Shown one piece after another: positions 1 through 64,000 of a stretch of DNA of 64,000 nucleotides. Numbering within the stretch: position 1 is the first letter of the stretch; every line of letters begins with the position of its first letter. Source of the stretch: a virus. A model generated the notes under the pieces. It saw only the letters and a program-made list of their open reading frames with translations, made no database searches and had not been told where the DNA came from. The stretch lies in the IMG/VR virus record IMGVR_UViG_3300037882_002024, positions 7,245 to 71,244 of that record; one strand, given 5' to 3'. Both the position numbers and the translations under genes were made by a program.

Positions 1-297
1 ACGCCGCAGCGCTTTCAAATCGACGCGGGCCGCGTCATCGGCCACGAGCTAGGACACGCGTTCGGCATGCCGCATATCGACGCGGGTAATTGGCTGCAGC
101 CTTTCTACGACGTGAATATCAACGGCCCCAAGGCAGGTGATATTCAGTGGATGCAAGCCAACTACGGCCCGCCCAAGCCGACCGCCAAGCCAAAAGACGA
201 AGTGCTGATGCTCGTTGTTTCGGTCAGCCCCGACGACGTGGCGAAGTATCTCGCGAAGGGATATAAAGTCGTTCGCACGCTCGTCGAGCGCGTCTAA
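1..297 (+). CDS. matrixin/M10-like zinc metalloprotease, C-terminal part (5' truncated by window edge)
   Basis: Frame 1 is open from base 1 and reads ...VIGHELGHAFGMPHIDAGNWLQPFYD...DIQWMQANYG, the metzincin HExxHxxGxxH zinc motif followed by a matrixin-like tail. Confidence 0.8.
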   Translation, partial: TPQRFQIDAGRVIGHELGHAFGMPHIDAGNWLQPFYDVNINGPKAGDIQWMQANYGPPKPTAKPKDEVLMLVVSVSPDDVAKYLAKGYKVVRTLVERV

Positions 298-321
298 AAA
301 ACTCCAGCAAGGGGAACTCAA

Positions 322-2322
322 TTGCGATTCGTTTTACTGTTCATGGCAGCGATGCTGGGGCTGGCGCAACCCGCCCTAGCGCAGTCTGTGGCCATTCGTC
401 CTGCGCCCAAAGATGGCTGGAAATACGCCAAGCCCGAAGGCTTCGCGGTGGCCGAAAACAACGCGCGCGCAGCCAACAACTTTCTGATCGAGCAGAGCAA
501 GCGCGACGAAGCGGCGCTCGCCAAAATCAAGGCCATTGAGCTTACAGCGCTCGACGAAACAACGCGCAAGAATGCAGCTAAGCTCCTGCGCGAGTTCGAG
601 CCACTTGCGCCCTTCATTCGGTTCGCCACATTCTACAACGCGCCCGTGGACCTGTTGGCGGAATGGCGCTCTGACTTTGTTTTTTCTCTCAACCATTTGC
701 ATCGCAAGCAGTCGCTGGTATTGCCCGTGGATGTGCCGGGCACCGAAGGCCGCTTGGTGTGGTGGGATATTCGCGACGCCGGATGGTCGATTGCCGCTGT
801 GCAGGCCGCCTTCGAGCGCGAGCCATTTTGCTTGGCGCCTCACCTACTTGGGGAAACCGCCGCGCGGATGAATCTGCTGCTGGGACTAAAGAATTTTAGT
901 CAAACGCGGCTGCATTGCCTTGGCATGGTGCGCGCCGATTGGCTCATTCGTGAGACAGGCGAGACGCTGCGCAGCACAACCTATTACGACCTGTTCTTTG
1001 CGCCGGAGCGCTTCCCTGAGCTTCCGGGCGCCAAAGGTGGCGATCCGTTTACCGTGGCGCAGGCGCTCGTGCCGGGCCTCAAGCGCCCCAAGGTCAAGCG
1101 CCTTGTGCAAGTCGAGGCCATCGAGAAAGAAACCAAGTGGGAGCCTTACAAGCACACTGGTGGCAAGCTACCGGGCTTCGGCGACAAGGAATACCCGCCC
1201 GGCATGTACGAGCTACCGCGCGAGGTTGAAAAGAAAGTTGTCAAAACGGAAGTGCGCGAGGTTGACGATACTTCACCATCCACGGTCATTGTCCCAAATG
1301 TGCCGCGCGTCTTGAAGGGACTGGGGAGTGCCAACGCCAAGGGGCAGGCTGTCGTAGACTTTCCTCAGAACGAAGGCGAATGGGAGAAGGCCTTCGGCGT
1401 CGATAAGGTCAAGGAGCTACAGAAGGCGCAGGCGCTTGACCTTGAGAACGGCGCCGTCGTGGATGGCTTCGAGGCAGGCGGAAGCATTGTTGCGCGCCAA
1501 AATCGGCTGCTGCTGCGCCTGCCTGCGGTCACAGGAAAAAAATCCAGCTATTACTGGAAGACGTTCGATGCCGACAAGACGCTCGCCGAGCAGAACTATT
1601 TTCAAACGCTTGTCTTCGACTTCAAGTTTAAGGCGGGCGAAGTCATCGCCTCGACGCCTTGTGGCGCACAGGCCTACGGACTGTTCAACAACAAAGGCGA
1701 GCGCGCCGAGTTCGTGCCCGAAGAGCTTGCTATTGATCGCACCGACAAGTACGACCATCGCGTGCGCAACCCCGGCTCGTGCATTGTGTGCCACACGTCA
1801 GGCATCAATGCGCCCGATGACCTTGTCAACAAGTTTTTCAAGCAGGGCGGCATATTCAGCGCCCTGTCGAAAGAAAAGCAAGACAAGGTGAAGACCTACT
1901 TTGTGAAGTGGGAAACGAAGCTACGCGCCGACCAAGAATCGTATGCGGAGTTCGTGAAAGACACCACGAAGCGCACGCCTGCACAGAATGCCTCGTCGTA
2001 TGCGTCGATGCGTGAGTATTACGACGATCCAGTGACGTTGGTGAAAGCGGCCGTGGAGCTAGGAACAACCACGCGCGTCGTGCGTATCTTAGCGCGCAAG
2101 AGCGCCGAAGCGCGCGTTGTGTCCCAAGCCCTCTTGCGACCGTTCCCGGTTCCTCGTACAACATGGGACGGGGAAGTTTTTCCCGTGATGATTCTTCTGA
2201 TGGATGCCTTCCGGTCGGCAGAGATACCGCCCGAAGCGCTCAACGATGAAGAAAGGCTCGCAGAGCTTATCGAGAAAGCGCTGCAAAAACTTAGTAAGCC
2301 GCAAGGCAAGGAAGAAAAATGA
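322..2322 (+). CDS. exported 666-aa protein with a single CxxCH heme c motif (uncharacterised planctomycete-type family)
   Basis: TTG start after AAGGGG RBS; Sec signal peptide ending ALA-Q; GEVIASTPCGAQAYGLFNNKGER...VRNPGSCIVCHTSG. Confidence 0.7.
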   Translation: MRFVLLFMAAMLGLAQPALAQSVAIRPAPKDGWKYAKPEGFAVAENNARAANNFLIEQSKRDEAALAKIKAIELTALDETTRKNAAKLLREFEPLAPFIRFATFYNAPVDLLAEWRSDFVFSLNHLHRKQSLVLPVDVPGTEGRLVWWDIRDAGWSIAAVQAAFEREPFCLAPHLLGETAARMNLLLGLKNFSQTRLHCLGMVRADWLIRETGETLRSTTYYDLFFAPERFPELPGAKGGDPFTVAQALVPGLKRPKVKRLVQVEAIEKETKWEPYKHTGGKLPGFGDKEYPPGMYELPREVEKKVVKTEVREVDDTSPSTVIVPNVPRVLKGLGSANAKGQAVVDFPQNEGEWEKAFGVDKVKELQKAQALDLENGAVVDGFEAGGSIVARQNRLLLRLPAVTGKKSSYYWKTFDADKTLAEQNYFQTLVFDFKFKAGEVIASTPCGAQAYGLFNNKGERAEFVPEELAIDRTDKYDHRVRNPGSCIVCHTSGINAPDDLVNKFFKQGGIFSALSKEKQDKVKTYFVKWETKLRADQESYAEFVKDTTKRTPAQNASSYASMREYYDDPVTLVKAAVELGTTTRVVRILARKSAEARVVSQALLRPFPVPRTTWDGEVFPVMILLMDAFRSAEIPPEALNDEERLAELIEKALQKLSKPQGKEEK

Positions 2323-3008
2323 TTCGAGCCAAGCTGTTTTGTTTTGTGTCCTGCGCACTGGCGTTCGGGGCATTCATGTTGCCCGGCGACGCGTTGGCGC
2401 AGAATTGCGCTTGTGGCCAGCGTGTTGTTGTGCAGCCGTCGTATAGCGCGCCCGTGACCTATGTGGCACCGGTGGTGCAGCACGCGCCCTATGTGCCGCA
2501 GCAGGCGTTACGTGAAGTCTTTTACATTCCGACGCCGCAGTTAGTGCAAGCGCGTACCGATTATTCCTTCACGGTGCGCGACGAGGATTATGAGAAAAAT
2601 CGTGACGCGCTCTTGGTCGATGCCATCGTGGGTCGTATCATGCAGCTACAGCAAAAGCAAGCGGTGCCGTTGCAGCAAAATCCGCCCGCGCCTTCTGCAA
2701 GTATCCCTTCGGGAAGCGTTCCATTGGTGGCGGCACCACAGGCGAGCAAAAAGGGCGCGCCTGTTGGCCATGTCCCATCCGCAGCCGTGACGAAAATTTT
2801 CGCCGACCGCTGCAATCGTTGCCACGGCGACAACGGCATTGTTCGCGCAGGCCTGAACCTCACGAACCCGGCGAGCCTCACTTTGGAAGATTGGGCCGCA
2901 TGTCATTCGACCTGCGCCGCTCAAGACATGCCGAAGGACGACCGCCCGCTTTCGTCTGAGGAGCTAACGGCGTTGTTCGCCGAGTACAAGGCTGCGAAGA
3001 AAAAATGA
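2319..3008 (+). CDS. exported protein with C-terminal planctomycete-type cytochrome c domain
   Basis: Signal peptide (ALA-Q); KIFADRCNRCHGDNG..AGLNL and distal DMPK Met-ligand-like motif; ATGA overlap with upstream gene. Confidence 0.75.
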   Translation: MIRAKLFCFVSCALAFGAFMLPGDALAQNCACGQRVVVQPSYSAPVTYVAPVVQHAPYVPQQALREVFYIPTPQLVQARTDYSFTVRDEDYEKNRDALLVDAIVGRIMQLQQKQAVPLQQNPPAPSASIPSGSVPLVAAPQASKKGAPVGHVPSAAVTKIFADRCNRCHGDNGIVRAGLNLTNPASLTLEDWAACHSTCAAQDMPKDDRPLSSEELTALFAEYKAAKKK

Positions 3009-3046
3009 GCCGCAAGGTGTGGCTCAAAGGTAGTTGAGGGAATAGC

Positions 3047-3619
3047 ATGAAACACGTTCTTTTGGCGCTCATGGTTACCGCGCTGGCGGTCATGGGCAGC
3101 AGCAAAGCCCATGCGGGGGACTGCGCCACGGGTGCGCTGGTGGCTCCGCAGATTCAGTACCAGCCGATCCAGACGATCCAGTTGCAGCAAGTGCAGCCGG
3201 TCGTTCATCACGTGCAGACTGTCCAGCCCGTGATCGTGCAACAACAAGTGTCGCCGCAGCAATACTTCCGCGCGCGCACCTACGCACCGGCCCAGCCGGT
3301 TATCTTGCAGCAACAAGCGCCCGTCGTCCACCAGCGGCAGTTCGCGCAAGTGCAGCAACAACAATTTTACCAACAAGCGCAACCGATCTATGCGCAACCT
3401 CAGCGCCAAGTTTTCGGCCAACGCCAAGCCTTCCGGCAGCCGCAGCGCCAAGCGTTGGGGGCAGGCAATAACGTGCTAGGTGGCTTGCTCAGCCCCCAAG
3501 GCATCTTGACTATCGGCGGCGCCGCTCTTGGCGCGTCTCTGTCTGGCGGCTTGGGAGCGCCCGCAGGGGCAGCGATTGGCGCGGGCCTTGGCCAGATCAT
3601 CGGCGGCTTGGGCCGGTAA
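3047..3619 (+). CDS. exported Gln-rich low-complexity protein with C-terminal glycine-zipper-like segment
   Basis: GAGGG RBS; signal peptide (AHA-G); Q/V/P-rich core; GGAALGASLSGGLGAPAGAAIGAGLG tail. Confidence 0.65.
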   Translation: MKHVLLALMVTALAVMGSSKAHAGDCATGALVAPQIQYQPIQTIQLQQVQPVVHHVQTVQPVIVQQQVSPQQYFRARTYAPAQPVILQQQAPVVHQRQFAQVQQQQFYQQAQPIYAQPQRQVFGQRQAFRQPQRQALGAGNNVLGGLLSPQGILTIGGAALGASLSGGLGAPAGAAIGAGLGQIIGGLGR

Positions 3620-3648
3620 ACGGGGCTGTTGAACAGAGAGAAGCGTGG

Positions 3649-3677
3649 GCGCAGGTCGAAAGGCCTGCGCTTTTTTT
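3649..3677 (+). terminator. intrinsic terminator
   Basis: GCGCAGGTC-GAAA-GGCCTGCGC stem-loop followed by T7. Confidence 0.85.
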
Positions 3678-3691
3678 GACCAATTCTAAAA

Positions 3692-3729
3692 AAAAAATAG
3701 TTGACAGGGCATGGGAGTGCGTGTAGAAT
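3692..3729 (+). promoter_or_regulatory. sigma70-type cassette promoter
   Basis: A-tract-TAG-TTGACA(3701)-17 bp-TAGAAT; box at 3761; ACCGAGGCAGG RBS at 3779. Confidence 0.9.
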
Positions 3730-3791
3730 ACCCTCACAAGGCAAGCACAACGCAAGCCAACTAAAAAGTTTTAGTCACACCGAGGCAGGCC

Positions 3792-5069
3792 ATGAAATTA
3801 GCACGACCAGCAAATTGCAATCGTTGCGGGAAGCGAATGGTAGCAGGCAGCAATGTGATCGCCGACGCGTTGGGCGGCTGGTGTCATGCAGGCTACTGTT
3901 CGGCATCCCGCAGCCCCGTTGACGAGCTTGATGGCCTGATTGATGACACGCTCCCAGCTTCGACAGGTGACGCTGCGGATGTTGCTGCAATGGTCGTCAC
4001 CGCGAGCGCAGGCGCTTCGGTAGCCAGCGTGAAGCAGGAAGTATCATTTCAACTTGCAGGCATCAAGAAAGACCTTGAGGGGCAAGTGCATCGCCGCCTC
4101 GAAACAACTTTCAACGAGCAGATTCCCGTTGTGGTGGCCGACATCAAGCGCAGCGTGCAAAGCGGCGTGTCGCCTGTGTTGCAAGAGATGCTGGGGCAGG
4201 CTATCACCGACATGAAGGTGGAGCAACGCCGCCAGATTGCACAGTTCCTCAATCAGGGCATCGTTCGCCAAGAAATTATCATCATCGACGGGCTTACCAA
4301 GCGCGAGATGAAGGGCGAAGTATTTCACGCACGCTTCGAGTGGGTCTTAAAGCTGGCCCGCGCAGGCAAACCGATCTTCATTCCGGGGCCGACGGGGGCA
4401 GGCAAGACGCACTTAGCCGAGCAGGTAGCACGCGCGCTGGGGCTGCAGTTCGGTATGATTAGCTGCTCGCCGGGGATGACCGAAAGCAAGCTCACCGGGC
4501 GCTCGATCCCTAACATTTCCACGGGCGAGGAAGTCTTTCGGACAACAGAGTTCATTAAATGCTACGAAGACGGCGGCGTGTTCCTCTTCGATGAAATGGA
4601 CGCCGCCGACCCTACCGTGCTGCTTGTCATCAATGCAGCCCTTGCGAACGGCATGCTACCGTTGCCCGAACGCAAGGATAAGCCCATCGCGAAGCGCCAT
4701 AAAAACTTTGTGTGTATCGCTGCAGCAAACACGTGGGGCACCGGGGCCGACCGGCAGTATGTAGGCCGCAACCGTCTCGACGAAGCAACGCTCGACCGCT
4801 TCCGCATTGGTATTGTGCCTGTCGATTACTCGCCTGCGGTCGAGCGCCACCTGTGCCCGGACGGCGACCTGTACGACCTGCTGCTCAAGTGGCGTGAAGG
4901 CATCCGCGCGAACCGCTTGGAGCGCGTGCTATCGACGCGCTTCATTCGAGACGCTCACGACATGCTCCAGATCGGGGCCTCGTATGCCGAGATTGCTCAC
5001 GCGTTCTTCTCTGGCTGGCCTGCAGAGCAAGTGCGTAAGGTTTACGGCGGTGACCTGCCTGCGCTCTAG
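3792..5069 (+). CDS. MoxR/CbbQ/CobS-like AAA+ ATPase
   Basis: Walker A GPTGAGKT, Walker B FLFDEMD, AANTWGTGADRQYVGRNRLDEATLDRF sensor/Arg-finger region. Confidence 0.88.
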   Translation: MKLARPANCNRCGKRMVAGSNVIADALGGWCHAGYCSASRSPVDELDGLIDDTLPASTGDAADVAAMVVTASAGASVASVKQEVSFQLAGIKKDLEGQVHRRLETTFNEQIPVVVADIKRSVQSGVSPVLQEMLGQAITDMKVEQRRQIAQFLNQGIVRQEIIIIDGLTKREMKGEVFHARFEWVLKLARAGKPIFIPGPTGAGKTHLAEQVARALGLQFGMISCSPGMTESKLTGRSIPNISTGEEVFRTTEFIKCYEDGGVFLFDEMDAADPTVLLVINAALANGMLPLPERKDKPIAKRHKNFVCIAAANTWGTGADRQYVGRNRLDEATLDRFRIGIVPVDYSPAVERHLCPDGDLYDLLLKWREGIRANRLERVLSTRFIRDAHDMLQIGASYAEIAHAFFSGWPAEQVRKVYGGDLPAL

Positions 5070-5090
5070 CAGGCCTTGCCCGGCGGGGAA

Positions 5091-5128
5091 AAAAAATAGT
5101 TGACATTTCCCGCCGGGCCTGCTAGATT
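5091..5128 (+). promoter_or_regulatory. sigma70-type cassette promoter inside an inverted repeat
   Basis: AAAAAATAG-TTGACA(5100)-17-TAGATT; ACCGAGGCAAG at 5147; arms 5067-5091 and 5106-5124 are complementary. Confidence 0.88.
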
Positions 5129-5159
5129 ACTTCTGCCCCACAAACTACCGAGGCAAGAC

Positions 5160-6035
5160 ATGAACATTGAAGCGATTGACGGCGCGGCCTTTGGCAAGCG
5201 CGGCATATTCTGCAAAATGGCCTTTGACGGCATCGAAGACCAAACAGTAACAGCCGTTGCGTCCTACAGCAAATACCGCACGAACTACGAGTCGGACATC
5301 CGCTACGACGACGCGGCGTTTGTCGGCAGGGATTTTGCAAGTTGGAAGGCCGTCTACGACGCGGTTGTTAGTCCGTGGGAAGAGGGGCTTGGCATCGTTG
5401 ATTCGATCCTTGCAGAGCTTGAGGGCAGCCTGCCCAAGCCGAAAGAGATTCGGCGGCGCGGGCGTTGGTCTGAGGAAGGCGGCGAAGAAGTGAGCGTGGA
5501 TCGCTACCGTGCAGGCGAGCCTTTCTTTTACGAGATTGCTCCGCGCCCTGTGTCAGGGCCGCGCCTTGTCACGCTGGTAGTGCAGATCGGTGGCAACTGC
5601 CACTTGGCAAGCCGCGACCTGTTGATGCGAGGGGCCGTGGCGGTGGCATTGTCCCGCATCCTTGAGGACGCAGGCTATCGCACAGAAATTGTGGGCGTGT
5701 CGGCGGCGTTGCGTGCCTACCAAAATGGCGACGGCCTCATCTGCGTGACGAGCATCAAGAAGGCCTCAGACCCGCTCGACGTTGTGGCGTTGACCAACGC
5801 GTTTTCGGGCTGGTATTTCCGCACTGTTTACTTTGCAACCATGCACGCCAATGGCCTGCGTATCGGCTGGGGCCGAGGCTCGTCGTTTAACATTGATCAG
5901 AAAGTAGCCGAGTACGTGGCCACCGGGGCTGCGCGGCCGTGGTTAGTGAGTGGCTTCTACAGCATCGAAGGCGCTGTGGCTGTAGCCAAGGCGCTCTTGG
6001 AGCAATTAGAGAAAGGCTTGGATGATGTGTGTTAA
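5160..6035 (+). CDS. VWA-like partner of the MoxR-type ATPase
   Basis: ATG right after ACCGAGGCAAG; RLVTLVVQIGGNC...RGAVAVALSRILEDAGYRTEI beta-alpha pattern; directly follows the AAA+ gene. Confidence 0.6.
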   Translation: MNIEAIDGAAFGKRGIFCKMAFDGIEDQTVTAVASYSKYRTNYESDIRYDDAAFVGRDFASWKAVYDAVVSPWEEGLGIVDSILAELEGSLPKPKEIRRRGRWSEEGGEEVSVDRYRAGEPFFYEIAPRPVSGPRLVTLVVQIGGNCHLASRDLLMRGAVAVALSRILEDAGYRTEIVGVSAALRAYQNGDGLICVTSIKKASDPLDVVALTNAFSGWYFRTVYFATMHANGLRIGWGRGSSFNIDQKVAEYVATGAARPWLVSGFYSIEGAVAVAKALLEQLEKGLDDVC

Positions 6036-6474
6036 GTGTGAGCAGAACAGCCGCATGAAGCGGCAGTCGCATGTGGAGTATTACCAATGCGAACGTGAAG
6101 GCGTCCTGATGTCGTTCAATGTCTCGGCGGCGCGGGCGCTGCTGGCCGCAAAGCCACGCGCCCAGCGGCGGGTAGCCGTGGCCCCGTTGCACGAGGCTAC
6201 AACGGAAGGCGCTGCTATCCACGAAGGGCATCTGGCGCACGTGGACATGAGCGACCCTGTGTTCCTTGCGCTGGTACACGACCAAGAGCTAGGCGACGAC
6301 GTGGCGTACCTTATCGACGGCTTGCATCGCGTCGAGCGTGCGCAGCGCGAAGGGCGCGACTACATCGAGGCTTTCTTCTTTGAGGCGATCGAGTCTTCGC
6401 AGTTGCTTATTCCGCCCGAAGTCGCTAGTATGCTTGCAGCGCTCGACGCGCCCAACGGAATGCAAAGTCTGTGA
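6022..6474 (+). CDS. ParB/Srx-like domain protein
   Basis: YLIDGLHRVERA matches the ParB/Srx IDGxHR motif. Confidence 0.55.
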   Translation: MMCVKCEQNSRMKRQSHVEYYQCEREGVLMSFNVSAARALLAAKPRAQRRVAVAPLHEATTEGAAIHEGHLAHVDMSDPVFLALVHDQELGDDVAYLIDGLHRVERAQREGRDYIEAFFFEAIESSQLLIPPEVASMLAALDAPNGMQSL

Positions 6475-6498
6475 CTAAAAAATTTTAGCGAGAGGATT

Positions 6499-7131
6499 AT
6501 GGCCAAGAAAAAGAAAGCCGAAAATGCAGCGCCCGTAGACGCTGTGCAGCCGCCCGCCTTGCCTGCGCTGAACGACCCAAAGTTGGCGCATATCATTGCG
6601 CCCCTGCGTCAATTCGCGGTGCGCGCCGACTCGCTCGTGCATGATCCCACGAACGCGCGCGTTCATGGCGAGCGCAACCTGCAAGCAATCTGCGACTCAC
6701 TGAAGCGCTTCGGGCAGGACCAGCCGCTCGTTGTGCAGCGTCAAGGGATGATTGTTCGCAAGGGGAACGGGCGCCTTGAGGCTGCGCGCGCAATGGGCTG
6801 GGAGTACGTCGCCGCCGTGGTAGTCGAAGAGAGTGATTGGGAAGCTGTGGCGCGCGCGCTGGCCGACAACAGATCGGCAGAGCTAGCGCAATGGGATACC
6901 ACTGTTCTCGGCACCCTGTTCGAGAATCTCAAGCAGCGTGGCGTCAAGCATACCGATCTTGGATGGCAGCCAGAAGAGATTGATATGATTTCCTTCGGAG
7001 CAGGTGGCGCAGAAGGCGATTCGGTTGTACGTGATGCTTCGCCGCCTGACTCGTTCCCCGAAGTTGACGAGAATATCAGGACGGATCATGAGTGCCCGAA
7101 ATGCGGCTACAGGTACTCAGGGGGGATATAG
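6499..7131 (+). CDS. ParB N-terminal-domain protein with C-terminal Zn-ribbon
   Basis: DPTNARVH...SLKRFGQDQPLVV...GNGRLEAARAMGW...ADNRSAELAQWD; ends HECPKCGYRYSG. Confidence 0.8.
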   Translation: MAKKKKAENAAPVDAVQPPALPALNDPKLAHIIAPLRQFAVRADSLVHDPTNARVHGERNLQAICDSLKRFGQDQPLVVQRQGMIVRKGNGRLEAARAMGWEYVAAVVVEESDWEAVARALADNRSAELAQWDTTVLGTLFENLKQRGVKHTDLGWQPEEIDMISFGAGGAEGDSVVRDASPPDSFPEVDENIRTDHECPKCGYRYSGGI

Positions 7132-7133
7132 CT

Positions 7134-8285
7134 ATGAAGCCGCCTTATTCTATTCCGTCTATGAGCGAAATTAAAGCCATTCCGTGGAATGGCTTTAATG
7201 TTGCCTCTACATTTAGCGGCTGTGGTGGATCGTGCCTTGGGTATCGCATGGCTGGCTTTAGGGTTGTGTGGGCAAATGAGTTCGTTCCTATCGCTCAGGA
7301 GTCGTACAGGGCTAATTCCACAACAGATTGTTTTTTGGATTGCCGAGATATTAAGCTAGTAAGGCCAGATGATATTTTGCGCCAGACAGGAATTAAAGTC
7401 GGAGAGCTTGATTTGTTTGATGGATCGCCGCCATGTCAAGCGTTCAGCAACGCTGGAGCGCGCGAGAAAGGGTGGGGCAGGAAGAAGAAGTACGAGCATG
7501 GCGCCCAGCAGTGTAACGAGCAGCTTTTTGACGAATATATCCGCTTGCTTCGCGGCTTGCAGCCGAAAGTTTTTGTTGCAGAAAATGTTGCAGGTCTTGT
7601 GCGCGGGACAGCGAAAGGGTTTTTTCTTGACATCCTCAAGAAGCTGAAAGATTCTGGCTATGTAGTATCTTGCAAAGTTCTTGATGCGCAGTGGTTAGGG
7701 GTTCCGCAAACTCGCCAGCGAGTTATTTTTGTTGGTGTCCGTTGCGACTTGGGTCTTTCGCCAAAGCACCCAGCTCCATTATCGTATCAGTACACAATTC
7801 GCGACGCATTGCCGTGGATTGTTAAATCTACATATGACACCAAGGGAATCTTTAGGGTCAAAGAGACCGCAAATAGTCCACACCCGTGTATTACGTGCTC
7901 TAATATGTATCATTTTGAAATAGAGGCAGAAACAGACATTTCCCGCTTTGCAATTGGCAAGGAGTGGGATAAAATTAAAGCTGGCGAGGCGAGCGAAAAA
8001 TACTTCTCTCTCATAAAGGCGCATCCAGATCGTCCGTCGCCGTGTATTTTGGCAAGCCACGGACAGCCCGGAATTGCCAGTGTCGTTCATCCGACAGAGA
8101 AGAGAAAGTTTACCATTGCCGAAGTAAAGCAAATATGTTCTTTCCCTCAAGACTTTAAGTTAGCTGGTAGTTATGCGCAGCAATGGGAGCGCCTCGGAAA
8201 TAGTGTTCCGCCATTGATGGCGTTTCGAGTTGCGGAAGTTGTCCGCGATGAGATACTGGCAAAGGCAGGAAAGCATGCCAATTAA
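7134..8285 (+). CDS. DNA (cytosine-5)-methyltransferase
   Basis: Motif I FSGCGG, IV DGSPPCQAFS, VI AENV, VIII QTRQRVIFVG, X LGNSVPP. Confidence 0.95.
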   Translation: MKPPYSIPSMSEIKAIPWNGFNVASTFSGCGGSCLGYRMAGFRVVWANEFVPIAQESYRANSTTDCFLDCRDIKLVRPDDILRQTGIKVGELDLFDGSPPCQAFSNAGAREKGWGRKKKYEHGAQQCNEQLFDEYIRLLRGLQPKVFVAENVAGLVRGTAKGFFLDILKKLKDSGYVVSCKVLDAQWLGVPQTRQRVIFVGVRCDLGLSPKHPAPLSYQYTIRDALPWIVKSTYDTKGIFRVKETANSPHPCITCSNMYHFEIEAETDISRFAIGKEWDKIKAGEASEKYFSLIKAHPDRPSPCILASHGQPGIASVVHPTEKRKFTIAEVKQICSFPQDFKLAGSYAQQWERLGNSVPPLMAFRVAEVVRDEILAKAGKHAN

Positions 8286-8889
8286 CAACATTCACGCGAG
8301 CTTCCGTCAGTTCGTGTTGCCTATCGAGAGGCTGCGCCCTAACCCGGAGAACGTGCGCCAGCACGACGAGCGCAATGTCCAGATCATTGCCGATGCGCTA
8401 GAGCGCTTCGGGCAGGACCAGCCGCTCGTGGCGACCAATAACTACCTGCTCGTCAAGGGACACGGGCGCCTGCTCGCCGCCAAAAAATTAGGCTGGACGG
8501 AAATAGCCTGCGTGTTAGTGCCTGACGGCAAGGCTACCGCTACAGCGCGCGCCATCGCCGATCAGCGCGCGTCGGATACTTCCACGTGGGATTTTGCCGC
8601 GCTGGCGCAGGCGGCGCTAGCGTTGCACGCCGACGGGCAGGATATTCACGACTGCGGTTGGGCACCCGGCGAGCTTGCTTTCATCCTTCCCGACACGAAG
8701 CCGAAGACAGCGCAGGCGCCTGCGGTACGCACCACAGCGCCGCGCATGGAAGGCCTGCGCCTTACGCCAGAGCAGCGCCAAGCGTTCGAGGATGCCTACA
8801 AGGTGATCCGCAAAATGGTTGGCGGCGAAGTGAGTGAGGGGCGCGCGCTCGAACTCATCTGTGCCGAGTTCATGTCGGGGGTGCGCTAA
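8275..8889 (+). CDS. ParB N-terminal-domain protein
   Basis: LRPNPENVRQH...ALERFGQDQPLV...GHGRLLAAKKLGW; paralogous to 6499..7131. Confidence 0.8.
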   Translation: MPINNIHASFRQFVLPIERLRPNPENVRQHDERNVQIIADALERFGQDQPLVATNNYLLVKGHGRLLAAKKLGWTEIACVLVPDGKATATARAIADQRASDTSTWDFAALAQAALALHADGQDIHDCGWAPGELAFILPDTKPKTAQAPAVRTTAPRMEGLRLTPEQRQAFEDAYKVIRKMVGGEVSEGRALELICAEFMSGVR

Positions 8890-9341
8890 TGGCTCTGGAC
8901 TGGATGCCGATGGGGGCGCCGCTTGTCGATGCGGCCCCGTTGCCTAATCGGCTGCGCCTGCTGCGTGGCTGGAATCCCGACGAAGATGGGCCGTACCTTG
9001 CAGACGAATACGTCGTTGAGTATTACCAGCCTAATACCAAGTATTACCAAGCGCTCGCGGCGCAACTGCGCACGCAGGCCTTGGCGAATCTCGGCGTGTG
9101 GTTCGTGATCCAGTATTGGGATGACGCGCCCCATGTGCAGTCGTGGCGCACGCACGGTGCGTTTCGGTATTGCTTCGAGGCCCCAGCAGAGTTTGACGAG
9201 CGCGGCCTCGTGCAAGGCGTGAAGGCTGTCGTCGCGATTGTGGGCCGCAAGGACCGCGAAGCCGCCGCCAAGAAGGGGCGCAAGCCCAAGAGCAAGACAC
9301 AGCACGCGCCCAGCCCGCGCAGCGAATGGGAAAAATTCTAA
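8889..9341 (+). CDS. hypothetical protein
   Basis: TAATG coupling to upstream gene; stop lies in the next promoter repeat. Confidence 0.6.
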   Translation: MALDWMPMGAPLVDAAPLPNRLRLLRGWNPDEDGPYLADEYVVEYYQPNTKYYQALAAQLRTQALANLGVWFVIQYWDDAPHVQSWRTHGAFRYCFEAPAEFDERGLVQGVKAVVAIVGRKDREAAAKKGRKPKSKTQHAPSPRSEWEKF

Positions 9342-9376
9342 AAAATAGTTGACATTGTGGCCGCAGATGGTATATT
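9340..9376 (+). promoter_or_regulatory. sigma70-type cassette promoter
   Basis: AAAAAATAG-TTGACA(9349)-16-TATATT with TG extended -10. Confidence 0.85.
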
Positions 9377-9446
9377 GTCTTCACGCAGATGCGAGCGCGC
9401 CCCAGCGCTTAACCGAACCCCTAAGTGGGTTGTCCGCAATCAGTAG

Positions 9447-9857
9447 GTGTTGCGACTTATGGCCGATGACAGATTGCTCCTGATATGCCTCAGCACGCCC
9501 GGCGCGCAGGCCTACTACGATGGCGCAGCCACCTACGCGCAATGGCGCGCTGAGGCCGAATTGCATCACCAAGAACTACTTCTCGTCGTGCGCGAGGCTG
9601 TGAGCTTTTCGCGCACGCGCCTTGAGCCGCCAGAGTTTTTGCAGCACAGGCTTGGAGAGTTTCGGCCGTCCTGCGTGCTGCACTTCGGCGACGGCAAGGC
9701 TGTGCGGTGGGTGTCAGCCTACATACCCGTGGTGGCCGTGAGTGATCCCGGCAATATGCGGCTCGTGCAGGCTGCGACGGAAATAGCCGACATCGCCAAG
9801 GCGGGGTATACGTCTGTGGAAGAGTGCGATGGGTGCGTGACCCTTCGCCGACGCTAA
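9447..9857 (+). CDS. hypothetical protein
   Basis: ORF downstream of promoter; TAA stop supplied by box 9854. Confidence 0.55.
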   Translation: MLRLMADDRLLLICLSTPGAQAYYDGAATYAQWRAEAELHHQELLLVVREAVSFSRTRLEPPEFLQHRLGEFRPSCVLHFGDGKAVRWVSAYIPVVAVSDPGNMRLVQAATEIADIAKAGYTSVEECDGCVTLRRR

Positions 9858-9877
9858 AATTTTTTAGTGAGCATGCC

Positions 9878-10096
9878 GTGAAAGATGAATTTTTGAAGCT
9901 GGCCGAAGAGACGCTTAGCAAGATCGAAGACGATGTGCCGCCCGAGGCAGTAGACAAAGCGCTAGACTTTTTCGAGTCGGTTTCGGAGAAGATCAGCGAC
10001 ATGGTGGAGCGCGTCGAAGCGGGCGCCCCTGTCACTGAGGGCATGATGCAAGCGCTCCAAAACATGAGCGCAGGAGTTGATAAGTGGATACCGTAG
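9878..10096 (+). CDS. small acidic hypothetical protein
   Basis: GTG start after box and GAG; helical acidic sequence. Confidence 0.55.
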   Translation: MKDEFLKLAEETLSKIEDDVPPEAVDKALDFFESVSEKISDMVERVEAGAPVTEGMMQALQNMSAGVDKWIP

Positions 10097-10659
10097 TCGC
10101 TTTTTTGCCGCCTCAATGCTCAACGGTGTGGGCAGGCCTGTATTGGCCGCGTGAGGATTGGCTATGCGACTTTTGGCGCTCCGAGACAGGCAGCTACTTG
10201 ACAGTGTTGCGCAAGGGCATGCAAGCAGCGCGTCGCGACGTGACGCTTATTCCTGCGCCGGTTTCGCTTACGGTGCTGGCGCACTACAGTGACCCGCGCC
10301 CCGTAGAGCCGACCGCGATGTGGAGCGCGTTTGCGCAGCACGAGCCGAAGGCCTTGGTGTTTTGCGGCCTTGTGGCTTACGGGCGTTGGCTAGACTTCTA
10401 TGAGCGCGCTGATGTGGCGCGCCAAAGGATCGTTGAGAGAATCCCGGCCGTTGTTCTGCCGCACCCATTGTCAAGTGCGGCAAGACGGCCTTATTACGAG
10501 GACGCAGGGCGAACCGTGGCAACGGCGACACTATTCCCATTCCACGGAATCCGGCGACTCAAAGTTATCCGAGGTAAGCATGATTGGGAAGAAACGAATT
10601 ACGGCCGCGAGCGTGAACTATGTCGCGATGGCCGTGAAGGCGGGCACGCTGCAAGTTAA
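10084..10659 (+). CDS. hypothetical protein, weak uracil-DNA-glycosylase-fold-like motifs
   Basis: ALVFCGLVAY and VVLPHPLS resemble UDG-superfamily motifs; N-terminal catalytic motif not recognised. Confidence 0.3.
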   Translation: MDTVVAFLPPQCSTVWAGLYWPREDWLCDFWRSETGSYLTVLRKGMQAARRDVTLIPAPVSLTVLAHYSDPRPVEPTAMWSAFAQHEPKALVFCGLVAYGRWLDFYERADVARQRIVERIPAVVLPHPLSSAARRPYYEDAGRTVATATLFPFHGIRRLKVIRGKHDWEETNYGRERELCRDGREGGHAAS

Positions 10660-10975
10660 TTTCAACGCTGTGCCGTGGCTGCGGGACGCCGAAGTGGCCG
10701 AGTTGAAAGAGATTATGGATGGCCAGCGCGGCCACTACCCGCTCTGCCACGCAGCCGAGTACGCCGCCAAGGCCATTGGGGAGCGCCCCGCCATTGGCAA
10801 GCGCTTGGCGTTCTTCTTTGCGGGCCTGCGCAACAAAGCGCGCTATCGCCTGTCGTCAGACTTCGAGGCCACCATCGACCGCGAGGCCATGTTGTGCTGG
10901 CTGCGCGAACACAACAAGGCCGCATGGCTGCGCTTGATGAGCCATCTCAAGGCGCCCGAAGGGGCGCCCGCGTGA
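10580..10975 (+). CDS. hypothetical protein
   Basis: GAGG RBS then ATG 10580. Confidence 0.55.
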   Translation: MIGKKRITAASVNYVAMAVKAGTLQVNFNAVPWLRDAEVAELKEIMDGQRGHYPLCHAAEYAAKAIGERPAIGKRLAFFFAGLRNKARYRLSSDFEATIDREAMLCWLREHNKAAWLRLMSHLKAPEGAPA

Positions 10976-11226
10976 AGGTAGCTATCGACGTAAGTGGCTT
11001 CTCGCCGATGGAAGCTACTTACGTGGCAAGGCTCACCGCAGATGTGCCGACGCTGCAATGGACGGACGCCTGCGTGGCGGATCATAACGAGGCCTCGTGG
11101 ACAGCGCATGAGGCCGAAGTGCTTGGGGCCGTGATGTTGGCGATAGGCTACTTTATCGGCGTCGGCCTGCCGGTCGAAGAAGCCGAGATGCTGGCTAAGA
11201 AAATTGCGAGGCAGTGGTGTGATTAA
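10972..11226 (+). CDS. hypothetical protein
   Basis: GTGA overlap with upstream stop. Confidence 0.5.
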   Translation: MKVAIDVSGFSPMEATYVARLTADVPTLQWTDACVADHNEASWTAHEAEVLGAVMLAIGYFIGVGLPVEEAEMLAKKIARQWCD

Positions 11227-11400
11227 GCGCAGCGGCGATTGGTTGTTCGATAGCAGGCCGGGCGGATGGCTGCTGTGTATTCTTGCGGGGCTGTTGTGCG
11301 CAGCCCTTGCGCTTGGCAGCCTCGTAATCGTGGTGCAGAACGCTGACCTGATTGCGGTGTTCTTCGAGGCGTTGCGAGAGAATCTGTAACCGAGGGAAGC

Positions 11401-11706
11401 ATGAAAGAGATTGAGTACGTGGTGCGCCTGCGCGGCGACCCCAAGAAGCCGTGGAACTATTTGACGAAGGTGCCGACGCCATTCGAGAACGACACCATGC
11501 TGGACGGCAAAGGCAAGATTGCCGAACGCCATGTCTCGCGACCGAACGCAGGCCTTGCGATGCGCATGAGCAAAGAAGACGCCGACGATTGGGTGCGTAA
11601 GGTGTGTTTCTCGCATCCGTGGATCGAAGTCGAGCGCGCCCCGGTGACCGACTTCAAGGCTGCCGAGCTTGTCGATGACCCGTTGGAAGAATTGGCTGCA
11701 GGCTAA
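11401..11706 (+). CDS. hypothetical protein
   Basis: ACCGAGGGAAG RBS variant; TAA stop in box 11703. Confidence 0.65.
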   Translation: MKEIEYVVRLRGDPKKPWNYLTKVPTPFENDTMLDGKGKIAERHVSRPNAGLAMRMSKEDADDWVRKVCFSHPWIEVERAPVTDFKAAELVDDPLEELAAG

Positions 11707-11727
11707 AATAATTTAGTGAGGTTCCCG

Positions 11728-12150
11728 ATGAGATGGCTTCGTTGGTTGTGGCGCTCGCCAGCGCCCCGCGATGCGCGGTTAGAGTTTATGCGCGCGTATG
11801 TGTCCGTGTGGCTGTGCAGTCCCGGTGCAGGTCTTTTCGCCAGCGCAGTGGCCGCAGCGCATGGCCGGTCGAATCCGTGTGCGTCTTGCGCAGGGGCTGC
11901 AAGTGTGCTGGCACGCAAGGCCATCAAGCGCGGCTTGTTCGGGTTGAGCGACAACGAGTTCCTGTTTCTGGTTGCGTCGCCTAGCGACCTGCTTACAGTG
12001 GCTTGCGGCGTGCATTTGCATGGCGGGCCTGCATGGGAAAAGCCAATTGAGAAAGCGCTTACGCTCGCTACGAACAGGCACGTCAGCGAAATTGATTCCA
12101 TGATTGATGAAGGTGCTGCGGCACTGCTCATGAAAACGAGGGCATCATGA
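11728..12150 (+). CDS. hypothetical protein
   Basis: GAGG RBS directly after box 11703. Confidence 0.55.
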   Translation: MRWLRWLWRSPAPRDARLEFMRAYVSVWLCSPGAGLFASAVAAAHGRSNPCASCAGAASVLARKAIKRGLFGLSDNEFLFLVASPSDLLTVACGVHLHGGPAWEKPIEKALTLATNRHVSEIDSMIDEGAAALLMKTRAS

Positions 12151-12476
12151 ATGGCTCACGTATCGTAGGCAAGCGCGAGCCGATGGCCGACCAATACGGT
12201 TGGGCGTGTGTAATTATCATTAGTCCACGAGGCCAGATTTGCGTGCAGTTTACAGCGGGCAAAGACGAGCTTCATATCCGCTGCTCACAACGCGACCCAA
12301 ACCAAGTTCAGGTTGTGTCCGTGGTGGGCAAGGGAATTGCACTTGATGAGATAGCGGCTATTCTAGGTCTGGCTTGCGCTATTCAGGATTGCGTTCAAGA
12401 TAGCGACATCGAGACGTTGCGGCGCATACTCAAGCGCCCGCGCTTAACCCCGCGTCAGATTGTCGAGCGCGGTTAA
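12147..12476 (+). CDS. hypothetical protein
   Basis: ATGA overlap; TAA stop in box 12473. Confidence 0.6.
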   Translation: MNGSRIVGKREPMADQYGWACVIIISPRGQICVQFTAGKDELHIRCSQRDPNQVQVVSVVGKGIALDEIAAILGLACAIQDCVQDSDIETLRRILKRPRLTPRQIVERG

Positions 12477-12496
12477 AAATTTTTAGTGGAGAGAAT

Positions 12497-13183
12497 ATGC
12501 GAAGAGTTAATTTAGCAATCGTGGCCGTTGCAGTGGCGCTGCTGTGCGGCTGCTGCTACTGCGCGCACTGGTACTACGAAGACGCCGAGCGCGAGCGCAA
12601 GCAGTGTGAATGGGCGCCGCACTCTAAAGAGTATCGCGGCGACGCAGGGGAAAGCGCTGAGCCGCCAGTGGCTAAACTGCAGCCGCCAGTGGCTAAACTG
12701 CAGCCGCCTGTCGTGCTGCAGGTGGCGCCCGTCGAGCGCCTGCTGATGCCGGACGACTACAAGCCGAACGAGCGCGCGCAAAAGATTATCGCGCTGCTGC
12801 AAAGCTCCATCGACGTGGAGAAGAACTACGCCGAAGGCTCGATGGACTACGTTGGCTCTGGCCTTCGTATCGTCGGGCTAGGTAAATCGTATCCGCGTGT
12901 TATGACGGCGCGACATACAGTGGTGAGCCGCAAGAATGAAGGCGCGCCAAATGTGTCTATTACGATTATTCATCCAGACTCGATTAACAAGTCGCGAACG
13001 CTGCGCGAGCAAGAGGCCATCATAATTGAGTTGGACAGCACTGACATCACAGATGTTTTTTCGCAAGACGACCTCGGCCACTTTTTCGATCTGGCAGCCG
13101 AGCGCCTGCCGAAGCTCCAGCGGGCCGTAGAAGAGCGCACCCACAAAAAGAAGCTCAAATTGCTTGATGAGGTAAAGCCATGA
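12497..13183 (+). CDS. putative membrane-anchored/lipoprotein-like hypothetical protein
   Basis: GGAG RBS after box; hydrophobic N-terminus ending LLCGC; internal PPVAKLQ duplication. Confidence 0.6.
   Translation: MRRVNLAIVAVAVALLCGCCYCAHWYYEDAERERKQCEWAPHSKEYRGDAGESAEPPVAKLQPPVAKLQPPVVLQVAPVERLLMPDDYKPNERAQKIIALLQSSIDVEKNYAEGSMDYVGSGLRIVGLGKSYPRVMTARHTVVSRKNEGAPNVSITIIHPDSINKSRTLREQEAIIIELDSTDITDVFSQDDLGHFFDLAAERLPKLQRAVEERTHKKKLKLLDEVKP
12661..12708 (+). repeat. 21-bp in-frame tandem duplication
   Basis: GCCGCCAGTGGCTAAACTGCA x2 plus partial third copy. Confidence 0.9.
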
Positions 13184-14061
13184 ACATTCTCGCGCAATGT
13201 GAATTGACTAGCGCCGAAGTCTCCGAGTGGATGGTTCGCCATGCGCCTGCTCACGACGGCGTTACGGTCACGTGGATTGTGATTCTGCTGATGGCGTTGC
13301 TCTGCCTTGTGGGTCGTCTTCGCGATGAGATGGCGCGCGTGCGCCGCTATCGTCAGAGTTTAGACGAGGCTTTCAAGCAAAAGGCGAAGGCCGAAGCGCA
13401 GGCCATTGAAGTCGAAGTGCAGGTGAGCAGCTACAAGGAAAAGCTGACCGCGATGAGCGGCAAGCACAAAGGCATGTGCGACAGGTACGATGCGTTTGTA
13501 GGCGAGGCCGAAGGCTTCGAGCGACAAGCGAAAGCCACCGAAGCTGAGCTACGATTAGAGCTAGCGGGCACGCACCGCGCTATTGATGAGGCCAGCAGTC
13601 GCTACTTGCGCTTGAGCGATGCGATGAAGAGCGCCAACGAAGCCAATGCTGGGGCCAGCGAGGTTATCGAGAAGCTTAAGCGCGAAAACGAAGAGCTTGC
13701 AGGCCGCGCAAACGACTACGCTCAGCAGGTTGCAGAGTTGCACCGTGAAGTAGATCGGCTCATTGAGGCGCGCAGGAAGGATCAGGAAGAGCGCCAGCAA
13801 AGCGAAAGCGACGCCGCCGACGAACGCGAAAAGCTGGCTTCTCGAAGCAGTGTTTTGCGAGCGCAGCTTGACCAGCTTTGCTTCAAGGCCGGACTGTGTT
13901 CGGGGCAGGCGCGCACGATGCAAGCACGATTGCGTACCCTCAAGGATTCCGTAGCGGCCGACTTGAGGTATTGCGAAGACCTGCTAGCGGCTGTTGTGAA
14001 TGTATGTCCACCAGAAGAAGGCGAATCGCCTAGCGCGCAGGATGGCAGCCACGGTAGATAG
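13180..14061 (+). CDS. membrane-anchored coiled-coil protein
   Basis: TM segment VTVTWIVILLMALLCLVG then long heptad-rich E/K/A/R region. Confidence 0.65.
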   Translation: MNILAQCELTSAEVSEWMVRHAPAHDGVTVTWIVILLMALLCLVGRLRDEMARVRRYRQSLDEAFKQKAKAEAQAIEVEVQVSSYKEKLTAMSGKHKGMCDRYDAFVGEAEGFERQAKATEAELRLELAGTHRAIDEASSRYLRLSDAMKSANEANAGASEVIEKLKRENEELAGRANDYAQQVAELHREVDRLIEARRKDQEERQQSESDAADEREKLASRSSVLRAQLDQLCFKAGLCSGQARTMQARLRTLKDSVAADLRYCEDLLAAVVNVCPPEEGESPSAQDGSHGR

Positions 14062-14145
14062 GGTTGGCTTTTTGTTGCCGAGAGAACGAAAGCTCGGCAA
14101 ACGAAGCCGTAGCGCTTGCAAACGGCATCCGCAAGGGAGTCATGT

Positions 14146-14346
14146 ATGGAAAGTGCCGATATTAAGGGCAACGGCTGGGGATGGCCGAGCAGGCTGCGCC
14201 GCGACCATTTCTTTGTGAATGGGCGTTCACTATGCAAAAGGCATGTGTTTTACGGCACTTGCCGAGTTGATCTGATGAGCGACCCAAAGCGGTGCGTCGT
14301 GTGCCAAAGAAGGCGCGAGCGTCAGATTGGTAAAAAATTAGACTAA
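14146..14346 (+). CDS. small Cys/His-rich hypothetical protein
   Basis: GGGAG RBS; HFF...SLCKRH...CVVC; TAA stop in box 14343. Confidence 0.55.
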   Translation: MESADIKGNGWGWPSRLRRDHFFVNGRSLCKRHVFYGTCRVDLMSDPKRCVVCQRRRERQIGKKLD

Positions 14347-14366
14347 AATGTTTTAGTGAGAAAAAG

Positions 14367-14717
14367 ATGACGACGGCGTTTTTGATGGTTTTGCTTTTGG
14401 CGTTCCCGCCGAAGCCCGATTTGGCGTTTCGCTTCAAGGACACCAATGCCACGAAGCTCATCAGCGCGGCAAGGCTTGTCGGCGTGAAGCTCGATGGCCT
14501 GACCATCCTTGGGAAGCCTCTGGCCATCGAGGCAAAGATTCTCAAGGCCGACATCGAGTTGCGTGGCCAGATTGTGACCGCGAAGCTCGAAGGGTTTGCG
14601 GTCCAAGGTGACTGGCTGCGTGCGATCTACGCAGCCTACAACAGGCGCACGGGCGCGTTCTATATCAAGGCTTATGCCTTCGATGGGGTTGTTGAACTCG
14701 AAGGCATCTACAAGTGA
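14367..14717 (+). CDS. exported hypothetical protein
   Basis: Hydrophobic N-terminal signal-like segment; starts just after box. Confidence 0.6.
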   Translation: MTTAFLMVLLLAFPPKPDLAFRFKDTNATKLISAARLVGVKLDGLTILGKPLAIEAKILKADIELRGQIVTAKLEGFAVQGDWLRAIYAAYNRRTGAFYIKAYAFDGVVELEGIYK

Positions 14718-14724
14718 GGGCGCA

Positions 14725-15009
14725 ATGACTGAGGAAGAGGAAGCGCGCGAGTATGTTATTGGCGTCTCGATTATAGTGGCCATTTCAACGGCCGTCCTGT
14801 GGGCGTTCAAGATTTCGAGCGTTGACGATATTATGCCTTGGTGGATGGCCTCTATTATTGCTATCTTGTGGCTGGCCTGCGTGGGGATTTTCTGGCTGCA
14901 AGAGATTGGCCCAAAGATTTTTTTGTGCTGCGTGCGCTGTGCCGTGGCTTGCTCTGGCGAACAGGTTGCTCGGGCACTCGTTTCGATGGTTCGATCAAGG
15001 AGAGACTAA
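14725..15009 (+). CDS. small membrane protein
   Basis: GAGGG RBS; two predicted TM segments. Confidence 0.5.
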   Translation: MTEEEEAREYVIGVSIIVAISTAVLWAFKISSVDDIMPWWMASIIAILWLACVGIFWLQEIGPKIFLCCVRCAVACSGEQVARALVSMVRSRRD

Positions 15010-15173
15010 TGACCTTGGCGCAAACGGATAACTCTGGATGGTCGTGCGCTGCTGCTGTGATAGTGCTTATCGTCTGTTGTGCGGCGTATTCTATTTACAA
15101 TCGCCGATGCGAGATGAAAGAGCGCACATGGGAAGCCAACGAGAAGCGGCGCAAAGATCGCGGGGCAAAGTAA
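15009..15173 (+). CDS. small single-TM protein
   Basis: TAATG coupling; TM then basic tail. Confidence 0.45.
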   Translation: MTLAQTDNSGWSCAAAVIVLIVCCAAYSIYNRRCEMKERTWEANEKRRKDRGAK

Positions 15174-15179
15174 GTTTAG

Positions 15180-15308
15180 CCCAGAGGCGACGGGGATGGC
15201 GACCCGTTACGATGCCAAGCAGAGATGCACTACGCGATCAGGCGGGCGCTGCAAGTCTGTGCGTTAGCGGGTAAAGGTGCAAGCCGGTTCGATTCCGGCC
15301 CTTTGGGA
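15180..15308 (+). ncRNA. tRNA-like RNA with 8-bp acceptor stem and enlarged central domain
   Basis: CCCAGAGG(15180)/CCTTTGGG(15300) acceptor; D-like arm GACGGG/CCCGTT; canonical T-arm GCCGG-TTCGATT-CCGGC; about 74 nt replace the anticodon/variable arms; intergenic. Confidence 0.6.
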
Positions 15309-15379
15309 TGCCGCAATGACGCGGCGACAGCGCGCAAGCGCTGCAAGCAATATGCGCGCAAGCGCAGAAAGGTTATGCG

Positions 15380-15838
15380 ATGAAGAGTTTTCTGATGGCG
15401 ACGGCAATGCTGCTGTTGGCAGGTTATGCCACGGCACAAGAGAAGCCAGAGCCGAAGTTGGTGCCGATGTTGCCCGCGACGAATCCCGACAAGGTTGAGC
15501 CGAAGGCGCTCGATGTCGTGGGCGTGCAAGTTGTCAATGGCGTGTGTTTGATTTTCGATCCCGCCGACAATGGCGTGTTCCGCGTTCCGGCCACGGACCA
15601 CAAAGGCATCGAAAGCGTGCGCGCGCATATCGCCAAGAAGAAGGCCACGGGCGAAGTGACGGTGTACGTGGAGCAACAAGCGGCCTGCGCGGGCGGCGTC
15701 TGTGCAGTCCAAAGCCAGACCACCTGCGTCGGCGGGCAATGCGGCCAAGTGACGCAGCCTCTCGGTAACATCGTCACGCAGCCGTTGCGTGTGATTCAGC
15801 AAGCATGCCCGAATGGCCGGTGCCCTAACCCGCGCTAA
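15380..15838 (+). CDS. exported protein with Cys-pair-rich C-terminus
   Basis: Signal peptide (ATA-Q); CAGGVC...CVGGQC...CPNGRCP. Confidence 0.65.
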   Translation: MKSFLMATAMLLLAGYATAQEKPEPKLVPMLPATNPDKVEPKALDVVGVQVVNGVCLIFDPADNGVFRVPATDHKGIESVRAHIAKKKATGEVTVYVEQQAACAGGVCAVQSQTTCVGGQCGQVTQPLGNIVTQPLRVIQQACPNGRCPNPR

Positions 15839-15844
15839 GCGTCG

Positions 15845-16282
15845 GTGTGGCTAAAAGTTTTTAGTGACATGGCAAGCGCTCTTCGGGGCGCTTGCTCTTT
15901 TTGGAGAGCTACTGTGAGAGAGAATTTTAGCATTCAGATCGAGGGCACCACGCTGAGCATTGTGCCCAACCCTGTGGGGCAGGGCATCGGCTTGGTGGTG
16001 ACGCGTGGGACATCGGCCGCATTCCATCGGCAGATGCTCACGGCGCATATGCGCGGCGCGGTGACGCGCGCCGCCGTCGAGCTTCACTTGCTCACCTACG
16101 AGAGCATCTATCGCGCGCAGTACGACGCTTTCGCTGATTTCGCGGCCTGCTTTGTCAATACGGCGTTTGCAGCCACGTACAACGAGCAGTCGGAAGTGGT
16201 CAAAGAAGACATCGCGGCGCTGATGCTAACGAACATGGCGCGCTCGATTGCGGGGCATTGCGACACGATCCTAAACGCCTAG
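15845..16282 (+). CDS. hypothetical protein
   Basis: ORF between neighbours; real start probably ATG 15869 after box 15851. Confidence 0.5.
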   Translation: MWLKVFSDMASALRGACSFWRATVRENFSIQIEGTTLSIVPNPVGQGIGLVVTRGTSAAFHRQMLTAHMRGAVTRAAVELHLLTYESIYRAQYDAFADFAACFVNTAFAATYNEQSEVVKEDIAALMLTNMARSIAGHCDTILNA

Positions 16283-16295
16283 TCGAGGGGCTGCT

Positions 16296-17408
16296 GTGGT
16301 CATTGATGATTGCGACGCGCAGGGGCTGCTACGGGCCATCAAAGACGATCCGGATGACGACGCGCCCCGTCTGATTTTGGCCGACCGCTACGACGAGCTT
16401 GACTATGGCGCGTCGGCCAATTTCATCCGTGAGTCCGTGGCCGCAGGGCAGGCTAGCCGCGATTGCGCACAGCGATTTGGAGTGTGCGTCTGCGAGACGA
16501 GTGATAGTTGCGCGGCCTGCTCACACTCCACGGCCTTCGTGAAGTTGTGGGGCGATAAGCAACGATGCTTTCACACAGGAGTATGGAACGGCGTCTTCTC
16601 TCCCAACGATACGGTTGCTAGTGAAGGCTCAGCGCAGTGGCTCAGAGACACAATCGGGTGGCGCTTCGACGTGCATGGCAAGACTGCTAATCGGGAGTAT
16701 TGCCACATGAGAGCGCAGGAGATGGCCTACACCGCAGGCAATGCGCCCTATATGCGCGAGAACCTTTCCAATGGCGTGTTGTGCGCCACGGAGCATGACG
16801 CGGACAATACGGTGCTGCACTTGCGTCGAGGCCTGCCTGAGTATCTGGAAGTTAGCCTCAGCCGACTCTATATGCCACCCATCAAAAGGGCGCTGTCGTT
16901 GTTCCCAATCAGGCAAGTGCTGATTGCCGATGCGCGTCCCGTGGTCGTGGGTCGAGCGCGTCGCAGCCGCACCAACGCGGTTAGTGCCGAAGGGTATGCG
17001 CAGAGCGTGATGGCCAGCATGATGGGCGGGCGCTTCGTAACGCGGGAACCGCGAAACTATCCGCCTTCACAGAGGCCACCGGATGCAGTGCATATAGGCG
17101 TTGACGGCGATGTTTACGTGGTGCCCTACGGATGCACTCTGCATCAGCCTTGGCATGCGATTGGCGAAACACCGCAGTATCGTTGGTATCGAGACGACTA
17201 CGCGCTGCTCGGCTCGGGCATGGATGTTGGCGTCACCGCCCGTATCAAACGAGACATCTTCGATGGTCTGCAAGGCGGGCGCAAGATGGATATTCAAGTC
17301 GGGCGTCACATGATTCAGGTGTGCGACTACGGAACGCCATTCGTGGCATATGCAGCCCTGTGCGACGCGGTTTTCTCTATCTGTCAAATGCCCGCTGGAA
17401 CGTCGTAG
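16296..17408 (+). CDS. TIGR02996-like (Gemmata repeat-companion) domain protein
   Basis: N-terminus GLLRAIKDDPDDDAPRLILADRYDE matches the LRAI..xPDDDxPRLxxADWLxE pattern. Confidence 0.8.
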   Translation: MVIDDCDAQGLLRAIKDDPDDDAPRLILADRYDELDYGASANFIRESVAAGQASRDCAQRFGVCVCETSDSCAACSHSTAFVKLWGDKQRCFHTGVWNGVFSPNDTVASEGSAQWLRDTIGWRFDVHGKTANREYCHMRAQEMAYTAGNAPYMRENLSNGVLCATEHDADNTVLHLRRGLPEYLEVSLSRLYMPPIKRALSLFPIRQVLIADARPVVVGRARRSRTNAVSAEGYAQSVMASMMGGRFVTREPRNYPPSQRPPDAVHIGVDGDVYVVPYGCTLHQPWHAIGETPQYRWYRDDYALLGSGMDVGVTARIKRDIFDGLQGGRKMDIQVGRHMIQVCDYGTPFVAYAALCDAVFSICQMPAGTS

Positions 17409-17457
17409 GGTTGTCGTGTATAAAGACTGCGTCGCTCGTCAATTTCAAAGGTGGTAT

Positions 17458-18603
17458 ATGTTCGCATTGGTGGTTAATGACTTCGCGGCGGTGTTGTTCC
17501 TCGTCTGCTGTGCAGGCCTTGCGTACTTGGCCATTATTGGCGCAGGTGCCAGCAAGGGCGTTCTGGAGCGCTGCGACGCGCACAATGCGTCGTACCAGCA
17601 GTTCCATGATCGGTCCCATAAGGCGCTGCAAGACATCGACAAGCAACTAAAATTTCTTAGTGGCCAAGTGGACCAGTGGCCCGAAGGGGTTTTGGTCGGC
17701 GTTGGCTTACTAGGGCTGCAAGCTGACCTTAGCCGTTGGAGCCAACAGACGTTCGGGACGGACGCCCAGCGCGGCCCCATTGGTGCGCTCAAGCACTTGG
17801 CCAAAGAAGCATTGGAAGCTCTGCAGGCCTACGAGCAAGGCCTCGCAGACAGCGAAGCGCTTGGCGCTGTACACATCGACGAGCAGGGGCGCAAGATACT
17901 CGCAGAAATTGCGCTTGGCAAGTTGTCGTTTGAGCTTGCCGACTGCCTTATCATCTGGCTGGACGCCGTGCGGCGCTGTGGCCTTGACGTGTATCGCATC
18001 TTATCTTTTGCCGAAGAAAAGATGGTAATCAACAAGCAGCGCGAGTGGCCCAAGCCTACTTCACCGACGGAGCCTGTGGAGCATGTGCGCACCGAGGCGG
18101 CGCCTGTCGCGGAACAAGGATACCCAAACTATCCGCCAGCGATGGGCGAGTACCTACGCAGCGTTGGCGGCCTGATAATGAAAAGCATGCGCTGCACGCG
18201 TTGCGGGAAAACTTACGGGTGGTGTCGTCGCATTTACCAGCGCAGCAATGTTAGTCGTGACGGCGACCGTGATGGTTTTGTGCGCCACAAGGCCACCGAA
18301 GTGCAGACGACATGGGTTTTCGATAGTTGCCAAGGGGCGCAATGCACGCTGGCCCCGTATGAGTTCAATTACACATACAAGACGGGCGCCTTGCAAGCCG
18401 CGAGCGACGCAGGCCTTTGTACCATCGACGACATCATGGAAGCGTACCCTGCCCATCGGCCTGTCAGCGAGGCCGAAGACAGAATGCTAAGCGGCCTTGA
18501 CCTTGGCCAAGGTTCGCTCCTGCGAGCGCTCTGGCTGGAGCAAAAACAAGGGACACAAGAGGCCAAGCCACTAAAAGAATTTAGTGAAGAGGCTGCCGCA
18601 TGA
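17458..18603 (+). CDS. TM-anchored protein with DUF550-like (dATP/dGTP pyrophosphohydrolase, MazG-like) domain
   Basis: WSQQTFG...GPIGALKHLAKEALEA...ELADCLIIWLDAVRR...KMVINKQREWP. Confidence 0.7.
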   Translation: MFALVVNDFAAVLFLVCCAGLAYLAIIGAGASKGVLERCDAHNASYQQFHDRSHKALQDIDKQLKFLSGQVDQWPEGVLVGVGLLGLQADLSRWSQQTFGTDAQRGPIGALKHLAKEALEALQAYEQGLADSEALGAVHIDEQGRKILAEIALGKLSFELADCLIIWLDAVRRCGLDVYRILSFAEEKMVINKQREWPKPTSPTEPVEHVRTEAAPVAEQGYPNYPPAMGEYLRSVGGLIMKSMRCTRCGKTYGWCRRIYQRSNVSRDGDRDGFVRHKATEVQTTWVFDSCQGAQCTLAPYEFNYTYKTGALQAASDAGLCTIDDIMEAYPAHRPVSEAEDRMLSGLDLGQGSLLRALWLEQKQGTQEAKPLKEFSEEAAA

Positions 18604-18908
18604 ATGCTGTCGAACGCGCGATCATACTGCTTGGCGAAGGCTTGGGCGCCTTGCCGCTGCGGGCGCGCTGTTATCTGGAGCGGTGCATGCGTCATCATCT
18701 AATGGACGTGTTTAGGCAAGACCTGCCTGCTGACTTGTTTGATGTAGAAGACGAGACGCTGCTAGCTGTGACGCACTATGTGGTCATCGTTGAAGGCTTG
18801 TGGCTGCCGCCGCACCTGCACTATTACGCGCCTGATGTGCAGGCGCTGGATTGGTTTGATTCTTCGTGGAGCTACGACGCGTCGCGTGGTTTAATTTGGC
18901 CACCATGA
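18600..18908 (+). CDS. hypothetical protein
   Basis: ATGA overlap with upstream gene. Confidence 0.5.
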   Translation: MNAVERAIILLGEGLGALPLRARCYLERCMRHHLMDVFRQDLPADLFDVEDETLLAVTHYVVIVEGLWLPPHLHYYAPDVQALDWFDSSWSYDASRGLIWPP

Positions 18909-19168
18909 GAGGCGCGCCGTTCTCATACTCCACGGTCTTACGAGGCATCAACGTGAATAAACTGCATTACATGGTTGTCAAGGATTACCCCGGAAGGTTC
19001 GACCGTATCGTAGCCGCGCTTCTTGCTGACGGTTGGAAGTTACAAGGCGGGGTTAGCGCCGTCGGCGATAGTAACGGAAATGTGCAACAATACGCACAGG
19101 CCTTGGTGATGGAAGTCGCTATCGAGAGCGCTCTGCTGTCAGGAGAAGAGAAGGCACATGGCACGTAA
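18905..19168 (+). CDS. DUF1737-like small protein
   Basis: YMVV...IVAALLADGWKLQGGVS...YAQALV. Confidence 0.6.
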   Translation: MRGAPFSYSTVLRGINVNKLHYMVVKDYPGRFDRIVAALLADGWKLQGGVSAVGDSNGNVQQYAQALVMEVAIESALLSGEEKAHGT

Positions 19169-19436
19169 GAAGCTCAGCGAGTACGCCGTCGAGCATCTGC
19201 GTCAATCGAGCAACCCTGCCGTGATGACAGGGGACGATGGCCTGCTACACGAGATAGCTACCAAGGCAGGCCGCAAGTCGAATCCGGCGATCATGCCGTG
19301 GACCGAGGCAGACAGGATATTCGCAGCCCTCTGGCAGACGCCGGGTGAGCTAGTGCGCGGGTGCACAGTCAACGGTCGCAACCAGCGGGTCAGGATATTA
19401 CGCCTGCCCGAAACCCAAGTGAAGAAAAGGAAGTGA
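19158..19436 (+). CDS. hypothetical protein
   Basis: AGGAG/GAAGG RBS; coupled to neighbours. Confidence 0.55.
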   Translation: MARKKLSEYAVEHLRQSSNPAVMTGDDGLLHEIATKAGRKSNPAIMPWTEADRIFAALWQTPGELVRGCTVNGRNQRVRILRLPETQVKKRK

Positions 19437-19441
19437 GAGTT

Positions 19442-20110
19442 ATGGCACACACAAAAGAGCAGGCCATCGAGTGGCTGACGCAGGCCGTGAAGAGCTTGCG
19501 CGCACAACTGCAGGCATTAGAGCCAGAGGCCATCGAAGAGCGCCAGCCTAAGCGCGGCGACATTGCGCTAGACACGCCAGCGTTCCTGTGCAAGGTGCAA
19601 CTGGTGTTCGTGGAGCGCTTGCGCTTTTTGCTTGAGCAAGGCCACAACATCTTCGGGGCCGAGTACGGGGCTGTGGAGTATGCGGAGAAGTTCATCGAGT
19701 ACGCCATCGGGGACACAGGGCGACTCTACTACGGCATGGCGCCGATGGACTATTCAGCTATCGTGATGAACGAGCTAGGCTACGAGCGCGGCGATGCGAA
19801 GGCTGACAATCACAAGGCGCTGTCGCGGGCGCTTGAGGCTGCGTGTCCTGACATTGTGCCCGGCACAGGCTTTGTGGTGTCGCCAGCACTGTGCGTGATG
19901 AACTCGAAAAGCGGCTGGGTGTTGTGTGCGCGCATCTATCAGGATCGCGACGACGGCGAGCTTGCTCCAGCATCGGCACCGTATGCCGAAGAGGCGCAGC
20001 CCATCGTCTTGGCGCCACTGCCGAGCCTGACGGCGTGGCGCCACATACAGGCCTTCGTGAAGGAAGCCAGCGAAGCCGAAGCGACCCAAGAGAAAGGCGC
20101 AGGCACATGA
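19442..20110 (+). CDS. hypothetical protein
   Basis: AGGAAG RBS; ATG 19442. Confidence 0.6.
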   Translation: MAHTKEQAIEWLTQAVKSLRAQLQALEPEAIEERQPKRGDIALDTPAFLCKVQLVFVERLRFLLEQGHNIFGAEYGAVEYAEKFIEYAIGDTGRLYYGMAPMDYSAIVMNELGYERGDAKADNHKALSRALEAACPDIVPGTGFVVSPALCVMNSKSGWVLCARIYQDRDDGELAPASAPYAEEAQPIVLAPLPSLTAWRHIQAFVKEASEAEATQEKGAGT

Positions 20111-20424
20111 AGCGGCGCGCGCATCATGTCGGGCGGCTGCGCATCCGTGCGGCCGCGATCCTCAACAAGCTCATGCCCGAATGGTATGTGTTGCCGGAAG
20201 ACATTAGGCCCGCCACAGGCCGATGGCGAACGGACTGGACGTTCGATGTGTACCGCTGGGAATTGTATTGTGTACGGCGCAAGCCCGACGGAACGCCGAA
20301 CCACAATTTGCCTGTAGCGGTTGGGTGCTGGAACACGTTGACTCAATTTGTGCGTGAGGCCCCGAGGCTAGGCATGCACGTTGAACACGATGTCATTTAC
20401 TTGGGGAGAACAGGAAATGGATAA
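20107..20424 (+). CDS. hypothetical protein
   Basis: ATGA overlap; Trp-rich. Confidence 0.5.
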   Translation: MKRRAHHVGRLRIRAAAILNKLMPEWYVLPEDIRPATGRWRTDWTFDVYRWELYCVRRKPDGTPNHNLPVAVGCWNTLTQFVREAPRLGMHVEHDVIYLGRTGNG

Positions 20425-20635
20425 CGGGCAACAGGATGTTATTTATGCGGCCTTGTTAGTGGCGGGGTTCGCAGCGCTGGTTTTTTTGGTGTGTGCTTTC
20501 TTGGTCATAGGCAGGGCGATTGACAATATCGACCGAGTGCTTGCTGACCTGTCTAGTGTGCGCAGTAAGCTCGACAATATGGAAGACGCGATACAGGCTA
20601 TTCGCAAGCAGGCTAGCGGCCCGAAATTCCGCTAA
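20417..20635 (+). CDS. small TM plus coiled-coil protein (paralogue A)
   Basis: GGGAG RBS; single TM; ends GPKFR at box 20632. Confidence 0.6.
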   Translation: MDNGQQDVIYAALLVAGFAALVFLVCAFLVIGRAIDNIDRVLADLSSVRSKLDNMEDAIQAIRKQASGPKFR

Positions 20636-20765
20636 AATAATTTAGCGCGACAGACCTTCGTGAAGGAAGCGGAAAATTCTTAGCAAGGAAGATTCATGGG
20701 CTAAGGCGAAAAGCGCGCGCGTTAGCATATTCGCGAATAGCATCAAGAGGGCGCTAGAACCAGAG

Positions 20766-20861
20766 ATGGCCATTACTTGCCAGAAATGCAGCTCCAATGA
20801 TACGTGCGAGTTCGCTTTCGACGACTATAATACAGACGGCGATTGTCTCGCAATTAAGTAG
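20766..20861 (+). CDS. 31-aa Cys-rich peptide
   Basis: MAITCQKCSSNDTCEFAFDDYNTDGDCLAIK, below the ORF-track length cutoff. Confidence 0.35.
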   Translation: MAITCQKCSSNDTCEFAFDDYNTDGDCLAIK

Positions 20862-20879
20862 CCTATGGGAGAGCAAAGG

Positions 20880-21122
20880 ATGGACAGCACAAAGGCCTAC
20901 GAGCAGATTCGGCTTGTGACGATTATGCTGGCGGTGAGTTACGCAGCGCTTGGCGTTGGTGTTGTGTCGATCGTGTTAGCAGGTCGCTACGCACTTGGGC
21001 AGTTGCGCTACATGATCGGTGAATTGCGCCAAGACCTGTGTCATGCGCGAAACCAAATCTGCAAACTGGAAGGCGAGATACAGTTATTCCGCTCGCTGAC
21101 GAACGGCCCGAAATTCCACTAA
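20880..21122 (+). CDS. small TM plus coiled-coil protein (paralogue B)
   Basis: GGGAG RBS; single TM; ends GPKFH at box 21119. Confidence 0.6.
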   Translation: MDSTKAYEQIRLVTIMLAVSYAALGVGVVSIVLAGRYALGQLRYMIGELRQDLCHARNQICKLEGEIQLFRSLTNGPKFH

Positions 21123-21201
21123 AATAATTTAGCGCGACAGCCCCGTGATTGACGCCGCAACGCCAAGCGGCTAGAATCCATGTCGCGCTAAATTATTTTA
21201 C
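21119..21201 (+). promoter_or_regulatory. terminase promoter bracketed by a 20-bp perfect inverted repeat containing two boxes
   Basis: TTGACG(21149)-17-TAGAAT(21172); 21120-21139 is the exact reverse complement of 21181-21200. Confidence 0.85.
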
Positions 21202-21214
21202 TCAGGGAGTACCT

Positions 21215-22063
21215 ATGGCAGCCCACGATATTTTGGACGCGCCCGATGTCGAGAAGGAAGTGCCGGAAGGCATCATCGACGACGGCGTATGCAACGAGTA
21301 TCACGAGAACGGCAAGCGTTGTCGGCGGCGTTGCATGCGTGGGGAGTTCTACTGTAAGACTCATTCTAATGTGCCGCGCAGGCAGCAAAAAACGTATATG
21401 TACTCGAAGCACTTGCCGACGCACTTGCGTAACGCGTACAAGCGCATTGCGGAGTCGGGCGACCTGCTAACGCATCAGCACGATATTGCACTGATGCAAG
21501 TGCGCTGCAATGAGCTAGCAGGGCGCTTGGCCAGTGGGGAGAGTAACGACCGCTGGCACAGTCTGCGCGAACAGTTCGAGCGCTTCCGCAATGCGAATCG
21601 GATGATGGGTTCCCCGGACGAGGCCACGCGCCAGCAGGCAGCGGTAGAGCAGCGTGAGGCTCTGCAGGCCGTTGACCAAATTATTTCGTCAGGCGTCGCT
21701 GATGAAGCTAATTGGGATGACCTGCAAAACGCGATTAGCTTCAAGAGTGAATTGCAAGCCAAGGAGTGGAAGCGCCTGCGTGAGATGCAAGCCGTGGCCA
21801 CTGCTGAGCAGGTGCGCACCCTCGTGTTCGCTATCACCACCAGCGTGCTGCGCAACGTCCCCGACGCGAATCAGCGACGCGCTATCGTGACCGATATTAT
21901 GACGCTGCGCGTGTTCGACGTGTCGATTGCGTCACCGTTTCCCGAAGGCATGACTAACGATGGCCGACAAGGTAAGCCGCCAGCGGACAATCAACGAGAT
22001 TCTCAACCCATCGGAGACGCCCGACCCGCTGGGCAGCCCGATGATGGCGCAGCTACTCAATGA
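21215..22063 (+). CDS. putative terminase small subunit
   Basis: GGGAG RBS; N-terminal Cys/His cluster (C...CRRRC...YCKTH) then helical body; immediately upstream of and overlapping TerL. Confidence 0.55.
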   Translation: MAAHDILDAPDVEKEVPEGIIDDGVCNEYHENGKRCRRRCMRGEFYCKTHSNVPRRQQKTYMYSKHLPTHLRNAYKRIAESGDLLTHQHDIALMQVRCNELAGRLASGESNDRWHSLREQFERFRNANRMMGSPDEATRQQAAVEQREALQAVDQIISSGVADEANWDDLQNAISFKSELQAKEWKRLREMQAVATAEQVRTLVFAITTSVLRNVPDANQRRAIVTDIMTLRVFDVSIASPFPEGMTNDGRQGKPPADNQRDSQPIGDARPAGQPDDGAATQ

Positions 22064-24968
22064 ATTTTGCTCGATGATCGAGCCGCCCAGCGAAGAGCTT
22101 CTGACGCTGCAGAACAAGTACGAGAACAGTTTCTACGAATTTACCAAGGCCATGTGGCCGATCATCGAGCCTGCGGCCCCGTGGGTCGATGGCTATATCG
22201 TGCAGTGCGAGTGTGAGCATTGGGAAGCCGTCCTACGCGGCGACATCAAGAAGCTCATCATCAATCAACCTCCACGGCATGGGAAGCCCGTGGACGAACG
22301 GGCACTCGTCCTGATGGCCAGCGGCCAAAGGAAGATGCTACGAGATGTTGTTGTTGGCGATGCCGTTATCACTCACAAGGGGCGCGCCAAGAAAGTAACA
22401 GCAGTCTATGAGCAAGGTCTGCTGCCTGTGCTGCGCATCATGACGAACGCCGGGCGGGTAGTGCGCGCTGCATATGACCACCCTTTCCTAACGGCAGATG
22501 GATGGAAGCGCGCCGATCAGCTTCGACTTGGTGATTCTCTGGCCGTGGTGTCGATGTACGGCGGCTTTGATAAGTCATCGGACTATATGACCGATTACGA
22601 GTTCCGCTTGGCTGGCTATTTCATCGGCGACGGTGCCACTAAAATATATAAGTCATCGAGCGCTTGTAGCATCACATGCAAAGACGCTGTCGAAGGCGCT
22701 GACCTTATGGCCTGCGCAGCGGCAATGGGCTTTGCGGTCAACCACACGCCGCGCAACTATCGCTATAACTTTTCAGACGGCGCGCGTAGTTGGTTGCATG
22801 CTGTAGGGATTGCTGGCCACGGCTCGTACACCAAGCGCGTTCCCGAATTTGTTTTCCGTGGCAGCAATGACCAAGTAGCGCAGTTTGTTGGGGCCTACTT
22901 TGCGTGTGATGGTTATGTAAGCGCCAAGGGGCGCGGCCGCGAAAAGAGGATGCGAGAGGATTTAGAGTTTAGCTTTTCGAGTGTCAGTCGTGCGCTTCTT
23001 GAGGACGTGCAGCACTTGCTTGCGCGTCTTGGGATCATGATGCGGCTGCGTGCTAAGCGCCAAAAGATGGCCGATGGATCGAGCTACGACAGTTTTTTGT
23101 TGGTTGCCACCAGCCAAGAAGAGGTTGCTAAATTCGCTGATCGTATTCCCGTTCGGCACACAAAAGCTACGCGGCTTGCCAAAGAGAGGTTTCAGCGACA
23201 GCGCTTTAATGAGGCCTTGCACGCAGACAGCATCGTAGTAATTGAGCCGGACGGCGAAGCCGTTTGTCGGTGCCTGTCAGTGGACGACGATCAAACGTTT
23301 ACGGCAAGCGACCTCGTTGTTCACAACAGCATACGCGCAGCGGTAGCGTTCTGCACGTGGACATGGACGCAGAAGCCGCACTACCGCTTCATTTACGCAA
23401 GCTACTCGGACATGCTGGTAAAGCGGGACAGCATCCGCAGCCGCGACGTTATCCTGCATGAGTGGTATCGCAATTTTTGGGGCAACAAATTCCGGCTGAA
23501 ATACGACCGCAACACGCAGCACGTATTCGAGAATACGCAACGAGGCTTCCGCTTTGCCACCACGCCCGGCGGCGTGGCGACAGGGGAAGGCGCCGAGATT
23601 ATCATTGGCGATGACCTTGTGAGCGCCGAGGGGGCACGCAGCAAAGCCGAGAACGAACTCGTGTACCGCTTCTGGACACAGACGCTCGGTAGCCGCGTGA
23701 ACGATCCATCGAACGTGGCGCGCGTGCTTACCATGCAGCGCTTTAACCGTGCTGACATCGCGGGGCGCATGATCGCCGAGGAGCATGGCTACGAAACGCT
23801 CGTGCTTCCCTTCGAGTGCGAGCGTAAGCGCTACTTCCTGCCGACCAAAGAGAATGCTGTTGACAGGCCCCGTGATGCCATCGTGCCGACGAAGTTGCAG
23901 CTAGCCGACCCGGCCTTGATGGATAACCGCAAGGAAGGCGAGCTATTGTGGCCTGAGCGATTTTCGCCTACGGCGGCGAAAGAGTTCAAGCTGAGTATTG
24001 GGGCAGGCGTTCCGGGACAGCTACAGCAGCGTCCTAGCGCTGAAGGCGGCTCGATTGTGCGCTCGGAGCGCTTCCAGCTATGCTACGAGACGTGGATCGA
24101 CGGTGCGCTGCACTTCGTTCTAGGCGAGGCCACCGAAGACACGCGCCCGCGCGTCGTGAAGGCGTCCGATTGCTTTTGGTTTCAGTGCGCTGATACTGCG
24201 CAGACAGCTACGACGAGTAATGACCCGACTGCTATCGGCACGTTCTGCCGCACGCCGTCCGGGGAGTTGATTGTTTACCACATCTTCTGCGAGCATCTGG
24301 AGTATCCGGACCAATGGCCCGCGATGTGTGAGCTACGCGTGGGACGCGCTGCATGGGACCGCTACAACCAGCGCTGGGCAGTGCGCGGGGCTGCGTTCCC
24401 GTGGCCGTGTCCTTTATCGTGGCAGGGCGTCGAGCCGAAGTCTACCGGGGAAAGCCTTATCCAGACAGCCCGGCGCGTCGGGATTGCCTTGCACCGCTTG
24501 AATGTGTACGCAGGCGACAAGCAGCAGCGTGGCGCGCCATTGGTGATGATGTATGAGCAAGGCATGGTATACCACTTGGCGTCCGGCCCGTGGCGCGTGG
24601 ACATGGAAGAACAGATAAGCGAGTTCCCCAATGCAGCCCACGACGACATCTTCGACATCGTGAGCTACGCGGCGATGGAGTGCCAAACGATGGCGCTTAC
24701 CATCTACAAAGGCGACTTGATTTACAACGCTAGCGTTGGCGAAACAATGGCACGCAATGCCGAAGCGAGCGTACCGGACGTGTTTCGCGACCGTGGAAAT
24801 GAGAGGCGTGATCGGTTGGCCGAGCCGGTCAAAGAGGCTGTGGGCGAAGTCGATGAGATTGCAGCTACACTTGCGGCGCTCGAAGCAGGCTACCAGCGTC
24901 AGCAAGTACAGGCCAACGAGCAGACATCGCCGCTTGACGACATCTTGCGTAGGCTGAATGGTGGCTAA
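21960..24968 (+). CDS. terL: terminase large subunit, intein-containing
   Basis: Walker A NQPPRHGK|S split by intein; YASYS, Walker B IIIGDD, VLTMQR, QQRP, nuclease CADTA and FPNAAHDDIFD; start may be ATG 22041. Confidence 0.95.
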   Translation: MADKVSRQRTINEILNPSETPDPLGSPMMAQLLNEFCSMIEPPSEELLTLQNKYENSFYEFTKAMWPIIEPAAPWVDGYIVQCECEHWEAVLRGDIKKLIINQPPRHGKPVDERALVLMASGQRKMLRDVVVGDAVITHKGRAKKVTAVYEQGLLPVLRIMTNAGRVVRAAYDHPFLTADGWKRADQLRLGDSLAVVSMYGGFDKSSDYMTDYEFRLAGYFIGDGATKIYKSSSACSITCKDAVEGADLMACAAAMGFAVNHTPRNYRYNFSDGARSWLHAVGIAGHGSYTKRVPEFVFRGSNDQVAQFVGAYFACDGYVSAKGRGREKRMREDLEFSFSSVSRALLEDVQHLLARLGIMMRLRAKRQKMADGSSYDSFLLVATSQEEVAKFADRIPVRHTKATRLAKERFQRQRFNEALHADSIVVIEPDGEAVCRCLSVDDDQTFTASDLVVHNSIRAAVAFCTWTWTQKPHYRFIYASYSDMLVKRDSIRSRDVILHEWYRNFWGNKFRLKYDRNTQHVFENTQRGFRFATTPGGVATGEGAEIIIGDDLVSAEGARSKAENELVYRFWTQTLGSRVNDPSNVARVLTMQRFNRADIAGRMIAEEHGYETLVLPFECERKRYFLPTKENAVDRPRDAIVPTKLQLADPALMDNRKEGELLWPERFSPTAAKEFKLSIGAGVPGQLQQRPSAEGGSIVRSERFQLCYETWIDGALHFVLGEATEDTRPRVVKASDCFWFQCADTAQTATTSNDPTAIGTFCRTPSGELIVYHIFCEHLEYPDQWPAMCELRVGRAAWDRYNQRWAVRGAAFPWPCPLSWQGVEPKSTGESLIQTARRVGIALHRLNVYAGDKQQRGAPLVMMYEQGMVYHLASGPWRVDMEEQISEFPNAAHDDIFDIVSYAAMECQTMALTIYKGDLIYNASVGETMARNAEASVPDVFRDRGNERRDRLAEPVKEAVGEVDEIAATLAALEAGYQRQQVQANEQTSPLDDILRRLNGG
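22287..23327 (+). mobile_element. 347-aa intein with LAGLIDADG homing endonuclease (class-3-like, Pro start)
   Basis: Begins PVDERALV right after the Walker A Lys; block B AAYDHPF; LAGYFIGDG and FVGAYFACDG; block F CRCLSV; ends VVHN followed by Ser. Confidence 0.92.
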
Positions 24969-24991
24969 AATAATTTAGTAACGAGGGCACT

Positions 24992-25411
24992 ATGACAGAG
25001 CGCATCATCACACAGTACGCGCGTGACGTTTGGATGCAGAACTACGGAAACGAAGCGTCGCTCGCGCTGCTAGAGCAGATTTTTACAAGTGCAGTGCTTG
25101 CGCCGAGCGATGTGCGCAATGTGCTTGAAAGGCCGTATCATATTAGAGGGGCCAGCGTGGTAGTGATGGTCAGCGATGGCTTGCCCGGAATTGCGTTGCT
25201 CGCGCACAAGAGCCGCAAGGGGCGCAGGTTGTTGCTGATGAATATGTTCGACATCGCAGGCGTGCTTGCAACCATCGAACGCGAACGGCAAGATGTGCCG
25301 CGCGAAGGGCATTACAGTAACTACGAGCGTGAATTACGAAGGGCATTCCGTGGAACTAAGAAACGACGAAACGACCACGCGCGTCGCGCTGTGCGACTTG
25401 TGCCAGATTAA
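24992..25411 (+). CDS. hypothetical protein
   Basis: GAGGG RBS after box 24965. Confidence 0.6.
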   Translation: MTERIITQYARDVWMQNYGNEASLALLEQIFTSAVLAPSDVRNVLERPYHIRGASVVVMVSDGLPGIALLAHKSRKGRRLLLMNMFDIAGVLATIERERQDVPREGHYSNYERELRRAFRGTKKRRNDHARRAVRLVPD

Positions 25412-25583
25412 CGCGGCTGCGTTCTACTACAGTCCCAAGAAAATTAACCTTTGCCAGTCGTGCATCAAGCGGCGCGAGCGCAACCCCAAAACAGTGGTCA
25501 ACGTGGGGCGCAGCCGGGGCCGCAACGGGCCGTGCCACTGCGGGAGTGGCAAGAAGTTTAAGCATTGTTGCAAGGGGAAGTAA
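25266..25583 (+). CDS. SEC-C motif protein
   Basis: GRSRGRNGPCHCGSGKKFKHCC plus upstream CDLC/CQSC; real start probably GTG near 25329-25350. Confidence 0.75.
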   Translation: MQPSNANGKMCRAKGITVTTSVNYEGHSVELRNDETTTRVALCDLCQINAAAFYYSPKKINLCQSCIKRRERNPKTVVNVGRSRGRNGPCHCGSGKKFKHCCKGK

Positions 25584-25798
25584 TGACGATGCCGCATCTG
25601 GCCAACTGCGCGCACCAAGGTGATGGATGGTGCCTCGATTGTGTGCGCCCCCTGTATGAGGCACGTTGCGATAGCATCAGCAAAGTGTTGAGCGCCGCGA
25701 CGCTGCTTGCCTTGGTAAATGGTTTCACTCGCGAGCAGGTTGAGCGGCTTACGGTGGCGCAAATTCAAGAGCTACTAACTGAGAGAGGGTTAGCATGA
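25583..25798 (+). CDS. hypothetical protein
   Basis: TAATG coupling; CxH...CxxC. Confidence 0.55.
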   Translation: MTMPHLANCAHQGDGWCLDCVRPLYEARCDSISKVLSAATLLALVNGFTREQVERLTVAQIQELLTERGLA

Positions 25799-26202
25799 AG
25801 AGTGTTCAAGACTTTTGCGCTGCGATGGAGCGCTATCGCGTTAAAGGCGTGGATGGTGAAGACGGCAAAGGCGCGCGCAATGGGTTGTTTCATATCCCGA
25901 TGCAGCTAGGCAAAGACCGCTACAACCTTGTCGTGGTGTGCAGCGACGCAATGCGCTGGATGGAAGACGGCTTGCAAGGCCAGTCTTTCGACCACGTGTC
26001 GATCAGCTTACAGAACAGTCCGCGTTGGCCAACGCACGCCGAGATAAAGATTGCGCGCGACCTTGTGTTTGGCCCCAACGAAGTCGTTGTGCAGTTCCAT
26101 CCGACCAAGGGGCGCACGCCAAGCGCCAAGCTGGTGATTCATTTGTGGTGTGCTTTGAATCCTGACGCTGTTGCCGTTCCTGACCCCAAGGCCGTGAACT
26201 AA
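25795..26202 (+). CDS. conserved phage hypothetical protein (DUF7694-like)
   Basis: FDHVSIS...RWPTHAEI...DLVFGPNEVVVQFHP...HLW pattern. Confidence 0.6.
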   Translation: MKSVQDFCAAMERYRVKGVDGEDGKGARNGLFHIPMQLGKDRYNLVVVCSDAMRWMEDGLQGQSFDHVSISLQNSPRWPTHAEIKIARDLVFGPNEVVVQFHPTKGRTPSAKLVIHLWCALNPDAVAVPDPKAVN

Positions 26203-26233
26203 CACGCGGCTAAAATCTTTTAGTGAGCAGTCG

Positions 26234-26947
26234 ATGCAGAGCCGCGAAGTAGCCGCAAGTGAGCGCCCGATTATTTTGTGTGGGGCCTGTGGCAGCCAGC
26301 AAGTGATATTCTCTTCTGCGCAAGTGGTGTGCGCCAACTGTGCCGTCTCGCTGGCGGTGCTAGGGGAAGCGGGGCGCATGACCCTTAACGAGAAGGCCAT
26401 CAACTTGCGTCCGCTGATTGATTGCGGGCGCATTACTTATGCGCGTAGCGGCCAACGCGTCATGTATATTTGGAATAACCAGCCACGTCGCATTGCCGCG
26501 CATGACAGCGAGCCACTTGAGGCTACTGCTGTTGAGTTAGAGACAATTGAGGACGCAGGTGCGTTGCTCACTAGCCACAAAATTCAGATTGCAGCATTCT
26601 TTTCTGCTTGCCAACAGCGCGCCGAGCATGTAGCAGAGCTAGGCGGGCGCATCACTATCGTGACATCGCCACCGGAATCGAGCAAGGGCTGCGGCGATGT
26701 GCGCATGATTGTTGAGGCGCACACGCATGAACCAACAGACGACCGCAACAGCGGCGTGGTGTTCCGCACATTCCGGGGGTGCCCGCGCTGCGGTGAGGCG
26801 CACCAGATGGTAGCGTTTTGGCGTTATGCACGGCCAACAGTTGTTGATGGGAGAGCCAAGGTGTCGCACTTCGCGAGTTGCCCTAGCACTGGCGAGCCGA
26901 TAAACCTAATCACTAACGGGAGAAGCAAAGGTGAAAAAATCGCATGA
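26234..26947 (+). CDS. hypothetical protein with Zn-ribbon motifs
   Basis: CGAC...CANC and CPRCG...CPSTG; starts after box 26210. Confidence 0.55.
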   Translation: MQSREVAASERPIILCGACGSQQVIFSSAQVVCANCAVSLAVLGEAGRMTLNEKAINLRPLIDCGRITYARSGQRVMYIWNNQPRRIAAHDSEPLEATAVELETIEDAGALLTSHKIQIAAFFSACQQRAEHVAELGGRITIVTSPPESSKGCGDVRMIVEAHTHEPTDDRNSGVVFRTFRGCPRCGEAHQMVAFWRYARPTVVDGRAKVSHFASCPSTGEPINLITNGRSKGEKIA

Positions 26948-27173
26948 GGACAGCAGCGACAGAAGCGACGGCAGCGACGGCAGCACGCGCTTGGATGCAA
27001 TTGGGTCGATGCCTAACTTGGCCCTCAGAGGTTACGTCGTCTGCGGCATCGGTGAGAGCCAAGCCTACACTGAGGGGCGCCAAGCAAAAGTTGCTGGCCA
27101 GCTACCTAGCGCTTGCCCTTACAGAAATGGAGCGCCCGACTATGCGCAATGGTACAGGGGATACAGTGAGTAA
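26931..27173 (+). CDS. ribosome modulation factor (Rmf/CrpP)-like protein
   Basis: AYTEGRQAKVAGQLPSACPY...AQWYRGYSE parallels Rmf A..RGYQAG..G.....CPY.......WLGGW.E. Confidence 0.55.
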   Translation: MKKSHEDSSDRSDGSDGSTRLDAIGSMPNLALRGYVVCGIGESQAYTEGRQAKVAGQLPSACPYRNGAPDYAQWYRGYSE

Positions 27174-27576
27174 CGAGAGCAGCGCCTACGATTGGGCCGA
27201 CAACGCGTTAGCTGAGAAGGCGTCCGCGCACCGCAAGGGGCGCATCAAGCTGGGCCTGTGGAAGCGCTGCAAGGCGCATCTAGCAGGCTGGCTGGCAGGG
27301 CGCCGCGACGCTGCAAGGGTGGAGCTAGCGGTCGAGGCCGTAGCCTATTCATACTCCACGGCCCTGATGCGCGTAGCCGATCTTGAGGCCGAGCTAAGCC
27401 GCAAGACTAACGAGGCGCTTGGCCTCAAAGCAGAACTCGAAGCCTGTGAGAGCAGTCTGAAAATCTCACAGTTGGAAGTAACCTTGTTAGCCGAAGCGAA
27501 CAACCGGAACATTGAGCGCATCCGAGCGGAGCGCGCCGTTGTTGCAGAGCTAACCAACGGAGCGAAAGTGCAATGA
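27166..27576 (+). CDS. coiled-coil hypothetical protein
   Basis: GTG 27166 after AGGGG, overlapping upstream stop. Confidence 0.55.
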   Translation: MSNESSAYDWADNALAEKASAHRKGRIKLGLWKRCKAHLAGWLAGRRDAARVELAVEAVAYSYSTALMRVADLEAELSRKTNEALGLKAELEACESSLKISQLEVTLLAEANNRNIERIRAERAVVAELTNGAKVQ

Positions 27577-28079
27577 CGAAGGTAAAATTTTTTAGTGGCA
27601 TGCTGCTAGGCGTCATGCTAGCAACCGCCGCGATGGTATCCGTAGACTTGCGCGCTCAGCCGAAGGGCAAAGAGCCAGAGCTTAAGGTGGTGGTGCCGGT
27701 TGACTTGCCGAAGTCGCCGCCCGCCGGACCGAAGGATGACGCGCTCTATGTGTGGCAACAGCCAGAGCGTGGCTATCAGTCCGTCATCATCTTGAAGGCT
27801 ACGGCACCAGATCGGCTAGAATGCGGCCTGCTCGTGCCGATTACGCTGCGACTCAAAGACATCGAGGCCGTGCCGGGGAGAGAGCAAGACATTATGAAGG
27901 CGCTTGGTGACGAGGCCGTAGGGCGCCTGATGACTGCAGCGCTGGCAGGGCGCGTGGAAGACGGCTCAACCTACGCTGATTTTTGGGCAGGCAAGGAACG
28001 CGGCTGGCTGTCCGATTCGATGCTTAAGAGCGGCCTGTATCGCAAGAAGCAAGTCGTCATTCCGCCAGCGAAAAAATAG
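27573..28079 (+). CDS. exported hypothetical protein
   Basis: Signal peptide (LRA-Q); contains box 27582 in-frame. Confidence 0.6.
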   Translation: MTKVKFFSGMLLGVMLATAAMVSVDLRAQPKGKEPELKVVVPVDLPKSPPAGPKDDALYVWQQPERGYQSVIILKATAPDRLECGLLVPITLRLKDIEAVPGREQDIMKALGDEAVGRLMTAALAGRVEDGSTYADFWAGKERGWLSDSMLKSGLYRKKQVVIPPAKK

Positions 28080-28104
28080 CGCAGGGCAGGCAACAAGGTA
28101 ATCG

Positions 28105-28135
28105 AGAAGCGGCCACATGGCCGCTTCTTTTTTTT
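28105..28135 (+). terminator. intrinsic terminator
   Basis: AGAAGCGGCC-ACAT-GGCCGCTTCT followed by T-run. Confidence 0.85.
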
Positions 28136-28145
28136 GGAGTTCATA

Positions 28146-28937
28146 ATGATTCGTTGGCTACTGCGCGTCACAGGCCTTGCCTTCCTGATTCGGCGCACCG
28201 AGTTTAACCGTCCGCGCTTGAGCTTGCAGCTAATCAAGTTTGGCAACGATAGCGAACTCACAGGCCGTTGGACGCTGTGCGTGCTTAACCAGTTCGTGCG
28301 CCTGTGGGATTCACGCACGCCTTTGGTCGATCCTGATGGCATGCTCGACGGCTATGGCGTGTATTACTGCAGCGATTTGAAGACGCTCGTATTATGCTGG
28401 GGTTCCATACGCTCGCGTGGCTCAAGGCATTGGCGTATTCCGATGCCGTGGCAACGACGACGCCTGACGCACGAGGCCTTGCTGAAAGACGGTACGTGGC
28501 GCAAGCTCGCGTGGATTGAGGGCTGGTTGTCATGGCGCGGGCTGCGTTACGCGCAGAGTCCGTGGAAACCAGAAGAGCTTGCAGCCCTTGCAGGCCAGCA
28601 GCCGGACCCGCCTTACCCCGATGTGGTGCCTCAGTGGGTAAACGTGAGGCCGTTCTTTTATCGCTTGCGCAGTGGAGCGCATCAAGATACAGTAGCCACC
28701 ATCACCTGTGACCGATCGAAGTATACTTGGGCGCTATTCTGTTGGTTGCGTTTGCCTATCGTGACGAGGTGCCATCGTGCGCTGTGGTTCAGCTTAGCTG
28801 ACGAGATTGGCGCAGGCGTTGGGAGTTATAAGGGCGGCACCGTTGGCGCAGGCGATTATCTTAAGCGCGGCGAGTTGCCTTTGCTGGGCGCGCTGCGCAT
28901 CGAGATTGAATGGTCGAAGCGCCATCGTTTCGGGTAA
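28146..28937 (+). CDS. Trp-rich hypothetical protein
   Basis: GGAG RBS; 263 codons. Confidence 0.6.
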   Translation: MIRWLLRVTGLAFLIRRTEFNRPRLSLQLIKFGNDSELTGRWTLCVLNQFVRLWDSRTPLVDPDGMLDGYGVYYCSDLKTLVLCWGSIRSRGSRHWRIPMPWQRRRLTHEALLKDGTWRKLAWIEGWLSWRGLRYAQSPWKPEELAALAGQQPDPPYPDVVPQWVNVRPFFYRLRSGAHQDTVATITCDRSKYTWALFCWLRLPIVTRCHRALWFSLADEIGAGVGSYKGGTVGAGDYLKRGELPLLGALRIEIEWSKRHRFG

Positions 28938-29103
28938 AGTCGTGACAAACATGCAGCGCGACCATTATTGCTGTCGTTGGCGTGGTGTGGCAGACGTTGA
29001 ATCGGCAGCCGTCTTGTGTAGCATCATCGAGAGCAGTCACGACGCAGCCGTGCGAGCGCCATGACGCCTTGGCTAAAATTTTTTAGTAAATTGGGGACAG
29101 CTA

Positions 29104-30150
29104 ATGGCAATGCAGATTGGTCTTTTGAAGTCGTACACCGACGTCATTGCGCGCATGTATCAAGAAATGAGCCGCGTGTTAGGCGTCACGGGCGGGAGCT
29201 ATGCCGGGGGCAGTATGCTGGAGCTTGCCAACAGGCTGCTCAATCTCACAGTGGTCACCAGCGATGACTATGACGTTGAGGAAGATTTTAACAAGCTGAG
29301 CTACGACCTGCGCACCAACGTCACCGCCGACAAGGTTTGGCTGCGCAACTTTTGGGACAGCATTCAACAGCTAGACGACCACTATCAAGAGCATGGACCC
29401 ACAGGCATCAACAGCGCGGTGGTGTCGCTGCAAACCATGCTAGAGTATTGCAACACGCCCGGCGGCGGGGAGAAGTTTATGCACATGCTTAGCCCGTATT
29501 TCAGCGACTTGGTCTATATGATGACAGGCACGCGGCCTGCTGAGCCGTGGTACTATCACGGCAAAGGCATCGAGTTTAACTTGACCAGTGGCAGCATGGC
29601 CTCGCGTGCCGTGGGCGGCGCGTTCACGCATAACGAAGACTATGACCCGAACTACGCCGAGCTAGTCCCGCTGGTCGAAGTCATCACAGCGTTTAGTGGC
29701 GGGAGCGCGCCGCCCACGGTAACGATTGCAGGAACCGACGACGAAGGCGAAACCACAACGACGTGGACCTGCACACTGACAGGCAACAACCCCACAGGCC
29801 CCACATCCACAACGCTGAGCGCCGACCTTGCCACTGAAGGCTTTGTACGCGTCACGGTGGGGCTTGGTTCGATAACGGGCGTGGTCCGTGGAAGCGTGTT
29901 GGTGATCGCCTACGGCACCACCAAGCAAGAGACAGTCGTGGTGGAGAGCGTCAGCGGCAGCGACATAACCGCCGTGTTCCGCTACGATCATTCGTCGGGG
30001 GACAACGTGGATGTGATCCCGACTCACGAGACAACGCCGAGCGTGGCGAACCGCCGCATTCGCAGCGTGTCGAACATCACCATCGGCACCACAGGGCACG
30101 TTGCGGGCACCGTCCTTGTGGCCGGGCGCTGTGATCGTGTGGCTGCATAA
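29104..30150 (+). CDS. hypothetical protein, possibly virion-associated
   Basis: GGGGA RBS after box 29073; Thr/Gly/Val-rich beta-type C-terminal half. Confidence 0.6.
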   Translation: MAMQIGLLKSYTDVIARMYQEMSRVLGVTGGSYAGGSMLELANRLLNLTVVTSDDYDVEEDFNKLSYDLRTNVTADKVWLRNFWDSIQQLDDHYQEHGPTGINSAVVSLQTMLEYCNTPGGGEKFMHMLSPYFSDLVYMMTGTRPAEPWYYHGKGIEFNLTSGSMASRAVGGAFTHNEDYDPNYAELVPLVEVITAFSGGSAPPTVTIAGTDDEGETTTTWTCTLTGNNPTGPTSTTLSADLATEGFVRVTVGLGSITGVVRGSVLVIAYGTTKQETVVVESVSGSDITAVFRYDHSSGDNVDVIPTHETTPSVANRRIRSVSNITIGTTGHVAGTVLVAGRCDRVAA

Positions 30151-30160
30151 GGGGCCTCGT

Positions 30161-30427
30161 ATGTATTTTGTTGTTGTCACGGGCGCAATTGCGTGGGCCT
30201 TGACGATGTTGTGGATGATCCTGTGCATTCACCGACTTCGGCTTGCGCGCGAGCGCCAAGAACGCTATGACGCAGAGCGCATCAAAGCGCCTTGGTTAGG
30301 TGGCCCGCCGAACCCCAGCGCGAAGCCGTGCAAGCCTTGTCGCGGCTCTGGCGGAAATCATTACAGTGCTGACGGCAGTTGCCTTGACTGCCTCGGCACA
30401 GGAGTTGAAAAATGCAAGATACACTAA
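30161..30427 (+). CDS. single-TM protein with DnaJ-type CxxCxGxG zinc-finger repeats
   Basis: TM then CKPCRGSGG and CLDCLGTG. Confidence 0.55.
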   Translation: MYFVVVTGAIAWALTMLWMILCIHRLRLARERQERYDAERIKAPWLGGPPNPSAKPCKPCRGSGGNHYSADGSCLDCLGTGVEKCKIH

Positions 30428-30518
30428 TCGGCCTCGCGCTCGTCGCGGGCCTTGTCATTGCAGGCGTCATCATGCTAGGGCTGGTGATGCCTGCGCTCAT
30501 TTCGAGGAGTCGCAGGCG

Positions 30519-30818
30519 ATGATTCTCAAACCGGTTGGCGAAAAAATTTTAGTCCGTCTCGACGACGGCGAGCGCACTATCGGCCAGATTGTCTTGCCGG
30601 ACAGCGCCGTGCAGTTCCCGAATCGTGGCGTTGTCGCGGCGTTAGGGGATGGCCGCAACGAAGGCGATGGCCTTCTCCCCTACATGGTCATGGTCGGCGA
30701 CCGCATCCTCTTCGACCGCTATGCAGGCATCGAGGTCACCGGGGCCGATGATGGCAAGCGCTACAAGATGATGCGCGAGCAAGACATCGTTGCCATCGAC
30801 ACAGGAGCAAGAGAGTGA
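30519..30818 (+). CDS. groES: co-chaperonin GroES
   Basis: MILKPVGEKILV...IVLPDSA...GVVAALGDG...VGDRILFDRYAGIEV...MREQDIVA; GAGGAG RBS. Confidence 0.93.
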   Translation: MILKPVGEKILVRLDDGERTIGQIVLPDSAVQFPNRGVVAALGDGRNEGDGLLPYMVMVGDRILFDRYAGIEVTGADDGKRYKMMREQDIVAIDTGARE

Positions 30819-31087
30819 AGAGTATCTTAGATAGCGCGTGCGCTGCGGTGTACGAGTGGAGCGACGGCTCGCAGGTGCGCAAGGTGGGAGAGTTCTGGCT
30901 AGCCATCAAGGTGGACGGCGCCTATCTCACACTCCACGGGTCAACGATGGCTGGGCAGACGCCCGAAAGCCTTCACAATGCGTGTCGCTTTGAAACGGCA
31001 TCACTTGCCGCTGCTGAGTTGCGCCGCAGAGGCCTTGGGCCTGCACGCGAAGAGATGACCACAGAGCCAGCAAGCGCGGGGGCGTGA
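30815..31087 (+). CDS. hypothetical protein
   Basis: GTGA overlap with groES stop. Confidence 0.5.
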   Translation: MKSILDSACAAVYEWSDGSQVRKVGEFWLAIKVDGAYLTLHGSTMAGQTPESLHNACRFETASLAAAELRRRGLGPAREEMTTEPASAGA

Positions 31088-31159
31088 GGCTGGGAGAGCG
31101 CAGCCTCGCTACGCTCTGCCACATGGCGCCGGGGCAAAGTTTTTACAATGCTCCGGCGC

Positions 31160-31201
31160 TTAAAAATAATTAGTTGACATCTGCCGAAGTGATGCTAGGA
31201 T
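31160..31201 (+). promoter_or_regulatory. sigma70 promoter of the ncRNA/tRNA locus with box abutting the -35
   Basis: TTAAAAATAATTAG(31160)-TTGACA(31174)-16-TAGGAT with TG extension. Confidence 0.8.
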
Positions 31202-31207
31202 ACTTAC

Positions 31208-31921
31208 ATCAAAGACGCAAGGCCGATGCAAATGTGCTGACAGCTTTGCCGATGAGATGCTCAGGAGTCAGAGTATAACTGACCACGATCTGAGCCGTGC
31301 GTTATTACGGCCCGCCGAGGAACAGGGGCGCACCTTGTCCGCTCTGGAGTCCGAGGGTAAATGACCGCGCGGGAAGGCGTTTAACGAGCGGCGTTGGGAG
31401 TGTTGCTTCGGCAGCACAGCGCCTAAAAAGCATCCGGTGGTGGGAGACCTTAGCGAGAGCTACGAGGCACCTGAAAAACATCCGGCGCGAGAGCGCCTAA
31501 AATATCGGTTGCGTTCTTCTGGTGAACAGGCCAGACCTGTGCATTCCTGCTGCACGAACGCATTTGCGGGCCGTCTTAGCGCTTGTTGGAAACCTGCGCT
31601 ATGGCATTCCTTGGCCCGCACCCCTAAACTGGCTTGGTGTTTTGTTGTAAGGGCGCCAAGTCAGGGGCTGCAAGGAATGGTCATCTTGCAGCCCATTTGA
31701 ACGCTAGCGCGCGAAAGCTCTTGATTGGGCAACGGGAGCAAGTAGCGCGCTAGCTACCTAATACCCTTAAATGGGTAAGGCGAAGGCTTCGGCCTAGCCA
31801 TCACTAGGCCTGTGCGCCGCTCAGACATGACGCACAGACAATCCTAGGCCACCGCAGCAGTCCCTCCGTTTGCTGCGGTGCAAGGTGAAAGGCCTGCTGA
31901 AAGGCTGAGTAACCTTCTTCA
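31208..31921 (+). ncRNA. large, highly structured ncRNA candidate (GOLLD/ROOL-like size and context)
   Basis: No RBS-led ORF; many helices: GTGTTGC-TTCG-GCAGCAC, AGC-GAGA-GCT, GGCGC-GAGA-GCGCC, TGCGGGCC/GGCCCGCA, 12-bp 31630-31663, GGGCTGCAAG/CTTGCAGCCC, GCTAGCGCGC/GCGCGCTAGC with GAA/AGTA internal loop, ACCGCAGCA/TGCTGCGGT; directly upstream of tRNAs. Confidence 0.7.
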
Positions 31922-31995
31922 GTGGCACTTGTGTAAGGGAAACATACCGGCTCGTTAGGCCGGCGATGGGAGTTCGATTCTCTCGTGCCACACCA
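31922..31995 (+). tRNA. tRNA-Asn(GTT) with encoded CCA and atypical C33
   Basis: GTGGCAC/GTGCCAC acceptor, GTGT/ACAT D-stem, CCGGC-TCGTTAG-GCCGG, GGGAG-TTCGATT-CTCTC, ACCA 3' end. Confidence 0.85.
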
Positions 31996-32060
31996 CACAC
32001 GCCGCAGTCGCGGCTCACGATGCTCTGTAAAGGGCGCTCCGCAAGGGGTTGACAACGATG

Positions 32061-32102
32061 CCCGGCTGGTCGGTTTTCGAGGCCAAGGCCAGCCGGGTTT
32101 TT
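32061..32102 (+). terminator. terminator-like hairpin
   Basis: CCCGGCTGGTC...GGCCAGCCGGG followed by T5. Confidence 0.6.
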
Positions 32103-32175
32103 GATGCGATAGCTTAAACGGTAAAGCAACCGCCCTCTAAGCGGCACTACTGAGGTTCGACCCCTCTTCGCATCC
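32103..32175 (+). tRNA. tRNA-Arg(TCT)-like with atypical C33
   Basis: GATGCGA/TCGCATC acceptor, GCTT/AAGC D-stem, CCGC-CCTCTAA-GCGG, GAGG-TTCGACC-CCTC. Confidence 0.75.
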
Positions 32176-32176
32176 T

Positions 32177-32283
32177 ATCCACGAAGCCGGAAACGCGGAC
32201 GCGCGACGTTAGGCACGTTCTGGCCGCAATGCTGGCAGCGGGTTTACGGAACCAATTCGCAGGTGCAACGCCTGCCGTGGATA
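32177..32283 (+). tRNA. tRNA-like RNA (GTT loop) with ~41-nt branched variable region
   Basis: ATCCACG/CGTGGAT acceptor, CCG/CGG D-stem, CGCGC..ACGTTAG..GCACG anticodon-like arm, T-arm GCAGG-TGCAACG-CCTGC. Confidence 0.55.
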
Positions 32284-32285
32284 CT

Positions 32286-32358
32286 GCGCTCTGTGGGCAA
32301 CCGGAGAAGCCGCCCCGCTTAGGTGGGGAGAATGCTGGTTCAATTCCAGCCGGGCGCA
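32286..32358 (+). tRNA. degenerate tRNA-like RNA, anticodon ambiguous (CTTAGG loop)
   Basis: GCGCTC/GGGCGC acceptor with bulge, GGC/GCC D-stem, CCCCG/TGGGG stem with 6-nt loop, GCTGG-TTCAATT-CCAGC. Confidence 0.6.
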
Positions 32359-32366
32359 TTGCAAGT

Positions 32367-32469
32367 AGGGTCGTGCCCGAGTTGTCTAAGGGTGACCGGA
32401 TGCAAGACGCAACCTCTGGCGCACCGGGCCGATAGAGGGTGCGCCACAGGTGCGAATCCTGTCGCCCTG
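32367..32469 (+). tRNA. class-II-like tRNA-like RNA with poorly paired anticodon arm (GCA loop) and long variable stem
   Basis: AGGG/CCCT acceptor extended by GCAAGT/GCTTGC; D-arm TGCCCGAGTTGTCTAAGGG; variable stem TGGCGCACC/GGTGCGCCA; T-arm ACAGG-TGCGAAT-CCTGT. Confidence 0.55.
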
Positions 32470-32488
32470 CTTGCTTTTTAGGTGCATC

Positions 32489-32725
32489 ATGAAGGCCATC
32501 TTTTTGCTCGTAACACTTCTCGGCGCAGGCTGCGCGCAATCCAACCTCGAAGACGCTCAGCGGCGCTGGCAGCCCCAGCATGGTCGCGAGCAAGAGCGCA
32601 AGACGTACACAGTAAAGCGTCGCACGCCATCAGGCGTCATCATCACCTACACCGTGACGCCTAACTACAAGCCGGAAGACTTCAAGCATGCGCGCACCTA
32701 CAAGGTGCCTGTGCGCGCTGACTAA
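32489..32725 (+). CDS. small predicted lipoprotein
   Basis: MKAIFLLVTLLGAGC lipobox; TAA stop in box 32722. Confidence 0.6.
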   Translation: MKAIFLLVTLLGAGCAQSNLEDAQRRWQPQHGREQERKTYTVKRRTPSGVIITYTVTPNYKPEDFKHARTYKVPVRAD

Positions 32726-32783
32726 ATTATTTTAGCCACTTCTCAGAAAAATAGTTGACAGAGCGCAAGGGGGCGGCTATAGT
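32722..32783 (+). promoter_or_regulatory. box plus cassette promoter
   Basis: Box 32722, AAAAATAG-TTGACA(32755)-17-TATAGT; leader hairpin CAAGGCCA/TGGCCTTG; AGAGGCAAG RBS. Confidence 0.9.
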
Positions 32784-32832
32784 ATCTTCACAAGGCCAAC
32801 AACTGGCCTTGAACCAAACCAAGAGGCAAGCC

Positions 32833-33270
32833 ATGCAAGAGTTCATCAGCCAAATCGAAGCCAGCCAAGAAGTTTTCGCCCGCAACACTGCCGACCAAAT
32901 CAAGAAGCTGCAAGACGCCGAAGCCAAGCGCAACCTGCTGGTGGAAATGCTGAAAGCGCGTCTGGTAACGCTGGTGCCTGCGCTGGAGAAGCGAGGCCTC
33001 AATCTGACCGACCTGCGCTTCTACCTGAACGACAACGGCAGCCTTGTGGTTTCAGCCAAAGGCGTCCCTTACGCCGGAAGCAAATTCAGGTTCATCAAGT
33101 TTGCAGGCTACGACGCTCAAGGGCGCGGCCGCAACCGCAAAACGCTGGACGCCAAGAAAGACAAGCTCGAAGAGGCGCTGGGCGTGTTCGTGAACGAGTT
33201 TAGCTTGGAAGCCAAGGACGTGGACGCCAACAACCGCGTCCTGCTCTGCTGGAACGAAGTGGTGACGTAA
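32833..33270 (+). CDS. hypothetical protein (first gene of cassette)
   Basis: ATG after GAGGCAAGCC. Confidence 0.7.
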   Translation: MQEFISQIEASQEVFARNTADQIKKLQDAEAKRNLLVEMLKARLVTLVPALEKRGLNLTDLRFYLNDNGSLVVSAKGVPYAGSKFRFIKFAGYDAQGRGRNRKTLDAKKDKLEEALGVFVNEFSLEAKDVDANNRVLLCWNEVVT

Positions 33271-33334
33271 GCAGAGCAGGACAGCCTGCCCGTCGCCCTT
33301 CACTAAAATTTTTTACTCTGCTTTGGGGACTGCA

Positions 33335-33535
33335 ATGAGCAACGTGTTTACCTCTTTGACCGACCTGCGCATTTGGGTTAATGACCAAACGAGCGGCCGG
33401 GATGGATGGGGCAGCATTGAGCGCGAGGAAGTAGTGCGAGCGATCCGCAGGATGCGGGCGCGGCCTAACTGGAACGAAGACTGGCGCGAGTTCCTTGACA
33501 GCCTACCCGACCTCGGCGAATTGGCCGGCCTGTAA
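33335..33535 (+). CDS. hypothetical protein
   Basis: GGGGA RBS after box 33303. Confidence 0.55.
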   Translation: MSNVFTSLTDLRIWVNDQTSGRDGWGSIEREEVVRAIRRMRARPNWNEDWREFLDSLPDLGELAGL

Positions 33536-33610
33536 GCAGCACGCGTGCGGCACTTGTGATGGGGCTGCACGCCTTCCAACATCCACGGTCATTATTACTC
33601 TGAGGCTCCT

Positions 33611-33787
33611 ATGTTGAATTTTGCAAGACTGCGCTTGGTGCTGATGAAAGACGGGCGCTTAGTACGCACGCAGGTCTACACGCATCAAGGCGCCTGCCTT
33701 GTTGGTGACCCAACGGCCTACATCATGTTGGGCGGCGAGCTTGTGTGGGTGCGCCCCGGTGAGTCTGTGTCGTTCATTGAGGCCTAA
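33611..33787 (+). CDS. small hypothetical protein (58 aa)
   Basis: GAGG RBS; MLNFARLRLV...SFIEA, below ORF-track cutoff. Confidence 0.45.
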   Translation: MLNFARLRLVLMKDGRLVRTQVYTHQGACLVGDPTAYIMLGGELVWVRPGESVSFIEA

Positions 33788-33807
33788 AACTAACCAAGGG
33801 GAAAGCC

Positions 33808-34359
33808 ATGTTCACGGACATCGAAAAGCAAGCGATCTACGAGCAGGTGCGCGCCAACGTGTTGGCCAAGTGCGGCCGTGGTCAAGGGCAGTGTCTCGAA
33901 TTTGCTATGCAGACGCTCCGGGCCATACAGGACGCACGGGGCCGCGCGGTGCGTGCCATCTTGCAGGCAGGCACTGCAGGCTGGCCATACATCGCCGACG
34001 AGGATGATGATGGCGTGATGCCGACGCACTTCACGTATATGTGGGACGACGCGTGTAACGCGATGGAGCGCCTGCGCGCAGGCATGCTAAACGGCTTCGT
34101 GCGTGACGGCAAGATTCTAGCAGCCCTGCCAGAGATTCACATTTGGGTTGCGCTGCCGCAGACCGGTGAGATAATCGACATGGCCACAGGGTTTTGGCCA
34201 GAGGCTGCTAAAGAGGCAATGGGAGTCGAGTGGCAGTGCGAACGACCGCCTGCCTTCCTGTGGGCCACGGCTGCACAGATGCCCGCGCGGGCGCGCTACG
34301 AGCCGAGTATGAGCGCCATTCAATTTGTCTTGACGCTGCTGCGCCAGATCACTGCATAA
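33808..34359 (+). CDS. hypothetical protein
   Basis: AGGGGA RBS; contains HIWVALP...IIDMAT. Confidence 0.65.
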   Translation: MFTDIEKQAIYEQVRANVLAKCGRGQGQCLEFAMQTLRAIQDARGRAVRAILQAGTAGWPYIADEDDDGVMPTHFTYMWDDACNAMERLRAGMLNGFVRDGKILAALPEIHIWVALPQTGEIIDMATGFWPEAAKEAMGVEWQCERPPAFLWATAAQMPARARYEPSMSAIQFVLTLLRQITA

Positions 34360-34372
34360 CAGGAGCGGGACC

Positions 34373-34663
34373 GTGGAACAGCTTACCCGTGAATCCATCC
34401 TCGCCACGAGGCCTCTGGATCGCCCGAAGGTGCTGGTGCGCTATAGCGCCATTAAGCGCTACGAGGATGGCCCCGACATCGCCGAGCACAGGCAGACGAC
34501 CGCGCGCATTGACATCGACGAAGGCGAGCCGTGGGCCTGCTTCGGCGCAGGCGGCGCATCCTACGCGTTTAGCTGCACGTGGGACGCTCTGCTGGAAAGC
34601 CTCAACGCCTGCTACGCGTGCCCTTTGATCTACACCGGCGCGCCGGTGGTCTACGAGTGCTAA
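34373..34663 (+). CDS. hypothetical protein
   Basis: AGGAG RBS; TAA stop in box 34660. Confidence 0.6.
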   Translation: MEQLTRESILATRPLDRPKVLVRYSAIKRYEDGPDIAEHRQTTARIDIDEGEPWACFGAGGASYAFSCTWDALLESLNACYACPLIYTGAPVVYEC

Positions 34664-34721
34664 ATTATTTTAGCCACTTCCAAGAAAAATAGTTGACATC
34701 AGCATGGCAGGTGGCTATATT
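34660..34721 (+). promoter_or_regulatory. box plus cassette promoter
   Basis: Box 34660, AAAAATAG-TTGACA(34693)-17-TATATT; leader hairpin ACAGGCGCA/TGCGCCTGT; ACCGAGGCAAG 34754. Confidence 0.9.
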
Positions 34722-34768
34722 GATCTTACAGGCGCAGTTGTTGCGCCTGTCCAACCGAGGCAAGGCAA

Positions 34769-35053
34769 ATGAACGCTAACCAACTATTCACGATCATTGA
34801 CCGCCAACAAGCCGCGATCATTCAAGACGTTTGCAATGCGACCAGCGCCGCAGAAATGCAAGCGGCTGTGAGCAAGATGGCTCTGGTGACCGACCTGTGG
34901 CGCGAAGCAGGGCGCGAAGTGGCTGTCGGATGTGTAGCGCGAGCCATCATCAATATGTGCGACTTTCGCGCTAAGAACGCCGGGACAACGAAGGAAGAGC
35001 GAGTAGCCTTCTGCCTTATCCCAGCCATGCTGAAAGAGGCTAAAATTTATTAG
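34769..35053 (+). CDS. hypothetical protein
   Basis: ATG after RBS repeat; TAG stop in box 35040. Confidence 0.7.
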   Translation: MNANQLFTIIDRQQAAIIQDVCNATSAAEMQAAVSKMALVTDLWREAGREVAVGCVARAIINMCDFRAKNAGTTKEERVAFCLIPAMLKEAKIY

Positions 35054-35077
35054 TCATTCTCAGAAAAATAGTTGACA
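35040..35077 (+). promoter_or_regulatory. truncated cassette promoter (box, A-tract and -35 only)
   Basis: Box 35040, AAAAATAG-TTGACA(35072); no -10-like hexamer at 17 bp and no leader/RBS repeat. Confidence 0.7.
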
Positions 35078-35314
35078 ACTGCCCGCGAAGCCGTCAAGCA
35101 GGACGATGCAGACAGCGCCCTCGTTCGTTTGGCGCGGTGCCTGCTCGTTAAGGCCAAGCCAGCAGGCCTTAACGCGCTGCTTGATGACTACGAACCGATC
35201 TTTATCGACGCCGTCGAGCCTCACGTTGACAGCGTCGCTATCTACGCACACGGCCTCAAGATCATCGTCAAGGCGGCGCTGGTCAGCGAGGCCCCACAGG
35301 AGAAGGCAGTATGA
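35072..35314 (+). CDS. hypothetical protein, start uncertain
   Basis: Open frame beginning at the TTG of the truncated promoter; ends in ATGA overlap with the kinase gene. Confidence 0.4.
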   Translation: MTTAREAVKQDDADSALVRLARCLLVKAKPAGLNALLDDYEPIFIDAVEPHVDSVAIYAHGLKIIVKAALVSEAPQEKAV

Positions 35315-35949
35315 AGCTGATGATCGTAATGCAGGGCGCGCCCGGTAGCGGAAAGTCCACCGAGGCCAAGCGCCTGCAAGCAGAGTTCGGGATCGACGCC
35401 ATCGTGAGCGCTGACGACTACCACACAGGCGCTGACGGAGTTTACCGCTTCGACTATCGGCGTGTCGGGGAGTGCCACGAGAGGGCGCAGAACGCCGCGC
35501 GGCTTCTGATGATGGAGAGCAAGTCGCTCATCGTCGACAACACGAACATATGGGCGTGGGAAGCCAAGCCGTATGTTGTGCCTGCTGTACTCCACGGGTA
35601 TCTTATCGCCTTTGTCCGGTGCCATGAGAATCGACCGAACATTCATGGCGTGCCCGAGGACAAGGTGCGTCAGATGCGAGACAGCATGGAGCCGCTAACT
35701 GTTCAGCACTGCCTTTCGGCGCTGCGGCCAAACTCGGCAGCGTCGGCAATGAAAGCCGCTCGCGAAGGAAGCTACAGCCTTTGCAAGGCTGCTGGCGCTG
35801 CGCTTGGTTCAGGGCCTATTCCGATGCTAAGCGCTCCGGCTGCTGTCATCGGCGAGCCGAGTCCGTACAACTACTCTGCGGCCAAGCTGGCCGAGCAAAG
35901 CTACGCAGGGGGCAAGAGTGAAAATCAGAATGTACCTGATGACGTGTGA
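35311..35949 (+). CDS. P-loop kinase (AAA_33 / polynucleotide kinase-like)
   Basis: MQGAPGSGKST, IVSADDY, SLIVDNTN, NIHGVP. Confidence 0.8.
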   Translation: MKLMIVMQGAPGSGKSTEAKRLQAEFGIDAIVSADDYHTGADGVYRFDYRRVGECHERAQNAARLLMMESKSLIVDNTNIWAWEAKPYVVPAVLHGYLIAFVRCHENRPNIHGVPEDKVRQMRDSMEPLTVQHCLSALRPNSAASAMKAAREGSYSLCKAAGAALGSGPIPMLSAPAAVIGEPSPYNYSAAKLAEQSYAGGKSENQNVPDDV

Positions 35950-36547
35950 CGGGCGTGAAGACGCGCTGAGCGAGACGCTGTGCAGCCTCGCGGAGTCGGA
36001 TTGGCCAGAGATGGCCGTGGTGGTCCGCGACGTGCATCGCCTGCCCGACCGCAAGGCCTCGCAGACTGCTACGGCGCTGCGCATCTTCGAGATGGCGCAA
36101 GGCCCCGAGTGCGACTACGTAGCCTTCTGCGAGGACGACATCCTGTTCAACAAGTCGATCTACGAGAATCTGTGCAACTGGAAGCCTCTGCAAGACGGCG
36201 CGCTGGTGGCGTCGGCGTACCATGATAAGGCTGTAGAGAAGGCGCCCGGTAACACGATTCTCGTGCCCTACGACCGCGTGGCAGGCTCGCAATTTTTGCT
36301 TGTGAAGAAAAGCTGGCTACCCGAATTGCTTGCGTGGTGGCCTTGCGTCGGCGACGACCTGATGCAAGACCTGCGCGTGTACCGGGCGCTTGGCATGCAA
36401 CACTCGCATGTCTACTTGCACGCGCCGACACTCGTGCAGCATCAGAGCAGGCCTTCGACGTGGGGCGGCGGGGCGCACCGTAGTCCTGTGTGGAATCCTT
36501 TCTGGCGGCACGACGAAAAGATTTTAGTCCATTCTGAAAAAAAATAG
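35918..36547 (+). CDS. glycosyltransferase-like protein (GT-A fold)
   Basis: MYLMTCDGRE, YVAFCEDDILF (xED/DxD-like), PTLVQH. Confidence 0.6.
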   Translation: MKIRMYLMTCDGREDALSETLCSLAESDWPEMAVVVRDVHRLPDRKASQTATALRIFEMAQGPECDYVAFCEDDILFNKSIYENLCNWKPLQDGALVASAYHDKAVEKAPGNTILVPYDRVAGSQFLLVKKSWLPELLAWWPCVGDDLMQDLRVYRALGMQHSHVYLHAPTLVQHQSRPSTWGGGAHRSPVWNPFWRHDEKILVHSEKK

Positions 36548-36575
36548 TTGACAAGAGCGCCCCGGCTGCTAAGAT
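36514..36575 (+). promoter_or_regulatory. box plus cassette promoter
   Basis: Box 36514, A-tract-TAG-TTGACA(36548)-16-TAAGAT; ACCGAGGCAAG 36596. Confidence 0.88.
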
Positions 36576-36608
36576 ACTTACATCGCCCAACCCAAACCGA
36601 GGCAAGCC

Positions 36609-36824
36609 ATGAGCAAGATCAAAGTAAGCGACTACTGTGCAATTGACGGCAAGCCGGGCCAAATCCGCTACATCAAAGAAGACGGTCCCTACACGTGGTA
36701 TGGCGTGAGCCTGCTTAACGAAGGCGAACGCGTTGATGAGTGGCAGGCCTGCCAAATCCAAGTGCTGACGCCAAGTGAAGGCGGACGGCTTGCAGCTAAA
36801 TGGATGGCTGAAAACAAAAAGTAG
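36609..36824 (+). CDS. hypothetical protein
   Basis: ATG after RBS repeat. Confidence 0.7.
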   Translation: MSKIKVSDYCAIDGKPGQIRYIKEDGPYTWYGVSLLNEGERVDEWQACQIQVLTPSEGGRLAAKWMAENKK

Positions 36825-36875
36825 CACAGTGCAAGGCGGACTAAAAATTTTTAGTCCGTTTTCTTTCTTGACCTT

Positions 36876-37235
36876 GTGACCGTGGAGCGTGCAATGGGCA
36901 TCCAACTTCAAAAAGATAAGCAGCGCATTTACTTTATCGGCGACACGGAAGGCCTGCGCGACAAGATTCGCGTACTCGGCGGGCGCTATGACTTCAAGCG
37001 CAACCAGTGGTGGGTAAGCGCTGTGATGCAAAGCGAGGCGGTGGCCATGCTCATCGAGGCGCAGAGTGACAAGGCGCCTGCCTGCGCGGCGAGCTTGCAG
37101 GTAGTCGGCGAAGTGCAGCGCAACGGGATCACGTACTATGTGGTGAGCTTTGCCGATCATGGCAAGCGCGTGCGCTTTGTCTCGGCCCCGGACGCCGAAG
37201 GGCGCTTTCGCGACTTCTACGCCATGCCTTGGTAG
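36876..37235 (+). CDS. hypothetical protein (LGGRYD...WWV motif)
   Basis: ORF after box 36841; start uncertain. Confidence 0.5.
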   Translation: MTVERAMGIQLQKDKQRIYFIGDTEGLRDKIRVLGGRYDFKRNQWWVSAVMQSEAVAMLIEAQSDKAPACAASLQVVGEVQRNGITYYVVSFADHGKRVRFVSAPDAEGRFRDFYAMPW

Positions 37236-37331
37236 AGTTCAAGGTTCACGGCAAAATTTTCGTGAAGGCATCCGAACTCACGCAAGGCTGGAACTAAGCG
37301 ACTTACAGGAAGCAATTGTTCGCCCGCACAC

Positions 37332-37763
37332 ATGACAGAGGAAGGCATGACTGAGAAAGAGCTAAACGATCTAGCCGATGTGTACGACGGCTGCGAGCTT
37401 CGGCTGATTGACCCGCAGCAGCCTTGGCTAGGCTACAAAGTCGGGGACACAGGCGCGGTAATTTACCGCGACGGCGTTGGTGGCTTGATGCGTCTAATGC
37501 GCATCAAGAAGGTCGGCAGGCGCCGTTTTATCGCGACGCGCGCGGAAGTTGTGCAAAGCCTCATAGCCAATGGAGAAGGCGCAGCAGCCGAACGCGCTCG
37601 CAAAGCAGACGAGGCGCTGGCGTATTGGGAGCGGCGTTTTTGCGACGCCTTCGGTGTGGACCCGCAGGCGCTCCAGTTCAAGCGGATCGCCGTGCGCGAG
37701 ACAATGCGCGACCTGCAAGCGTGGGCAGGGTGCCACGGCTGGGAAGACGGAGCGCCAGAGTAA
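37332..37763 (+). CDS. hypothetical protein
   Basis: GAGGAAGG RBS favours ATG 37347. Confidence 0.55.
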   Translation: MTEEGMTEKELNDLADVYDGCELRLIDPQQPWLGYKVGDTGAVIYRDGVGGLMRLMRIKKVGRRRFIATRAEVVQSLIANGEGAAAERARKADEALAYWERRFCDAFGVDPQALQFKRIAVRETMRDLQAWAGCHGWEDGAPE

Positions 37764-37784
37764 TTACAACGTCCAGCGCCCCGG

Positions 37785-37845
37785 CTAAAAATTGTTGACG
37801 CTGCAGGGCTGCACTGAGATAATGACAGTCACTAAAAATTTTTAG
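37785..37845 (+). promoter_or_regulatory. cassette-type promoter with box at the transcription start
   Basis: AAAAATTG-TTGACG(37795)-17-GATAAT; box 37832. Confidence 0.7.
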
Positions 37846-37858
37846 CCGGGAGCTTGCA

Positions 37859-38350
37859 ATGGACCGAGACGCAGTGGTAGCAACAGCTAAGACGTGGGGC
37901 GCACGCTTCGAGTTCTTCGATACGCGCAGCGTGTCCTTTTTGATGCCGAGTGAAGCAGCGGCCATAGAATGCTTCAAGCTCGTGCCGTGGCAAAGCACGA
38001 AGCCTGTGTGCTACCCTACAGGCTGGGCGGTCACGGTGTATCTTGACAGGCCCCGCATCGACAGTGTGCCGAGCGACGTGTTACCTGCACCCCTGCTTCT
38101 CTCCACGGGCCGGAGCGTTGTGTTTCATTGGAGTCAAGACGCAGGCGGGCCGCTCGCGTGGTTTATCTCGCCGCGCGGCCATGTAAGGCCCGACGAGCAA
38201 GCGCAGGCTGCAATGGTGCTACGCGTGTGGATGAAGCAAACGAATCGTATCGTAGAAGGAATTGACGATGGACCAATTTTACCGAACGGAAGTCTACCCG
38301 ACGCGCGCGCATTTGGCGAGCAACGAGGGTTTGATTGCAGTGGTCTATGA
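37859..38350 (+). CDS. hypothetical protein
   Basis: GGGAG RBS after box. Confidence 0.6.
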   Translation: MDRDAVVATAKTWGARFEFFDTRSVSFLMPSEAAAIECFKLVPWQSTKPVCYPTGWAVTVYLDRPRIDSVPSDVLPAPLLLSTGRSVVFHWSQDAGGPLAWFISPRGHVRPDEQAQAAMVLRVWMKQTNRIVEGIDDGPILPNGSLPDARAFGEQRGFDCSGL

Positions 38351-38540
38351 GGGGCGCTCGTTCGACGTGGCAATTGCTACGGCACACGAGCAGGCAGACG
38401 CTTACGGTGGCGTTGCGGACGTCAAGATGTCGTGCCCCACGAAGGTGACGACTTACGCGCATGCTAAGCGTGAGCCGGACACGCTCTACGACATGGTGCG
38501 CGGCGAGCAGGACTGCGACGAAGGCGACGCCGGAGCATAA
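38262..38540 (+). CDS. hypothetical protein
   Basis: AAGGA RBS; overlaps upstream ORF. Confidence 0.45.
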   Translation: MTMDQFYRTEVYPTRAHLASNEGLIAVVYEGRSFDVAIATAHEQADAYGGVADVKMSCPTKVTTYAHAKREPDTLYDMVRGEQDCDEGDAGA

Positions 38541-38571
38541 CAACCTATCGCCCGAACGAAAGGAAATAACG

Positions 38572-39069
38572 ATGGCTAAGGAGCCGAAGCAAGACAAGAA
38601 GAAAGACGCGCACGAGCTTGCGCTAGAGAGCGCAGCCAACAAAGTGGCCGACGAGTGCGCAGGCCTCGTGCTGGTGTGGGCCGATTGGGCCTTTGCGTAT
38701 CGTCTGCGCCTGCAGGATGAAAGCAGCGCCGCCACAAAGCCTCTCGGCTTTGCGACCAAGCCGATTGGTGACAAAATCATCATGATGGGGCGCGTGTTCG
38801 ATCATGGCGACGGGCTGCTCGTTATCTGCCCGGTGGCTTACCGGGAAGAGCACGAAGCGCGGCGGGCACGTGAGGCGCGCGCCAATCGGCTGCGCTGGTA
38901 TGAATTTTGGGACGGGGAGTTCAGTAAGGCAGGCAACGCGCCCGATGCCGACTACGCCACCGAGCGCGCAGCGGTGTACGACCTGCTGATCGAGTGGTCC
39001 AGAGATAGCAAGTTCGACGCACCTTGCCCTGCGAGCAGCACAGCGCCGCCGATGGAGAACAGCGTATGA
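38572..39069 (+). CDS. hypothetical protein
   Basis: AAAGGA RBS; ATG 38572. Confidence 0.6.
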   Translation: MAKEPKQDKKKDAHELALESAANKVADECAGLVLVWADWAFAYRLRLQDESSAATKPLGFATKPIGDKIIMMGRVFDHGDGLLVICPVAYREEHEARRAREARANRLRWYEFWDGEFSKAGNAPDADYATERAAVYDLLIEWSRDSKFDAPCPASSTAPPMENSV

Positions 39070-39440
39070 GTAGCCATAGTCAAGAGCCTTGGCAGCCGGA
39101 TGATCGTATTTGCGAAGGCGTTTCTTATTCTGTGATGCTGAGACCGGATGGAAAGATTCTGTTTACTTCGGATAACTCCGAGGTAAGCGAGATTCACGAA
39201 GACTTTGACGAAGAAGGTTTTCGTACTCAGTGGGACCAACAGGCCCGCGATGACTTTCAGCGTGCGTCTGTGTGCGTCAACGCCTGCACTGGCTTTGCGG
39301 CCCCTGAGTTCGTGCCCGCTGTAGTTGCTGCAGCGCAATCGCTATCAAAAGCGATCGTTTTGAAAGATGCGCAAAAAGAGCTTGACGCCAAAAAAGATTT
39401 AGCCAAAGCAATGGCTGCGTTACGAGGCGCCCCATTATGA
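39066..39440 (+). CDS. hypothetical protein
   Basis: ATGA overlap. Confidence 0.55.
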   Translation: MSSHSQEPWQPDDRICEGVSYSVMLRPDGKILFTSDNSEVSEIHEDFDEEGFRTQWDQQARDDFQRASVCVNACTGFAAPEFVPAVVAAAQSLSKAIVLKDAQKELDAKKDLAKAMAALRGAPL

Positions 39441-39760
39441 GCAGCCCTCAAGCAATTGCGCAGGCCTTCGCCGAAACGAACTGGCTTAATTTTACGGGCG
39501 ACGCAAGCTCCGGAGCTGTCTTCGACCGCGAGCGCGTGTTTCGCTACATGCTCTACCGTGTGAAAAAATGCTTAACTTGTACCAATCCATCCGACAAGCC
39601 GTTTTGCCGCCAAGCCGCTGACGGCAAGGTCAACGAAGCCTGCATTGATCGTTGTCATGGCAACCACCTAGGCATCCTGAGCGCTGAGTACGTGGCGTGG
39701 TACAATCGCCCGGAAGCCGAAGGCCTGCGACGCTCAATGGAAAAATTCCTCAAAAAATAG
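39437..39760 (+). CDS. hypothetical protein
   Basis: ATGA overlap; TAG stop in a relic promoter repeat. Confidence 0.55.
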   Translation: MSSPQAIAQAFAETNWLNFTGDASSGAVFDRERVFRYMLYRVKKCLTCTNPSDKPFCRQAADGKVNEACIDRCHGNHLGILSAEYVAWYNRPEAEGLRRSMEKFLKK

Positions 39761-39792
39761 TCCAGACACCTGCCCAGCACTACGGAGATGCA

Positions 39793-40173
39793 ATGCAACC
39801 ACTCACCTGCGATGAATGCTCCGGGGCCTGCTGTCAGTTTGTCAGCACGCCACCGGGCTTGTTCCCGATCTTCGCCTCACCGAAGTGGGACGGCCTCTAC
39901 ATGGCCGACACCGAAGACTATATTCATTGGGCCAGCATGCCTGCCGCGCTCCAAGACGAGCTACGCGCTGTGTACGCCGAGCGCCGCGAGGATGGACAGG
40001 CCTGCGTGTGGCTGCACGAAGGGCGCTGCAAGCACTACGTCCACAGGCCGGAAGCGTGCCGCAATGCTGTGACGGTAGGCGACGCAGCCTGTCTTGAGGC
40101 CCGCGACCAAGTGATCCAGCTTAACCTCGAACGGTTGCAATTATCTTTGCCAAAATTGAAGAAAAATAGTTGA
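39793..40173 (+). CDS. YkgJ-family Cys-cluster (Zn/Fe-chelating) protein
   Basis: CDECSGACC ... CVWLHEGRCKHYVHRPEACR. Confidence 0.75.
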   Translation: MQPLTCDECSGACCQFVSTPPGLFPIFASPKWDGLYMADTEDYIHWASMPAALQDELRAVYAERREDGQACVWLHEGRCKHYVHRPEACRNAVTVGDAACLEARDQVIQLNLERLQLSLPKLKKNS

Positions 40174-40198
40174 CAGTAGGGCAGGAAGCGGCTAAGCT
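40161..40198 (+). promoter_or_regulatory. cassette promoter
   Basis: AAAAATAG-TTGACA(40170)-17-TAAGCT; leader hairpin; ACCGAGGCAAG 40233. Confidence 0.88.
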
Positions 40199-40246
40199 AT
40201 TTTCACAGGCGCAACAACTGAGCCTAGCACTAACCGAGGCAAGACA

Positions 40247-40576
40247 ATGGCCACCATGATGACGTTCGCCGAAGCCTGTGAAAAACAACACCTGTACCAC
40301 TCGTACTACACCGTCTGGATCGTGAAGCCTGACGGCACGCGTATCTATCTGACGCATACCGCGCGCAAGTCAGGCAGTGGGCTGCTGGCGCTCTTCACCG
40401 GCGATTATGACGGCTACCGTGAGGCCTTACGCAAGGCCTTGCGCGAGGCTGGCGTGAACCCGGAAACCTGTCCGCTCGTCAAGAAGACGAAGAACGCATT
40501 GATCCTTGGCGACCTGTGGAAGGTCGAGTTTGGTGGCACCATCCGCCAAGAAGCTGCGGCTAGCAATAGCCGATAA
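40247..40576 (+). CDS. hypothetical protein
   Basis: ATG after RBS repeat. Confidence 0.7.
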   Translation: MATMMTFAEACEKQHLYHSYYTVWIVKPDGTRIYLTHTARKSGSGLLALFTGDYDGYREALRKALREAGVNPETCPLVKKTKNALILGDLWKVEFGGTIRQEAAASNSR

Positions 40577-40650
40577 CCTAAGTCGGGCAATTCGCCTTAG
40601 ACTTTAATTCCGCGCAGGCCTGCAAGCCTGCGCTATTTTAGGAGCGATCT

Positions 40651-41625
40651 ATGGGAACAATGGAACGGCGCTACGGAAGCAAGCGGCCCGCTGTAATTGC
40701 GAGCTTTCGCCTGCTAGGGCTAGCGCCAACGTATGCGGCTGGTGAACTAGAGCAACTGCCGTTTGGCAAGCCAAAGCACGTGTGGCTTTCCGCAACCAAG
40801 CGACTGGAGCGACACACTTTTCGTGGCGTTCCCGGCAACGGAATTACGATCCTTTTACCCGGCGCAGAACAGGATTCTCTGAGCGCCTTGCCAGCAGGAT
40901 GCGCTTGGGTTTGGCGTGTCTGCAAGAGGATCGGAAGCCGTGACCGCAAGGACGGCATTGAGATTGTAGTAACGCATTGGCGCGCGACAGACTGCGCGCA
41001 ATGGGAAGAAGCCTATCTAGGCGTTGATATGGGCAGCGATGTCATGACGATTATCGCTCGAACAGAGGACGGCCAGCACTTGTGGCAACAAGACTTTCGG
41101 CGCCTGCCGACCAGCTTGGAGAATTACGAGCTACGACGAATCTTTGAGTGGCAGCGGAACAAATTTTACGCTCACTTAACCTACCGCGAAACCGAGGAGA
41201 TTGCGCTAGCATTCTTAGGCTCCGTTGATCCAAGCTGGACCCTTAATGCTGCAAACCGCCTTGCTTCGCGCCTGCTGTACGGTTATGCGCGCGATACGGG
41301 ATGGCGCAAGCTAGCACTGCACGAGCAAGAGCGCTATGGCGTTACTGGCCAGTGGCACAAACAAGCGCAGCTTGATCTAATCAAGGGTGAGGCTGCAATC
41401 AGGGACTCAACAGGGGTCGGGGGATACACCAAGCAGGCAGCCAGCGGCCAAGTTCCCATCTACGGCGATTCTGCGCTTGTGGCTGTTGCTGAAGACTATG
41501 CCGACCGTCATGGCCTGCCTGCCGAAGTGCGCGCGCACATGCCAGCCAAAGCCTTTGCAATCTGGCTTCGCACGCAAGGTTGTGAAGAGCTAGCCAAAGC
41601 AGTCGAGGCTTGTGCGCCGTTTTAG
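40651..41625 (+). CDS. hypothetical protein (324 aa)
   Basis: AGGAG RBS; long ORF, no motif recognised. Confidence 0.65.
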   Translation: MGTMERRYGSKRPAVIASFRLLGLAPTYAAGELEQLPFGKPKHVWLSATKRLERHTFRGVPGNGITILLPGAEQDSLSALPAGCAWVWRVCKRIGSRDRKDGIEIVVTHWRATDCAQWEEAYLGVDMGSDVMTIIARTEDGQHLWQQDFRRLPTSLENYELRRIFEWQRNKFYAHLTYRETEEIALAFLGSVDPSWTLNAANRLASRLLYGYARDTGWRKLALHEQERYGVTGQWHKQAQLDLIKGEAAIRDSTGVGGYTKQAASGQVPIYGDSALVAVAEDYADRHGLPAEVRAHMPAKAFAIWLRTQGCEELAKAVEACAPF

Positions 41626-41640
41626 GAAACAGACAGGCGA

Positions 41641-41703
41641 CTAAATTATTTTAGTCGCTTTCAAAAAAAAATAGTTGACAGAGCAACCAGTCTCGGCTAT
41701 AGT
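41641..41703 (+). promoter_or_regulatory. box plus cassette promoter
   Basis: Box 41641, A-tract-TAG-TTGACA(41675)-17-TATAGT; ACCGAGGCAAG 41745. Confidence 0.9.
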
Positions 41704-41758
41704 ATTAGCACAGGGGCAGAAGTTGCCCTTAAACCTTAAACCAAACCGAGGCAAGACA

Positions 41759-42016
41759 ATGGAACGCATCGCAATTACAACCCTTCCCCGTGGCTCGTGG
41801 AAATATCAAGACGCCTTCGGTATCGCGCACTATGTCGCGGTCAAGGCCAAGGCTGGCTTCTACTACTGGAAGCGTGTGGCCTGCTCCAAGAAATACAGCG
41901 CCCCGCAGTTGCGGCGAATGGGATACGACGCCAGCAATGCCGGGGGCATCAACAAGCAACGCCTGACCCGCGCCGAAGTGGCCTTTGCAGTCTTCGCGCA
42001 AGCGCAAATGGTGTAA
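41759..42016 (+). CDS. small basic hypothetical protein
   Basis: ATG after RBS repeat. Confidence 0.7.
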   Translation: MERIAITTLPRGSWKYQDAFGIAHYVAVKAKAGFYYWKRVACSKKYSAPQLRRMGYDASNAGGINKQRLTRAEVAFAVFAQAQMV

Positions 42017-42075
42017 CGTAAACAAGCCAACAAGGCCACTAAAAAATTTTAGTGGCCTTTACTCAGGAGCAAGAA

Positions 42076-42324
42076 ATGAACGAAGCCTCATTGCCGAAGT
42101 GGGCGCAAGAACGCTTAGAGCGCTTTCGCAGCGACTTGCAGAAAGCACGCGAGCCGCTGCTCAAAGAGCTAGGAGTGCTGCGCCCCAAGGTTGAGTTGCT
42201 AGAAGCGCGCAACGCCGCGCTAGTGGAATTGCTACAGGCTGCCGCTAGGGGCGGGCACCTTGCCGCCGCCGACATCGTGCGGACACTCGAAGGCTACGAG
42301 CTACAACTCGTCAAGGCCGACTAA
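42076..42324 (+). CDS. coiled-coil hypothetical protein
   Basis: AGGAG RBS after extended palindrome 42032-42059. Confidence 0.6.
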   Translation: MNEASLPKWAQERLERFRSDLQKAREPLLKELGVLRPKVELLEARNAALVELLQAAARGGHLAAADIVRTLEGYELQLVKAD

Positions 42325-42336
42325 CCCGGAGCTAGG

Positions 42337-42798
42337 ATGTTTACGCGTTACTGCCTGTCGATCATCGACGGCGTGCTTTGTGTGCGCTGCACGCTGGCCA
42401 ACTACAGCCAGCCGATTGTTGCGCATCTGCACTGGCCAGCCCGCGAGAAGGCTGCGGACGTTGCGAGAACGCTCGGCCTTCCTGATTCCACGGGCCTCGT
42501 GACCGTGGACGTGACAGGCGGACATGACGGCTGCTATACGGCCTACAGCCAGCCAGACCAATTCGGGAGCCGCTACATGGCGCTGATCCACACCGTAGAC
42601 GGGGCACGCACGCAGCCGATTCTAACCGAAGAGCACCGCATCGTCGTGAAGTCTACGCGGCGCAACCCTGTCACCTACCGCAACGGCTTCTTCTTCAAGG
42701 CCATGGCGGCAGGCGAGACGCGCTTGCCGTGGACCGAGTTCGTGGACAGCTACGGGAGCCTGTTGCCATGGCCATGGTTCAAATTTCTGAAAAAATAG
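42337..42798 (+). CDS. hypothetical protein
   Basis: GGAG/AGG RBS; TAG stop in next promoter repeat. Confidence 0.6.
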   Translation: MFTRYCLSIIDGVLCVRCTLANYSQPIVAHLHWPAREKAADVARTLGLPDSTGLVTVDVTGGHDGCYTAYSQPDQFGSRYMALIHTVDGARTQPILTEEHRIVVKSTRRNPVTYRNGFFFKAMAAGETRLPWTEFVDSYGSLLPWPWFKFLKK

Positions 42799-42827
42799 TT
42801 GACAGCAGGAGCTAAGTCGGCTAAGCT
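42790..42827 (+). promoter_or_regulatory. cassette promoter
   Basis: AAAAAATAG-TTGACA(42799)-17-TAAGCT; GTCGCCCAA leader; ACCGAGGCAAG 42847. Confidence 0.88.
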
Positions 42828-42858
42828 ATTCTTGTCGCCCAACCAAACCGAGGCAAGT

Positions 42859-43119
42859 ATGAAGACTCTGCAAACGGCTGCTAACAACAACGCGATCAAC
42901 AACGTCAAGCTGGTGTTCAAAAAGTCCACCGTCAAGAAGTTTGCCTATCTGATTAACGAGGGCAAAGACGAGGCTGTGCTGGAGTTCCTGCGCTCCTGTG
43001 TGGCCGTGGCTCACTGCAAGGATTCCTTTGCAGCCGTCTTGGTACATTCGGGCCAGCGCTACACGAGCACGGGCCAGATTCACAACGCGCTGCGCGCATA
43101 CTACCAAGCCAAAGAATAG
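42859..43119 (+). CDS. hypothetical protein
   Basis: ATG after RBS repeat. Confidence 0.7.
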   Translation: MKTLQTAANNNAINNVKLVFKKSTVKKFAYLINEGKDEAVLEFLRSCVAVAHCKDSFAAVLVHSGQRYTSTGQIHNALRAYYQAKE

Positions 43120-43166
43120 CCTAAAATCTTGTAGTCGCCCTTCCTCAATGAACCGGAGCCAGTGCA

Positions 43167-43685
43167 ATGCCTTTTCACTTTGACGAATCGGAGCAAGACA
43201 CGCGCGGCGGGCGTGGCAAGACAACGCGCCGCAAGGGCACCAAAACCAATCGCGGGCCATACGGCCTGTGGCTCGCGCAGTGCAAAGAAGAGGACGCGCC
43301 CCGCTTGGCTGCCGAGAAGGCCGCGCGGCTGGAGCAAGAGCGCTTGGCCAAGATCGAGCGCGAGCGCGTGACGGACGAGTGCCTTGCGCTGGAGCCTTTT
43401 ATCCGTTACGGCGTCTACGAGACGCATACGCGAGCCACGAACGTAGCCGGTTACGCGCTTCGCGGAGACGTGTTCACGATGACAGTACGAACGGGGCTGT
43501 ACGAGGCAGAGGCCGAAGCAATCGGCATGGTTGAATTGGCCTTGCGGTACAAAGAGCAAGGCAAGTGGCCTCGTGACGGATCGACCTACGAAGTGCGTGC
43601 TGTGCTGTGCAAGTGGCGCGTTCATGCCGTGACGAAAAAAGGCGAGCGCCACATCAGCATCAAGCCCGTCGATGAGCAAAACTAA
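43167..43685 (+). CDS. hypothetical protein
   Basis: GGAG RBS; TAA stop in box 43682. Confidence 0.6.
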   Translation: MPFHFDESEQDTRGGRGKTTRRKGTKTNRGPYGLWLAQCKEEDAPRLAAEKAARLEQERLAKIERERVTDECLALEPFIRYGVYETHTRATNVAGYALRGDVFTMTVRTGLYEAEAEAIGMVELALRYKEQGKWPRDGSTYEVRAVLCKWRVHAVTKKGERHISIKPVDEQN

Positions 43686-43713
43686 AATAATTTAGTCGCC
43701 CGGAGCAACTGCG

Positions 43714-43893
43714 ATGAAGAGGAAAAAGAAGCAAGTGACCTTCGAGTGCCTTGGCGCTCTTGCGCAAGAGCGCGCGCTCGTTGATTACATCAATTTTTGG
43801 GCGCAGGAAGGGCAGGCTATCACCGAAGAGCAAGCGCGTGACCTGCTGCAAGGCGAGTCGTTTGCCGAAGACGGGACCAAGGTGGAACAATGA
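43714..43893 (+). CDS. small hypothetical protein (59 aa)
   Basis: GGAG RBS after box; MKRKKKQ...TKVEQ; ATGA overlap with next gene. Confidence 0.5.
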   Translation: MKRKKKQVTFECLGALAQERALVDYINFWAQEGQAITEEQARDLLQGESFAEDGTKVEQ

Positions 43894-44435
43894 AACCTCT
43901 CGAACGCACAACGCTGCCGGGGCTGTGGCGCTTCTGGCTCTGCATGGTAGACGATACGCTGTGCGTCGGGACGCTCAGCGCCCACAGCACGCAGCCGCGC
44001 TTTGCAATTGCCTGCATGCCGACCGTCGATCAAGGCGTCTTTGGCCTTACGCAGATGGCTTACCGCTTTCACGCCGGAGGCCTGCGAGACAAATTTTTGC
44101 GGCTAGCGCAGGTAGCTTACGTTATGCCGCAGACGGTAGCCGTGGAGTGTGAGCAAATGCGCGCAGGGTACACGGACTATGTGTCGTATGCCTGCCCGTA
44201 CAAGGTGCCGCCCATCTACCGCGCTTACCTCGACGCGCCGAGGCCTGCGCGCGTGCGCAAGGCCTCAGAGGTATGGTGGGACAACGGGCACTGGCACAAA
44301 CGGACAAACGCCAGCGCGCAGGCCGAGCGCATCGAGTGGGCGGCAGCGCTTCCCAAGCTACCTACTGAGTGCATGCACTACTACGAGCGCAAGCGCACCA
44401 CCGATGAAATTCTCGACGATCTGATGGGAGAGTAG
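43890..44435 (+). CDS. hypothetical protein
   Basis: ATGA overlap. Confidence 0.6.
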   Translation: MKPLERTTLPGLWRFWLCMVDDTLCVGTLSAHSTQPRFAIACMPTVDQGVFGLTQMAYRFHAGGLRDKFLRLAQVAYVMPQTVAVECEQMRAGYTDYVSYACPYKVPPIYRAYLDAPRPARVRKASEVWWDNGHWHKRTNASAQAERIEWAAALPKLPTECMHYYERKRTTDEILDDLMGE

Positions 44436-44585
44436 CATGTGGAGAGTAGAAGTAACATCGTCGCGCTACGATCATGCCGTGCTAGGCATTTTCTGGCACC
44501 GAGACGAAGAGCAGGCGCGCAGCCACGCAGCCGAGTTCGAGCATCACGGCTTCGGGGCAAAGGTTGTGGCGCCAGAATAATTCTG

Positions 44586-44623
44586 GAAAAATAGTTGACA
44601 GATGCCCGAGCGCCCGCTATATT
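44586..44623 (+). promoter_or_regulatory. cassette promoter
   Basis: AAAAATAG-TTGACA(44595)-17-TATATT; GTCGCCAA leader. Confidence 0.88.
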
Positions 44624-44671
44624 GTTCTTACAGTCGCCAACACTTAACCAATGCAAGACGGAGTCAAGACC

Positions 44672-45046
44672 ATGTCCGAGAACAAGTCCGAACCTATGTG
44701 CATCCTCATCACCTACTCGCTGTGCAAGGCCACGCTGCGGGGCCTCACGGTAGCCAACTCGGAGCGCGACCTACGCAACAAAATGGGCATGCGAATCGAG
44801 AACGAGTGCTGGGGCACGCTCTGCCCGGTTTCCGCGCACGTCGAACTGGATTTTAACCGCGACGAAGACAAGATCACGGTAGACATCACGGACGTGGACA
44901 GCGTCGCGTTGGCGCGGTGGCTGACGGCCGATGAATGCAATCTGAGCTACCTGAAAGACCTAACCAAATCCGCGCAAGTGGCCATGCTGGAGTTCATCGC
45001 GGAACAACTTGGAGAGCTACGCGTAGACGACAACGCAGACGACTAA
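44672..45046 (+). CDS. acidic hypothetical protein
   Basis: GGAG RBS; TAA stop in box 45043. Confidence 0.65.
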   Translation: MSENKSEPMCILITYSLCKATLRGLTVANSERDLRNKMGMRIENECWGTLCPVSAHVELDFNRDEDKITVDITDVDSVALARWLTADECNLSYLKDLTKSAQVAMLEFIAEQLGELRVDDNADD

Positions 45047-45104
45047 ATTATTTTAGCCGCTTGTCAGAAAAGAAGTTGACAAGCGGCCGTCCGCCCGCTA
45101 TATT
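45043..45104 (+). promoter_or_regulatory. box plus cassette promoter
   Basis: Box 45043, AAAAGAAG-TTGACA(45076)-17-TATATT; GTCGCCCAA leader; ACCGAGGCAAG 45128. Confidence 0.9.
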
Positions 45105-45143
45105 GATTTTGCAGTCGCCCAAAACCAACCGAGGCAAGTCATC

Positions 45144-45326
45144 ATGAAGCTCATTCGCGTTATGGAAGGTCTTTATCGCTCCGAGTGCGGCGGCATTCGT
45201 GTGGCCAAAGAAGCATGGAATAAAGACCTGCCTTGGGTTGTTTGCTGGACCGACTTCCTTTCTGCGCGGCATGAAAACAGATTCAAGACCCTCGCTGAGT
45301 GCCGCGCTTACTTGGCAGGCAAATAG
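45144..45326 (+). CDS. small hypothetical protein
   Basis: ATG after RBS repeat. Confidence 0.65.
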   Translation: MKLIRVMEGLYRSECGGIRVAKEAWNKDLPWVVCWTDFLSARHENRFKTLAECRAYLAGK

Positions 45327-45337
45327 GAATCAAAAAA

Positions 45338-45544
45338 ATGAACGCGATTTTCAATGAACAAGTGGTGGCCGAGCTTCTTGAGACGGCCTATGAGCTTGAC
45401 GGCCAAGGCCTCTTGCTGACGCACAGCGCGCAAGACAACGCCAGCATCGAAGAGCTATATCAACAGGGGCACCTTCGCTACGAAGGCGGGGCCTATCACA
45501 TTACGCGCAGTGGCCGGGCGCTGCTGCGCGACCTGAAACGGTGA
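45338..45544 (+). CDS. small hypothetical protein, winged-helix-like tail
   Basis: ELYQQGHLRYEGGAYHITRSGRALL resembles a wHTH wing; weak. Confidence 0.45.
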   Translation: MNAIFNEQVVAELLETAYELDGQGLLLTHSAQDNASIEELYQQGHLRYEGGAYHITRSGRALLRDLKR

Positions 45545-45547
45545 GAC

Positions 45548-45868
45548 ATGGCTAAGAAGAAAAAACAGAACATATTTCAGATCGTGCGCGCCGCTCGCCA
45601 AAAGTACGACGGCGCGTGCATCTTCGTTGCCGCCGAAGCCAACGACGGCTACTTTGTAGAAGGCCCCGACGCTGACCTTGTGGGCACCGTCGTGAAGCGT
45701 GAGCCTGTGGTGGAGATGCGCGCAGGCAAAGAAGTGTCGCGCCTACTCTTCATTCCACGGGAAACGCTTTACGCGCCCACCGGCATGGTGATGGGCTTTC
45801 AGCAGGTTGTGCAGGAGCTTTCTAAGCAGCGCCACCGCGTCATCAAGATCGACTACACGGAAAGCTAG
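45548..45868 (+). CDS. stand-alone MutS domain-I-like protein
   Basis: KYDGACIF...YFVEGPDA..V...FIP......VQELSKQRHRV resembles the MutS mismatch-recognition domain. Confidence 0.4.
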   Translation: MAKKKKQNIFQIVRAARQKYDGACIFVAAEANDGYFVEGPDADLVGTVVKREPVVEMRAGKEVSRLLFIPRETLYAPTGMVMGFQQVVQELSKQRHRVIKIDYTES

Positions 45869-45884
45869 GGCAAAAGATTCTGGA

Positions 45885-45929
45885 AAAAAATAGTTGACGA
45901 CGTCCGCGCAGCAGGCTAAAGTATTTTAG
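45885..45929 (+). promoter_or_regulatory. cassette promoter with box overlapping the -10
   Basis: AAAAAAATAG-TTGACG(45894)-17-TAAAGT; -10 lies inside box 45916; ACCGAGGCAAG 45948. Confidence 0.85.
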
Positions 45930-45960
45930 TCGCCCAACAACTAACCTACCGAGGCAAGCC

Positions 45961-46371
45961 ATGAACCGTTCTTTCATCACCGCAGGCAAGGCAATCTTCA
46001 CCATCAGCAACCCCAGCGGCGAGCGCTACACGTTCCGCGTCACTCACAAACCTGCAAGCAACGGCTACGCAGAGGCTTTCTTTGTGTCGCTGCTAACAGG
46101 CAGCGACAACGAGAACGACTACACTTATTTGGGCATGATGAACCGAGTCACAGGCACCGTGGCCTTGACGAAGAAGAGCGCCTACAAAGACGATAGCAAG
46201 CCGGTGCGTGTGATCCGTTGGGCGCTCGGCCTCATCTGGAGTGGCAAGGCCTTTCCAGAAGGCTACAGCGCTTGCCATGAGGGTAAGTGCGGGCGCTGCG
46301 CGCGGCTGCTCACGGTGCCCGAGTCTGTGCAATCGGGCTTTGGGCCAGAGTGCATTAAGCTGGTGTTTTGA
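45961..46371 (+). CDS. DUF6011-like Zn-finger protein
   Basis: C-terminal HEGKCGRCARLLTVPESVQSGFGPEC. Confidence 0.7.
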   Translation: MNRSFITAGKAIFTISNPSGERYTFRVTHKPASNGYAEAFFVSLLTGSDNENDYTYLGMMNRVTGTVALTKKSAYKDDSKPVRVIRWALGLIWSGKAFPEGYSACHEGKCGRCARLLTVPESVQSGFGPECIKLVF

Positions 46372-46378
46372 TTATACC

Positions 46379-46415
46379 CCTAGGGGCTTGATGGTGTAGC
46401 CATCAAGCCCCTAGG
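46379..46415. repeat. 16-bp perfect hairpin without T-tail
   Basis: CCTAGGGGCTTGATGG-TGTAG-CCATCAAGCCCCTAGG. Confidence 0.85.
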
Positions 46416-46430
46416 AAACCAAGGAAAGCC

Positions 46431-46640
46431 ATGAACGAACGATACGAAGAGATGTTGCGCAGCTTCCCGCACTGCGTCGATAACTTGCAGATGCCGACCG
46501 ACGAGCGCGGGCTGATTAAAACAGCCCGCGCACTTCTTAGCAAGCTACGCGCCAACAAAAGCAACCCGCGTCGCAACCACATCAGCGCGCTAGAGCGCTG
46601 GCTAAAAATTTTTAGTGAGTCAAGCCGTGCCTGCATCTAG
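46431..46640 (+). CDS. hypothetical protein
   Basis: AAGGA RBS; contains box 46602 in-frame. Confidence 0.55.
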   Translation: MNERYEEMLRSFPHCVDNLQMPTDERGLIKTARALLSKLRANKSNPRRNHISALERWLKIFSESSRACI

Positions 46641-46911
46641 CGCCATTCTGTGCAGCCTCGGTGGCAAAGACTTCGAGTGTATCGCACAGGTCACCGAGAT
46701 TTTCGGCATGGGCAATCGCTTTTATGCGTTGTTCGATGCCGACAATTCACTAGGCGCCAACCGCGTCGATGTGCTGTGCCAACAAGGCATGTGTACCATG
46801 CGGCTGTATGGCGTGCATGGCAAAGCCTTTGGCCTGCTTCACCAATCGAGCGTCGCGCTCGATGACTTGAGGCAGGCCTTTTGCAACGCAACCGGAATTG
46901 AGATACCATGA
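46615..46911 (+). CDS. hypothetical protein
   Basis: GTG start after box; overlapped chain. Confidence 0.45.
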   Translation: MSQAVPASSAILCSLGGKDFECIAQVTEIFGMGNRFYALFDADNSLGANRVDVLCQQGMCTMRLYGVHGKAFGLLHQSSVALDDLRQAFCNATGIEIP

Positions 46912-47228
46912 TCGACCTTGCAGCCTTTCAGCATGCGCACCCATTTGATGTCGCGTCCTACGAGCGGCTTATCGCTCGCGTGGAGTTGTTGCCTTTGCAG
47001 CGCGACGCTGGCGGGGCTGCAGTGATTTTGCACGAGGGCGCCTACACGCCACAGAGGAATAGGCAGACAAAAGCAGTCCGAATGAGGCTGCACAGACTGC
47101 GAGTAACAATCGTCGTGGGCTGCAATGTCTCCGTGGGATCGATCTTGGGCGCCAAGCCGCATACTGATTACAACCCATTGCCGAGATACCTCGATGAAGA
47201 AAAAAGCACAGGCCCCGCAGCAACTTGA
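46908..47228 (+). CDS. hypothetical protein
   Basis: ATGA overlap. Confidence 0.5.
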   Translation: MIDLAAFQHAHPFDVASYERLIARVELLPLQRDAGGAAVILHEGAYTPQRNRQTKAVRMRLHRLRVTIVVGCNVSVGSILGAKPHTDYNPLPRYLDEEKSTGPAAT

Positions 47229-47985
47229 CGCGCTCGCTTACGTGGCGCAGAACGGCGACGTCCCCAAGCTCAGTGATGGCAAGGGGCCGAAGCCGTGGCA
47301 CTATCGCGGCTGGCTCGTGCCTTACATCTCGCAGATTGATGATCGGTTTTGGGGGCGCTACCGTTACCACAAAGACACGATTGAGGCCGGACGCCTGCTA
47401 GATGCCCCGATCCCGCGAATTGCGTTTAGCCGTCGTGCCACCGATGTTACCAAGCATCTTAACGAGTGCTGTCGGCTGATCGGCTACGACAACGGCGGCT
47501 GGGGCGACTTTACGCGCCTGCTCGAATGGCTGTGCTTTGCGGTGCGCGCATCCTCTGACTATCCACGGCATATCGACGAAAAGGCGCAAGAGGCCTTATA
47601 TCGCAAGCTCAACGTCGGGCCGATGATTCAGCAGCCCTACGACTATCTTGGCGATTGGGTTGCAGAGCGCATCGGAAGCGGCTCGTGGAACCCCAACGCG
47701 TTCTTCCCGACGCCGCACGAGGTGGTCGAATTGATGGTGCAAATGCAGATGGGGCAAGGGGAAGACCTGCGCGCGAAGACAGTGTGCGACCCCTGCACAG
47801 GCTCGGGCCGCATGCTCATGCACGCGAGCAATTACTCGCTGCGGCTGTACGGCATTGATATTGACCCGATTGCGGTGGCAATGTGTAAAATAAATGCGGC
47901 GCTTTACGTTCCGTGGCTGGCCTTCCCGATTCCTGATGCTTTCTTTGTGCAGCGCTATCGAGAGTCGTGCAGTATCTTTTGGTGA
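47194..47985 (+). CDS. N6-methylase-like protein retaining only the SAM-binding half
   Basis: FFPTPHEVVELM, VCDPCTGSGRML, LYGIDID..AVAMCKIN; ends before any NPP(Y/F) catalytic motif. Confidence 0.7.
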   Translation: MKKKAQAPQQLDALAYVAQNGDVPKLSDGKGPKPWHYRGWLVPYISQIDDRFWGRYRYHKDTIEAGRLLDAPIPRIAFSRRATDVTKHLNECCRLIGYDNGGWGDFTRLLEWLCFAVRASSDYPRHIDEKAQEALYRKLNVGPMIQQPYDYLGDWVAERIGSGSWNPNAFFPTPHEVVELMVQMQMGQGEDLRAKTVCDPCTGSGRMLMHASNYSLRLYGIDIDPIAVAMCKINAALYVPWLAFPIPDAFFVQRYRESCSIFW

Positions 47986-48392
47986 GCAGCGTGTACTATT
48001 TCGGATGTTTTGGCGAGAGCGGGCACTATCTATGGCGTGTCGGCATGCAATGGATCATGAAGAGCGAGCGTGAGGCGTTGCCGTTTCGGGAGAGCCTTCT
48101 CGACGGGCCTTTGATTCCCAAACAGGCCGACGCGAATCAAGTGCAGGGGCACGCGTACCGCAGCGAAGTCAATGGCCACACGATCATCACTTTTTGGGAC
48201 CGCACCGGCGATAGTCGCCCCGGAAGCAAAAGCGTGTTCGTCGTGGAAGGAAACCTTAGCATGCGCGAGGTAATCGAGCGCGCGCGCCTCGCGTTCCCTG
48301 CAGTGTTTCGCCGCTTCACGTTTTCGATTGTGTCGCAAGAGCAGCTAGCCATTCCGGGCGACGAGTGGCGCTTGATATGGGAGCCTAACTAG
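47967..48392 (+). CDS. hypothetical protein
   Basis: Overlapped chain; YYFGC...GHYLW...FWDRTGDSRPGS. Confidence 0.55.
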   Translation: MQYLLVSSVYYFGCFGESGHYLWRVGMQWIMKSEREALPFRESLLDGPLIPKQADANQVQGHAYRSEVNGHTIITFWDRTGDSRPGSKSVFVVEGNLSMREVIERARLAFPAVFRRFTFSIVSQEQLAIPGDEWRLIWEPN

Positions 48393-48401
48393 CGAGGAAT
48401 C

Positions 48402-48632
48402 ATGAAGAACATTTTTGAGCAAAGTCACGATGAGCTTATGATGACAGTGCGCAGGTTGCGGCGCATGTTGCACCACATCGGCGAGCTTGTTGAGCCTGTG
48501 GAGAGCTTCGAGCGCGCCAGTGGCGCCGCGCTCTGCCCGAACTGCGGCCTTGAGTTGCGCGACCACCCGGAGCAGCGTGGCGCTACTGGCGTTACGGTTA
48601 TCTCTTGCGACGGCAGACGCTGGAAGTTGTAA
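48402..48632 (+). CDS. small Zn-ribbon hypothetical protein
   Basis: GAGG RBS; CPNCG ... SCDG. Confidence 0.55.
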   Translation: MKNIFEQSHDELMMTVRRLRRMLHHIGELVEPVESFERASGAALCPNCGLELRDHPEQRGATGVTVISCDGRRWKL

Positions 48633-48639
48633 GGCCGCG

Positions 48640-48704
48640 TAGACAGCGCGCAGGCCCCCCGCTAAAATCAAGTCGTCGCACCGGCAGCGACTAAAATAAT
48701 TTAG
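48640..48704 (+). promoter_or_regulatory. portal-operon promoter with downstream box
   Basis: TAGACA(48640)-17-TAAAAT(48663); box 48691 just before the RBS. Confidence 0.65.
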
Positions 48705-48714
48705 TGGGGAAGCG

Positions 48715-51700
48715 ATGAGCAACGCATTGAAGCAGGCGCTAGGCGCCAAATCATTTGGGCTGCGGGCGCCTGACATCGGCTCGACGCCGATGCTGTTCGG
48801 CAGCGCCCGAGGCGCCGGGCTGGGACTGGGGACAAGCCCCAGCAATACGCTGACGCATCACAACGAACAGTATCGGCACTATGCGGGCTGGGTATACGCT
48901 TCGATTCGGCCTATTGCGCAGTCGGTGGCACGGCAGGCGGTGCGCGTCGCCCGTGTGCCCAAACGCCGAAATGCACGCACCGCGCCCATGACAGCCAAGA
49001 GCCACATTTTTACCTCGCAGGGGCCAGTATCCAAAGATCGCGCAGCGCAAGAATTGTGGCTGCGGCGCACCTTGCCGGGGGCGCTCAAGTCGCACGCCGA
49101 GACAGCCGAGATTCTCGAATGGCACCCGATCCTCGACATCATCAACAAGCCTAACCCCATCATGGCGCGCTGGGCATTGTTCCTCACCACCGTGGCCAGC
49201 ATCGACCTTACAGGCAAGGCCTACTGGTGGATAAAGCAAGGTGACGAAGACGGCGAGCCTCTGCAAATCTGGCCGATGCCAAGCCATTGGGTTGCGCCAG
49301 TTCACACGAAGCAAAAGCTCTTCGAGTCGTGGGATATTCGGCCCGATGGCGCCAGCAAGCCCATCAACGTTCCACGGAAACAAGTCGTGTGCTTCTACAC
49401 GCCCGACCCTGCAAACCCGTTCAACGCTTATGCCACGCTGCAAGCGCAGGCCCGCGCCGTCATCAGCGACGAGGCGATTGCCGAGGCGCAGCGCCAATCA
49501 TTTCAGCGCGGCATCTTCCCCGGCTTGGCTGTGGTGATGGGCAGGCTTCCCGATGCGATGGGCAACGCAGGCGCAGGTGAGCGCCCCTTGCTCACCAACG
49601 ATCAGCGCCAGCAAATTACCATCGGCATCAAGCAGATGTTTCAGGGCGTGTACAACTACGACGAGCCGTTGATTTTGGATCAGTTGATCCAAGACATCAA
49701 GCGCATCACGCAGTCGCCGCGCGAGATGGACTTCATGCAAAGCGGCCTTGCCACCAAAGAAAAAATCACACAGGCCTTTGGCACCAACCCCATCGTGATG
49801 GGGCAAGTAGAGAACGCATCGCGTAACAGCGCTGCGACGGCTCAGCAAATCTTTTACGACCTAGCGGTAAACCCGAAGATCGCGTTGATGAGCGAGTTCC
49901 TGTCGATGTGGTTCAGCCCGGAGTTTAGCACGCCTGACGAGGAATTGCTGCTTTACATCGAAGAGGCGCGTTCAAGCGATCCCGATTCCGACCGGGAAGA
50001 CTATCGGCTACTGAAAGACCACTTCGCCATTGATCGCAACGAAATGCGCGCAGGCCTGCGCGGCTTGCCGCCAATTGACAGCGGCGAAATGATCGCGGTG
50101 CCTGCGGGCCTGACATGGATGGATATTGCGGATGTGCAAGACACCAACATGGCGCCGATGCTGCTTGACGCTGAGGCTGCGCCTGTGGCTAGCGAAGACC
50201 CAAAGCCGACCGACGAAGAAAAGCCCAAAGAGAATCAGCAGCAGGACGAGCAGGTGCCCGACGCAGGCGCGGCGGCGCTCAACGGCGCGCAAATTGCTAG
50301 CCTGCTTTTGGTCATCAAAAAGATCACGTCCGGCGAGCTTACGCGCGAAGTGGCGATGGCCATTCTTGGGGCCTCGTTCCCAACAATGGACGAGGCTGTT
50401 TTAGCCAAGATCATCGAAGGCGTTGTTGTCAAGCCGCCTGCGCCCACTGTCGATGAAGTGCGCAGCGTCGTTGCGCAGGCTCTACAGGCCCGCGAAGACG
50501 AAGAGCTAACAGACCGCATTGGCACCAAGGCCCCGGTGCCGAACATCGCGCAAAACGAAGCGTATGATTGCGGCGCTGCTGCAGCGCGTGCCGTGGCTGA
50601 GCATTACGAAATGGTCCACGAATGGACGTCACAGGATTTTGTGATGGCACTCAACACTTCGGACGAGGCAGGCACCGAGCCGCGCCACATCGTTGACCTT
50701 TTCAAGCACAACGGTTGCGACGTGCAGTACGGCAAGCATTGGACGCTAGGCAGGCTCTTCGACAGCCTGCGGCGCGGTGTTCCGGTGGTGTGCTGCATTC
50801 AAGGCCTGACCTTTGGCGACGACGACGACCGCGCCAAACAGCAGAACGGCCATTGGGTTGTTGTCGATGGGGCTGCGGACAATCGCATCTTCTACATGGA
50901 CCCGTCCACAGGGGCGCATGAGCAAGCCGATTGGCAAACATGGAAAGACAATTGGAAGGATCGAGGCGTTGACGGGACGCCTTACGAGCGATACGGGATC
51001 GCCGTCGGCCCGCCGCCCAAACCCGTTGTTGACGAGCAGAGCAACACGATGAACGCGCGCGCTTGCGTGCTGCGCCTCAAGTCGCATGGCTACTATTGCC
51101 GCGCCAAGTCGCTGGGCCTCGCAGACAGGATCGCCGAAATCAAGGGATTCTTCAAGGCGCAACATCAAACCATTTACACAGCGCTAATGACGTACTATCG
51201 ACGCCAGCGCGCCGCCATCGAAGCGAAGCTCGATGACTGGTCGAAGAGCGTCAGTTTTGATGGCATTGCGCCGATGACTGGCGACCTGCTAGCCACGTGG
51301 CCTTACGACGGCCAGAAGGCCACCGACCAAGAAGATAGCGCCATGCAGCTAGTAGACAGCCTGCTCCCGTTGCATGCGACGACAGCGCGGCTCGTTGGAG
51401 CGGTGCGCGACGCTATCTTGCAGGTGGCACTCAATGCGGCAGGCAAGGAATACAGCGACCTTGAGCCGATGGCCGACGAGGAAAAAGCCAAGCGCAAGCC
51501 AAAGGTGGACCGCACGCCTTTGCCAAAACCGATTCGAGAAGTATGCCACGATTATCTCGGCCGCGTAGTCGCCGAACCGTATTGGGAAGACATGACGTAT
51601 CGGGTGCGCCTGCAGATGGCTCGTTCGATCCGACGAGGCCTCGCGCATGGTGAAGATCGCGCCGCCATTGCGCTGCGCGTGCTGGCGGTCGTGAGCGAAG

Positions 51701-51999
51701 GAAACGACGCCGTGCGTGCCGACCTCATCGCCACCACTGAGGCCAACGGCGCGTACAACCTTGGGCAACACGCCACACGGGCGCACCTGATTGCGCAGGG
51801 CGCCAACATCACTAAGCTATGGCAGGTTGTCGAAGATGGCCGCGAGCGGGCCAGCCATGACGAAGCGAACGGGCAGGAAGTGAAGCACAAAAACAAATTC
51901 CGCGTCGGCAAAGAATGGTGCTTGTATCCGGGGGCGCAGAATCTTTCGCCGGGAGAGCGCTGTCGGTGCCGCTGCACAGCGATCAGCATTCCGCACTAA
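48715..51999 (+). CDS. portal protein fused to a C39-like cysteine peptidase and a MuF (SPP1 gp7-like) head morphogenesis domain
   Basis: HK97-type portal (WVYASIRPIAQSVA, HPILDIINKPNP, GKAYWW, AFGTNPIV); peptidase Q..YDC619..GH713W..MD729P; MuF IATTEAN..KLW..DGRER.SH..YPG..CRCRC. Confidence 0.88.
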   Translation: MSNALKQALGAKSFGLRAPDIGSTPMLFGSARGAGLGLGTSPSNTLTHHNEQYRHYAGWVYASIRPIAQSVARQAVRVARVPKRRNARTAPMTAKSHIFTSQGPVSKDRAAQELWLRRTLPGALKSHAETAEILEWHPILDIINKPNPIMARWALFLTTVASIDLTGKAYWWIKQGDEDGEPLQIWPMPSHWVAPVHTKQKLFESWDIRPDGASKPINVPRKQVVCFYTPDPANPFNAYATLQAQARAVISDEAIAEAQRQSFQRGIFPGLAVVMGRLPDAMGNAGAGERPLLTNDQRQQITIGIKQMFQGVYNYDEPLILDQLIQDIKRITQSPREMDFMQSGLATKEKITQAFGTNPIVMGQVENASRNSAATAQQIFYDLAVNPKIALMSEFLSMWFSPEFSTPDEELLLYIEEARSSDPDSDREDYRLLKDHFAIDRNEMRAGLRGLPPIDSGEMIAVPAGLTWMDIADVQDTNMAPMLLDAEAAPVASEDPKPTDEEKPKENQQQDEQVPDAGAAALNGAQIASLLLVIKKITSGELTREVAMAILGASFPTMDEAVLAKIIEGVVVKPPAPTVDEVRSVVAQALQAREDEELTDRIGTKAPVPNIAQNEAYDCGAAAARAVAEHYEMVHEWTSQDFVMALNTSDEAGTEPRHIVDLFKHNGCDVQYGKHWTLGRLFDSLRRGVPVVCCIQGLTFGDDDDRAKQQNGHWVVVDGAADNRIFYMDPSTGAHEQADWQTWKDNWKDRGVDGTPYERYGIAVGPPPKPVVDEQSNTMNARACVLRLKSHGYYCRAKSLGLADRIAEIKGFFKAQHQTIYTALMTYYRRQRAAIEAKLDDWSKSVSFDGIAPMTGDLLATWPYDGQKATDQEDSAMQLVDSLLPLHATTARLVGAVRDAILQVALNAAGKEYSDLEPMADEEKAKRKPKVDRTPLPKPIREVCHDYLGRVVAEPYWEDMTYRVRLQMARSIRRGLAHGEDRAAIALRVLAVVSEGNDAVRADLIATTEANGAYNLGQHATRAHLIAQGANITKLWQVVEDGRERASHDEANGQEVKHKNKFRVGKEWCLYPGAQNLSPGERCRCRCTAISIPH

Positions 52000-52122
52000 G
52001 GGGCCTCATGGACATCATGCTATTTTTTTTGGTAATGAACAATCTGCACTGGATCGTAGCCGCCATCTTTGTGGCGGCTGCCGCCTACATCCTGCGCGTC
52101 TGGCTGTGGCTACGGAGTAACA

Positions 52123-52365
52123 ATGGGCGATGTTAGCCGGTTTGAAACGAACCGTAAGGGCACGATGGCCGTGGAGTGGCTGCAGTTGCACCTAGCCGAA
52201 AAGCAGGGCACAGACTTCACGGGGCGTATCGTGGTAGAACTCATTTACCACGATGGCTACCCAACGAAAGCGCGCTTCGTTGATGAAACCACCGTCTGCG
52301 ATATGAGCGACGAGGAGCGCACAGCGTACATCGAAAAAAACAAAAAAATACCGCCCGCCACTTGA
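52123..52365 (+). CDS. hypothetical protein
   Basis: GGAG RBS; ATG 52123. Confidence 0.55.
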   Translation: MGDVSRFETNRKGTMAVEWLQLHLAEKQGTDFTGRIVVELIYHDGYPTKARFVDETTVCDMSDEERTAYIEKNKKIPPAT

Positions 52366-52412
52366 CACGGAGCAAAACGCCGTGTAGGGTGAAGCTAGCT
52401 AAAATTTTTTAG
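52362..52412 (+). promoter_or_regulatory. prohead-protease promoter with box at the start site
   Basis: TTGACA(52362)-17-TAGGGT; box 52399. Confidence 0.75.
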
Positions 52413-52460
52413 TCGGCTAACGGATAACCACCTACAAGCCGACGCACCTGCTCGAAACGA

Positions 52461-54509
52461 GTGGGCGCGTCGGCTTTCTGCATTTATGGAGCGCTGCGCG
52501 TGGACGAAATTCTCGCATTGGTCAACAAGCGCGGCATGGTCCGCAATTCCATCTCCACGGCCTTACCCTACCTTCGCACCGTAGACTCGGCCATCAGTGG
52601 GGCACGTGCAGGCACGTTGACGCCGCGCGACCTGTCGTTATACTCCGGGGCCTCGTGGCAGGCGGCGATGAAGCACGCCGCCGAAACGCTGGTCTATCGC
52701 AACGAAGGCATGCGCTATCTCAAAGCCGCATCCAACGAAGCTGATGCTAAGAGCGGCCTGACGCCTGTGGCCACGTTCGAGGCGGTCATCACGTCGATCA
52801 AGCAAGATCGCGATAACGATGTCTTGCACCCGGAAGGCGCCGAGGTCGATCCCTACGCACCGCTGCTGTGGCAGCACAACCCGCTGGAGCCTATCGGCAA
52901 GCTCACCAAGGTGCTGAGCAAGAGCAAGGACAATGTTACGGCAGCGCTGGCCATCGCCGACATCCCGCTCGGTCGTGATGCCGCTTATTTGGTGGAGTTC
53001 GGATCGCTGCGCATTTCGCATGGCTTCCGCGCGCACGAGTTCAAGCCGATCAAATCTGGCAGCGACGTCGTTGGCTTCGAGGTCTTGAAGTACGACGTGA
53101 TGGAAGTGTCGCTGGTATCGGTGCCCAGCAATACCGACGCTGTCATCACGGCGTTCGCGCGTGGCAAGCTCACCAGCCCGGTGTGCAAAAGCTGGGGGCG
53201 CAGCCTGTATGCGTCGCGACCGATTGTCGTGCGTGGCGGCTTCGGTGGCTTCAAGAAGGCTGCAGCGAACATGGCCAAGGTGAAGGCCAAGCCGAAGACA
53301 GGGCGCAAGCTGGACACGAAGGCCAGCGACGACTTTGAGGAGCAACTAGCCGCCGCCGCATCGACCATCGTACACAGCAATGACTACGGCTATTGCTTCT
53401 ACGCGCAGCCCGATTCGGCGAAGGAAGAATACCAAGTCTTCTGGACTGCTGCTGACTCGGACGGCGATGGCCAAACGGCTGACGGGACGCCGTTCACCAC
53501 GATGGACGATGTCAAGTCGATCCTGAGCAACGTCCCCGGTGTCGCCAGCGTGACCATCGAATCCGAAGCAACGCCGCCCAAGGGCGAAGGCTGGCGCATG
53601 GTCTACCCGGAGATGCGGGATTGGGCCGAAGACAGCGCCGACGACGAGCAAGGCAACGAGGACAGCGAAGGCAGTGATGAAAGCGCCGAGGGGCAAGAAA
53701 GCGAAGAGGGTAAAGGCAAGAAGCCAAAGTCGAAACACGCGCTCGCGGGCGGCAAAGACAGCCCCGTGCAAGGCTCGTTCGAGGCCATCGCATCAGCGCT
53801 GTCGCGCATGGTGTTCGAGTACCTGAATGCCAACGGCGTGCCCGTGGACGAGAAGAAAAATTGGGTGTACGTGGCGGCGACCTACGCGGATAGCGTCGTG
53901 GTGGCGGTCGGCGAAAACGGCACAGGCCGAATGACGTATTACCAGATCGCCTACACGATGAACGGCGACGACCCGGTGTTGAGCGGCAAGCCCATCGCGG
54001 TCGAACTCAACACGGTGCTGCAGCGCGTCGAAGACGAAGCCAACGAAGAGCAGCCACAAGAGGCTAGCGGCGAAACGGACCCGGCGCAAGCGCACGCGCA
54101 CCCGCGCCTCAAGATGAGTTGGACGATTGCCAAAAATCCTGCGCGCCAAGGACTCAAGGGCAAGTTGACGCGCAAGGATTCGAGCAAGCTCAAAGAAGCT
54201 CAAGAGCATCTCGAAGAGGCCATCGGATCGGGCAAGATGCCGAGTACCATCAAGACGCTGGTGCAGCGCGGCGCCGACCTTGTGGCCGATGTCATGAAGT
54301 CGGATGGCTCGGAAGCCACCGATGAAGATACAGGCTCGATGGAAGGCCTTAGCGGCGAGTCGCGCGCCATCATGGCGCAGGCTCGCAAGGCAGCCGCCGA
54401 GAAAGCGCCCTACGCGCTGGCCCTCGCACTGGAAGCGCTCGCGGCGCAAATCTGCAAAGAGGCCAAAGAAGCCGACGAAAGCCAGTTGGTTCAGTTGCTG
54501 ACTGCGTAA
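52461..54509 (+). CDS. HK97-family prohead protease with long acidic C-terminal extension
   Basis: DRDNDVL, PLLWQHN..PIGK, ISHGF, EVSLVSVPSN; start may be ATG 52537. Confidence 0.85.
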   Translation: MGASAFCIYGALRVDEILALVNKRGMVRNSISTALPYLRTVDSAISGARAGTLTPRDLSLYSGASWQAAMKHAAETLVYRNEGMRYLKAASNEADAKSGLTPVATFEAVITSIKQDRDNDVLHPEGAEVDPYAPLLWQHNPLEPIGKLTKVLSKSKDNVTAALAIADIPLGRDAAYLVEFGSLRISHGFRAHEFKPIKSGSDVVGFEVLKYDVMEVSLVSVPSNTDAVITAFARGKLTSPVCKSWGRSLYASRPIVVRGGFGGFKKAAANMAKVKAKPKTGRKLDTKASDDFEEQLAAAASTIVHSNDYGYCFYAQPDSAKEEYQVFWTAADSDGDGQTADGTPFTTMDDVKSILSNVPGVASVTIESEATPPKGEGWRMVYPEMRDWAEDSADDEQGNEDSEGSDESAEGQESEEGKGKKPKSKHALAGGKDSPVQGSFEAIASALSRMVFEYLNANGVPVDEKKNWVYVAATYADSVVVAVGENGTGRMTYYQIAYTMNGDDPVLSGKPIAVELNTVLQRVEDEANEEQPQEASGETDPAQAHAHPRLKMSWTIAKNPARQGLKGKLTRKDSSKLKEAQEHLEEAIGSGKMPSTIKTLVQRGADLVADVMKSDGSEATDEDTGSMEGLSGESRAIMAQARKAAAEKAPYALALALEALAAQICKEAKEADESQLVQLLTA

Positions 54510-54561
54510 TGTCAGTGAGTTGTTGACTAAACTTTTTTAGTTGTTTTGAAAAGGGTATGCA

Positions 54562-56130
54562 ATGAAGATCACGATTGCGCTCAAGGCGTTCTTGCTCGGC
54601 AAGGGGCTGGTCAGCGCGAATGCACCGGAAACCGATGTTCGCAGCGCGGCGCTCAAGGCGCTCAGCGATGGCAAGATGACCACGGCGGAGCTTAACGACC
54701 TGTGTCGCGAAGAAAACGGCGCAGGCACACTCGACGCGCTGGTAGCCAAGGCGCTCAACGAGAAGCTGGCGGCGCTCAATCTCGCGCCAGCAGAGACGAA
54801 GAACGCCACCGAGAAAGCCTTCGACGCCGCCATGTCGGGCTTCAAGACCAAAGACAGCACGACAGCGTCGGCCTTCGGCGGCGTGGCCTTCGGGATCAAT
54901 CCCGAAGTGAAGAGCATCGGCGATATGTACTCGAAGAGTCGCTCCGAGTTGTTCTTGCCGGAGCGCACGCGCAGCGGCATGAAGCGCGTCGATGCGGGGC
55001 GCCCGGCCATGTTCAACGGCGAGCGCCTGTACGGCACGTCGCAGATGGGCAAGGCGGTTGCGCAGGCCTACTTCAAATGGCAGATCGCTTGCACGAGCCA
55101 GCCGAATGATATTCCGCGCGGCCTGCGCATGACCGATCACGACAAAGAAATTTTGAAGTTTGCGCTGCACGAGTGCGAATGGACAGGCCTCATCAATCCG
55201 CACCCCGAAGACGGCGGCGGGATTGCGGTCAAGCGGCGCAAGCTCCAAGAATTTGAAGTGAAGGCGCTGCTCGACGATGCCACCAGCGGCGGTATCGAAA
55301 TCGCACCCATCGAGTTCGACGACGTGTTGGTGACGACGCCGGTGTTGTTTGGCGAACTCTTCCCGTTGGTCAACGTAGTGGACGTGGCGCGGGGGCGGCG
55401 CATGAAGGGCGGCACCGTGGGCAACCCCACCTTCGGGGCTACGGGCGAAGGCACGGGCATCACCGCCTTCGATACGACAGCCTTCGTCGCGTCGTTCGAC
55501 ACGACGATTTACGTGGCCAGCGCGTCGATGGAAATCGGGATGGATTTTGAGGAAGATTCGCCCACGAATATCGGCGGCATCATCATCGACAAGTTCGGCG
55601 AAAAGGCAATGGAGTGGTACGACCGCGTCATCGCCGTTGGCAACGGGACCACGGAGCCGCAAGGTATCTCACTGGCTACGGGTACGACCGTTGTGCCCTC
55701 AGACTTTTCCACAAGTGGCCCGCCAACCGTTAGCGACTACGAAGGCTTGATGTTCGGCGTCAACAAAGCGTACCGCAATACCAAGGGCAGCCGCAACGTG
55801 TACATTGCCAACGAAGTGTCGTACCGCAACGCGCGCGCCATTCCGGTCGGCCCCGCCGACGAGCGCCGCGTCTTCGGCATGACGCATGGCGACTACCAGA
55901 TTCTAGACACGCCGTACAAAGTCCAGAATGACATCACGAACAGCACGATCATGTACGCCAACCTTGGTTACTACCGGCTATACCGACGCCTCGGTGTCAC
56001 GGTGCGCAACGAGACGGGCGGCAACTACTTGGCCAGCCGCAACCAGCGCCTCATCGTGGTGCGCCTGCGCACTGGTGGCAAGTTGGAGCAAGGCGGGGCG
56101 GCAGCCATCATGACCGACGCCAAGTCGTAA
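54562..56130 (+). CDS. major capsid protein (HK97 fold) with N-terminal scaffold/delta domain
   Basis: SGGIEIAPIEF, P-domain region, AVGNGTTEPQGI, GDYQILDTPY, YANLGYYRLYRR; follows portal and protease. Confidence 0.88.
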   Translation: MKITIALKAFLLGKGLVSANAPETDVRSAALKALSDGKMTTAELNDLCREENGAGTLDALVAKALNEKLAALNLAPAETKNATEKAFDAAMSGFKTKDSTTASAFGGVAFGINPEVKSIGDMYSKSRSELFLPERTRSGMKRVDAGRPAMFNGERLYGTSQMGKAVAQAYFKWQIACTSQPNDIPRGLRMTDHDKEILKFALHECEWTGLINPHPEDGGGIAVKRRKLQEFEVKALLDDATSGGIEIAPIEFDDVLVTTPVLFGELFPLVNVVDVARGRRMKGGTVGNPTFGATGEGTGITAFDTTAFVASFDTTIYVASASMEIGMDFEEDSPTNIGGIIIDKFGEKAMEWYDRVIAVGNGTTEPQGISLATGTTVVPSDFSTSGPPTVSDYEGLMFGVNKAYRNTKGSRNVYIANEVSYRNARAIPVGPADERRVFGMTHGDYQILDTPYKVQNDITNSTIMYANLGYYRLYRRLGVTVRNETGGNYLASRNQRLIVVRLRTGGKLEQGGAAAIMTDAKS

Positions 56131-56147
56131 GAGCAGCAGAAAACAAA

Positions 56148-56171
56148 GGTGGCTAAAATGTTTTAGCCACC
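56148..56171. terminator. box embedded in an 11-bp hairpin after the capsid gene
   Basis: GGTGGCTAAAA-TG-TTTTAGCCACC followed by ACTTTG. Confidence 0.5.
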
Positions 56172-56237
56172 ACTTTGCTTGCAATATGCAAGCCGTATCG
56201 GGCGACGAGCGCCCTGTTTTTCAAAAAGGATTCCATT

Positions 56238-56846
56238 ATGTTCCTGTATATTACCGGCGGTGGCCGTGGGAAACTGACGCAGACAGCCGGGACGCGCATT
56301 CAAGCGCTGATTGGTGGTGTTGGCAAATTCTTCACGTGTGTCACCAATTTTCGCGTGACCACGGCGGGCACAGCGCACACAGTAACGCTGATGCGTGGCG
56401 CCTCGCGAACATCGGTAGCTACTGAGCTTGCCGCCGCCGGGACTGCGTTAGTTGTTGCTGCGGCGCTTACGGATGGCGCTGGCGCTGCCATCGCAGCCAA
56501 CGACCTTGTTGGGGTTCGCCTTGATGATGGCTCGTGGCATTTGTCGGTCGTTTCCGCGTGGACTTCGGGGACATTGACAATCACGCTTGCCACGGCAATC
56601 CCGACCGGGCGCACTGCCAAAAAAGGCGCGCTCGTTGTGAATTATGGCGTTGCTGGTGACGCTTTCCATTCAGCGCATCAGCACAACAGTGGCGCGGGCG
56701 CGACCAACAACTTCCCGGCTGTTGCTGTTGATGCGGCCCCGCTGGTTCACGGCACAGGCGCCGGTGAGCCGATTCTGCTCGACATTGACAACGCTACGGC
56801 GGCTAGCACCTTGGAGCAATGTAGCTTTGGCTGCATGAAGTATTAA
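56238..56846 (+). CDS. putative virion (head decoration-like) protein
   Basis: AAGGA RBS; Ala/Gly/Thr-rich; directly after MCP. Confidence 0.55.
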   Translation: MFLYITGGGRGKLTQTAGTRIQALIGGVGKFFTCVTNFRVTTAGTAHTVTLMRGASRTSVATELAAAGTALVVAAALTDGAGAAIAANDLVGVRLDDGSWHLSVVSAWTSGTLTITLATAIPTGRTAKKGALVVNYGVAGDAFHSAHQHNSGAGATNNFPAVAVDAAPLVHGTGAGEPILLDIDNATAASTLEQCSFGCMKY

Positions 56847-56850
56847 CAAA

Positions 56851-56886
56851 GCCGTGTCGATGGAGCCTAGGCTCCATCGACACGGC
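56851..56886. repeat. 36-bp perfect palindrome
   Basis: GCCGTGTCGATGGAGCCT|AGGCTCCATCGACACGGC, intergenic. Confidence 0.92.
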
Positions 56887-56906
56887 AATTGCACAGGTCA
56901 ATCCAA

Positions 56907-59435
56907 ATGCGCTGTATCGCGCTAATCAACTACGATCCGGCAACAGCGGCAACCGCATCTACGGCTACGCTGCTGGCAATGACCGCTATCGACACGACTA
57001 ATCTGCGGCACACGTTCACGGTACCAGCTTCGGGCAAGGTGCGCGTCGTCCTTGAGTGCACTATTCACGGTGGCTCAGCCCATCCGCAAATTCTGATTGG
57101 CGTGCTCCAAAGCTCAACTGTTATTTGTCGCGTGCCGCCGCGCTATAACACTTTCAGCGCAACATCAACAGCCTTGAATCGAGCACGCGCCGAGTTCACG
57201 ATTACTGGCCTCACGCCCGGCGCATCGCTCACGTGGGACGCAGCCTACAGCGTTGAGACAATCGTAGCCGCAACCGCCATCAAGTGGGGCGGGCCGAACA
57301 ACGCAACCGCCAATGACGCGTTTGGCGCGTTCTCGTTCGAGTTGTGGGACGCCGACCCGTACCCCGCGAATTTCTCGGCGCAGAGCATTGACAGCAACGG
57401 GCGCGTAGACACCATCAAGATTGCAGGCACGACGCAGACAGCGCGTGACATCGGCGAGAGCGTTCTTGTGTCTGCTGGTACGGGGGCCGGTCAACTGGAC
57501 TTTACGAGTGGACGCCTAAACGTGAACACCACTCACGCTGCTGGGACTGCATGGAACTCAGGGGCATTAACCGGGGCTACGATTGGCTCGGGGTATGTCA
57601 GCGCAATTACGAACGGCCTAGCGACGTCGAGCGAAGTGCTGCCGATGGCAATGGAGGTGTCATCTATATTCACCGACACTGGAACTAGCATCCCAGCAAC
57701 GTTGGTTACAATTGCGGGCTATCTCGACACAGAAATTGCAGACATCAAAGCAGTTACAAACAAACTCGACACCACAATAGAGCTTGACGGCTCTGTGTAT
57801 CGCTACACGACCAACGCACTTGAACAAGCCCCTTCCGGCGGTGGCGGTGGAACAGACTGGACTACTGACGAGAAAGCAGCAATCCGCTCAATCCTCGGTA
57901 TCCCAGCAAGCGGTACGACGCCCGACGATCCGACGGTCGGCATCCTTGACACGATCCGCGACGCCGTCGGCGCGGTAGACGGCGTGGTTGATGCGATTCT
58001 TGTGGATACAGCCGAGATTGGCGCCGCCGGTGCGGGGCTGACATCGCTCCCGTGGAACACGGCGTGGGACGCCGAAGTGCAAAGCGAATGCGCTGATGCA
58101 CTCGCGGCATATGGTGCCTCAACCTATGGCGGCGCTGACACAAGCGGAATAACAACGCTACTTGACCGACTTACTAGCGCTCGCGCATCGTATTTTGACA
58201 AGCTAAACATCACGGGCAGCGTTGCTAGCAGCGGTGAAGTGACCGCAATTCAAAACAACACGAGAATCGCATTCATCGTACCTGAGCAGGTGATTCGGCC
58301 CGCATCAGGGACGACGACAGTTTACGTGCGGGTGTATCTGTACGACGCGACTGGCAACATGGAAGCGCCGGACAGCGCGCCGACAATCGAGCTACGCAAT
58401 GCGGTTGGGGCTGATCTGACTGCACGCCTCGCGTCGCCGACAGGAACGCTCGAATCGACGGGCGTCTACCGGTGGGCATACACGAGTAGTGCGGCGGATA
58501 ATTTAGAACAGATTCTTTGGTCGCTCACTATTGTTGAAGGTGGGGCGACGCGGTCCAACGGCCGCGCGTCGTGGATCGCGGACACGTATACCACAGATTT
58601 TACGTCGAGTGACCGAACAACACTCAATGCCATTGCTGGTTTTGTCGATTCGATGCCAGCCGATGTACGCACGGAATTGGCGGCAGAATTGGCCCGCATT
58701 GACGTAGCGACAAGCACACGCCTTGCCACTGCTGGCTACACCACGCCGCCGACGGTGGGCCAAATCGACACGCAGCTAAGCAGCGCTCATGGGGCTGGCT
58801 CGTGGGCTACGGCAGTAGGCTTTGCTGTTGCTGGCGATGAAATGGCGATCACAACCAGCAGCGCTAACGCATTAGTTAGCGCAACAGCGGGCGCCGCTGC
58901 TACTGCAATTACAATTGACCACGGCAGCGGTAGCTACGTTCGTAACACTGAGCCGCCGACGGTGGGCCAAATCGACACGCAGCTAAGTGGCACTCACGGC
59001 GCTGGCCAGTGGATTACAGCGGTGGGGTTTTCGACACATTCAGCGTCAGACGTATGGTTGTCTGGGACGCGAACGCTCTCCGCATTCGGCTTCGCGGTGG
59101 ACACCAACGCCAACGCGACCGAAGTCGCGATCAAAGCGAAGACCGACAACCTGCCTGCAAGCCCCGCCGCTGTCGGCTCCGCCATGACGCTGACGAGCGG
59201 CGAACGCGATGCGGCGGCTACGGCGCTACTTGACCTAACGAACGGCGTTGAGGCGTCTATCACGGTGCGCGGAGCACTACGGGCAATTGCCTCAGCGCTC
59301 GCGGGCGTACTTTCTGGAGCGGGCGGGAGCGGCAACGCGACCGTTACCGTGCGGGCCGTTGGCAACGCCGGGACGACGCGGCTCACGGTCGAGACGGACG
59401 AGGACGGCAATCGCACGAGTGTCACGCTGGGGTAA
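56907..59435 (+). CDS. large Thr/Ala/Gly/Ser-rich virion protein (head or neck fibre-like)
   Basis: Composition, Ig-like segment (VYVRVYLYD..TGVYRWAYT), internal repeat, position in structural cluster. Confidence 0.65.
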   Translation: MRCIALINYDPATAATASTATLLAMTAIDTTNLRHTFTVPASGKVRVVLECTIHGGSAHPQILIGVLQSSTVICRVPPRYNTFSATSTALNRARAEFTITGLTPGASLTWDAAYSVETIVAATAIKWGGPNNATANDAFGAFSFELWDADPYPANFSAQSIDSNGRVDTIKIAGTTQTARDIGESVLVSAGTGAGQLDFTSGRLNVNTTHAAGTAWNSGALTGATIGSGYVSAITNGLATSSEVLPMAMEVSSIFTDTGTSIPATLVTIAGYLDTEIADIKAVTNKLDTTIELDGSVYRYTTNALEQAPSGGGGGTDWTTDEKAAIRSILGIPASGTTPDDPTVGILDTIRDAVGAVDGVVDAILVDTAEIGAAGAGLTSLPWNTAWDAEVQSECADALAAYGASTYGGADTSGITTLLDRLTSARASYFDKLNITGSVASSGEVTAIQNNTRIAFIVPEQVIRPASGTTTVYVRVYLYDATGNMEAPDSAPTIELRNAVGADLTARLASPTGTLESTGVYRWAYTSSAADNLEQILWSLTIVEGGATRSNGRASWIADTYTTDFTSSDRTTLNAIAGFVDSMPADVRTELAAELARIDVATSTRLATAGYTTPPTVGQIDTQLSSAHGAGSWATAVGFAVAGDEMAITTSSANALVSATAGAAATAITIDHGSGSYVRNTEPPTVGQIDTQLSGTHGAGQWITAVGFSTHSASDVWLSGTRTLSAFGFAVDTNANATEVAIKAKTDNLPASPAAVGSAMTLTSGERDAAATALLDLTNGVEASITVRGALRAIASALAGVLSGAGGSGNATVTVRAVGNAGTTRLTVETDEDGNRTSVTLG
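58745..58987 (+). repeat. 36-bp identical intragenic direct repeat
   Basis: GCCGCCGACGGTGGGCCAAATCGACACGCAGCTAAG at 58745-58780 and 58952-58987 (PPTVGQIDTQLS..HGAG.W). Confidence 0.9.
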
Positions 59436-59438
59436 GTG

Positions 59439-59669
59439 ATGTTCCCGACCAGACTATTTCCGTTGCGGCTGTTTGGGTGGCGCTTGTTTGGAAGAGTGGC
59501 GCCTGCTTTGGCGCCACACGTAGTTATTGACGGCCCGGTATTTGGCCGTGTGTTTGACGGCAGTTGCGATTCGCGTGTATTTGATAGCCAAGAGCCAAGC
59601 CGTGTCATTGGCGGTGCTGTTGAAAGCAGGATTTTTGACGGCAGCATAGCGCAACGAATCATCAATTAG
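59439..59669 (+). CDS. small virion-associated hypothetical protein
   Basis: F.xR.F repeats at N-terminus; between fibre-like and adaptor-like genes. Confidence 0.5.
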   Translation: MFPTRLFPLRLFGWRLFGRVAPALAPHVVIDGPVFGRVFDGSCDSRVFDSQEPSRVIGGAVESRIFDGSIAQRIIN

Positions 59670-59676
59670 GGGCAAC

Positions 59677-60030
59677 ATGGAAAGGCCGCAAATAGCCATA
59701 ACACTGCCAAAAATTGTCAGCGAAGAAATTTTTTTCGTTTTTGACTTTCAGCAGTTCCCGGAAGTCGTAGCAGGAGAAACAATCTCGGACCCTGTCGTAT
59801 CAACAGTAGAGGCCAACCCCTCTACTGTGCTGACAGGAACACTGACAATTGGCGCTCATGCGGTAACGAGCGAAGATATTATTGATGGGGAGAAAACAGT
59901 TCCAGCCGGAAAGGGCGTTTCTTGCCTGATTAAAAATGGAACAAGAAGCGCCATCTATACTGTTGATTGCATAGTGTCGCTTTCGGGCGGCGGTAAGAGA
60001 ACTCGCCGTGGATACATCAAGGTCATGTGA
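59677..60030 (+). CDS. phage fibre-tail adaptor-like protein
   Basis: K..SEEIFFVFDF...GETIS...G....YTVDC....GG..R pattern. Confidence 0.55.
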   Translation: MERPQIAITLPKIVSEEIFFVFDFQQFPEVVAGETISDPVVSTVEANPSTVLTGTLTIGAHAVTSEDIIDGEKTVPAGKGVSCLIKNGTRSAIYTVDCIVSLSGGGKRTRRGYIKVM

Positions 60031-60048
60031 CTTACTTGCAAGGCAGCA

Positions 60049-60657
60049 ATGGACAAGGAAACGATTATCGTTGGACTTCTTTCCGCAGTTACAGCAGTCG
60101 CGATTGCTGTACTTGCTGGTACCAAAAAAGTGATCGACGAGTACGCTTCGATGCTCATTGCGAGGATCAGAAAAAGGCGTTATTCGCGAGGGTTGTTTGG
60201 ACTCGCTGAATTTATGTTTGCCTTTGAGTCGTTGTGCGACCTTGCATGTATTGAGAGATACATGCTGATGGAAGGCAAGGACAGCGGCGGTTTGCCGGAA
60301 GCCGGAAAGCCTTACACGGCACGATGTCTTTATGGCGGAACAAAAATAAAAGAAAGACAAGACCCGTCAAAAATCTATGGCTTCGACCTTGAGATCGACG
60401 GTGCATATGTAAGTATGCTGAATGTGATTGTAAATCAAGGTTATGTGCGACTCGTCTGCCAGACAATGGAGCCGTGTTTGCTTAAGCGCTACTACACCGC
60501 CGAGGGTGTAGCAGAGGTCGTGGTAGGGCTTGTTGGGATTGTTGACAATAGGCTTCTTTACGTGTCACTCGGAAAATATACAGGGAGTTTCGCTGATACG
60601 GAAATAACCGCTATTGGGCTAGGCTTACAGCGCTTGCGAGCGCAGTTGAATAAGTAG
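60049..60657 (+). CDS. single N-terminal TM protein
   Basis: IIVGLLSAVTAVAIAVLAG then soluble domain; function unknown. Confidence 0.55.
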   Translation: MDKETIIVGLLSAVTAVAIAVLAGTKKVIDEYASMLIARIRKRRYSRGLFGLAEFMFAFESLCDLACIERYMLMEGKDSGGLPEAGKPYTARCLYGGTKIKERQDPSKIYGFDLEIDGAYVSMLNVIVNQGYVRLVCQTMEPCLLKRYYTAEGVAEVVVGLVGIVDNRLLYVSLGKYTGSFADTEITAIGLGLQRLRAQLNK

Positions 60658-60835
60658 GCTGTCAGCCTATGATGGCTAAGCGATAAGGATTATCGCTTGG
60701 CGCGGGTGGGAAAAAACCGTAAGATACGGTACGCTTAGAAGCGCGCGTTGTACGAAGCAACTTGATAAATCAGCATTGACGTTGACAGCTTGCGCCTTAT
60801 TCCCGCTAAAATTTTTTAGTCATTTGGAGTCTGAT

Positions 60836-61417
60836 ATGGCCGATGAGAAGAAGGGCGATAAAAAGGACGAGCCGCGTAGCTCGTTCGTGCCGCTGTTATT
60901 CGAGATTGAGATCGGCAACGACAAAAATCGCGCCGTGTTGTTTCAGCCAACACAAGAGCGGCTGCGAGGCGCATGGAAGCGCTCCAATCTCAACAGCGAT
61001 GAATTGACCGAAGTGACGCAGCGATTGCCAGATATTCCCGGCTTGCGCATCATGCTCGATGCCAAATCCGGGCGCGCTGTCATTTACGATCCGCTGGGGA
61101 TGCCGGAAAACGAGGCCGTCTTACAGCAGGCTGCGGCGCTAGCCAAAGAAGTGTTTGGCACCAATTGCGGGCCGGTTAAAGAGCGGCAGTACACAGAAAT
61201 GAAGCCTGACGACATTAAGACTTGGGCGCATTGGATGAGGCGCCTTATCCAAGGCTCCAATGCACGCCTTACCAAAGGCGTGGCGCCAAGCGAAAACGAA
61301 GTCAAGAGCATGGAAGGCAAGGCAGGCGCAGGGCGCTTCGACTCGTCGTCGAGGGCGTTCAAATTTACTGAGGATGCGGAGGATTATTTTAATCGCATTC
61401 TCAACAGCGCACGCTAG
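60836..61417 (+). CDS. hypothetical protein
   Basis: GGAG RBS after TTGACA(60782) and box 60806. Confidence 0.65.
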   Translation: MADEKKGDKKDEPRSSFVPLLFEIEIGNDKNRAVLFQPTQERLRGAWKRSNLNSDELTEVTQRLPDIPGLRIMLDAKSGRAVIYDPLGMPENEAVLQQAAALAKEVFGTNCGPVKERQYTEMKPDDIKTWAHWMRRLIQGSNARLTKGVAPSENEVKSMEGKAGAGRFDSSSRAFKFTEDAEDYFNRILNSAR

Positions 61418-61441
61418 GCCTCTTGCCGGGGGAGGCCGGGC

Positions 61442-61663
61442 GTGCGCTGGCATTACAGTAATGTCGGCGGCGCCCGGTTCGTATTTGCGGAGATGGTCAT
61501 GGTCGGCACAGCAGCAAACAAAGCAATGAACAGCGACAGGCCTTGCCAGTTCTGCAAAGGAACCAAGATTGTCGAGTCTAAAGACGCCAGCGGGCGAACA
61601 CAAGCCTCTCCATGTCCACGGTGCGGTGGCACCGGAACTGCCAAGGCACTCACACAAAAGTAA
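61442..61663 (+). CDS. small DnaJ-type zinc-finger protein
   Basis: CQFCKGTK...CPRCGGTG; real start probably later in frame. Confidence 0.55.
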   Translation: MRWHYSNVGGARFVFAEMVMVGTAANKAMNSDRPCQFCKGTKIVESKDASGRTQASPCPRCGGTGTAKALTQK

Positions 61664-61672
61664 GGGGATGCG

Positions 61673-62449
61673 ATGGCTATCGAAACCTTAGCGACCCTCG
61701 ACGAGCTTAGAGAGTTCCTTGGGATTACCACGCCTACGGCCCAGCAGACGATGGTTTTGGATGTGGTGCGCAGGGGAGCGCAAAAAACGATCGACAACTT
61801 CCTTGGCGCTTCGCTGATTCAAGCAACTCACACCGAATACTATCCGCAGCGAGCGCATCTCAGCCCGCACTCCGAGTTAATTGACTCTTTCGAGCGCAGC
61901 GGCAACAAAGTTGTTCCGTTGCAGCGCTACGTTAGTAATCGGCGCATACTCCAATTGGCGAAGCTCCCGGTGCGCTCTATCGTGAGCGTCTATGAGAACG
62001 CAGATGCGTGGAGCACCGAAGGCGGCGATTGGCCTGTGGCTAACTTGCTCGATGGCGATAGCTACTTCATCGACGCGCTGGAAAACGGCATTTCGTGGAG
62101 TGGTTTTCTCATTAACAATACGGGGCCGTGGAGTGCGGTTGAGCGCTCGATTAAGGTGCAATACGTGGCAGGCTTCACCGCCGAAGAAATCAACAACGAT
62201 TACCCCGACCTGCGCTATGCCTATTTCTCACTTTGCCAAGTGGACTACAACCAAGCGATGATGCAGATGATGGGCCGAAGCGTCGTCGGGTCGGGAGTCG
62301 GACTGATTACAGCCGAGCATATTGACACATGGGGCGTACAATACGACGCGACCACGAACGCGCAACTGTATGGGTTCACGGGTCGAATGCCTCTGATGGT
62401 GGCGCGCACACTTGAGCCTTACGTTAATTTTACGAGGTTCATCGGATGA
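61673..62449 (+). CDS. head-tail connector/adaptor (gp6/gp15-like)
   Basis: LATLDELREFLGI...IDNFLG..LI, LQLAKLPVRSIVSV, IKVQYVAGF, L.PYV. Confidence 0.75.
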   Translation: MAIETLATLDELREFLGITTPTAQQTMVLDVVRRGAQKTIDNFLGASLIQATHTEYYPQRAHLSPHSELIDSFERSGNKVVPLQRYVSNRRILQLAKLPVRSIVSVYENADAWSTEGGDWPVANLLDGDSYFIDALENGISWSGFLINNTGPWSAVERSIKVQYVAGFTAEEINNDYPDLRYAYFSLCQVDYNQAMMQMMGRSVVGSGVGLITAEHIDTWGVQYDATTNAQLYGFTGRMPLMVARTLEPYVNFTRFIG

Positions 62450-62805
62450 GCTTGCAGAGCGTCACCAGCATTCACGAAGTATGGGTTTTGGAGCCAAGCC
62501 GCCAGCGCGACGCCAACGGCGGCATCTTGCTGACTTACATGCGCACGCGGTCATATCCGGCGCGTGTCTGCCCGGTTGACGCAAAAACGGCGGCTGACCT
62601 TTTTATCCGCTCTGTCATCGTCTCGCACAAAATATACCTTTCGGTCGATCCCGGCAACATCAGCGAGAATATGCGTTTGGAATACAACGGGACCGTTCTT
62701 AATGTGACTGGCCCCGTCATCAATGTCAATGGCTTAGATCGACTATGGATCGTGTACGCCGATGCGCGCGGGCGCTACAATCCCAGCACGGAGCTAATTG
62801 AATGA
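62446..62805 (+). CDS. head closure protein (SPP1 gp16-like)
   Basis: RDANGG.......YPARV...NMRLEYNG..LNV pattern and synteny. Confidence 0.65.
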   Translation: MSLQSVTSIHEVWVLEPSRQRDANGGILLTYMRTRSYPARVCPVDAKTAADLFIRSVIVSHKIYLSVDPGNISENMRLEYNGTVLNVTGPVINVNGLDRLWIVYADARGRYNPSTELIE

Positions 62806-63275
62806 AAGTTACGCGCATTGGCAGGGTCGGATACATCAACGTCTACCTTGACGAGTACACGGCTGATTTTGACAAGCAGCTTACCGAGCGGATGCGCGCC
62901 TGCGCGCGCGCGGCCTTTCAGCACATCCGTAGCAAGACATCGAAGCCGGGGCCGGGGAATAGCAGAGCCGGGGAGTACCCGCGTAAACAGTCTGGCGGCT
63001 TGAACCGTGGCTATAAAATCACTTTCATCAAAAATGGTCACGGCTTCAAGATGTACACAAAAACGCCGCAAGGCATCTTCATGGAAAAGGGCGTGAAGGG
63101 CGGTAAGATCATTAGGCCTAAGCGCGGCCGCTTTCTGCGCTTTGTTGGGCGCGACGGCAGAATCCGTTACGCCAAATTTGTGCGACAGGGACGCATTGAA
63201 GCGCGGGCGCCACTTCGCAGAACGCTCATTGAAAGCACTGCTAACTTTATTCGTATCCTTGGGGCGCCTTACTAA
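62802..63275 (+). CDS. neck/tail-completion protein (HK97 gp10-like)
   Basis: Basic; SRAGEYP..QSG.L...; FMEKG; AR.PLR; TAA stop in box 63272. Confidence 0.6.
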   Translation: MKVTRIGRVGYINVYLDEYTADFDKQLTERMRACARAAFQHIRSKTSKPGPGNSRAGEYPRKQSGGLNRGYKITFIKNGHGFKMYTKTPQGIFMEKGVKGGKIIRPKRGRFLRFVGRDGRIRYAKFVRQGRIEARAPLRRTLIESTANFIRILGAPY

Positions 63276-63289
63276 AAGATTTTAGTCAT

Positions 63290-63739
63290 ATGGAAGAGCT
63301 ATCATTTAGCGAAGAATTATTTACGGCGCTCAACACACGCCTTGCGGCTACTCCGTTTGGAGAAACGTGTACTGGCGGCTGGAGCCTTGGCGATGTTCCC
63401 GAAGAGAGGCCGACGCCACCGTATATGATTGTGCTGCCAGTAGAAGAGATAACCAAGCAGTACACTTCTAAGCGCATGGCGGTTGATGTTATTTTTGCGT
63501 GCCAAATTGTAACTCGGACATTTGCGAGCGGCCAGCAGGTTGTTCGCAAGTGCAAAAAGTATATCACGAATGCGCCGCTAGTGTTTGACAGCGTCGAGCA
63601 GGTGGCGCAGCAAATGAATTTATCAGCGATGCGAGTTATCAATATCGAGTACAACAGAGAGGAAGAGCTTGACGACTGGACAGCGACCATTTACTATAAG
63701 GGTGAGATGTCACAAAAGACAATTCACTCACCGGAATAG
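63290..63739 (+). CDS. tail terminator protein
   Basis: PPYMIV...Q; synteny between neck and tail tube genes. Confidence 0.6.
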   Translation: MEELSFSEELFTALNTRLAATPFGETCTGGWSLGDVPEERPTPPYMIVLPVEEITKQYTSKRMAVDVIFACQIVTRTFASGQQVVRKCKKYITNAPLVFDSVEQVAQQMNLSAMRVINIEYNREEELDDWTATIYYKGEMSQKTIHSPE

Positions 63740-63786
63740 CGGTTCTTTTTTATGCTCCGGCAAGAGGCTAAAAAAGGGATACTATC

Positions 63787-64000
63787 ATGGCTGGTGTTGG
63801 ATTTTCAGGAAAAGACGGGGACGTGAAAATTGGGTCAACAGCCATTTGCGAAATCAAAGGCTGGTCATTCAACCCCAAGGCGACCAATCCGCGCTATGCG
63901 TCGAACAAGACAGCAGGCTACAAGCGCACCGTCGCAGGCGTCAAAGAGGGCAGTGGCACCATGAGCGGTGTCTACGACCTCACGACGCCGCACCACGGCG
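63787..64000 (+). CDS. major tail tube protein (3' truncated by window edge)
   Basis: MAGVGFSGKDGDVKIGSTAICEIKGWSF...YKRTVAGVKEGSGTMSGVYD. Confidence 0.75.
   Translation, partial: MAGVGFSGKDGDVKIGSTAICEIKGWSFNPKATNPRYASNKTAGYKRTVAGVKEGSGTMSGVYDLTTPHHG

Follow-up and report, generated by a model that had tools for sequence, protein, structure and literature searches.

A short AT-rich palindrome recurs about once every 1.7 kb along the genome of an uncultured phage that probably infects Planctomycetota; it sits almost entirely at gene junctions, and several related phages carry palindromes of their own at the same places. The phage record is 87.7 kb long, and the window, by which we mean the whole stretch of DNA analysed here, covers 64 kb of it. 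We put at about even the chance that the palindromes are genome-wide double-stranded-DNA binding sites for one dimeric, sequence-specific protein that is encoded by the phage lineage and blocks transcription. Protein binding, phage encoding and the effect of binding are what we infer from the features described below.

The palindrome exceeds chance expectation

We defined the core of the motif as CTAAA-N4-TTTAG and allowed at most one mismatch. By this definition the window holds 39 copies (29 exact, 10 with one mismatch), spread from 886 (start of the first) to 63285 (end of the last), and the whole record holds 53 (39 exact, 14 with one mismatch). The first-pass annotation had claimed 39 copies of an AT-rich palindrome, about one every 1.6 kb: all 39 are present at the coordinates it implied, and the computed mean gap between sites is 1,671 bp. 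A base-frequency calculation predicts ~0.03 exact cores and ~1 one-mismatch core per 87.7-kb record. The literal consensus RCTAAAWNNWTTTAGY matched 26 times in the window versus 0 times in 100 dinucleotide-preserving shuffles.

The logo is a dyad of 18-20 bp, yG-R-CTAAAA-T/W-TTTTAG-Y-s. Its arms are invariant and its centre is variable and A/T-rich, with positions 6 and 9 conserved. Lone half-sites were not enriched; their number is close to the calculated chance level. The motif does not occur at random, and it has symmetry of the half-site kind. Counted with the outer R/Y positions the palindrome is 16 bases long, and the core spans 14.

Sites are evenly spaced and occupy gene junctions

Junctions hold 44 of the 53 copies, though coding sequence makes up 84% of the record. 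There is one copy per junction, clusters are absent, and the spacing is far more even (CV 0.56) than that of random junction subsets (0.96 +/- 0.14; 0 of 20,000 were as even). On the L123 contig, from a relative, the spacing CV is 0.35. Because the genes all share one strand, each site is transcribed.

This distribution bears on whether the motif is the recognition site of a phage DNA methyltransferase or restriction system. The record does encode several such enzymes (a C5 methylase, an N6-methylase-like protein and other methyltransferases), and N4-gapped bipartite palindromes occur among restriction sites. We nevertheless consider this extremely unlikely: the ten to fourteen specified bases far exceed the usual recognition-site length, and one would not expect such sites to gather at junctions or to keep regular distances from one another.

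A typical site fits between a stop codon and the next RBS, and a distance of exactly 10 nt to the start codon is frequent (sites are exact cores unless a mismatch is mentioned). At many junctions the TAA of the left arm is itself the stop codon of the upstream ORF, as at 9854-9867 (ORF 9459-9857), 11703-11716 (ORF 11401-11706; 11 nt 5' of ATG 11728), 12473-12486 (ORF 12147-12476; one mismatch, TTAAA; 10 nt 5' of ATG 12497), 14343-14356 (10 nt 5' of ATG 14367), 20632-20645, 21119-21132 (ORF 20880-21122), 24965-24978 (the intein-bearing large terminase, 21960-24968; 13 nt 5' of ATG 24992), 43682-43695 (ORF 43167-43685; 18 nt 5' of ATG 43714) and 63272-63285 (ORF 62802-63275; 4 nt 5' of ATG 63290, a tail-completion-like gene). 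Elsewhere the site follows the stop closely: 6475-6488 lies 1 nt past the end of 6022-6474 and 10 nt 5' of ATG 6499 (a ParB_N protein), the intergenic 15851-15864 lies 13 nt past the end of 15380-15838 and 4 nt 5' of ATG 15869, and 43121-43134 (one mismatch) lies 2 nt past the end of 42859-43119. Sites 26210-26223 (10 nt 5' of ATG 26234, a zinc-ribbon protein conserved in relatives), 37832-37845 (13 nt 5' of ATG 37859) and 60806-60819 (16 nt 5' of ATG 60836, a gene conserved in relatives) precede start codons, as do the intergenic 21188-21201 (one mismatch; 13 nt 5' of ATG 21215), 36841-36854 (21 nt 5' of GTG 36876) and 42039-42052 (23 nt 5' of ATG 42076). Two further intergenic copies, 33303-33316 and 39389-39402, have one mismatch each.

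It had been argued that the palindrome is kept even inside coding sequence, at seven places, and that selection therefore acts on the motif itself. The seven places are real sites, but the argument was overstated because nearly all copies sit at junctions. The only exact mid-gene copy is 886-899, which reads L-K-N-F-S inside a 666-aa ORF (322-2322). Three of the others occupy the final 20-40 nt of a gene and keep the usual distance to the next start codon or promoter: 18571-18584 (last 33 nt of 17458-18603; 15 nt 5' of the next gene's ATG 18600), 36514-36527 (one mismatch; last 34 nt of 35930-36547) and 46602-46615 (last 39 nt of 46431-46640). The remaining copies have one mismatch. Site 17647-17660 is mid-ORF in 17458-18603, with an alternative GTG start 7 nt downstream; 27582-27595 and 30539-30552 fall 9-20 nt past annotated starts. 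The former is 9 nt past ATG 27573, or 4 nt 5' of an alternative ATG 27600; the latter covers codons 7-11 of a Cpn10/GroES-like gene (30519-30818) and may be the single copy expected by chance. The L-K-x-F-S reading recurs because it is the sole frame of the three without a stop in the motif.

Some sites lie over or near promoters

Some positions are operator-like. The left half of 45916-45929, GGCTAAAGT, is the -10 element of an early promoter (TTGACG 45894, 17-nt spacer) 31 nt 5' of ATG 45961. Site 3761-3774 is at ~+31 of an early-type promoter (TTGACA 3701) and 17 nt 5' of ATG 3792, the start of an AAA_5 ATPase gene, and 48691-48704 is at ~+20 of a promoter-like TAGACA-17-TAAAAT (48640-48668). 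Six sites are instead centred ~-61.5 relative to early promoters, a position from which a simple roadblock would leave the promoter unrepressed. These are 32722-32735 (left-arm TAA the stop of 32450-32725; ~-61.5; TTGACA 32755), 34660-34673 (left-arm TAA the stop of 34373-34663; ~-61.5; TTGACA 34693), 35040-35053 (one mismatch; ends with the stop of 34769-35053; ~-60.5; TTGACA 35072), the gene-terminal site 36514 (~-62.5; TTGACA 36548), 41641-41654 (~-62.5; TTGACA 41675) and 45043-45056 (left-arm TAA the stop of 44672-45046; ~-61.5; TTGACA 45076).

Could the motif itself be a phage-specific middle or late promoter, its left half TAAAAT serving as a -10-like element for a modified host RNA polymerase or a phage factor, with leaders of 4-20 nt? 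TAAAAT differs from TATAAT at one position, the left arm at 45916 is the -10 of a TTGAC-N17 promoter, no other conserved motif was found upstream of the late genes, and the forward orientation is somewhat commoner (CTAAAAT, 29 plus-strand versus 16 minus-strand). A palindromic promoter, however, would fire both ways, yet the genes all face one way. Many sites follow a gene and have no nearby start codon, for example those upstream of early promoters, and lone half-sites are not enriched. The relatives' CTCAGA..TCTGAG and GTCAAA..TTTGAC bear no likeness to a -10, and searches of the record found neither sigma region 2 nor a DxDGD-type polymerase motif. We judge the promoter explanation quite unlikely.

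Symmetry of the sites favours a DNA-binding dimer

We asked whether the element acts as duplex DNA or as RNA. Positions 0 and 15 are each constrained (to R and Y) and show no co-variation (AT 18, AC 8, GT 19, GC 6; Fisher p = 0.76), and no pairing covariation was detected at flank offsets 1 to 7 in this genome and six related loci. The predicted hairpin energy is not conserved: it is -1.4 to -4.9 kcal/mol here, 0 for the relative L126, -7.5 for L125 and -14 to -17 for L123 and L005. On these sequence features (invariant arms, variable centres, unpaired flank variation and unconserved hairpin energy) a dimeric double-stranded-DNA binder is favoured over an RNA hairpin. The right flank prefers T beyond strict symmetry (GT 19 versus AC 8, p = 0.05; left versus right, p = 0.04), and flank counts on the L123 contig show the same trend, pointing to some orientation-dependent influence.

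An element acting in RNA or single strands is possible, though we lean clearly against it. A junction hairpin would then be recognised by a sequence-specific RNA-binding protein or endoribonuclease, and long polycistronic transcripts would be cleaved into gene-sized pieces or stabilised as such, or the following gene's translation would be tuned. In phage T7, RNase III sites stand between genes. The slot between stop codon and RBS, often exactly 10 nt before the start, suits such a role, as does the transcription of every site. The 19 G..T flanks, which would form G-U wobbles in plus-strand RNA, exceed the 8 A..C flanks, but A..C is not depleted (7.1 expected) and the one-mismatch copies show no preference for wobble. 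The variants of some relatives may fold into stable hairpins (predicted -14 to -17 kcal/mol), yet those here are marginal and the L126 variant is predicted not to fold. Covariation that would preserve pairing is absent from all flank positions in seven genomes, positions 6 and 9 are conserved even though a hairpin would place them in its loop, and Rfam matched no family except tRNAs. One site does count against a plain DNA-binder view: 56153-56166, 23 nt past the capsid stop, is part of a longer hairpin with a 10-bp stem (56148-56171, GGTGG...CCACC). The phage also encodes a SpoVG-type protein, and members of that family are reported to bind both RNA and DNA (PMC4959528, PMC11086051).

Relatives carry other palindromes at the same junctions

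Several relatives have 14-bp palindromes of their own at the same junctions: CTAAGA..TCTTAG, CTCAGA..TCTGAG, GTCAAA..TTTGAC and TAAAACGTTTTA. These 5-4-5 palindromes stand upstream of the 348-aa gene, portal, protease and capsid genes, where the present phage has sites 29073-29086 (17 nt 5' of ATG 29104, the 348-aa gene), 48691 (10 nt 5' of ATG 48715, a portal-C39-MuF fusion), 52399-52412 (5' of the prohead protease/scaffold gene, GTG 52461) and 54527-54540 (21 nt 5' of ATG 54562, the major capsid protein). Four or five different motifs are found among closely related phages (capsids 55-68% identical), and the more distant complete relatives have no such palindromes. By sequence comparison, then, the motif is re-specified at the same junctions. 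Different palindromes in the same places are most likely docking sites for a paired DNA-binding protein and, because both arms change in step while the junction is kept, the gene for that protein most likely belongs to the phage lineage.

The alternative that a host protein binds the sites, a planctomycete global regulator or nucleoid-associated protein to which each phage lineage is tuned, would account for the failure to find a phage-encoded binder in ~85% of the genome, and the relatives, whose motifs differ, may have different hosts. Phages are known to exploit host regulators, as with the CtrA sites in alphaproteobacterial phages (PMC9437464). We still regard a host protein as unlikely, in that four or five motifs occur among phages this similar, and host global regulators usually hold their specificity over far larger evolutionary distances.

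The same comparison bears on selfish or recombination repeats, that is, REP-like mobile palindromes or recombination hot spots where modules meet, neither involving a trans-acting regulator. Identical short boundary repeats could promote module exchange, the promoter-linked copies look like duplicated cassettes, and genes for ERF, SSB and an exonuclease are present in the record. Deletions have arisen in Cluster O phages by recombination between their dyad repeats (PMC4351075). Such an origin is very unlikely here: no Y1 (RAYT-type) transposase was found in the record, and the copies are single at each junction, unclustered and evenly spaced. Their positions are kept across relatives while the sequence is swapped in step, which mobility alone is insufficient to explain.

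Candidate binding proteins

The first-pass annotation had proposed a search for helix-turn-helix or ribbon-helix-helix proteins in the rest of the genome. That search came up empty: neither the window nor the remainder of the record, which together make up ~85% of the genome, yielded a binder. Scanning ~100 ORFs against Pfam or PHROGs turned up no helix-turn-helix, ribbon-helix-helix or repressor family, and targeted searches of the record for HTH_3, sigma region 2 and tyrosine integrase were negative. The only nucleic-acid binder that we recognised is the SpoVG-type protein; as a candidate, the SpoVG/zinc-ribbon protein is weak. We also considered two ParB_N-domain proteins on the plus strand, at 6499-7131 and, beyond a C5 DNA methylase gene (7092-8285), at 8275-8889. 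Both are poor candidates. They have no recognisable helix-turn-helix and are also present in relatives without the array.

Taken together, these results are consistent with the earlier proposal of sites for a dimeric regulator as far as anatomy goes (invariant arms, an AT-rich variable centre, independently degenerate flanks, no lone half-sites and re-specification in relatives), although the protein side of that proposal has yielded no binder. One dimeric protein, most likely encoded by the phage lineage, would bind duplex sites across the genome, each subunit reading a half-site R-CTAAAA and leaving the central 2 bp unread. Bound at sites squeezed between a stop codon and the next RBS or promoter, it would block or insulate transcription along the one-directional gene train in a stoperator-like manner, and some sites also lie over sigma-70-type promoters or a short way downstream of them.

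Comparison with known systems

Repeated inverted repeats between the genes of long operons are familiar from T7 RNase III sites and bacterial REP elements, which are longer, imperfect hairpins. There it is the structure that is conserved and not the sequence; in the present array the reverse holds. Short palindromic operators are also dispersed across IncP plasmids, in which KorB, a ParB-family protein, and KorA act as global regulators through OB and OA. The TTTAGC/GCTAAA letters of these operators resemble the arms found here, but their half-sites are oppositely oriented to the dyad and there are only ~12 of them. The phage ParB_N proteins, as noted above, lack a recognisable helix-turn-helix and occur in array-free relatives too.

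The closest functional analogue is the stoperator of Cluster A mycobacteriophages (L5/Bxb1). Stoperators are 13-bp asymmetric sites whose orientation follows that of transcription. The monomeric immunity repressor of a temperate phage binds them, and their sequence co-evolves with the repressor between related phages (PMC9283540, PMC6550527). The analogy had been drawn before, and it holds for density and position: stoperators also occur about once per 1.5-2 kb genome-wide, in the short gaps between genes, close to stop and start codons. It does not extend to symmetry or to the protein, since the sites here are dyad-symmetric with no clear orientation, and the search for a repressor, an HTH_3 protein or an integrase in 85% of the genome was negative. 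By analogy, stoperators offer a model for how the present sites might block transcription.

Among published cases, the nearest is a dyad repeat found in Cluster O mycobacteriophages (Corndog and relatives). Repeats of this type are already on record from other phages, with no function assigned there. It is a 17-bp dyad, 5'-TGTTCGG-N3-CCGAACA, present in >30 copies genome-wide; five genomes share the one motif, and the authors proposed a dimeric binder (Cresawn et al. 2015, PMC4351075). Both repeats have invariant arms, a variable A/T-rich spacer and flanks leaning to G/C, and both have many copies in the short gaps between genes, close to start codons, and some inside genes. The Cluster O repeat has 7-bp arms and an N3 centre, whereas ours has arms of 5-7 bp and an N4/N2 centre, and the two differ in sequence, spacing, host phylum and phage lineage. 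The present array is further distinguished by its larger junction share (44/53), its demonstrably even spacing and the re-specification of its motif among relatives.

A dispersed palindrome at gene junctions

The first-pass annotation had counted 39 copies of an AT-rich palindrome in the window. The core CTAAA-N4-TTTAG, allowing at most one mismatch, reproduced that number exactly (29 exact and 10 one-mismatch copies); the first core lies at 886 and the last ends at 63285. The recurrence also stood against a shuffled background: the written consensus, RCTAAAWNNWTTTAGY, matched 26 times in the window and 0 times in 100 dinucleotide-preserving shuffles. The whole IMG/VR record is 87,710 bp long (57% G+C, completeness estimate 85%), and the window covers its bases 7245–71244. 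Over the record we found 39 exact and 14 one-mismatch cores (n = 53), against a chance expectation, by our own base-frequency calculation, of about 0.03 and about 1, respectively. Viral contigs scanned with a 16-mer of the motif gave single chance matches only.

The motif logo extends to yG-R-CTAAAA-T/W-TTTTAG-Y-s. Its arms hardly vary, in contrast to the central 2–4 nt, and the central tetranucleotides are present in both orientations. Lone half-sites (RCTAAAA) occur 7 and 5 times on the two strands, approximately the calculated chance number, and the array element is thus always a pair. It is a dispersed dyad repeat, with more than 30 scattered copies of one short inverted repeat around a variable A/T-rich spacer. 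REP/RAYT elements, which are imperfect palindromes of 20–40 nt and often clustered, were rejected: the array junctions carry instead single perfect dyads of 14–20 bp, and the Y1 (IS200-like) transposase family PF01797 was not found in the record.

With a simple gene call, 44 of the 53 copies were intergenic or straddled a junction. The remaining copies lay in the final 20–40 nt of a gene (4), at 9–20 nt past an annotated start (2) or mid-gene (3), and site 886 was the only exact mid-gene copy. Motif centres were non-coding in 43 of 53 cases, whereas 84% of the record is coding. In 16 cases the upstream gene terminates on the TAA of the left arm, and the right arm is commonly 4–20 nt, most often 10 nt, from the next start codon. 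The motif is a gene-junction element. It had been argued that the palindrome is kept even inside coding sequence and that selection must therefore act on the DNA. Sites 18571, 36514 and 46602 do keep the usual distance to the next gene or promoter under an overrunning upstream gene. Because nearly all copies sit at junctions, however, the argument is weaker than it was made; the L-K-x-F-S translations listed in its support are the sole stop-free reading frame through the motif.

The gaps between successive sites have a mean of 1,671 bp and a coefficient of variation (CV) of 0.56. When 53 of the 127 gene junctions were drawn at random, the CV was 0.96 ± 0.14, and none of 20,000 such draws was equally even. 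Two contigs of related phages with palindromes of their own behaved similarly: the 19 sites of L123 lie on average 1,698 bp apart, with a CV of 0.35 (P < 5e-5), and spacing in L125 has a CV of 0.53 (P = 0.02). Thus, selection favors coverage of the whole genome, not one site per gene.

Relatives carry re-specified palindromes at the same junctions

The comparison with relatives was the most informative result of this analysis. Among the contigs examined from closer relatives within the family, every one has its own palindrome, always in the same 14-bp, 5-4-5 build. The sequence is CTAAGA-NN-TCTTAG in L125/L178 (NCBI JAWVHB010000402.1), cGG-CTCAGA-NN-TCTGAG-CCg in L123/L177 and L124, GTCAAA-NN-TTTGAC in L005, L006 and L136, GTCAAy-NN-GTTGAC in L174/L192 and TAAAA-CG-TTTTA in L126. 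These palindromes stand at the same junctions, before a conserved 348-aa gene and the portal, protease and capsid genes, and also after the capsid gene. Half-site positions 2, 4 and 6 (T, A, A) are common to the lineages, positions 1, 3 and 5 differ, and both arms changed in step between lineages. Such an array is missing from other family members, among them the ParB-region loci L175 and L176 and the genomes G003, which has terminal repeats, and G005, both complete or nearly so. IHF-like and CRP/FNR-like readings, judged against the consensus sequences of those proteins, were set aside because they misfit some of the lineage variants.

By analogy with stoperators, whose co-evolution with their repressors is described in PMC6550527, the same position with a replaced sequence is the outcome expected of a co-evolving pair of site and reader protein. 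The lineage offers a natural experiment: the same junctions and an even spacing of ∼1.7 kb, with at least four or five sequences, and other relatives without any array.

Two further features were seen. Every lineage variant (the window sites, L123, L125, L126, L005 and L174) has T-N-A (TAA or TCA) at half-site positions 2–4, so that both strands of each palindrome contain one stop codon or more. A distant relative (L142:206–310, IMGVR_UViG_3300047994_000488) has five tandem copies of GTTCAC-N3-GTGAAC, 22–23 bp apart, which makes an iteron-like or operator cluster rather than a dispersed array.

Duplex DNA versus RNA hairpin

A palindrome is predicted whether the element is read as duplex DNA or as RNA, and we therefore looked for differences between the two predictions. 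Positions 0 and 15 are each restricted (to R and Y) yet independent of each other (Fisher p = 0.76), and non-pairing A..C flanks were observed 8 times, versus 7.1 expected. Permutation tests at flank offsets 1–7 in this genome and six related loci revealed no within-site pairing excess. Predicted hairpin energies range from −1.4 to −4.9 kcal/mol here and are 0 in L126, −7.5 in L125 and −14 to −17 in L123 and L005; as modeled, hairpin stability is not the conserved property. Positions 6 and 9 are conserved despite their location in the would-be loop, and wobble pairs are not preferred among the one-mismatch copies. A structured RNA element under pairing selection is not supported, with no covariation at any flank offset in seven genomes, stabilities from 0 to −17 kcal/mol and no Rfam match other than tRNAs. 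Given the independent flanks, the lack of a pairing excess, the variable stability, the conserved loop positions and the missing wobble preference, the sequence evidence favors duplex DNA whose two half-sites are read independently.

A role of the array sites at the RNA level seems unlikely to us, and two observations speak for it. The first is the base after the right arm, where T exceeds the expectation from dyad symmetry (G..T 19 versus A..C 8, p = 0.05; left versus right flank difference, p = 0.04). The L123 contig counts trend likewise, and the bias is orientation-dependent in both genomes. The second is site 56153, which sits within a hairpin with a 10-bp stem after the capsid gene. The only terminator-like detection among the sites, at 56148–56171, has a weak T run. 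Array copies in general do not resemble intrinsic terminators (a G+C-rich stem, then a T run), as their stems are A/T-rich and of the low predicted stability reported for this genome.

Promoter cassettes and their palindromes

A second repeat, GAAAAAATAGTTGACA-N17-gGCTAtAnT, forms a strong sigma-70-type promoter cassette with 15 copies in the record, all on the plus strand. Repeat matches lie in the window at 3696–3740, 5095, 9344, 32750, 34688, 35067, 36543, 40165, 41670, 42794, 44590, 45071 and 45889, and at record positions 350 and 82732. Downstream of many cassettes come a conserved leader and a ribosome-binding site, ACCGAGGCAAG-ATG, and the genes that these drive are small early orphans. 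Cassettes without a palindrome in front often have an intrinsic terminator there instead.

In six cassettes a palindrome is centered at −60.5 to −62.5; these copies, together with the sequence between, look like duplicates of one cassette. Elsewhere the geometry differs: the left arm of site 45916 doubles as the −10 element of its cassette, and in two cassettes, one with site 3761 and one with a one-mismatch copy beyond the window, the palindrome falls at about +28 to +31. Site 48691, in front of the portal gene, lies ∼20 nt downstream of a weaker promoter-like sequence, TAGACA-17-TAAAAT. In relatives that lack the array, the AAA_5 and DUF7192 genes still have sigma-70-type promoters upstream, in positions matching those here. 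The array motif as a sigma-70-type or phage-specific promoter is not supported: the motifs of the relatives have no likeness to a −10 element, and neither sigma region 2 nor a polymerase motif was found in the 85%-complete record.

Search for a putative reader protein

The first-pass annotation could not identify a binding protein in the window, and our candidate searches, extended over the rest of the 85%-complete record, likewise gave none. About 100 ORFs of the record were scanned against Pfam or PHROGs, and no classical repressor or helix-turn-helix protein came up. Six-frame searches of the 87.7 kb gave no HTH_3, sigma region 2, tyrosine integrase or Y1 transposase. A polymerase-type DxDGD motif was not found either, the only DxDGD match lying within the protease/scaffold protein.

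Two ParB_N proteins are unlikely readers: they have no recognizable helix-turn-helix, and homologues occur in L175 and L176, which lack the array. The family alignment runs from ParB_N through a linker to a C-terminal, zinc-ribbon-like CPxCGY tail, and we found no HTH-bearing ParB-family protein that tracks the sites, as an operator network of the ParB/KorB type would have. The two proteins, which also carry a KGNGRL/KGHGRL motif, flank a C5 cytosine DNA methylase (6499–8889), an arrangement kept across the family, array-less relatives included.

A weak lead is a protein with a confidently assigned SpoVG fold and an inserted zinc ribbon, encoded outside the window at record positions 3340–3795. 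SpoVG proteins are site-specific DNA binders in which six helix residues shift specificity (PMC3688583). A homologue with 21% identity is encoded in the L123 genome (L177:9481–9870), before the 352-aa gene. The L174/L192 genome, which bears the array, lacks the protein at the syntenic position, and the protein is also absent from five array-less relatives whose genomes are too distant to be informative. An 80-aa protein encoded between portal and protease (52123–52365) was detected, among the relatives examined, only in those that bear the array. It has no Pfam match, and its model, of low confidence with a pLDDT of 65, suggests a helix-strand-strand-helix arrangement of uncertain fold.

The phage and its likely host

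All credible genes of the record are on the plus strand. Their products include a capsid protein of the HK97 type, a prohead protease, a fusion of portal, C39 peptidase and MuF domain, and a replication and recombination set of helicase, SSB, PDDEXK exonuclease and ERF. No deposited phage was matched by portal-region DNA (megablast) or by the capsid protein (tblastn), and a scan of bacterial genomes with a single protein gave no match. Uncultured homologues of the capsid protein number more than 300, many from contigs of 50–117 kb. Three MAG contigs bearing relatives are labeled Gemmataceae, Pirellulaceae and Planctomycetaceae, and the SpoVG/zinc-ribbon protein resembles clusters most frequent in Planctomycetota; a planctomycete host is likely on these grounds.

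Several genes deserve mention in their own right. An intein, which includes a LAGLIDADG endonuclease domain, splits the large terminase gene (21960–24968). Portal, C39 peptidase and MuF share a single 1094-aa frame (48715–51999), and the portals of relatives measure 813–1157 aa, so the fusion is variable within the lineage. A 263-aa protein (28146–28937) matches Pfam Acb3, a CBASS inhibitor (E = 3.8e-18), and is a candidate anti-defense gene product; a Cpn10/GroES-like co-chaperonin is encoded at 30519–30818 (Pfam E = 7e-20). The distance from the 348-aa gene to the portal gene is 2–3 kb in relatives versus about 18 kb here (29104–48715). This stretch, which holds the GroES-like gene, three tRNA genes and the entire early-promoter gene block, reflects either an insertion here or a rearrangement. 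Between a capsid-adjacent gene and an 842-aa gene without homologue in the related loci examined lies a perfect hairpin with a 16-bp stem (GCCGTGTCGATGGAGC...GCTCCATCGACACGGC, 56851–56886).

A proposed mechanism

The palindromes had been proposed to bind a dimeric, phage-encoded global regulator or genome-organizing protein. The DNA side of this proposal holds in the anatomy, placement, spacing and co-variation of the sites; the binding of a protein, and its effect, we infer. We give about an even chance to a reading in which a dimeric DNA-binding protein, probably phage-encoded, occupies the evenly spaced junction sites and acts as a transcription roadblock or insulator. The bound protein would act on transcription of the one-directional gene train, and it may have extra effects where a site covers a −10 element, falls among the first 30 bases of the transcript or is placed at −61.5 relative to a cassette promoter. 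If the sites are roadblocks in a non-lysogenic phage, the stoperator idea would extend past prophage silencing; no sign of lysogeny was seen in the 87.7-kb record, which is 85% complete.

We regard it as distinctly improbable that the sites are loading or anchoring points of a chromosome-organizing or transcription-insulating system in which relatives swap site and reader together, giving mutually blind "address codes". Such codes would resemble immunity or incompatibility groups in function, but without lysogeny.

Comparison with known systems

Among published arrays, the nearest is found in the Cluster O mycobacteriophages (Corndog and relatives): a 17-bp dyad repeat present in 34 copies, with arms that do not vary, a spacer rich in A/T and flanks rich in G/C. 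The study that described it proposed a dimeric binder and assigned no function (PMC4351075). The two arrays share their build of dispersed copies, invariant arms and A/T-rich spacer, whereas the Cluster O sequence, TGTTCGG-N3-CCGAACA, is unlike the motif here in both sequence and geometry. As motif and geometry differ and no deposited phage was matched, the array here is, judged by sequence, an analogue and not a homologue of the Cluster O repeat.

The Cluster A stoperators (the L5/Bxb1 sites) resemble the array in density, junction position (44/53 here, mean gap 1.67 kb) and co-evolution. The first-pass annotation rightly set them apart as asymmetric: the sites here are dyad-symmetric with only a weak right-flank T bias, whereas stoperators are asymmetric, oriented with transcription and bound by the repressor in temperate phages. 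A search for a repressor of the stoperator type gave no HTH_3, tyrosine integrase or repressor-like Pfam match in the 87.7 kb (85% complete). Reports of genome-wide short-palindrome arrays already exist for a few phages, with the Cluster O repeat as the published case. The array here adds a lineage that re-specified its motif several times and in which some members lost it, and its even spacing has statistical evidence behind it.

Follow-up and report, generated by a model that had tools for sequence, protein, structure and literature searches.

An uncultured freshwater phage, from a lineage without a cultured relative, carries ahead of many of its small genes a set of repeated, co-oriented cassettes that we consider probable expression units for the host RNA polymerase and its primary sigma factor, likely to fire early and to double as patches of homology for recombination. 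Arrays of this kind are already known as the PeSL cassettes of T4-type phages, and the pattern is for that reason fairly ordinary; this phage is a new example, and it carries the PeSL-type layout, with repeated promoter cassettes placed around the ORFans of a hyperplastic region, into a phage group that is not related to T4. The contig is 87.7 kb long with coding on one strand throughout, and a 64,000-nucleotide stretch of it is referred to here as the window. It encodes an HK97-type capsid protein (Phage_capsid), a portal-peptidase-MuF fusion as the product of its portal gene (Phage_portal-C39-MuF) and an S78 protease, and its two ends seem to meet within the ERF gene. Deposited phages, searched at the DNA level, gave no match to the contig.

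The upstream part of the cassette is the sequence AAAAATAGTTGAC, of which the window has 12 exact copies, each on the + strand (versus 0.00 in 100 shuffles), and the contig 14, all on the coding strand; three variants in the window start at 31166, 37787 and 45068. Sixteen copies are intact, consisting of AAAAATAG, TTGACA, 16–17 nt and TAnnnT, and are predicted promoters. The spacer between TTGAC(A) and TAnnnT is 16 nt in four copies and 17 nt in the others, the exception being the copy at 35064, which has no -10 element. The copies are all intergenic and point in the same direction as the genes (Table 1). Within the array the stop codon of the upstream gene lies 1–50 nt ahead of the -35 and the next ATG 31–55 nt past the -10; the cassette fills the intergenic gap and finishes with the following gene's SD and start codon. 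The 11-nt ribosome-site context ACCGAGGCAAG is present in the window as eight exact copies plus a variant at 3779, and all 10 exact copies genome-wide are found within cassettes, 20–55 nt after the -10. Between promoter and ribosome site there are two classes of leader, those with a 5′ hairpin 0–3 nt from the predicted start (32790, 34728 and 41710, z -2.2 to -3.9, with a weaker hairpin at 40205) and unstructured (G)TCGCCCAAC leaders (36582, 42834, 44630, 45111 and 45928). Leaders are 65–75% A+C with the SD predicted to be open, and the hairpin stems vary in sequence from one leader to another with pairing kept. A sequence-only reading of the window had listed 12 promoter copies with three variants, mostly 16–17 bp spacers to TAnnnT, two leader types and a conserved 11-nt RBS context; the analysis bears all of this out.

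Table 1. Predicted cassettes, related promoters and the gene block that holds the array (window positions; all on the + strand).
Position	Kind	Upstream part and promoter	Leader	Ribosome site and start	Downstream
3647..3794	Terminator-promoter-leader	GC hairpin and T-tract 3647-3672; UP/-35 3693-3706; -10 3724-3729	Palindromic box 3761-3774	Variant ACCGAGGCAGG 3779-3789; ATG 3792	AAA_5 ATPase gene
5092..5162	Cassette	-35 at 5100; extended -10 TGC-TAGATT ends 5128		ACCGAGGCAAG 5147-5157; ATG 5160	DUF7192 gene
9341..9461	Cassette	16-nt spacer; TATATT	76 nt, structured	No ACCGAGGCAAG; ATG 9459	
30151..48714	Lineage-specific, hyperplastic block (18.5 kb), as supported by comparison with relatives				tRNAs and about 40 small genes
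31166..31201	Variant promoter	ATAATTAGTTGACA; 16 nt; TAGGAT			About 0.7 kb of ORF-free DNA, then tRNA cluster 31922-32358
32722..32835	Hairpin class	Box CTAAATTATTTTAG, its TAA the stop of the upstream gene; UP; -35 at 32755; -10 32778-32783	5′ hairpin AAGGCCA/TGGCCTT	ATG 32833	Five genes
34660..34771	Hairpin class	Box; UP; -35 at 34693; -10 ends 34721	Hairpin CAGGCGCA/TGCGCCTG	ACCGAGGCAAG at 34754; ATG 34769	
35039..35077	Half-cassette	Box variant; UP; -35; no -10			
36515..36611	Unstructured leader	-35 at 36548; TAAGAT	ATCGCCCAAC	ACCGAGGCAAG 36596; ATG 36609	
37787..37861	Variant promoter	AAAAATTGTTGACG; 17 nt; GATAAT	Palindromic box 37832-37845	ATG 37859	
40137..40249	Weak 5′ hairpin	-35 at 40170; TAAGCT	Weak 5′ hairpin	ACCGAGGCAAG 40233; ATG 40247	109-aa, then 321-aa gene
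41641..41761	Hairpin class	Box within 9-bp stem; UP; -35 at 41675; TATAGT	Hairpin GGGGCA/TGCCCT	ACCGAGGCAAG 41745; ATG 41759	
42791..42861	Unstructured leader	-35 at 42799; TAAGCT	GTCGCCCAAC	ACCGAGGCAAG 42847; ATG 42859	
44587..44674	Cassette with decayed RBS context			ACCAATGCAAG; new GGAG and ATG farther downstream; ATG 44672	
45043..45146	Variant cassette	AAAAGAAGTTGACA; box; -35 at 45076; TATATT	GTCGCCCAAA	ACCGAGGCAAG 45128; ATG 45144	
45886..45963	Last cassette	-35 TTGACG at 45894; -10 TAAAGT inside full palindromic box 45916-45929	GTCGCCCAAC	ACCGAGGCAAG 45948; ATG 45961	DUF6011 gene

How would such a cassette work? We propose that its 5′ end supplies a full UP-type A/T tract, with AAAAATAG as the proximal part and often the AT-rich box CTAAATTATTTTAG as the distal part, followed by a core of consensus -35 (TTGACA), a 16–17 nt spacer and a good -10 (GCTAnnnT). 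The transcript would then begin with a short A/C-rich leader of 25–50 nt, starting either with a hairpin that probably shields its 5′ end or with unstructured TCGCCCAAC, and would end in the fixed ribosome-site context AACCGAGGCAAGnCATG. Cassettes built in this way probably fire early in infection without the help of phage proteins, and would give roughly 11 short operons, made up of small accessory genes, uniformly high expression. Domain searches of the contig for sigma-70 region 2 or region 4, a T7-type RNA polymerase and an integrase found none of them. Host-type promoters are not exclusive to early genes here, because every relative also has a sigma-70-like promoter in the gap that separates the portal gene from the protease gene. 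It is most improbable that the repeats are instead DNA-level sites, such as replication iterons or packaging or recombination sites, that resemble promoters by accident: such sites would also be repeated, co-oriented and clustered, but the hexamers hold promoter spacing, each copy sits in the gap right before a gene, and a leader and ribosome site follow each copy at 25–50 nt and are conserved in a relative too.

The region upstream of the -35 has features that a host promoter would not strictly need. The UP consensus, of the E. coli rrnB P1 type, consists of a distal A/T tract at -57 to -47 and a proximal AAAAAARNR at -46 to -38. The cassettes resemble it in having an A-tract immediately ahead of a consensus -35 and another A/T-rich tract farther upstream (TTATTTTAG or aTTCTnnA), and differ from it in that the proximal 8 nt are invariant across 14 copies, the last three (TAG) lying outside the UP consensus. 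Invariance of AAAAATAG to this degree exceeds the need of a typical UP element, and counts against the host-promoter reading.

A palindromic AT-rich box, found 39 times genome-wide, is found at a constant distance ahead of five array copies, where it forms a weak hairpin, and overlaps the -10 of one. Did AAAAATAG or the adjoining box evolve as the site of a phage activator or repressor that sets the timing of middle or factor-dependent promoters? The eight invariant nucleotides, which go beyond the usual contact needs of the alpha subunit, and the placement of the box are consistent with such a factor, and each relative has its own variant of the box, which suggests a co-evolving binding protein. 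However, -35 and -10 elements that are close to consensus and optimally spaced make an activator unnecessary, about half of the copies have no box nearby, and the contig encodes no recognisable sigma-like domain, so we judge this explanation decidedly unlikely. A predicted terminator of canonical form (GC hairpin and T-tract) is found directly upstream of the copies at 3693 and at contig positions 347 and 82729, and a hairpin is present ahead of the copy at 31166; the remaining copies have nothing of the kind upstream.

The cassettes are far from evenly spread. Eleven copies lie within 32.7–46 kb and ten of these look intact, which places 10 of the 16 intact copies in 13.3 of the 87.7 kb (chance 2e-5), while the 26-kb block from portal to tail has none (P = 0.003) and no structural gene stands directly behind a cassette. 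In the 13.3-kb array the copies divide 38 small genes into short operons; genes behind copies have a median length of 106 aa, versus 190 aa elsewhere (P = 3e-5), comparison of the array genes among themselves gave no paralogs, and about 33 of the 38 have no Pfam or PHROG family. The earlier description of eleven promoters in this region, with small unrelated genes behind them, thus agrees with the intact-looking copies, the gene sizes, the absence of paralogs and the general lack of families. The few matches within the array, which include no informative family, are to a P-loop kinase, a CxxCxxCC domain, DUF6011, DUF7239 and a partial N6 methylase. Cassettes outside the array head genes for a ResIII helicase, SSB, a PDDEXK exonuclease, ERF, the AAA_5 ATPase, and DUF7192 followed by a C5 methylase, as well as tRNAs; the same cassettes would thereby drive helicase, ERF/exonuclease/SSB, ATPase/methylase and tRNA modules.

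One array product, the 321-aa protein encoded at 40660–41625, had been an Atlas lead as a TnpB/RuvC-like protein, which was not borne out. Its family comprises 184 clusters but has no Pfam or PDB sequence match, and its model is confident (pLDDT 84) with no convincing fold match; a weak helical likeness to sigma domain 2 (Z 4.2–4.8) is within the noise for helical bundles. An exact-sequence look-up of the 324-aa ORF that uses a longer start of the same gene (40651–41625) returned no record, and two further array proteins had no usable Atlas matches.

The array lies in an 18.5-kb block flanked by a conserved 348-aa gene (29104–30150) and the portal gene (48715–51999). In five relatives the distance between these two genes is 0–2.1 kb and the block is absent, which supports its being a lineage-specific hyperplastic insertion as judged from these comparisons. 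Seven related loci contain homologs of only 2 of the 39 array proteins, and homologs of 47967–48392 were found only in unrelated high-GC phage pieces without cassettes. Portal identity to this phage is only 57% even for the closest relatives. One of them, L212, has the same cassette ahead of different genes, with two full-length matches that include TCGCYYAAC and AACCGAGGCA; nhmmer ranks these two first (E = 2e-8 and 8e-8), and no other hit covers leader and RBS. The promoter array of L219 was also considered as a homolog; it has words in common with the cassettes (for instance, atcttcacaag), and we call it analogous, not homologous, because its match to the cassette profile is not significant (E = 0.33). 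Pattern scans of IMG/VR and JGI metagenome contigs gave only single chance matches to the cassette, on unrelated, mostly low-GC contigs without shared proteins.

Are the cassettes anything more than strong promoters? It is conceivable, if on balance somewhat unlikely, that they are plain early promoters, alike from contact with polymerase and ribosome, in an array that grew by illegitimate recombination with the cassettes idle in its turnover. The -35/-10 spacers are dissimilar between copies, which indicates that the similarity of copies reflects selection on function and not recent copying; identity between copies is limited to functional blocks and never includes coding sequence, and no swap at a cassette was observed among relatives as distant as these. 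On the other hand, stretches of 39 nt are 90–95% identical between copies, the phage has genes for ERF, an exonuclease and SSB, the L212 cassettes precede different genes, and there are candidate scars: the half-cassette at 35039–35077, the decayed RBS context of the cassette at 44595, and an intact ACCGAGGCAAG that is no longer beside a start codon in two cassettes outside the window. Such half, decayed and displaced elements suggest that cassettes are points of breakage and joining. An 80-aa ORF (35072–35314) has no start available other than the TTG within the -35 of the half-cassette, because a TAG lies directly upstream. We therefore favor host-read cassettes that probably also serve ERF-type recombination by the phage as homology patches for gene gain, loss and replacement. 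What the sequences themselves show is the motifs, their spacing and placement, their conservation in one relative and the lack of the block in others; promoter activity, early timing and the recombination role are inferred.

The PeSL (promoter-early stem-loop) cassettes were described in the T4-type phages RB49/phi1, PST/T4 and nt-1/KVP40, and their role is defined by recombination between copies, which accounts for the indels and replacements that separate close relatives, and by the formation of mini-circles (Arbiol et al., 2010, PMC2839356; Comeau et al., 2014, PMC4122927). As in PeSLs, a consensus sigma-70 promoter is preceded here by an AT-rich tract, the 3′ end carries an SD, some copies have a predicted stem-loop or terminator ahead of them, the copies are concentrated in a hyperplastic region rich in small ORFan genes, and the phage has recombination genes of its own. 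The cassettes here are unlike PeSLs in that the phage is not a T4-type myovirus (at 88 kb, with one coding strand, an HK97-type capsid and the portal fusion), in that a GC-rich terminator occurs at only three to four copies and the AT-rich box at five, the rest having neither, and in that leader and 11-nt context follow a standard form, which a relative has kept as well. [quoted passage not shown] The SPO1 module, to which the block has no sequence relation, occupies the terminal region of its genome or the terminal redundancy, whereas the block is bounded by the 348-aa and portal genes. The anatomy thus fits both analogies, which the sequence-only reading had drawn, and the likeness is one of anatomy: SPO1 products have been demonstrated to act early and to shut down host processes, and the corresponding roles of the genes here are putative.

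The one element without an ordinary explanation is the 11-nt ribosome-site context. We think it unlikely, though worth stating, that ACCGAGGCAAG and the standard leader are the shared handle of a phage-encoded post-transcriptional off-switch that would silence the entire early regulon in one step, the cassettes then being portable, pre-controlled units of gene acquisition; if so, the off-switch could be a translational repressor of the RegA type or a site-specific RNase resembling RegB. Whichever holds, the cassettes offer a regulatory map for this lineage, with a likely early promoter consensus that includes a UP element and a standard 5′ leader, and the roughly 40 genes of the accessory block are obvious candidates for host-takeover and anti-defence screens.

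A search of sequencing runs found three freshwater DNA runs and no RNA run; the DNA runs contain sparse, low-coverage 151-nt pieces identical to the phage and yielded no relatives of it. The clue to the host, which the sequence-only reading had placed in a poorly sampled phylum, is a single capsid relative, encoded on a 5-kb contig that was binned into a Planctomycetaceae MAG; among 400 further genomes from the phylum of that MAG none matched, and the host of the phage clade is possibly a member of the Planctomycetota.

We found that the motif AAAAATAGTTGAC has 12 copies in the window, always on the plus strand, versus no occurrence in 100 shuffles, and 14 over the full contig. Each copy except that at 35064 runs on as TTGAC(A/G), 16 or 17 nt and TAnnnT, with the -10 usually taking the form GGCTAnnnT or TGCTAnnnT. 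This confirms the repeated motif reported by the sequence-only reading, whose three variants are likewise present, at 31166, 37787 and 45068. The anatomy of the cassettes was read from alignment A2. In five array copies the 5′ part is a box, CTAAATTATTTTAG, whose TAA frequently serves as stop codon for the gene 5′ of it, followed by a short aTTCTnnr tract. The promoter core then has the order AAAAATAG, TTGACA, spacer and -10, the initial transcribed region is similar to ATCTTCACAG, and the next leader element is either a hairpin, which begins within 0-3 nt of the predicted start, or an unstructured TCGCCCAAC. The hairpin stems (AAGGCCA/TGGCCTT, CAGGCGCA/TGCGCCTG and GGGGCA/TGCCCT) vary in sequence while their pairing is kept (z-scores -2.2 to -3.9). 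The leaders measure 25-50 nt and have an A+C content of 65-75%; their SD is predicted to be free of pairing, and the cassette ends with AACCGAGGCAAG, one to five bases and ATG. One promoter, at 5100, has its UP element and -35 flanked on both sides by a 12-bp inverted repeat (5079-5117, CCCGGCGGGAAA / TTTCCCGCCGGG, the left arm with one extra G).

Exact copies of the ribosome-site context lie only in the cassettes: ACCGAGGCAAG has eight copies in the window and ten in the contig, all 20-55 nt 3′ of a cassette -10, and the CCGAGGCA context is found in only 8 of the 123 genes, the remainder having assorted GAGG or GGAG sites. Similarity between copies ends exactly at the ATG and never includes coding sequence, and the spacers between -35 and -10 are unrelated from copy to copy, so the shared blocks are maintained by function and not by recent copying. 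L212 is a related phage locus that begins 2.3 kb 5′ of its portal gene and has two complete cassettes with AAAATAGTTGACA, GCTAnnnT, TCGCYYAAC and AACCGAGGCA, as well as a third ribosome site, AACCGAGGC. These two cassettes were the best matches to a profile of the window cassettes (E = 2e-8 and 8e-8) and the sole ones to cover leader and ribosome site, and only one of the six L212 small genes has a homolog in the phage studied here. That the leader and ribosome-site context is kept at a divergence where we expect silent sites to be saturated argues that it is functional.

Ten of the 16 intact copies lie within 32.7-46 kb (P = 2e-5) and none in the 26-kb portal-to-tail block (P = 0.003). The outer copies, three of which have canonical terminators (GC hairpin plus T-tract) directly 5′ of them, head the genes listed in the table. 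Because the cassettes sit across non-structural modules, we infer that they are promoters of the early class. Downstream of the variant promoter at 31174 come about 0.7 kb devoid of ORFs, then tRNA-Asn, tRNA-Arg and an odd tRNA-like gene (31202-32358); Rfam recognised nothing besides the tRNAs in this interval.

The portals of the closest relatives are only 57% identical. In five related loci (L009, L213, L215, L217 and L219) the homolog of the gene for a 348-aa protein (29104-30150 in the window) lies 0-2.1 kb 5′ of the portal gene, as opposed to 18.5 kb here, which marks the array as a lineage-specific expansion at a junction that is variable in all these loci. L219, from a distant relative (48% GC, 117-kb contig), contains five copies of a promoter family of its own (L219:3918-8490), built as TTTGTTGACAGTTAC, 13 nt, TGTAAGAT, an A/C-rich leader and AAACCGGAG. 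These precede small genes just 5′ of the pair formed by the 348-aa and portal genes, one of the genes so headed being DUF6011, as in the window, and we treat the two families as analogous.

Features of the phage contig and related loci (window coordinates unless stated otherwise)
Feature	Position	Strand	Remarks
Large intein-bearing gene	21960-24968	+	Intein with LAGLIDADG domain; relatives annotate terminase, with weak Terminase_6C match in relatives
P-loop protein, AAA_33/polynucleotide-kinase-like	35311-35949		PHROG 'polynucleotide kinase'; about 3 kb 3′ of tRNA cluster
CxxCxxCC domain	39793-40173		
DUF7239 match			One block gene
DUF6011 match	45961-46371		
N6 methylase	47194-47985		Partial match
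SSB, DUF3799 PDDEXK exonuclease, ERF	contig 82737-87710 and 1-264 (contig-end pieces L220, L221)	+	Behind family promoter at contig 82737
Outer cassette			Heads ResIII helicase operon
Outer cassette			Heads SSB, PDDEXK exonuclease and ERF operon
Outer cassette			Heads AAA_5 ATPase gene
Outer cassette			Heads DUF7192 gene, then C5 methylase gene
Outer cassette			Heads non-coding stretch and tRNA cluster
Portal-protease promoter in relatives	L009:13160, L212:6583, L213:13100, L215:14254, L217:14267		

The 38 genes called in the block are short (median 106 aa versus 190 aa elsewhere, P = 3e-5), and no paralogs were found among them. The claim that promoter-leader-RBS cassettes drive small, mostly unknown genes is well supported at the sequence level. 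Not all of the genes are orphans in the strict sense: about 33 of the 38 had no Pfam or PHROG family match, but a 321-aa protein (40660-41625) belongs to an unnamed family with at least 184 homolog clusters. The AlphaFold model of this protein has high confidence (pLDDT 84) and shows an N-terminal half rich in beta structure and a C-terminal half that is helical; there was no convincing match in PDB or AFDB and no recognisable fold, and in the model residues 152-250 have a weak similarity to sigma-factor domain 2 (Z 4.2-4.8). The P-loop kinase could belong to an RNA-repair function. In an unrelated phage piece of high GC (L228:468-1408), a homolog of the gene at 47967-48392 lies directly 3′ of a gene for a GH19 endolysin, which hints at a lysis-related role.

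Repeated promoter cassettes heading small ORFans are already known from the PeSLs (promoter-early stem-loops) of T4-type phages, which comprise an AT-rich tract, a sigma-70 promoter, a stem-loop and an SD, and which occur in ORFan-rich hyperplastic regions with recombination between copies (PMC2839356, PMC4122927). This is the nearest known system to the array, whose predicted anatomy agrees with that of a PeSL in AT-rich tract, promoter, SD and ORFan-rich setting, with a stem-loop or terminator beside some copies, although the phage is not of the T4 type; the SPO1 host-takeover module (PMC6873191) is a looser analogy. Have genes been shuffled at the cassettes, as was proposed? Several copies appear remodelled. 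At 35039-35077 there is a half-cassette, in which box, UP and -35 run into coding sequence that can start nowhere but at the TTG of the -35; in the 44595 copy the context has decayed to ACCAATGCAAG, and a new GGAG and ATG stand further 3′; and in the two copies outside the window an intact ACCGAGGCAAG is separated from the real start by extra leader. Stretches of as many as 39 nt are 90-95% identical between copies, and the phage has genes for ERF, an exonuclease and SSB. These signs fit, without proving, PeSL-like recombination, and gene shuffling is plausible, as is a host-takeover or anti-defence role for the array genes.

A second repeated element is the palindromic box CTAAA-N4-TTTAG, with 39 copies at gene boundaries over the whole contig (886-63285 within the window) versus none in a reversed control. 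The TAA of the box frequently serves as stop codon of the preceding gene, with the next ATG 10-17 nt 3′ of the box. Compared across L009, L212, L213, L215 and L219, each relative has a variant of its own (CTAAAACGTTTTAC, CTAAAAAATTATAG, CCTAAGAGATCTTAGG, a CTCAGAGTTCTGAG-like form and TAAAAnnTTTTA), which suggests that the box is the target of a co-evolving binding protein, or a hairpin. The -10/start region of the cassettes (GGCTAnAnTatTTnaCAG) is similar to the box, and a full box (45916-45929) overlaps the -10 of the last cassette, so that a putative box-binding factor could occlude these promoters. Between the portal and protease genes there is a sigma-70-like promoter in the window (52362-52412) and in all relatives examined, with a box a few nt 3′ of its -10 in the window and in L009.

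The window forms bases 7245-71244 of an 87,710-bp IMG/VR phage contig, in which our own codon-based caller found about 123 genes, all on the plus strand and covering 86.5% of the contig. The phage is present at three freshwater sites. Searches of the contig found no sigma-70 region 2 or 4 domain and no tyrosine integrase; a T7-type polymerase was not found either, in a search without a positive control. As a pointer to the host, a single capsid relative, 38% identical, was retrieved from 185,579 species genomes, on a 5-kb contig (CAYSUC010000398.1) in an uncultured Planctomycetaceae MAG bin, and 400 further genomes of that MAG's phylum gave no match. The final ORF, of the ERF family, seems to run in frame into the first via a 9-nt overlap, and the genome is therefore probably complete and circularly permuted. 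Pfam matches include a portal-C39-MuF fusion, an S78 protease, an HK97-type capsid gene, a C5 methylase and an AAA_5 ATPase, and the intein-bearing gene is probably the large terminase. Two small tandem paralogs (20381-20635 and 20880-21122), 29% identical, end in an identical 25-nt tail, CCGAAATTCC(G/A)CTAAAATAATTTAG.

Follow-up and report, generated by a model that had tools for sequence, protein, structure and literature searches.

A 129-nt tRNA-shaped and apparently non-decoding RNA from the protein operon of a tailed phage

A 129-nt element at positions 15180..15308 (+) of a phage genome combines the acceptor stem, D-like hairpin and T arm of a tRNA with a 55-nt irregular hairpin (15211..15265, +) in the place of the anticodon arm. 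Positions are those of the window, the whole 64,000-nt stretch of DNA that was analysed, which is part of a linear virus record of 87,710 bases that is ~85% complete. The element is real and more than a product of chance, and we hold with moderate confidence that it encodes a tRNA-derived, non-decoding stable RNA, uncatalogued until now and of the kind represented by RNA C and RNA D of phage T4. This reading draws on the non-chance character of the top half together with its exact sense-strand placement between genes and without a promoter of its own, as well as on compensatory base pairs in a candidate homologue from a metagenome and on the presence of three more tRNA-like genes in the same phage.

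The acceptor stem pairs 15180-15187 (5′ strand, +) with 15300-15307 through 6 Watson-Crick and 2 G-U pairs, giving 8 bp (alternatively, 7 bp and a -1:73 pair) at a pair probability of 0.98-1.0 when the 129-mer is folded alone. Its 3′ strand with the discriminator A (15300..15308, +) is followed by TGC, not by an encoded CCA. The T arm (15283..15299, +) is canonical, with a 5-bp stem made up entirely of Watson-Crick pairs and a 7-nt loop. Both features had been described in the initial annotation and stand as described, as does the unpermuted order of the tRNA parts. The 6-bp D-like stem reported there can be drawn at 15189-15194/15203-15208, as a hairpin (15189..15208, +) with possible tandem G-A pairs and a TGGC tip whose GG could contact the T loop, and it appears in the MFE structure; it is nevertheless a minor conformer, with a probability of 0.22 against 0.77 for a rival helix formed by 15202-15208 and 15266-15272, the two folds lying 1 kcal/mol apart. 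Similarly, D arm and T stem do stand exactly 74 nt apart, as the ~74-nt insert of the first description implies, but the corresponding stretch is normally ~23 nt in class I or 35-40 nt in class II tRNAs, and the real excess is therefore smaller, at ~35-50 nt.

Acceptor, D and T stems together comprise 19 pairs, none of which is broken. The T arm and an 8-bp acceptor occurred together in one of 600 genomes simulated with a third-order Markov model, and the same two parts plus the D hairpin in none of 600; a looser chance test gave 0.02 occurrences per shuffled genome. Counting against a tRNA-derived stable RNA, positions U8 and A14 and the 15-48 pair are non-canonical, and the folding z-score of the whole sequence is just -1.6. 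Relative to the canonical tRNA (RF00005), the acceptor stem and T arm are present, and a 5-bp anticodon stem with a 7-nt loop is absent, as is any Rfam or ARAGORN call. Rfam as a whole gives no match at its gathering and E-value thresholds, default ARAGORN does not recognise the 129-nt RNA, and ARAGORN reports it only when introns are allowed and the threshold is lowered.

The dominant helix of the middle hairpin consists of 15211-15215/15261-15265, 15219-15223/15256-15260 and 15226-15229/15250-15253, with pair probabilities of ~0.9 apart from one end pair at 0.5. Nowhere within 15211..15265 does a 5-bp stem carry a 7-nt anticodon loop, and with this hairpin in the place of the anticodon arm the RNA, as transcribed, can therefore read no codon. 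The TGCAC/GTGCA helix that had been proposed to close this region turns out to be a minor fold (probability 0.06), and the CT-GCA-AG heptamer that had been pointed out there (15249-15255), a Cys-like loop sequence, is paired inside the helix. The 6-mer core of this heptamer has 82 copies in the genome against ~21 expected (~fourfold), and a Cys reading was rejected, as it needs two removals and its motif is enriched genome-wide. The 5-mer GCAAG is ~4x over-represented in the phage genome (355 against 86 expected), where it builds repeated tetraloop hairpins, for example at 15329-15366. Between the middle hairpin and the T arm lies a 17-nt variable region (15266..15282, +), mostly unpaired, with a variable helix at a probability of 0.13 and a 5′ part that can pair with 15202-15208. 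When the flanking mRNA is folded too, the predicted acceptor helix is lost and the D and T hairpins are kept, which makes the folding of the RNA inside the mRNA uncertain. An alternative local acceptor helix (15272-15277/15300-15305) had a probability of 0.00 alone and 0.15 with flanks and was discarded.

The RNA possibly derives from a class II (Ser/Leu) tRNA. The best covariance match among Gemmatales tRNAs is tRNA-Ser(CGA), which agrees at the inner acceptor pairs and at 10 of the 17 variable-region bases, and Leu and Ser tie on top of the parent isotype scores, with Cys and Thr close. Since the scores of Leu, Cys and Thr tRNAs come close to that of the best match, these comparisons suggest a class II origin and go no further.

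The record is that of a tailed phage and has genes for a portal protein, a prohead protease and an HK97-type capsid. Its host is probably a planctomycete, judging from a TIGR02996 domain at the head of the ORF starting at 16296 and from capsid relatives that come mostly from planctomycete genomes (e.g. Gemmata, Bremerella, Pirellulaceae). The nearest capsids are at most ~60% identical over their length, and there is therefore no close relative to compare. The RNA gene occupies the gap between two protein genes on the sense strand, the stop codon of an upstream 54-aa orphan ORF (15009..15173, +) lying 6 nt before it and the start codon of a downstream orphan ORF of 152 aa, whose N-terminus resembles a signal peptide (15380..15838, +), lying 71 nt after it; homologues were found for neither of the two downstream proteins. 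Three short GC-rich hairpins, two of them with GCAA loops, occupy 15310..15366 (+), after the RNA and ahead of the next ribosome-binding site, a stretch that holds no U-tract terminator on the + strand. No promoter or terminator belonging to the RNA itself was found, and the nearest strong sigma-70-like promoter upstream (9349..9376, +; 11/12 match, extended -10) is the likely source of a polycistronic transcript that would cover it. The 116-aa ORF at 14367-14717, also upstream, matches nothing in NCBIfam or PHROG and has 16 homologues of ~27-43% identity, two of which are large proteins of 819 and 2982 aa; no such RNA was found beside these homologues. Elsewhere in the genome, the ORF at 28134-28937 matches the CBASS inhibitor Acb3 (PF25187, E 3.9e-18), and the phage thus has at least one likely protein counter-defence.

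The RNA was called solitary in the initial annotation, which holds for its position but not for the phage, where three aberrant tRNA-like genes (32176-32283, 32286-32358 and 32365-32471, +) close the tRNA cluster after tRNA-Asn and tRNA-Arg. These genes have disrupted or enlarged anticodon arms and are of the same kind as the 129-nt RNA; no family shared with it is detectable. Their presence suggests a habit of the phage and not a one-off accident. In two of the three, G takes the place of the second T in the T loop, and an Asn-like or Cys-like anticodon loop is followed by additional sequence on its 3′ side; the gene at 32176-32283 has an 8-bp acceptor.

A metagenome scan with a pattern made of the T arm and its preceding linker gave one full-length candidate homologue, L112:403-530(-), of 128 nt and 32 bits, located in a promoter-led, phage-like tRNA cluster whose other genes include a tRNA-Asn and a further armless tRNA-like gene. 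Beyond the stretch covered by the search pattern, L112 agrees with the 129-nt RNA in its 5′ acceptor strand and in a D hairpin tipped by TGGC. It keeps 7 of 8 acceptor pairs and 6 of 6 D-stem pairs, with one compensatory change in each stem, and one further compensatory pair is found in the T stem. Its middle hairpin is unrelated in sequence and still folds (z -4.1), with no canonical bulge-helix-bulge; covariation in the middle helix was disregarded because the two-sequence alignment had been fitted to the model. Taken by itself, the 5′ similarity has a p of ~0.0013 for a single window, which becomes ~4% across the 33 hits that were inspected, and an ordinary tRNA reached an equal score. In L112, 5 inserted nt also precede the 3′ acceptor strand, and another local helix is favoured. 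Taken together, these comparisons make homology with the 129-nt RNA fairly probable and, homologous or not, L112 is the same kind of RNA. Directly upstream, at L112:540-605 (-), lies a second tRNA-like gene; its acceptor-T branch is ~6/6 and lacks connector bases, and a hairpin with a 4-nt loop stands in for the anticodon arm.

No homologue emerged from 43 related records, from three samples of 151 Planctomycetota genomes or from cultured phages, for which blastn gave T-arm-level matches only. Two covariance models, R1 and R2, run over the related records and the Planctomycetota samples, matched ordinary tRNAs and gave two weak non-tRNA matches that were judged to be chance. Exact and degenerate DNA patterns yielded no homologue in viral contigs (0 matches; one 40-nt minihelix; 21 chance matches), and an acceptor-anchored pattern had no match in metagenomes.

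Phage RNAs that are tRNA-shaped and have no decoding arm have been known since T4 RNA C and RNA D and are still without a function. T4 RNA C (species 1, 139 nt) and RNA D (rnaC/rnaD) are phage-encoded and of similar size to the RNA described here; RNA C is expressed, its function being unknown (PMC9697503, PMC3014915), and in rnaC (NC_000866) a canonical T arm adjoins a short terminal stem, with long unrelated hairpins and no anticodon arm. The 129-nt RNA likewise keeps the tRNA top half, has its anticodon arm replaced and is encoded by a phage. What sets it apart from RNA C is an obvious D-like hairpin together with an acceptor of 8 bp, and while the T4 genes belong to a tRNA cluster it stands alone in a protein operon. 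No homology to rnaC or rnaD is detectable, the comparison score of 15.5 bits (E ~0.09) being driven by the T arm. Non-decoding phage tRNA look-alikes are already known from T4, and what is added here is the 8/5 geometry and the position in a protein operon. A tmRNA was rejected, there being no G3-U70, no tag reading frame and no match to a tmRNA model; the 129-nt RNA has a short 5′ resemblance to tmRNA and no further feature of it.

Among the identities raised in the initial annotation, a tRNA-like non-coding RNA or mimic is best supported, the top half being non-chance and no usable anticodon arm being present. The proposed link to tRNA-Sec and to the selC* and allo-tRNA cloverleafs does not hold. 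The 8/5 acceptor-T branch and a D stem of at least 6 bp with a short GG-bearing tip do recall bacterial tRNA-Sec (RF01852), but that tRNA has a UCA anticodon loop, a paired long variable arm and G73, whereas the 129-nt RNA has A73 (15308), a 1-nt connector and neither a UCA nor a GCA anticodon loop, and scores 13.5 bits against a cut-off of 47. Allo-tRNAs, selC* tRNA-Cys and polycistronic irregular tRNAs share the 8-bp acceptor stem (PMC5389517, PMC7609411), and some irregular tRNA-like genes are found in phages and some are inactive in translation (PMC5389517, PMC7609411). However, selC* and allo-tRNAs have an 8/4 or 9/3 branch of 12 bp (PMC5389517, PMC7609411) and keep the anticodon arm; for selC*, the 5-bp T stem and A73, with U73 and the GCA anticodon missing, led to its rejection. 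The YrlA and other bacterial Y RNAs (RF02553) also mimic tRNA, having D and T arms but lacking an arm for decoding, and RNase P as well as the CCA enzyme recognise at least one YrlA (PMC4201824), but YrlA is circularly permuted to a T-acceptor-D order and lies beside the Ro60 gene (PMC4201824), whereas the order here is normal and no TROVE/Ro60 gene was found in the ~85% complete phage record. A decoding tRNA of the Sec, selC* or allo-tRNA type, or a Y RNA, is thus extremely improbable. A second of the original suggestions was an intron, and the motif for one can indeed be drawn: a 49-nt candidate intron (15218..15266, +) would leave at the canonical 37/38 site through a bulge-helix-bulge, and ligation of the halves would give tRNA-Gly(GCC). 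This bulge-helix-bulge, the sole one in the RNA, has two 3-nt bulges and a 4-bp helix and places U33, GCC and A37 correctly; its layout is matched by 0.02% of shuffled middles under criteria chosen after the motif was seen, and a bulge-helix-bulge with the same flanking helix arises in 1.5% of them. As with archaeal bulge-helix-bulge introns and the small introns reported in Lak phage tRNAs (PMC6784885), extra sequence follows the anticodon, here a Gly-like one, on its 3′ side. Against this, the required conformer accounts for 0.05% of the folding ensemble, and splicing would leave an anticodon stem in which 2 positions are mismatched and the others form 2 Watson-Crick pairs and 1 wobble, unless a 2-nt bulge is admitted; the product falls below the ARAGORN threshold, at 97% of it. 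Unlike the archaeal case, the host is a bacterium with no detectable endonuclease: no splicing endonuclease was found in the phage record or in 151 Gemmatales genomes, and the record, at ~85% completeness, contained no RtcB or PF09414-type RNA ligase and no CCA enzyme. Glycine identity is set by G1-C72, G3-C70 and U73, all missing from the 129-nt RNA, and L112 and the sister tRNA-like genes have no bulge-helix-bulge at that site. Excisions at other places yield 27 products that pass ARAGORN, which is no evidence because 97% of shuffled controls give such products too, and removal of one segment, wherever it is placed, never produces a 5/5 anticodon stem that also has U33 and R37. We consider splicing to tRNA-Gly quite unlikely; were it true, it would mean archaeal-style tRNA splicing in a bacterium.

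Two explanations remain. That the element is a decaying tRNA pseudogene, or a captured relic with an insertion and no present function, is in keeping with its place among orphan genes, the failure of searches to find a close homologue, the largely unpaired variable arm, the loss of U8 and A14 and the weak folding z-score. Random decay would strike stems too, however, and here the stem pairs are all intact while the middle has been rebuilt into a new hairpin; the compensatory changes in L112 speak in the same direction, and we regard a relic as unlikely. A conformational switch or leader, acting in cis on the downstream gene and never released, would make use of the two nearly isoenergetic folds and the refolding seen with flanks, and the element does lie shortly before the next start codon with hairpins after it. 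This is very unlikely, since the candidate homologue is in a tRNA cluster and not ahead of a protein gene, no terminator or ribosome-site-sequestering helix was found, and Rfam gives no leader match.

If the 129-nt RNA is, as we favour, a non-decoding stable RNA, it would be transcribed as part of an early-type operon and excised by host RNase P and RNase Z, enzymes that recognise the elbow and the acceptor/T stack (PMC4919913) and so would act through these parts and not through the anticodon arm. Excision would also part the mRNA of the gene that ends at 15173 from that of the gene that starts at 15380; a host CCA enzyme may then complete the 3′ end, and the RNA may persist as a tRNA-shaped molecule. 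Its most likely single use, though at less than even odds, would be that of a tRNA-shaped decoy occupying a host tRNA-binding protein, for example a tRNA-cutting defence nuclease, to which it would offer no cleavable anticodon loop. Such a role is plausible given that tRNases serving in defence and tRNA countermeasures by phages have been described (PMC13096335, PMC11555353), and the next most likely use is as a pure mRNA-processing signal. The position in a protein operon would allow a processing signal and a trans-acting decoy to be separated in a simple reporter, and a decoy would amount to RNA-based counter-defence. It is an unlikely further prospect that this RNA and L112 are founding members of an uncatalogued family of phage 8/5 tRNA-mimic decoys directed at a host tRNA-binding defence enzyme or, less likely again, that an unrecognised endonuclease in the bacterial host splices a bulge-helix-bulge intron from tRNA-Gly.

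Other reduced tRNA-like forms were also seen. The tRNA minihelices at L005:4335-4375 (-), in L099 (the same sequence) and at L089:65-115 (+) are not in Rfam and have a 7-8-bp acceptor-like stem, an 8-17-nt connector ending in the same 7-nt linker as the element, and a canonical T arm with no anticodon arm. In L140 and L141 (~1440-1530), genes of a planctomycete array have a normal acceptor and T arm and a shortened, irregular D/anticodon region.
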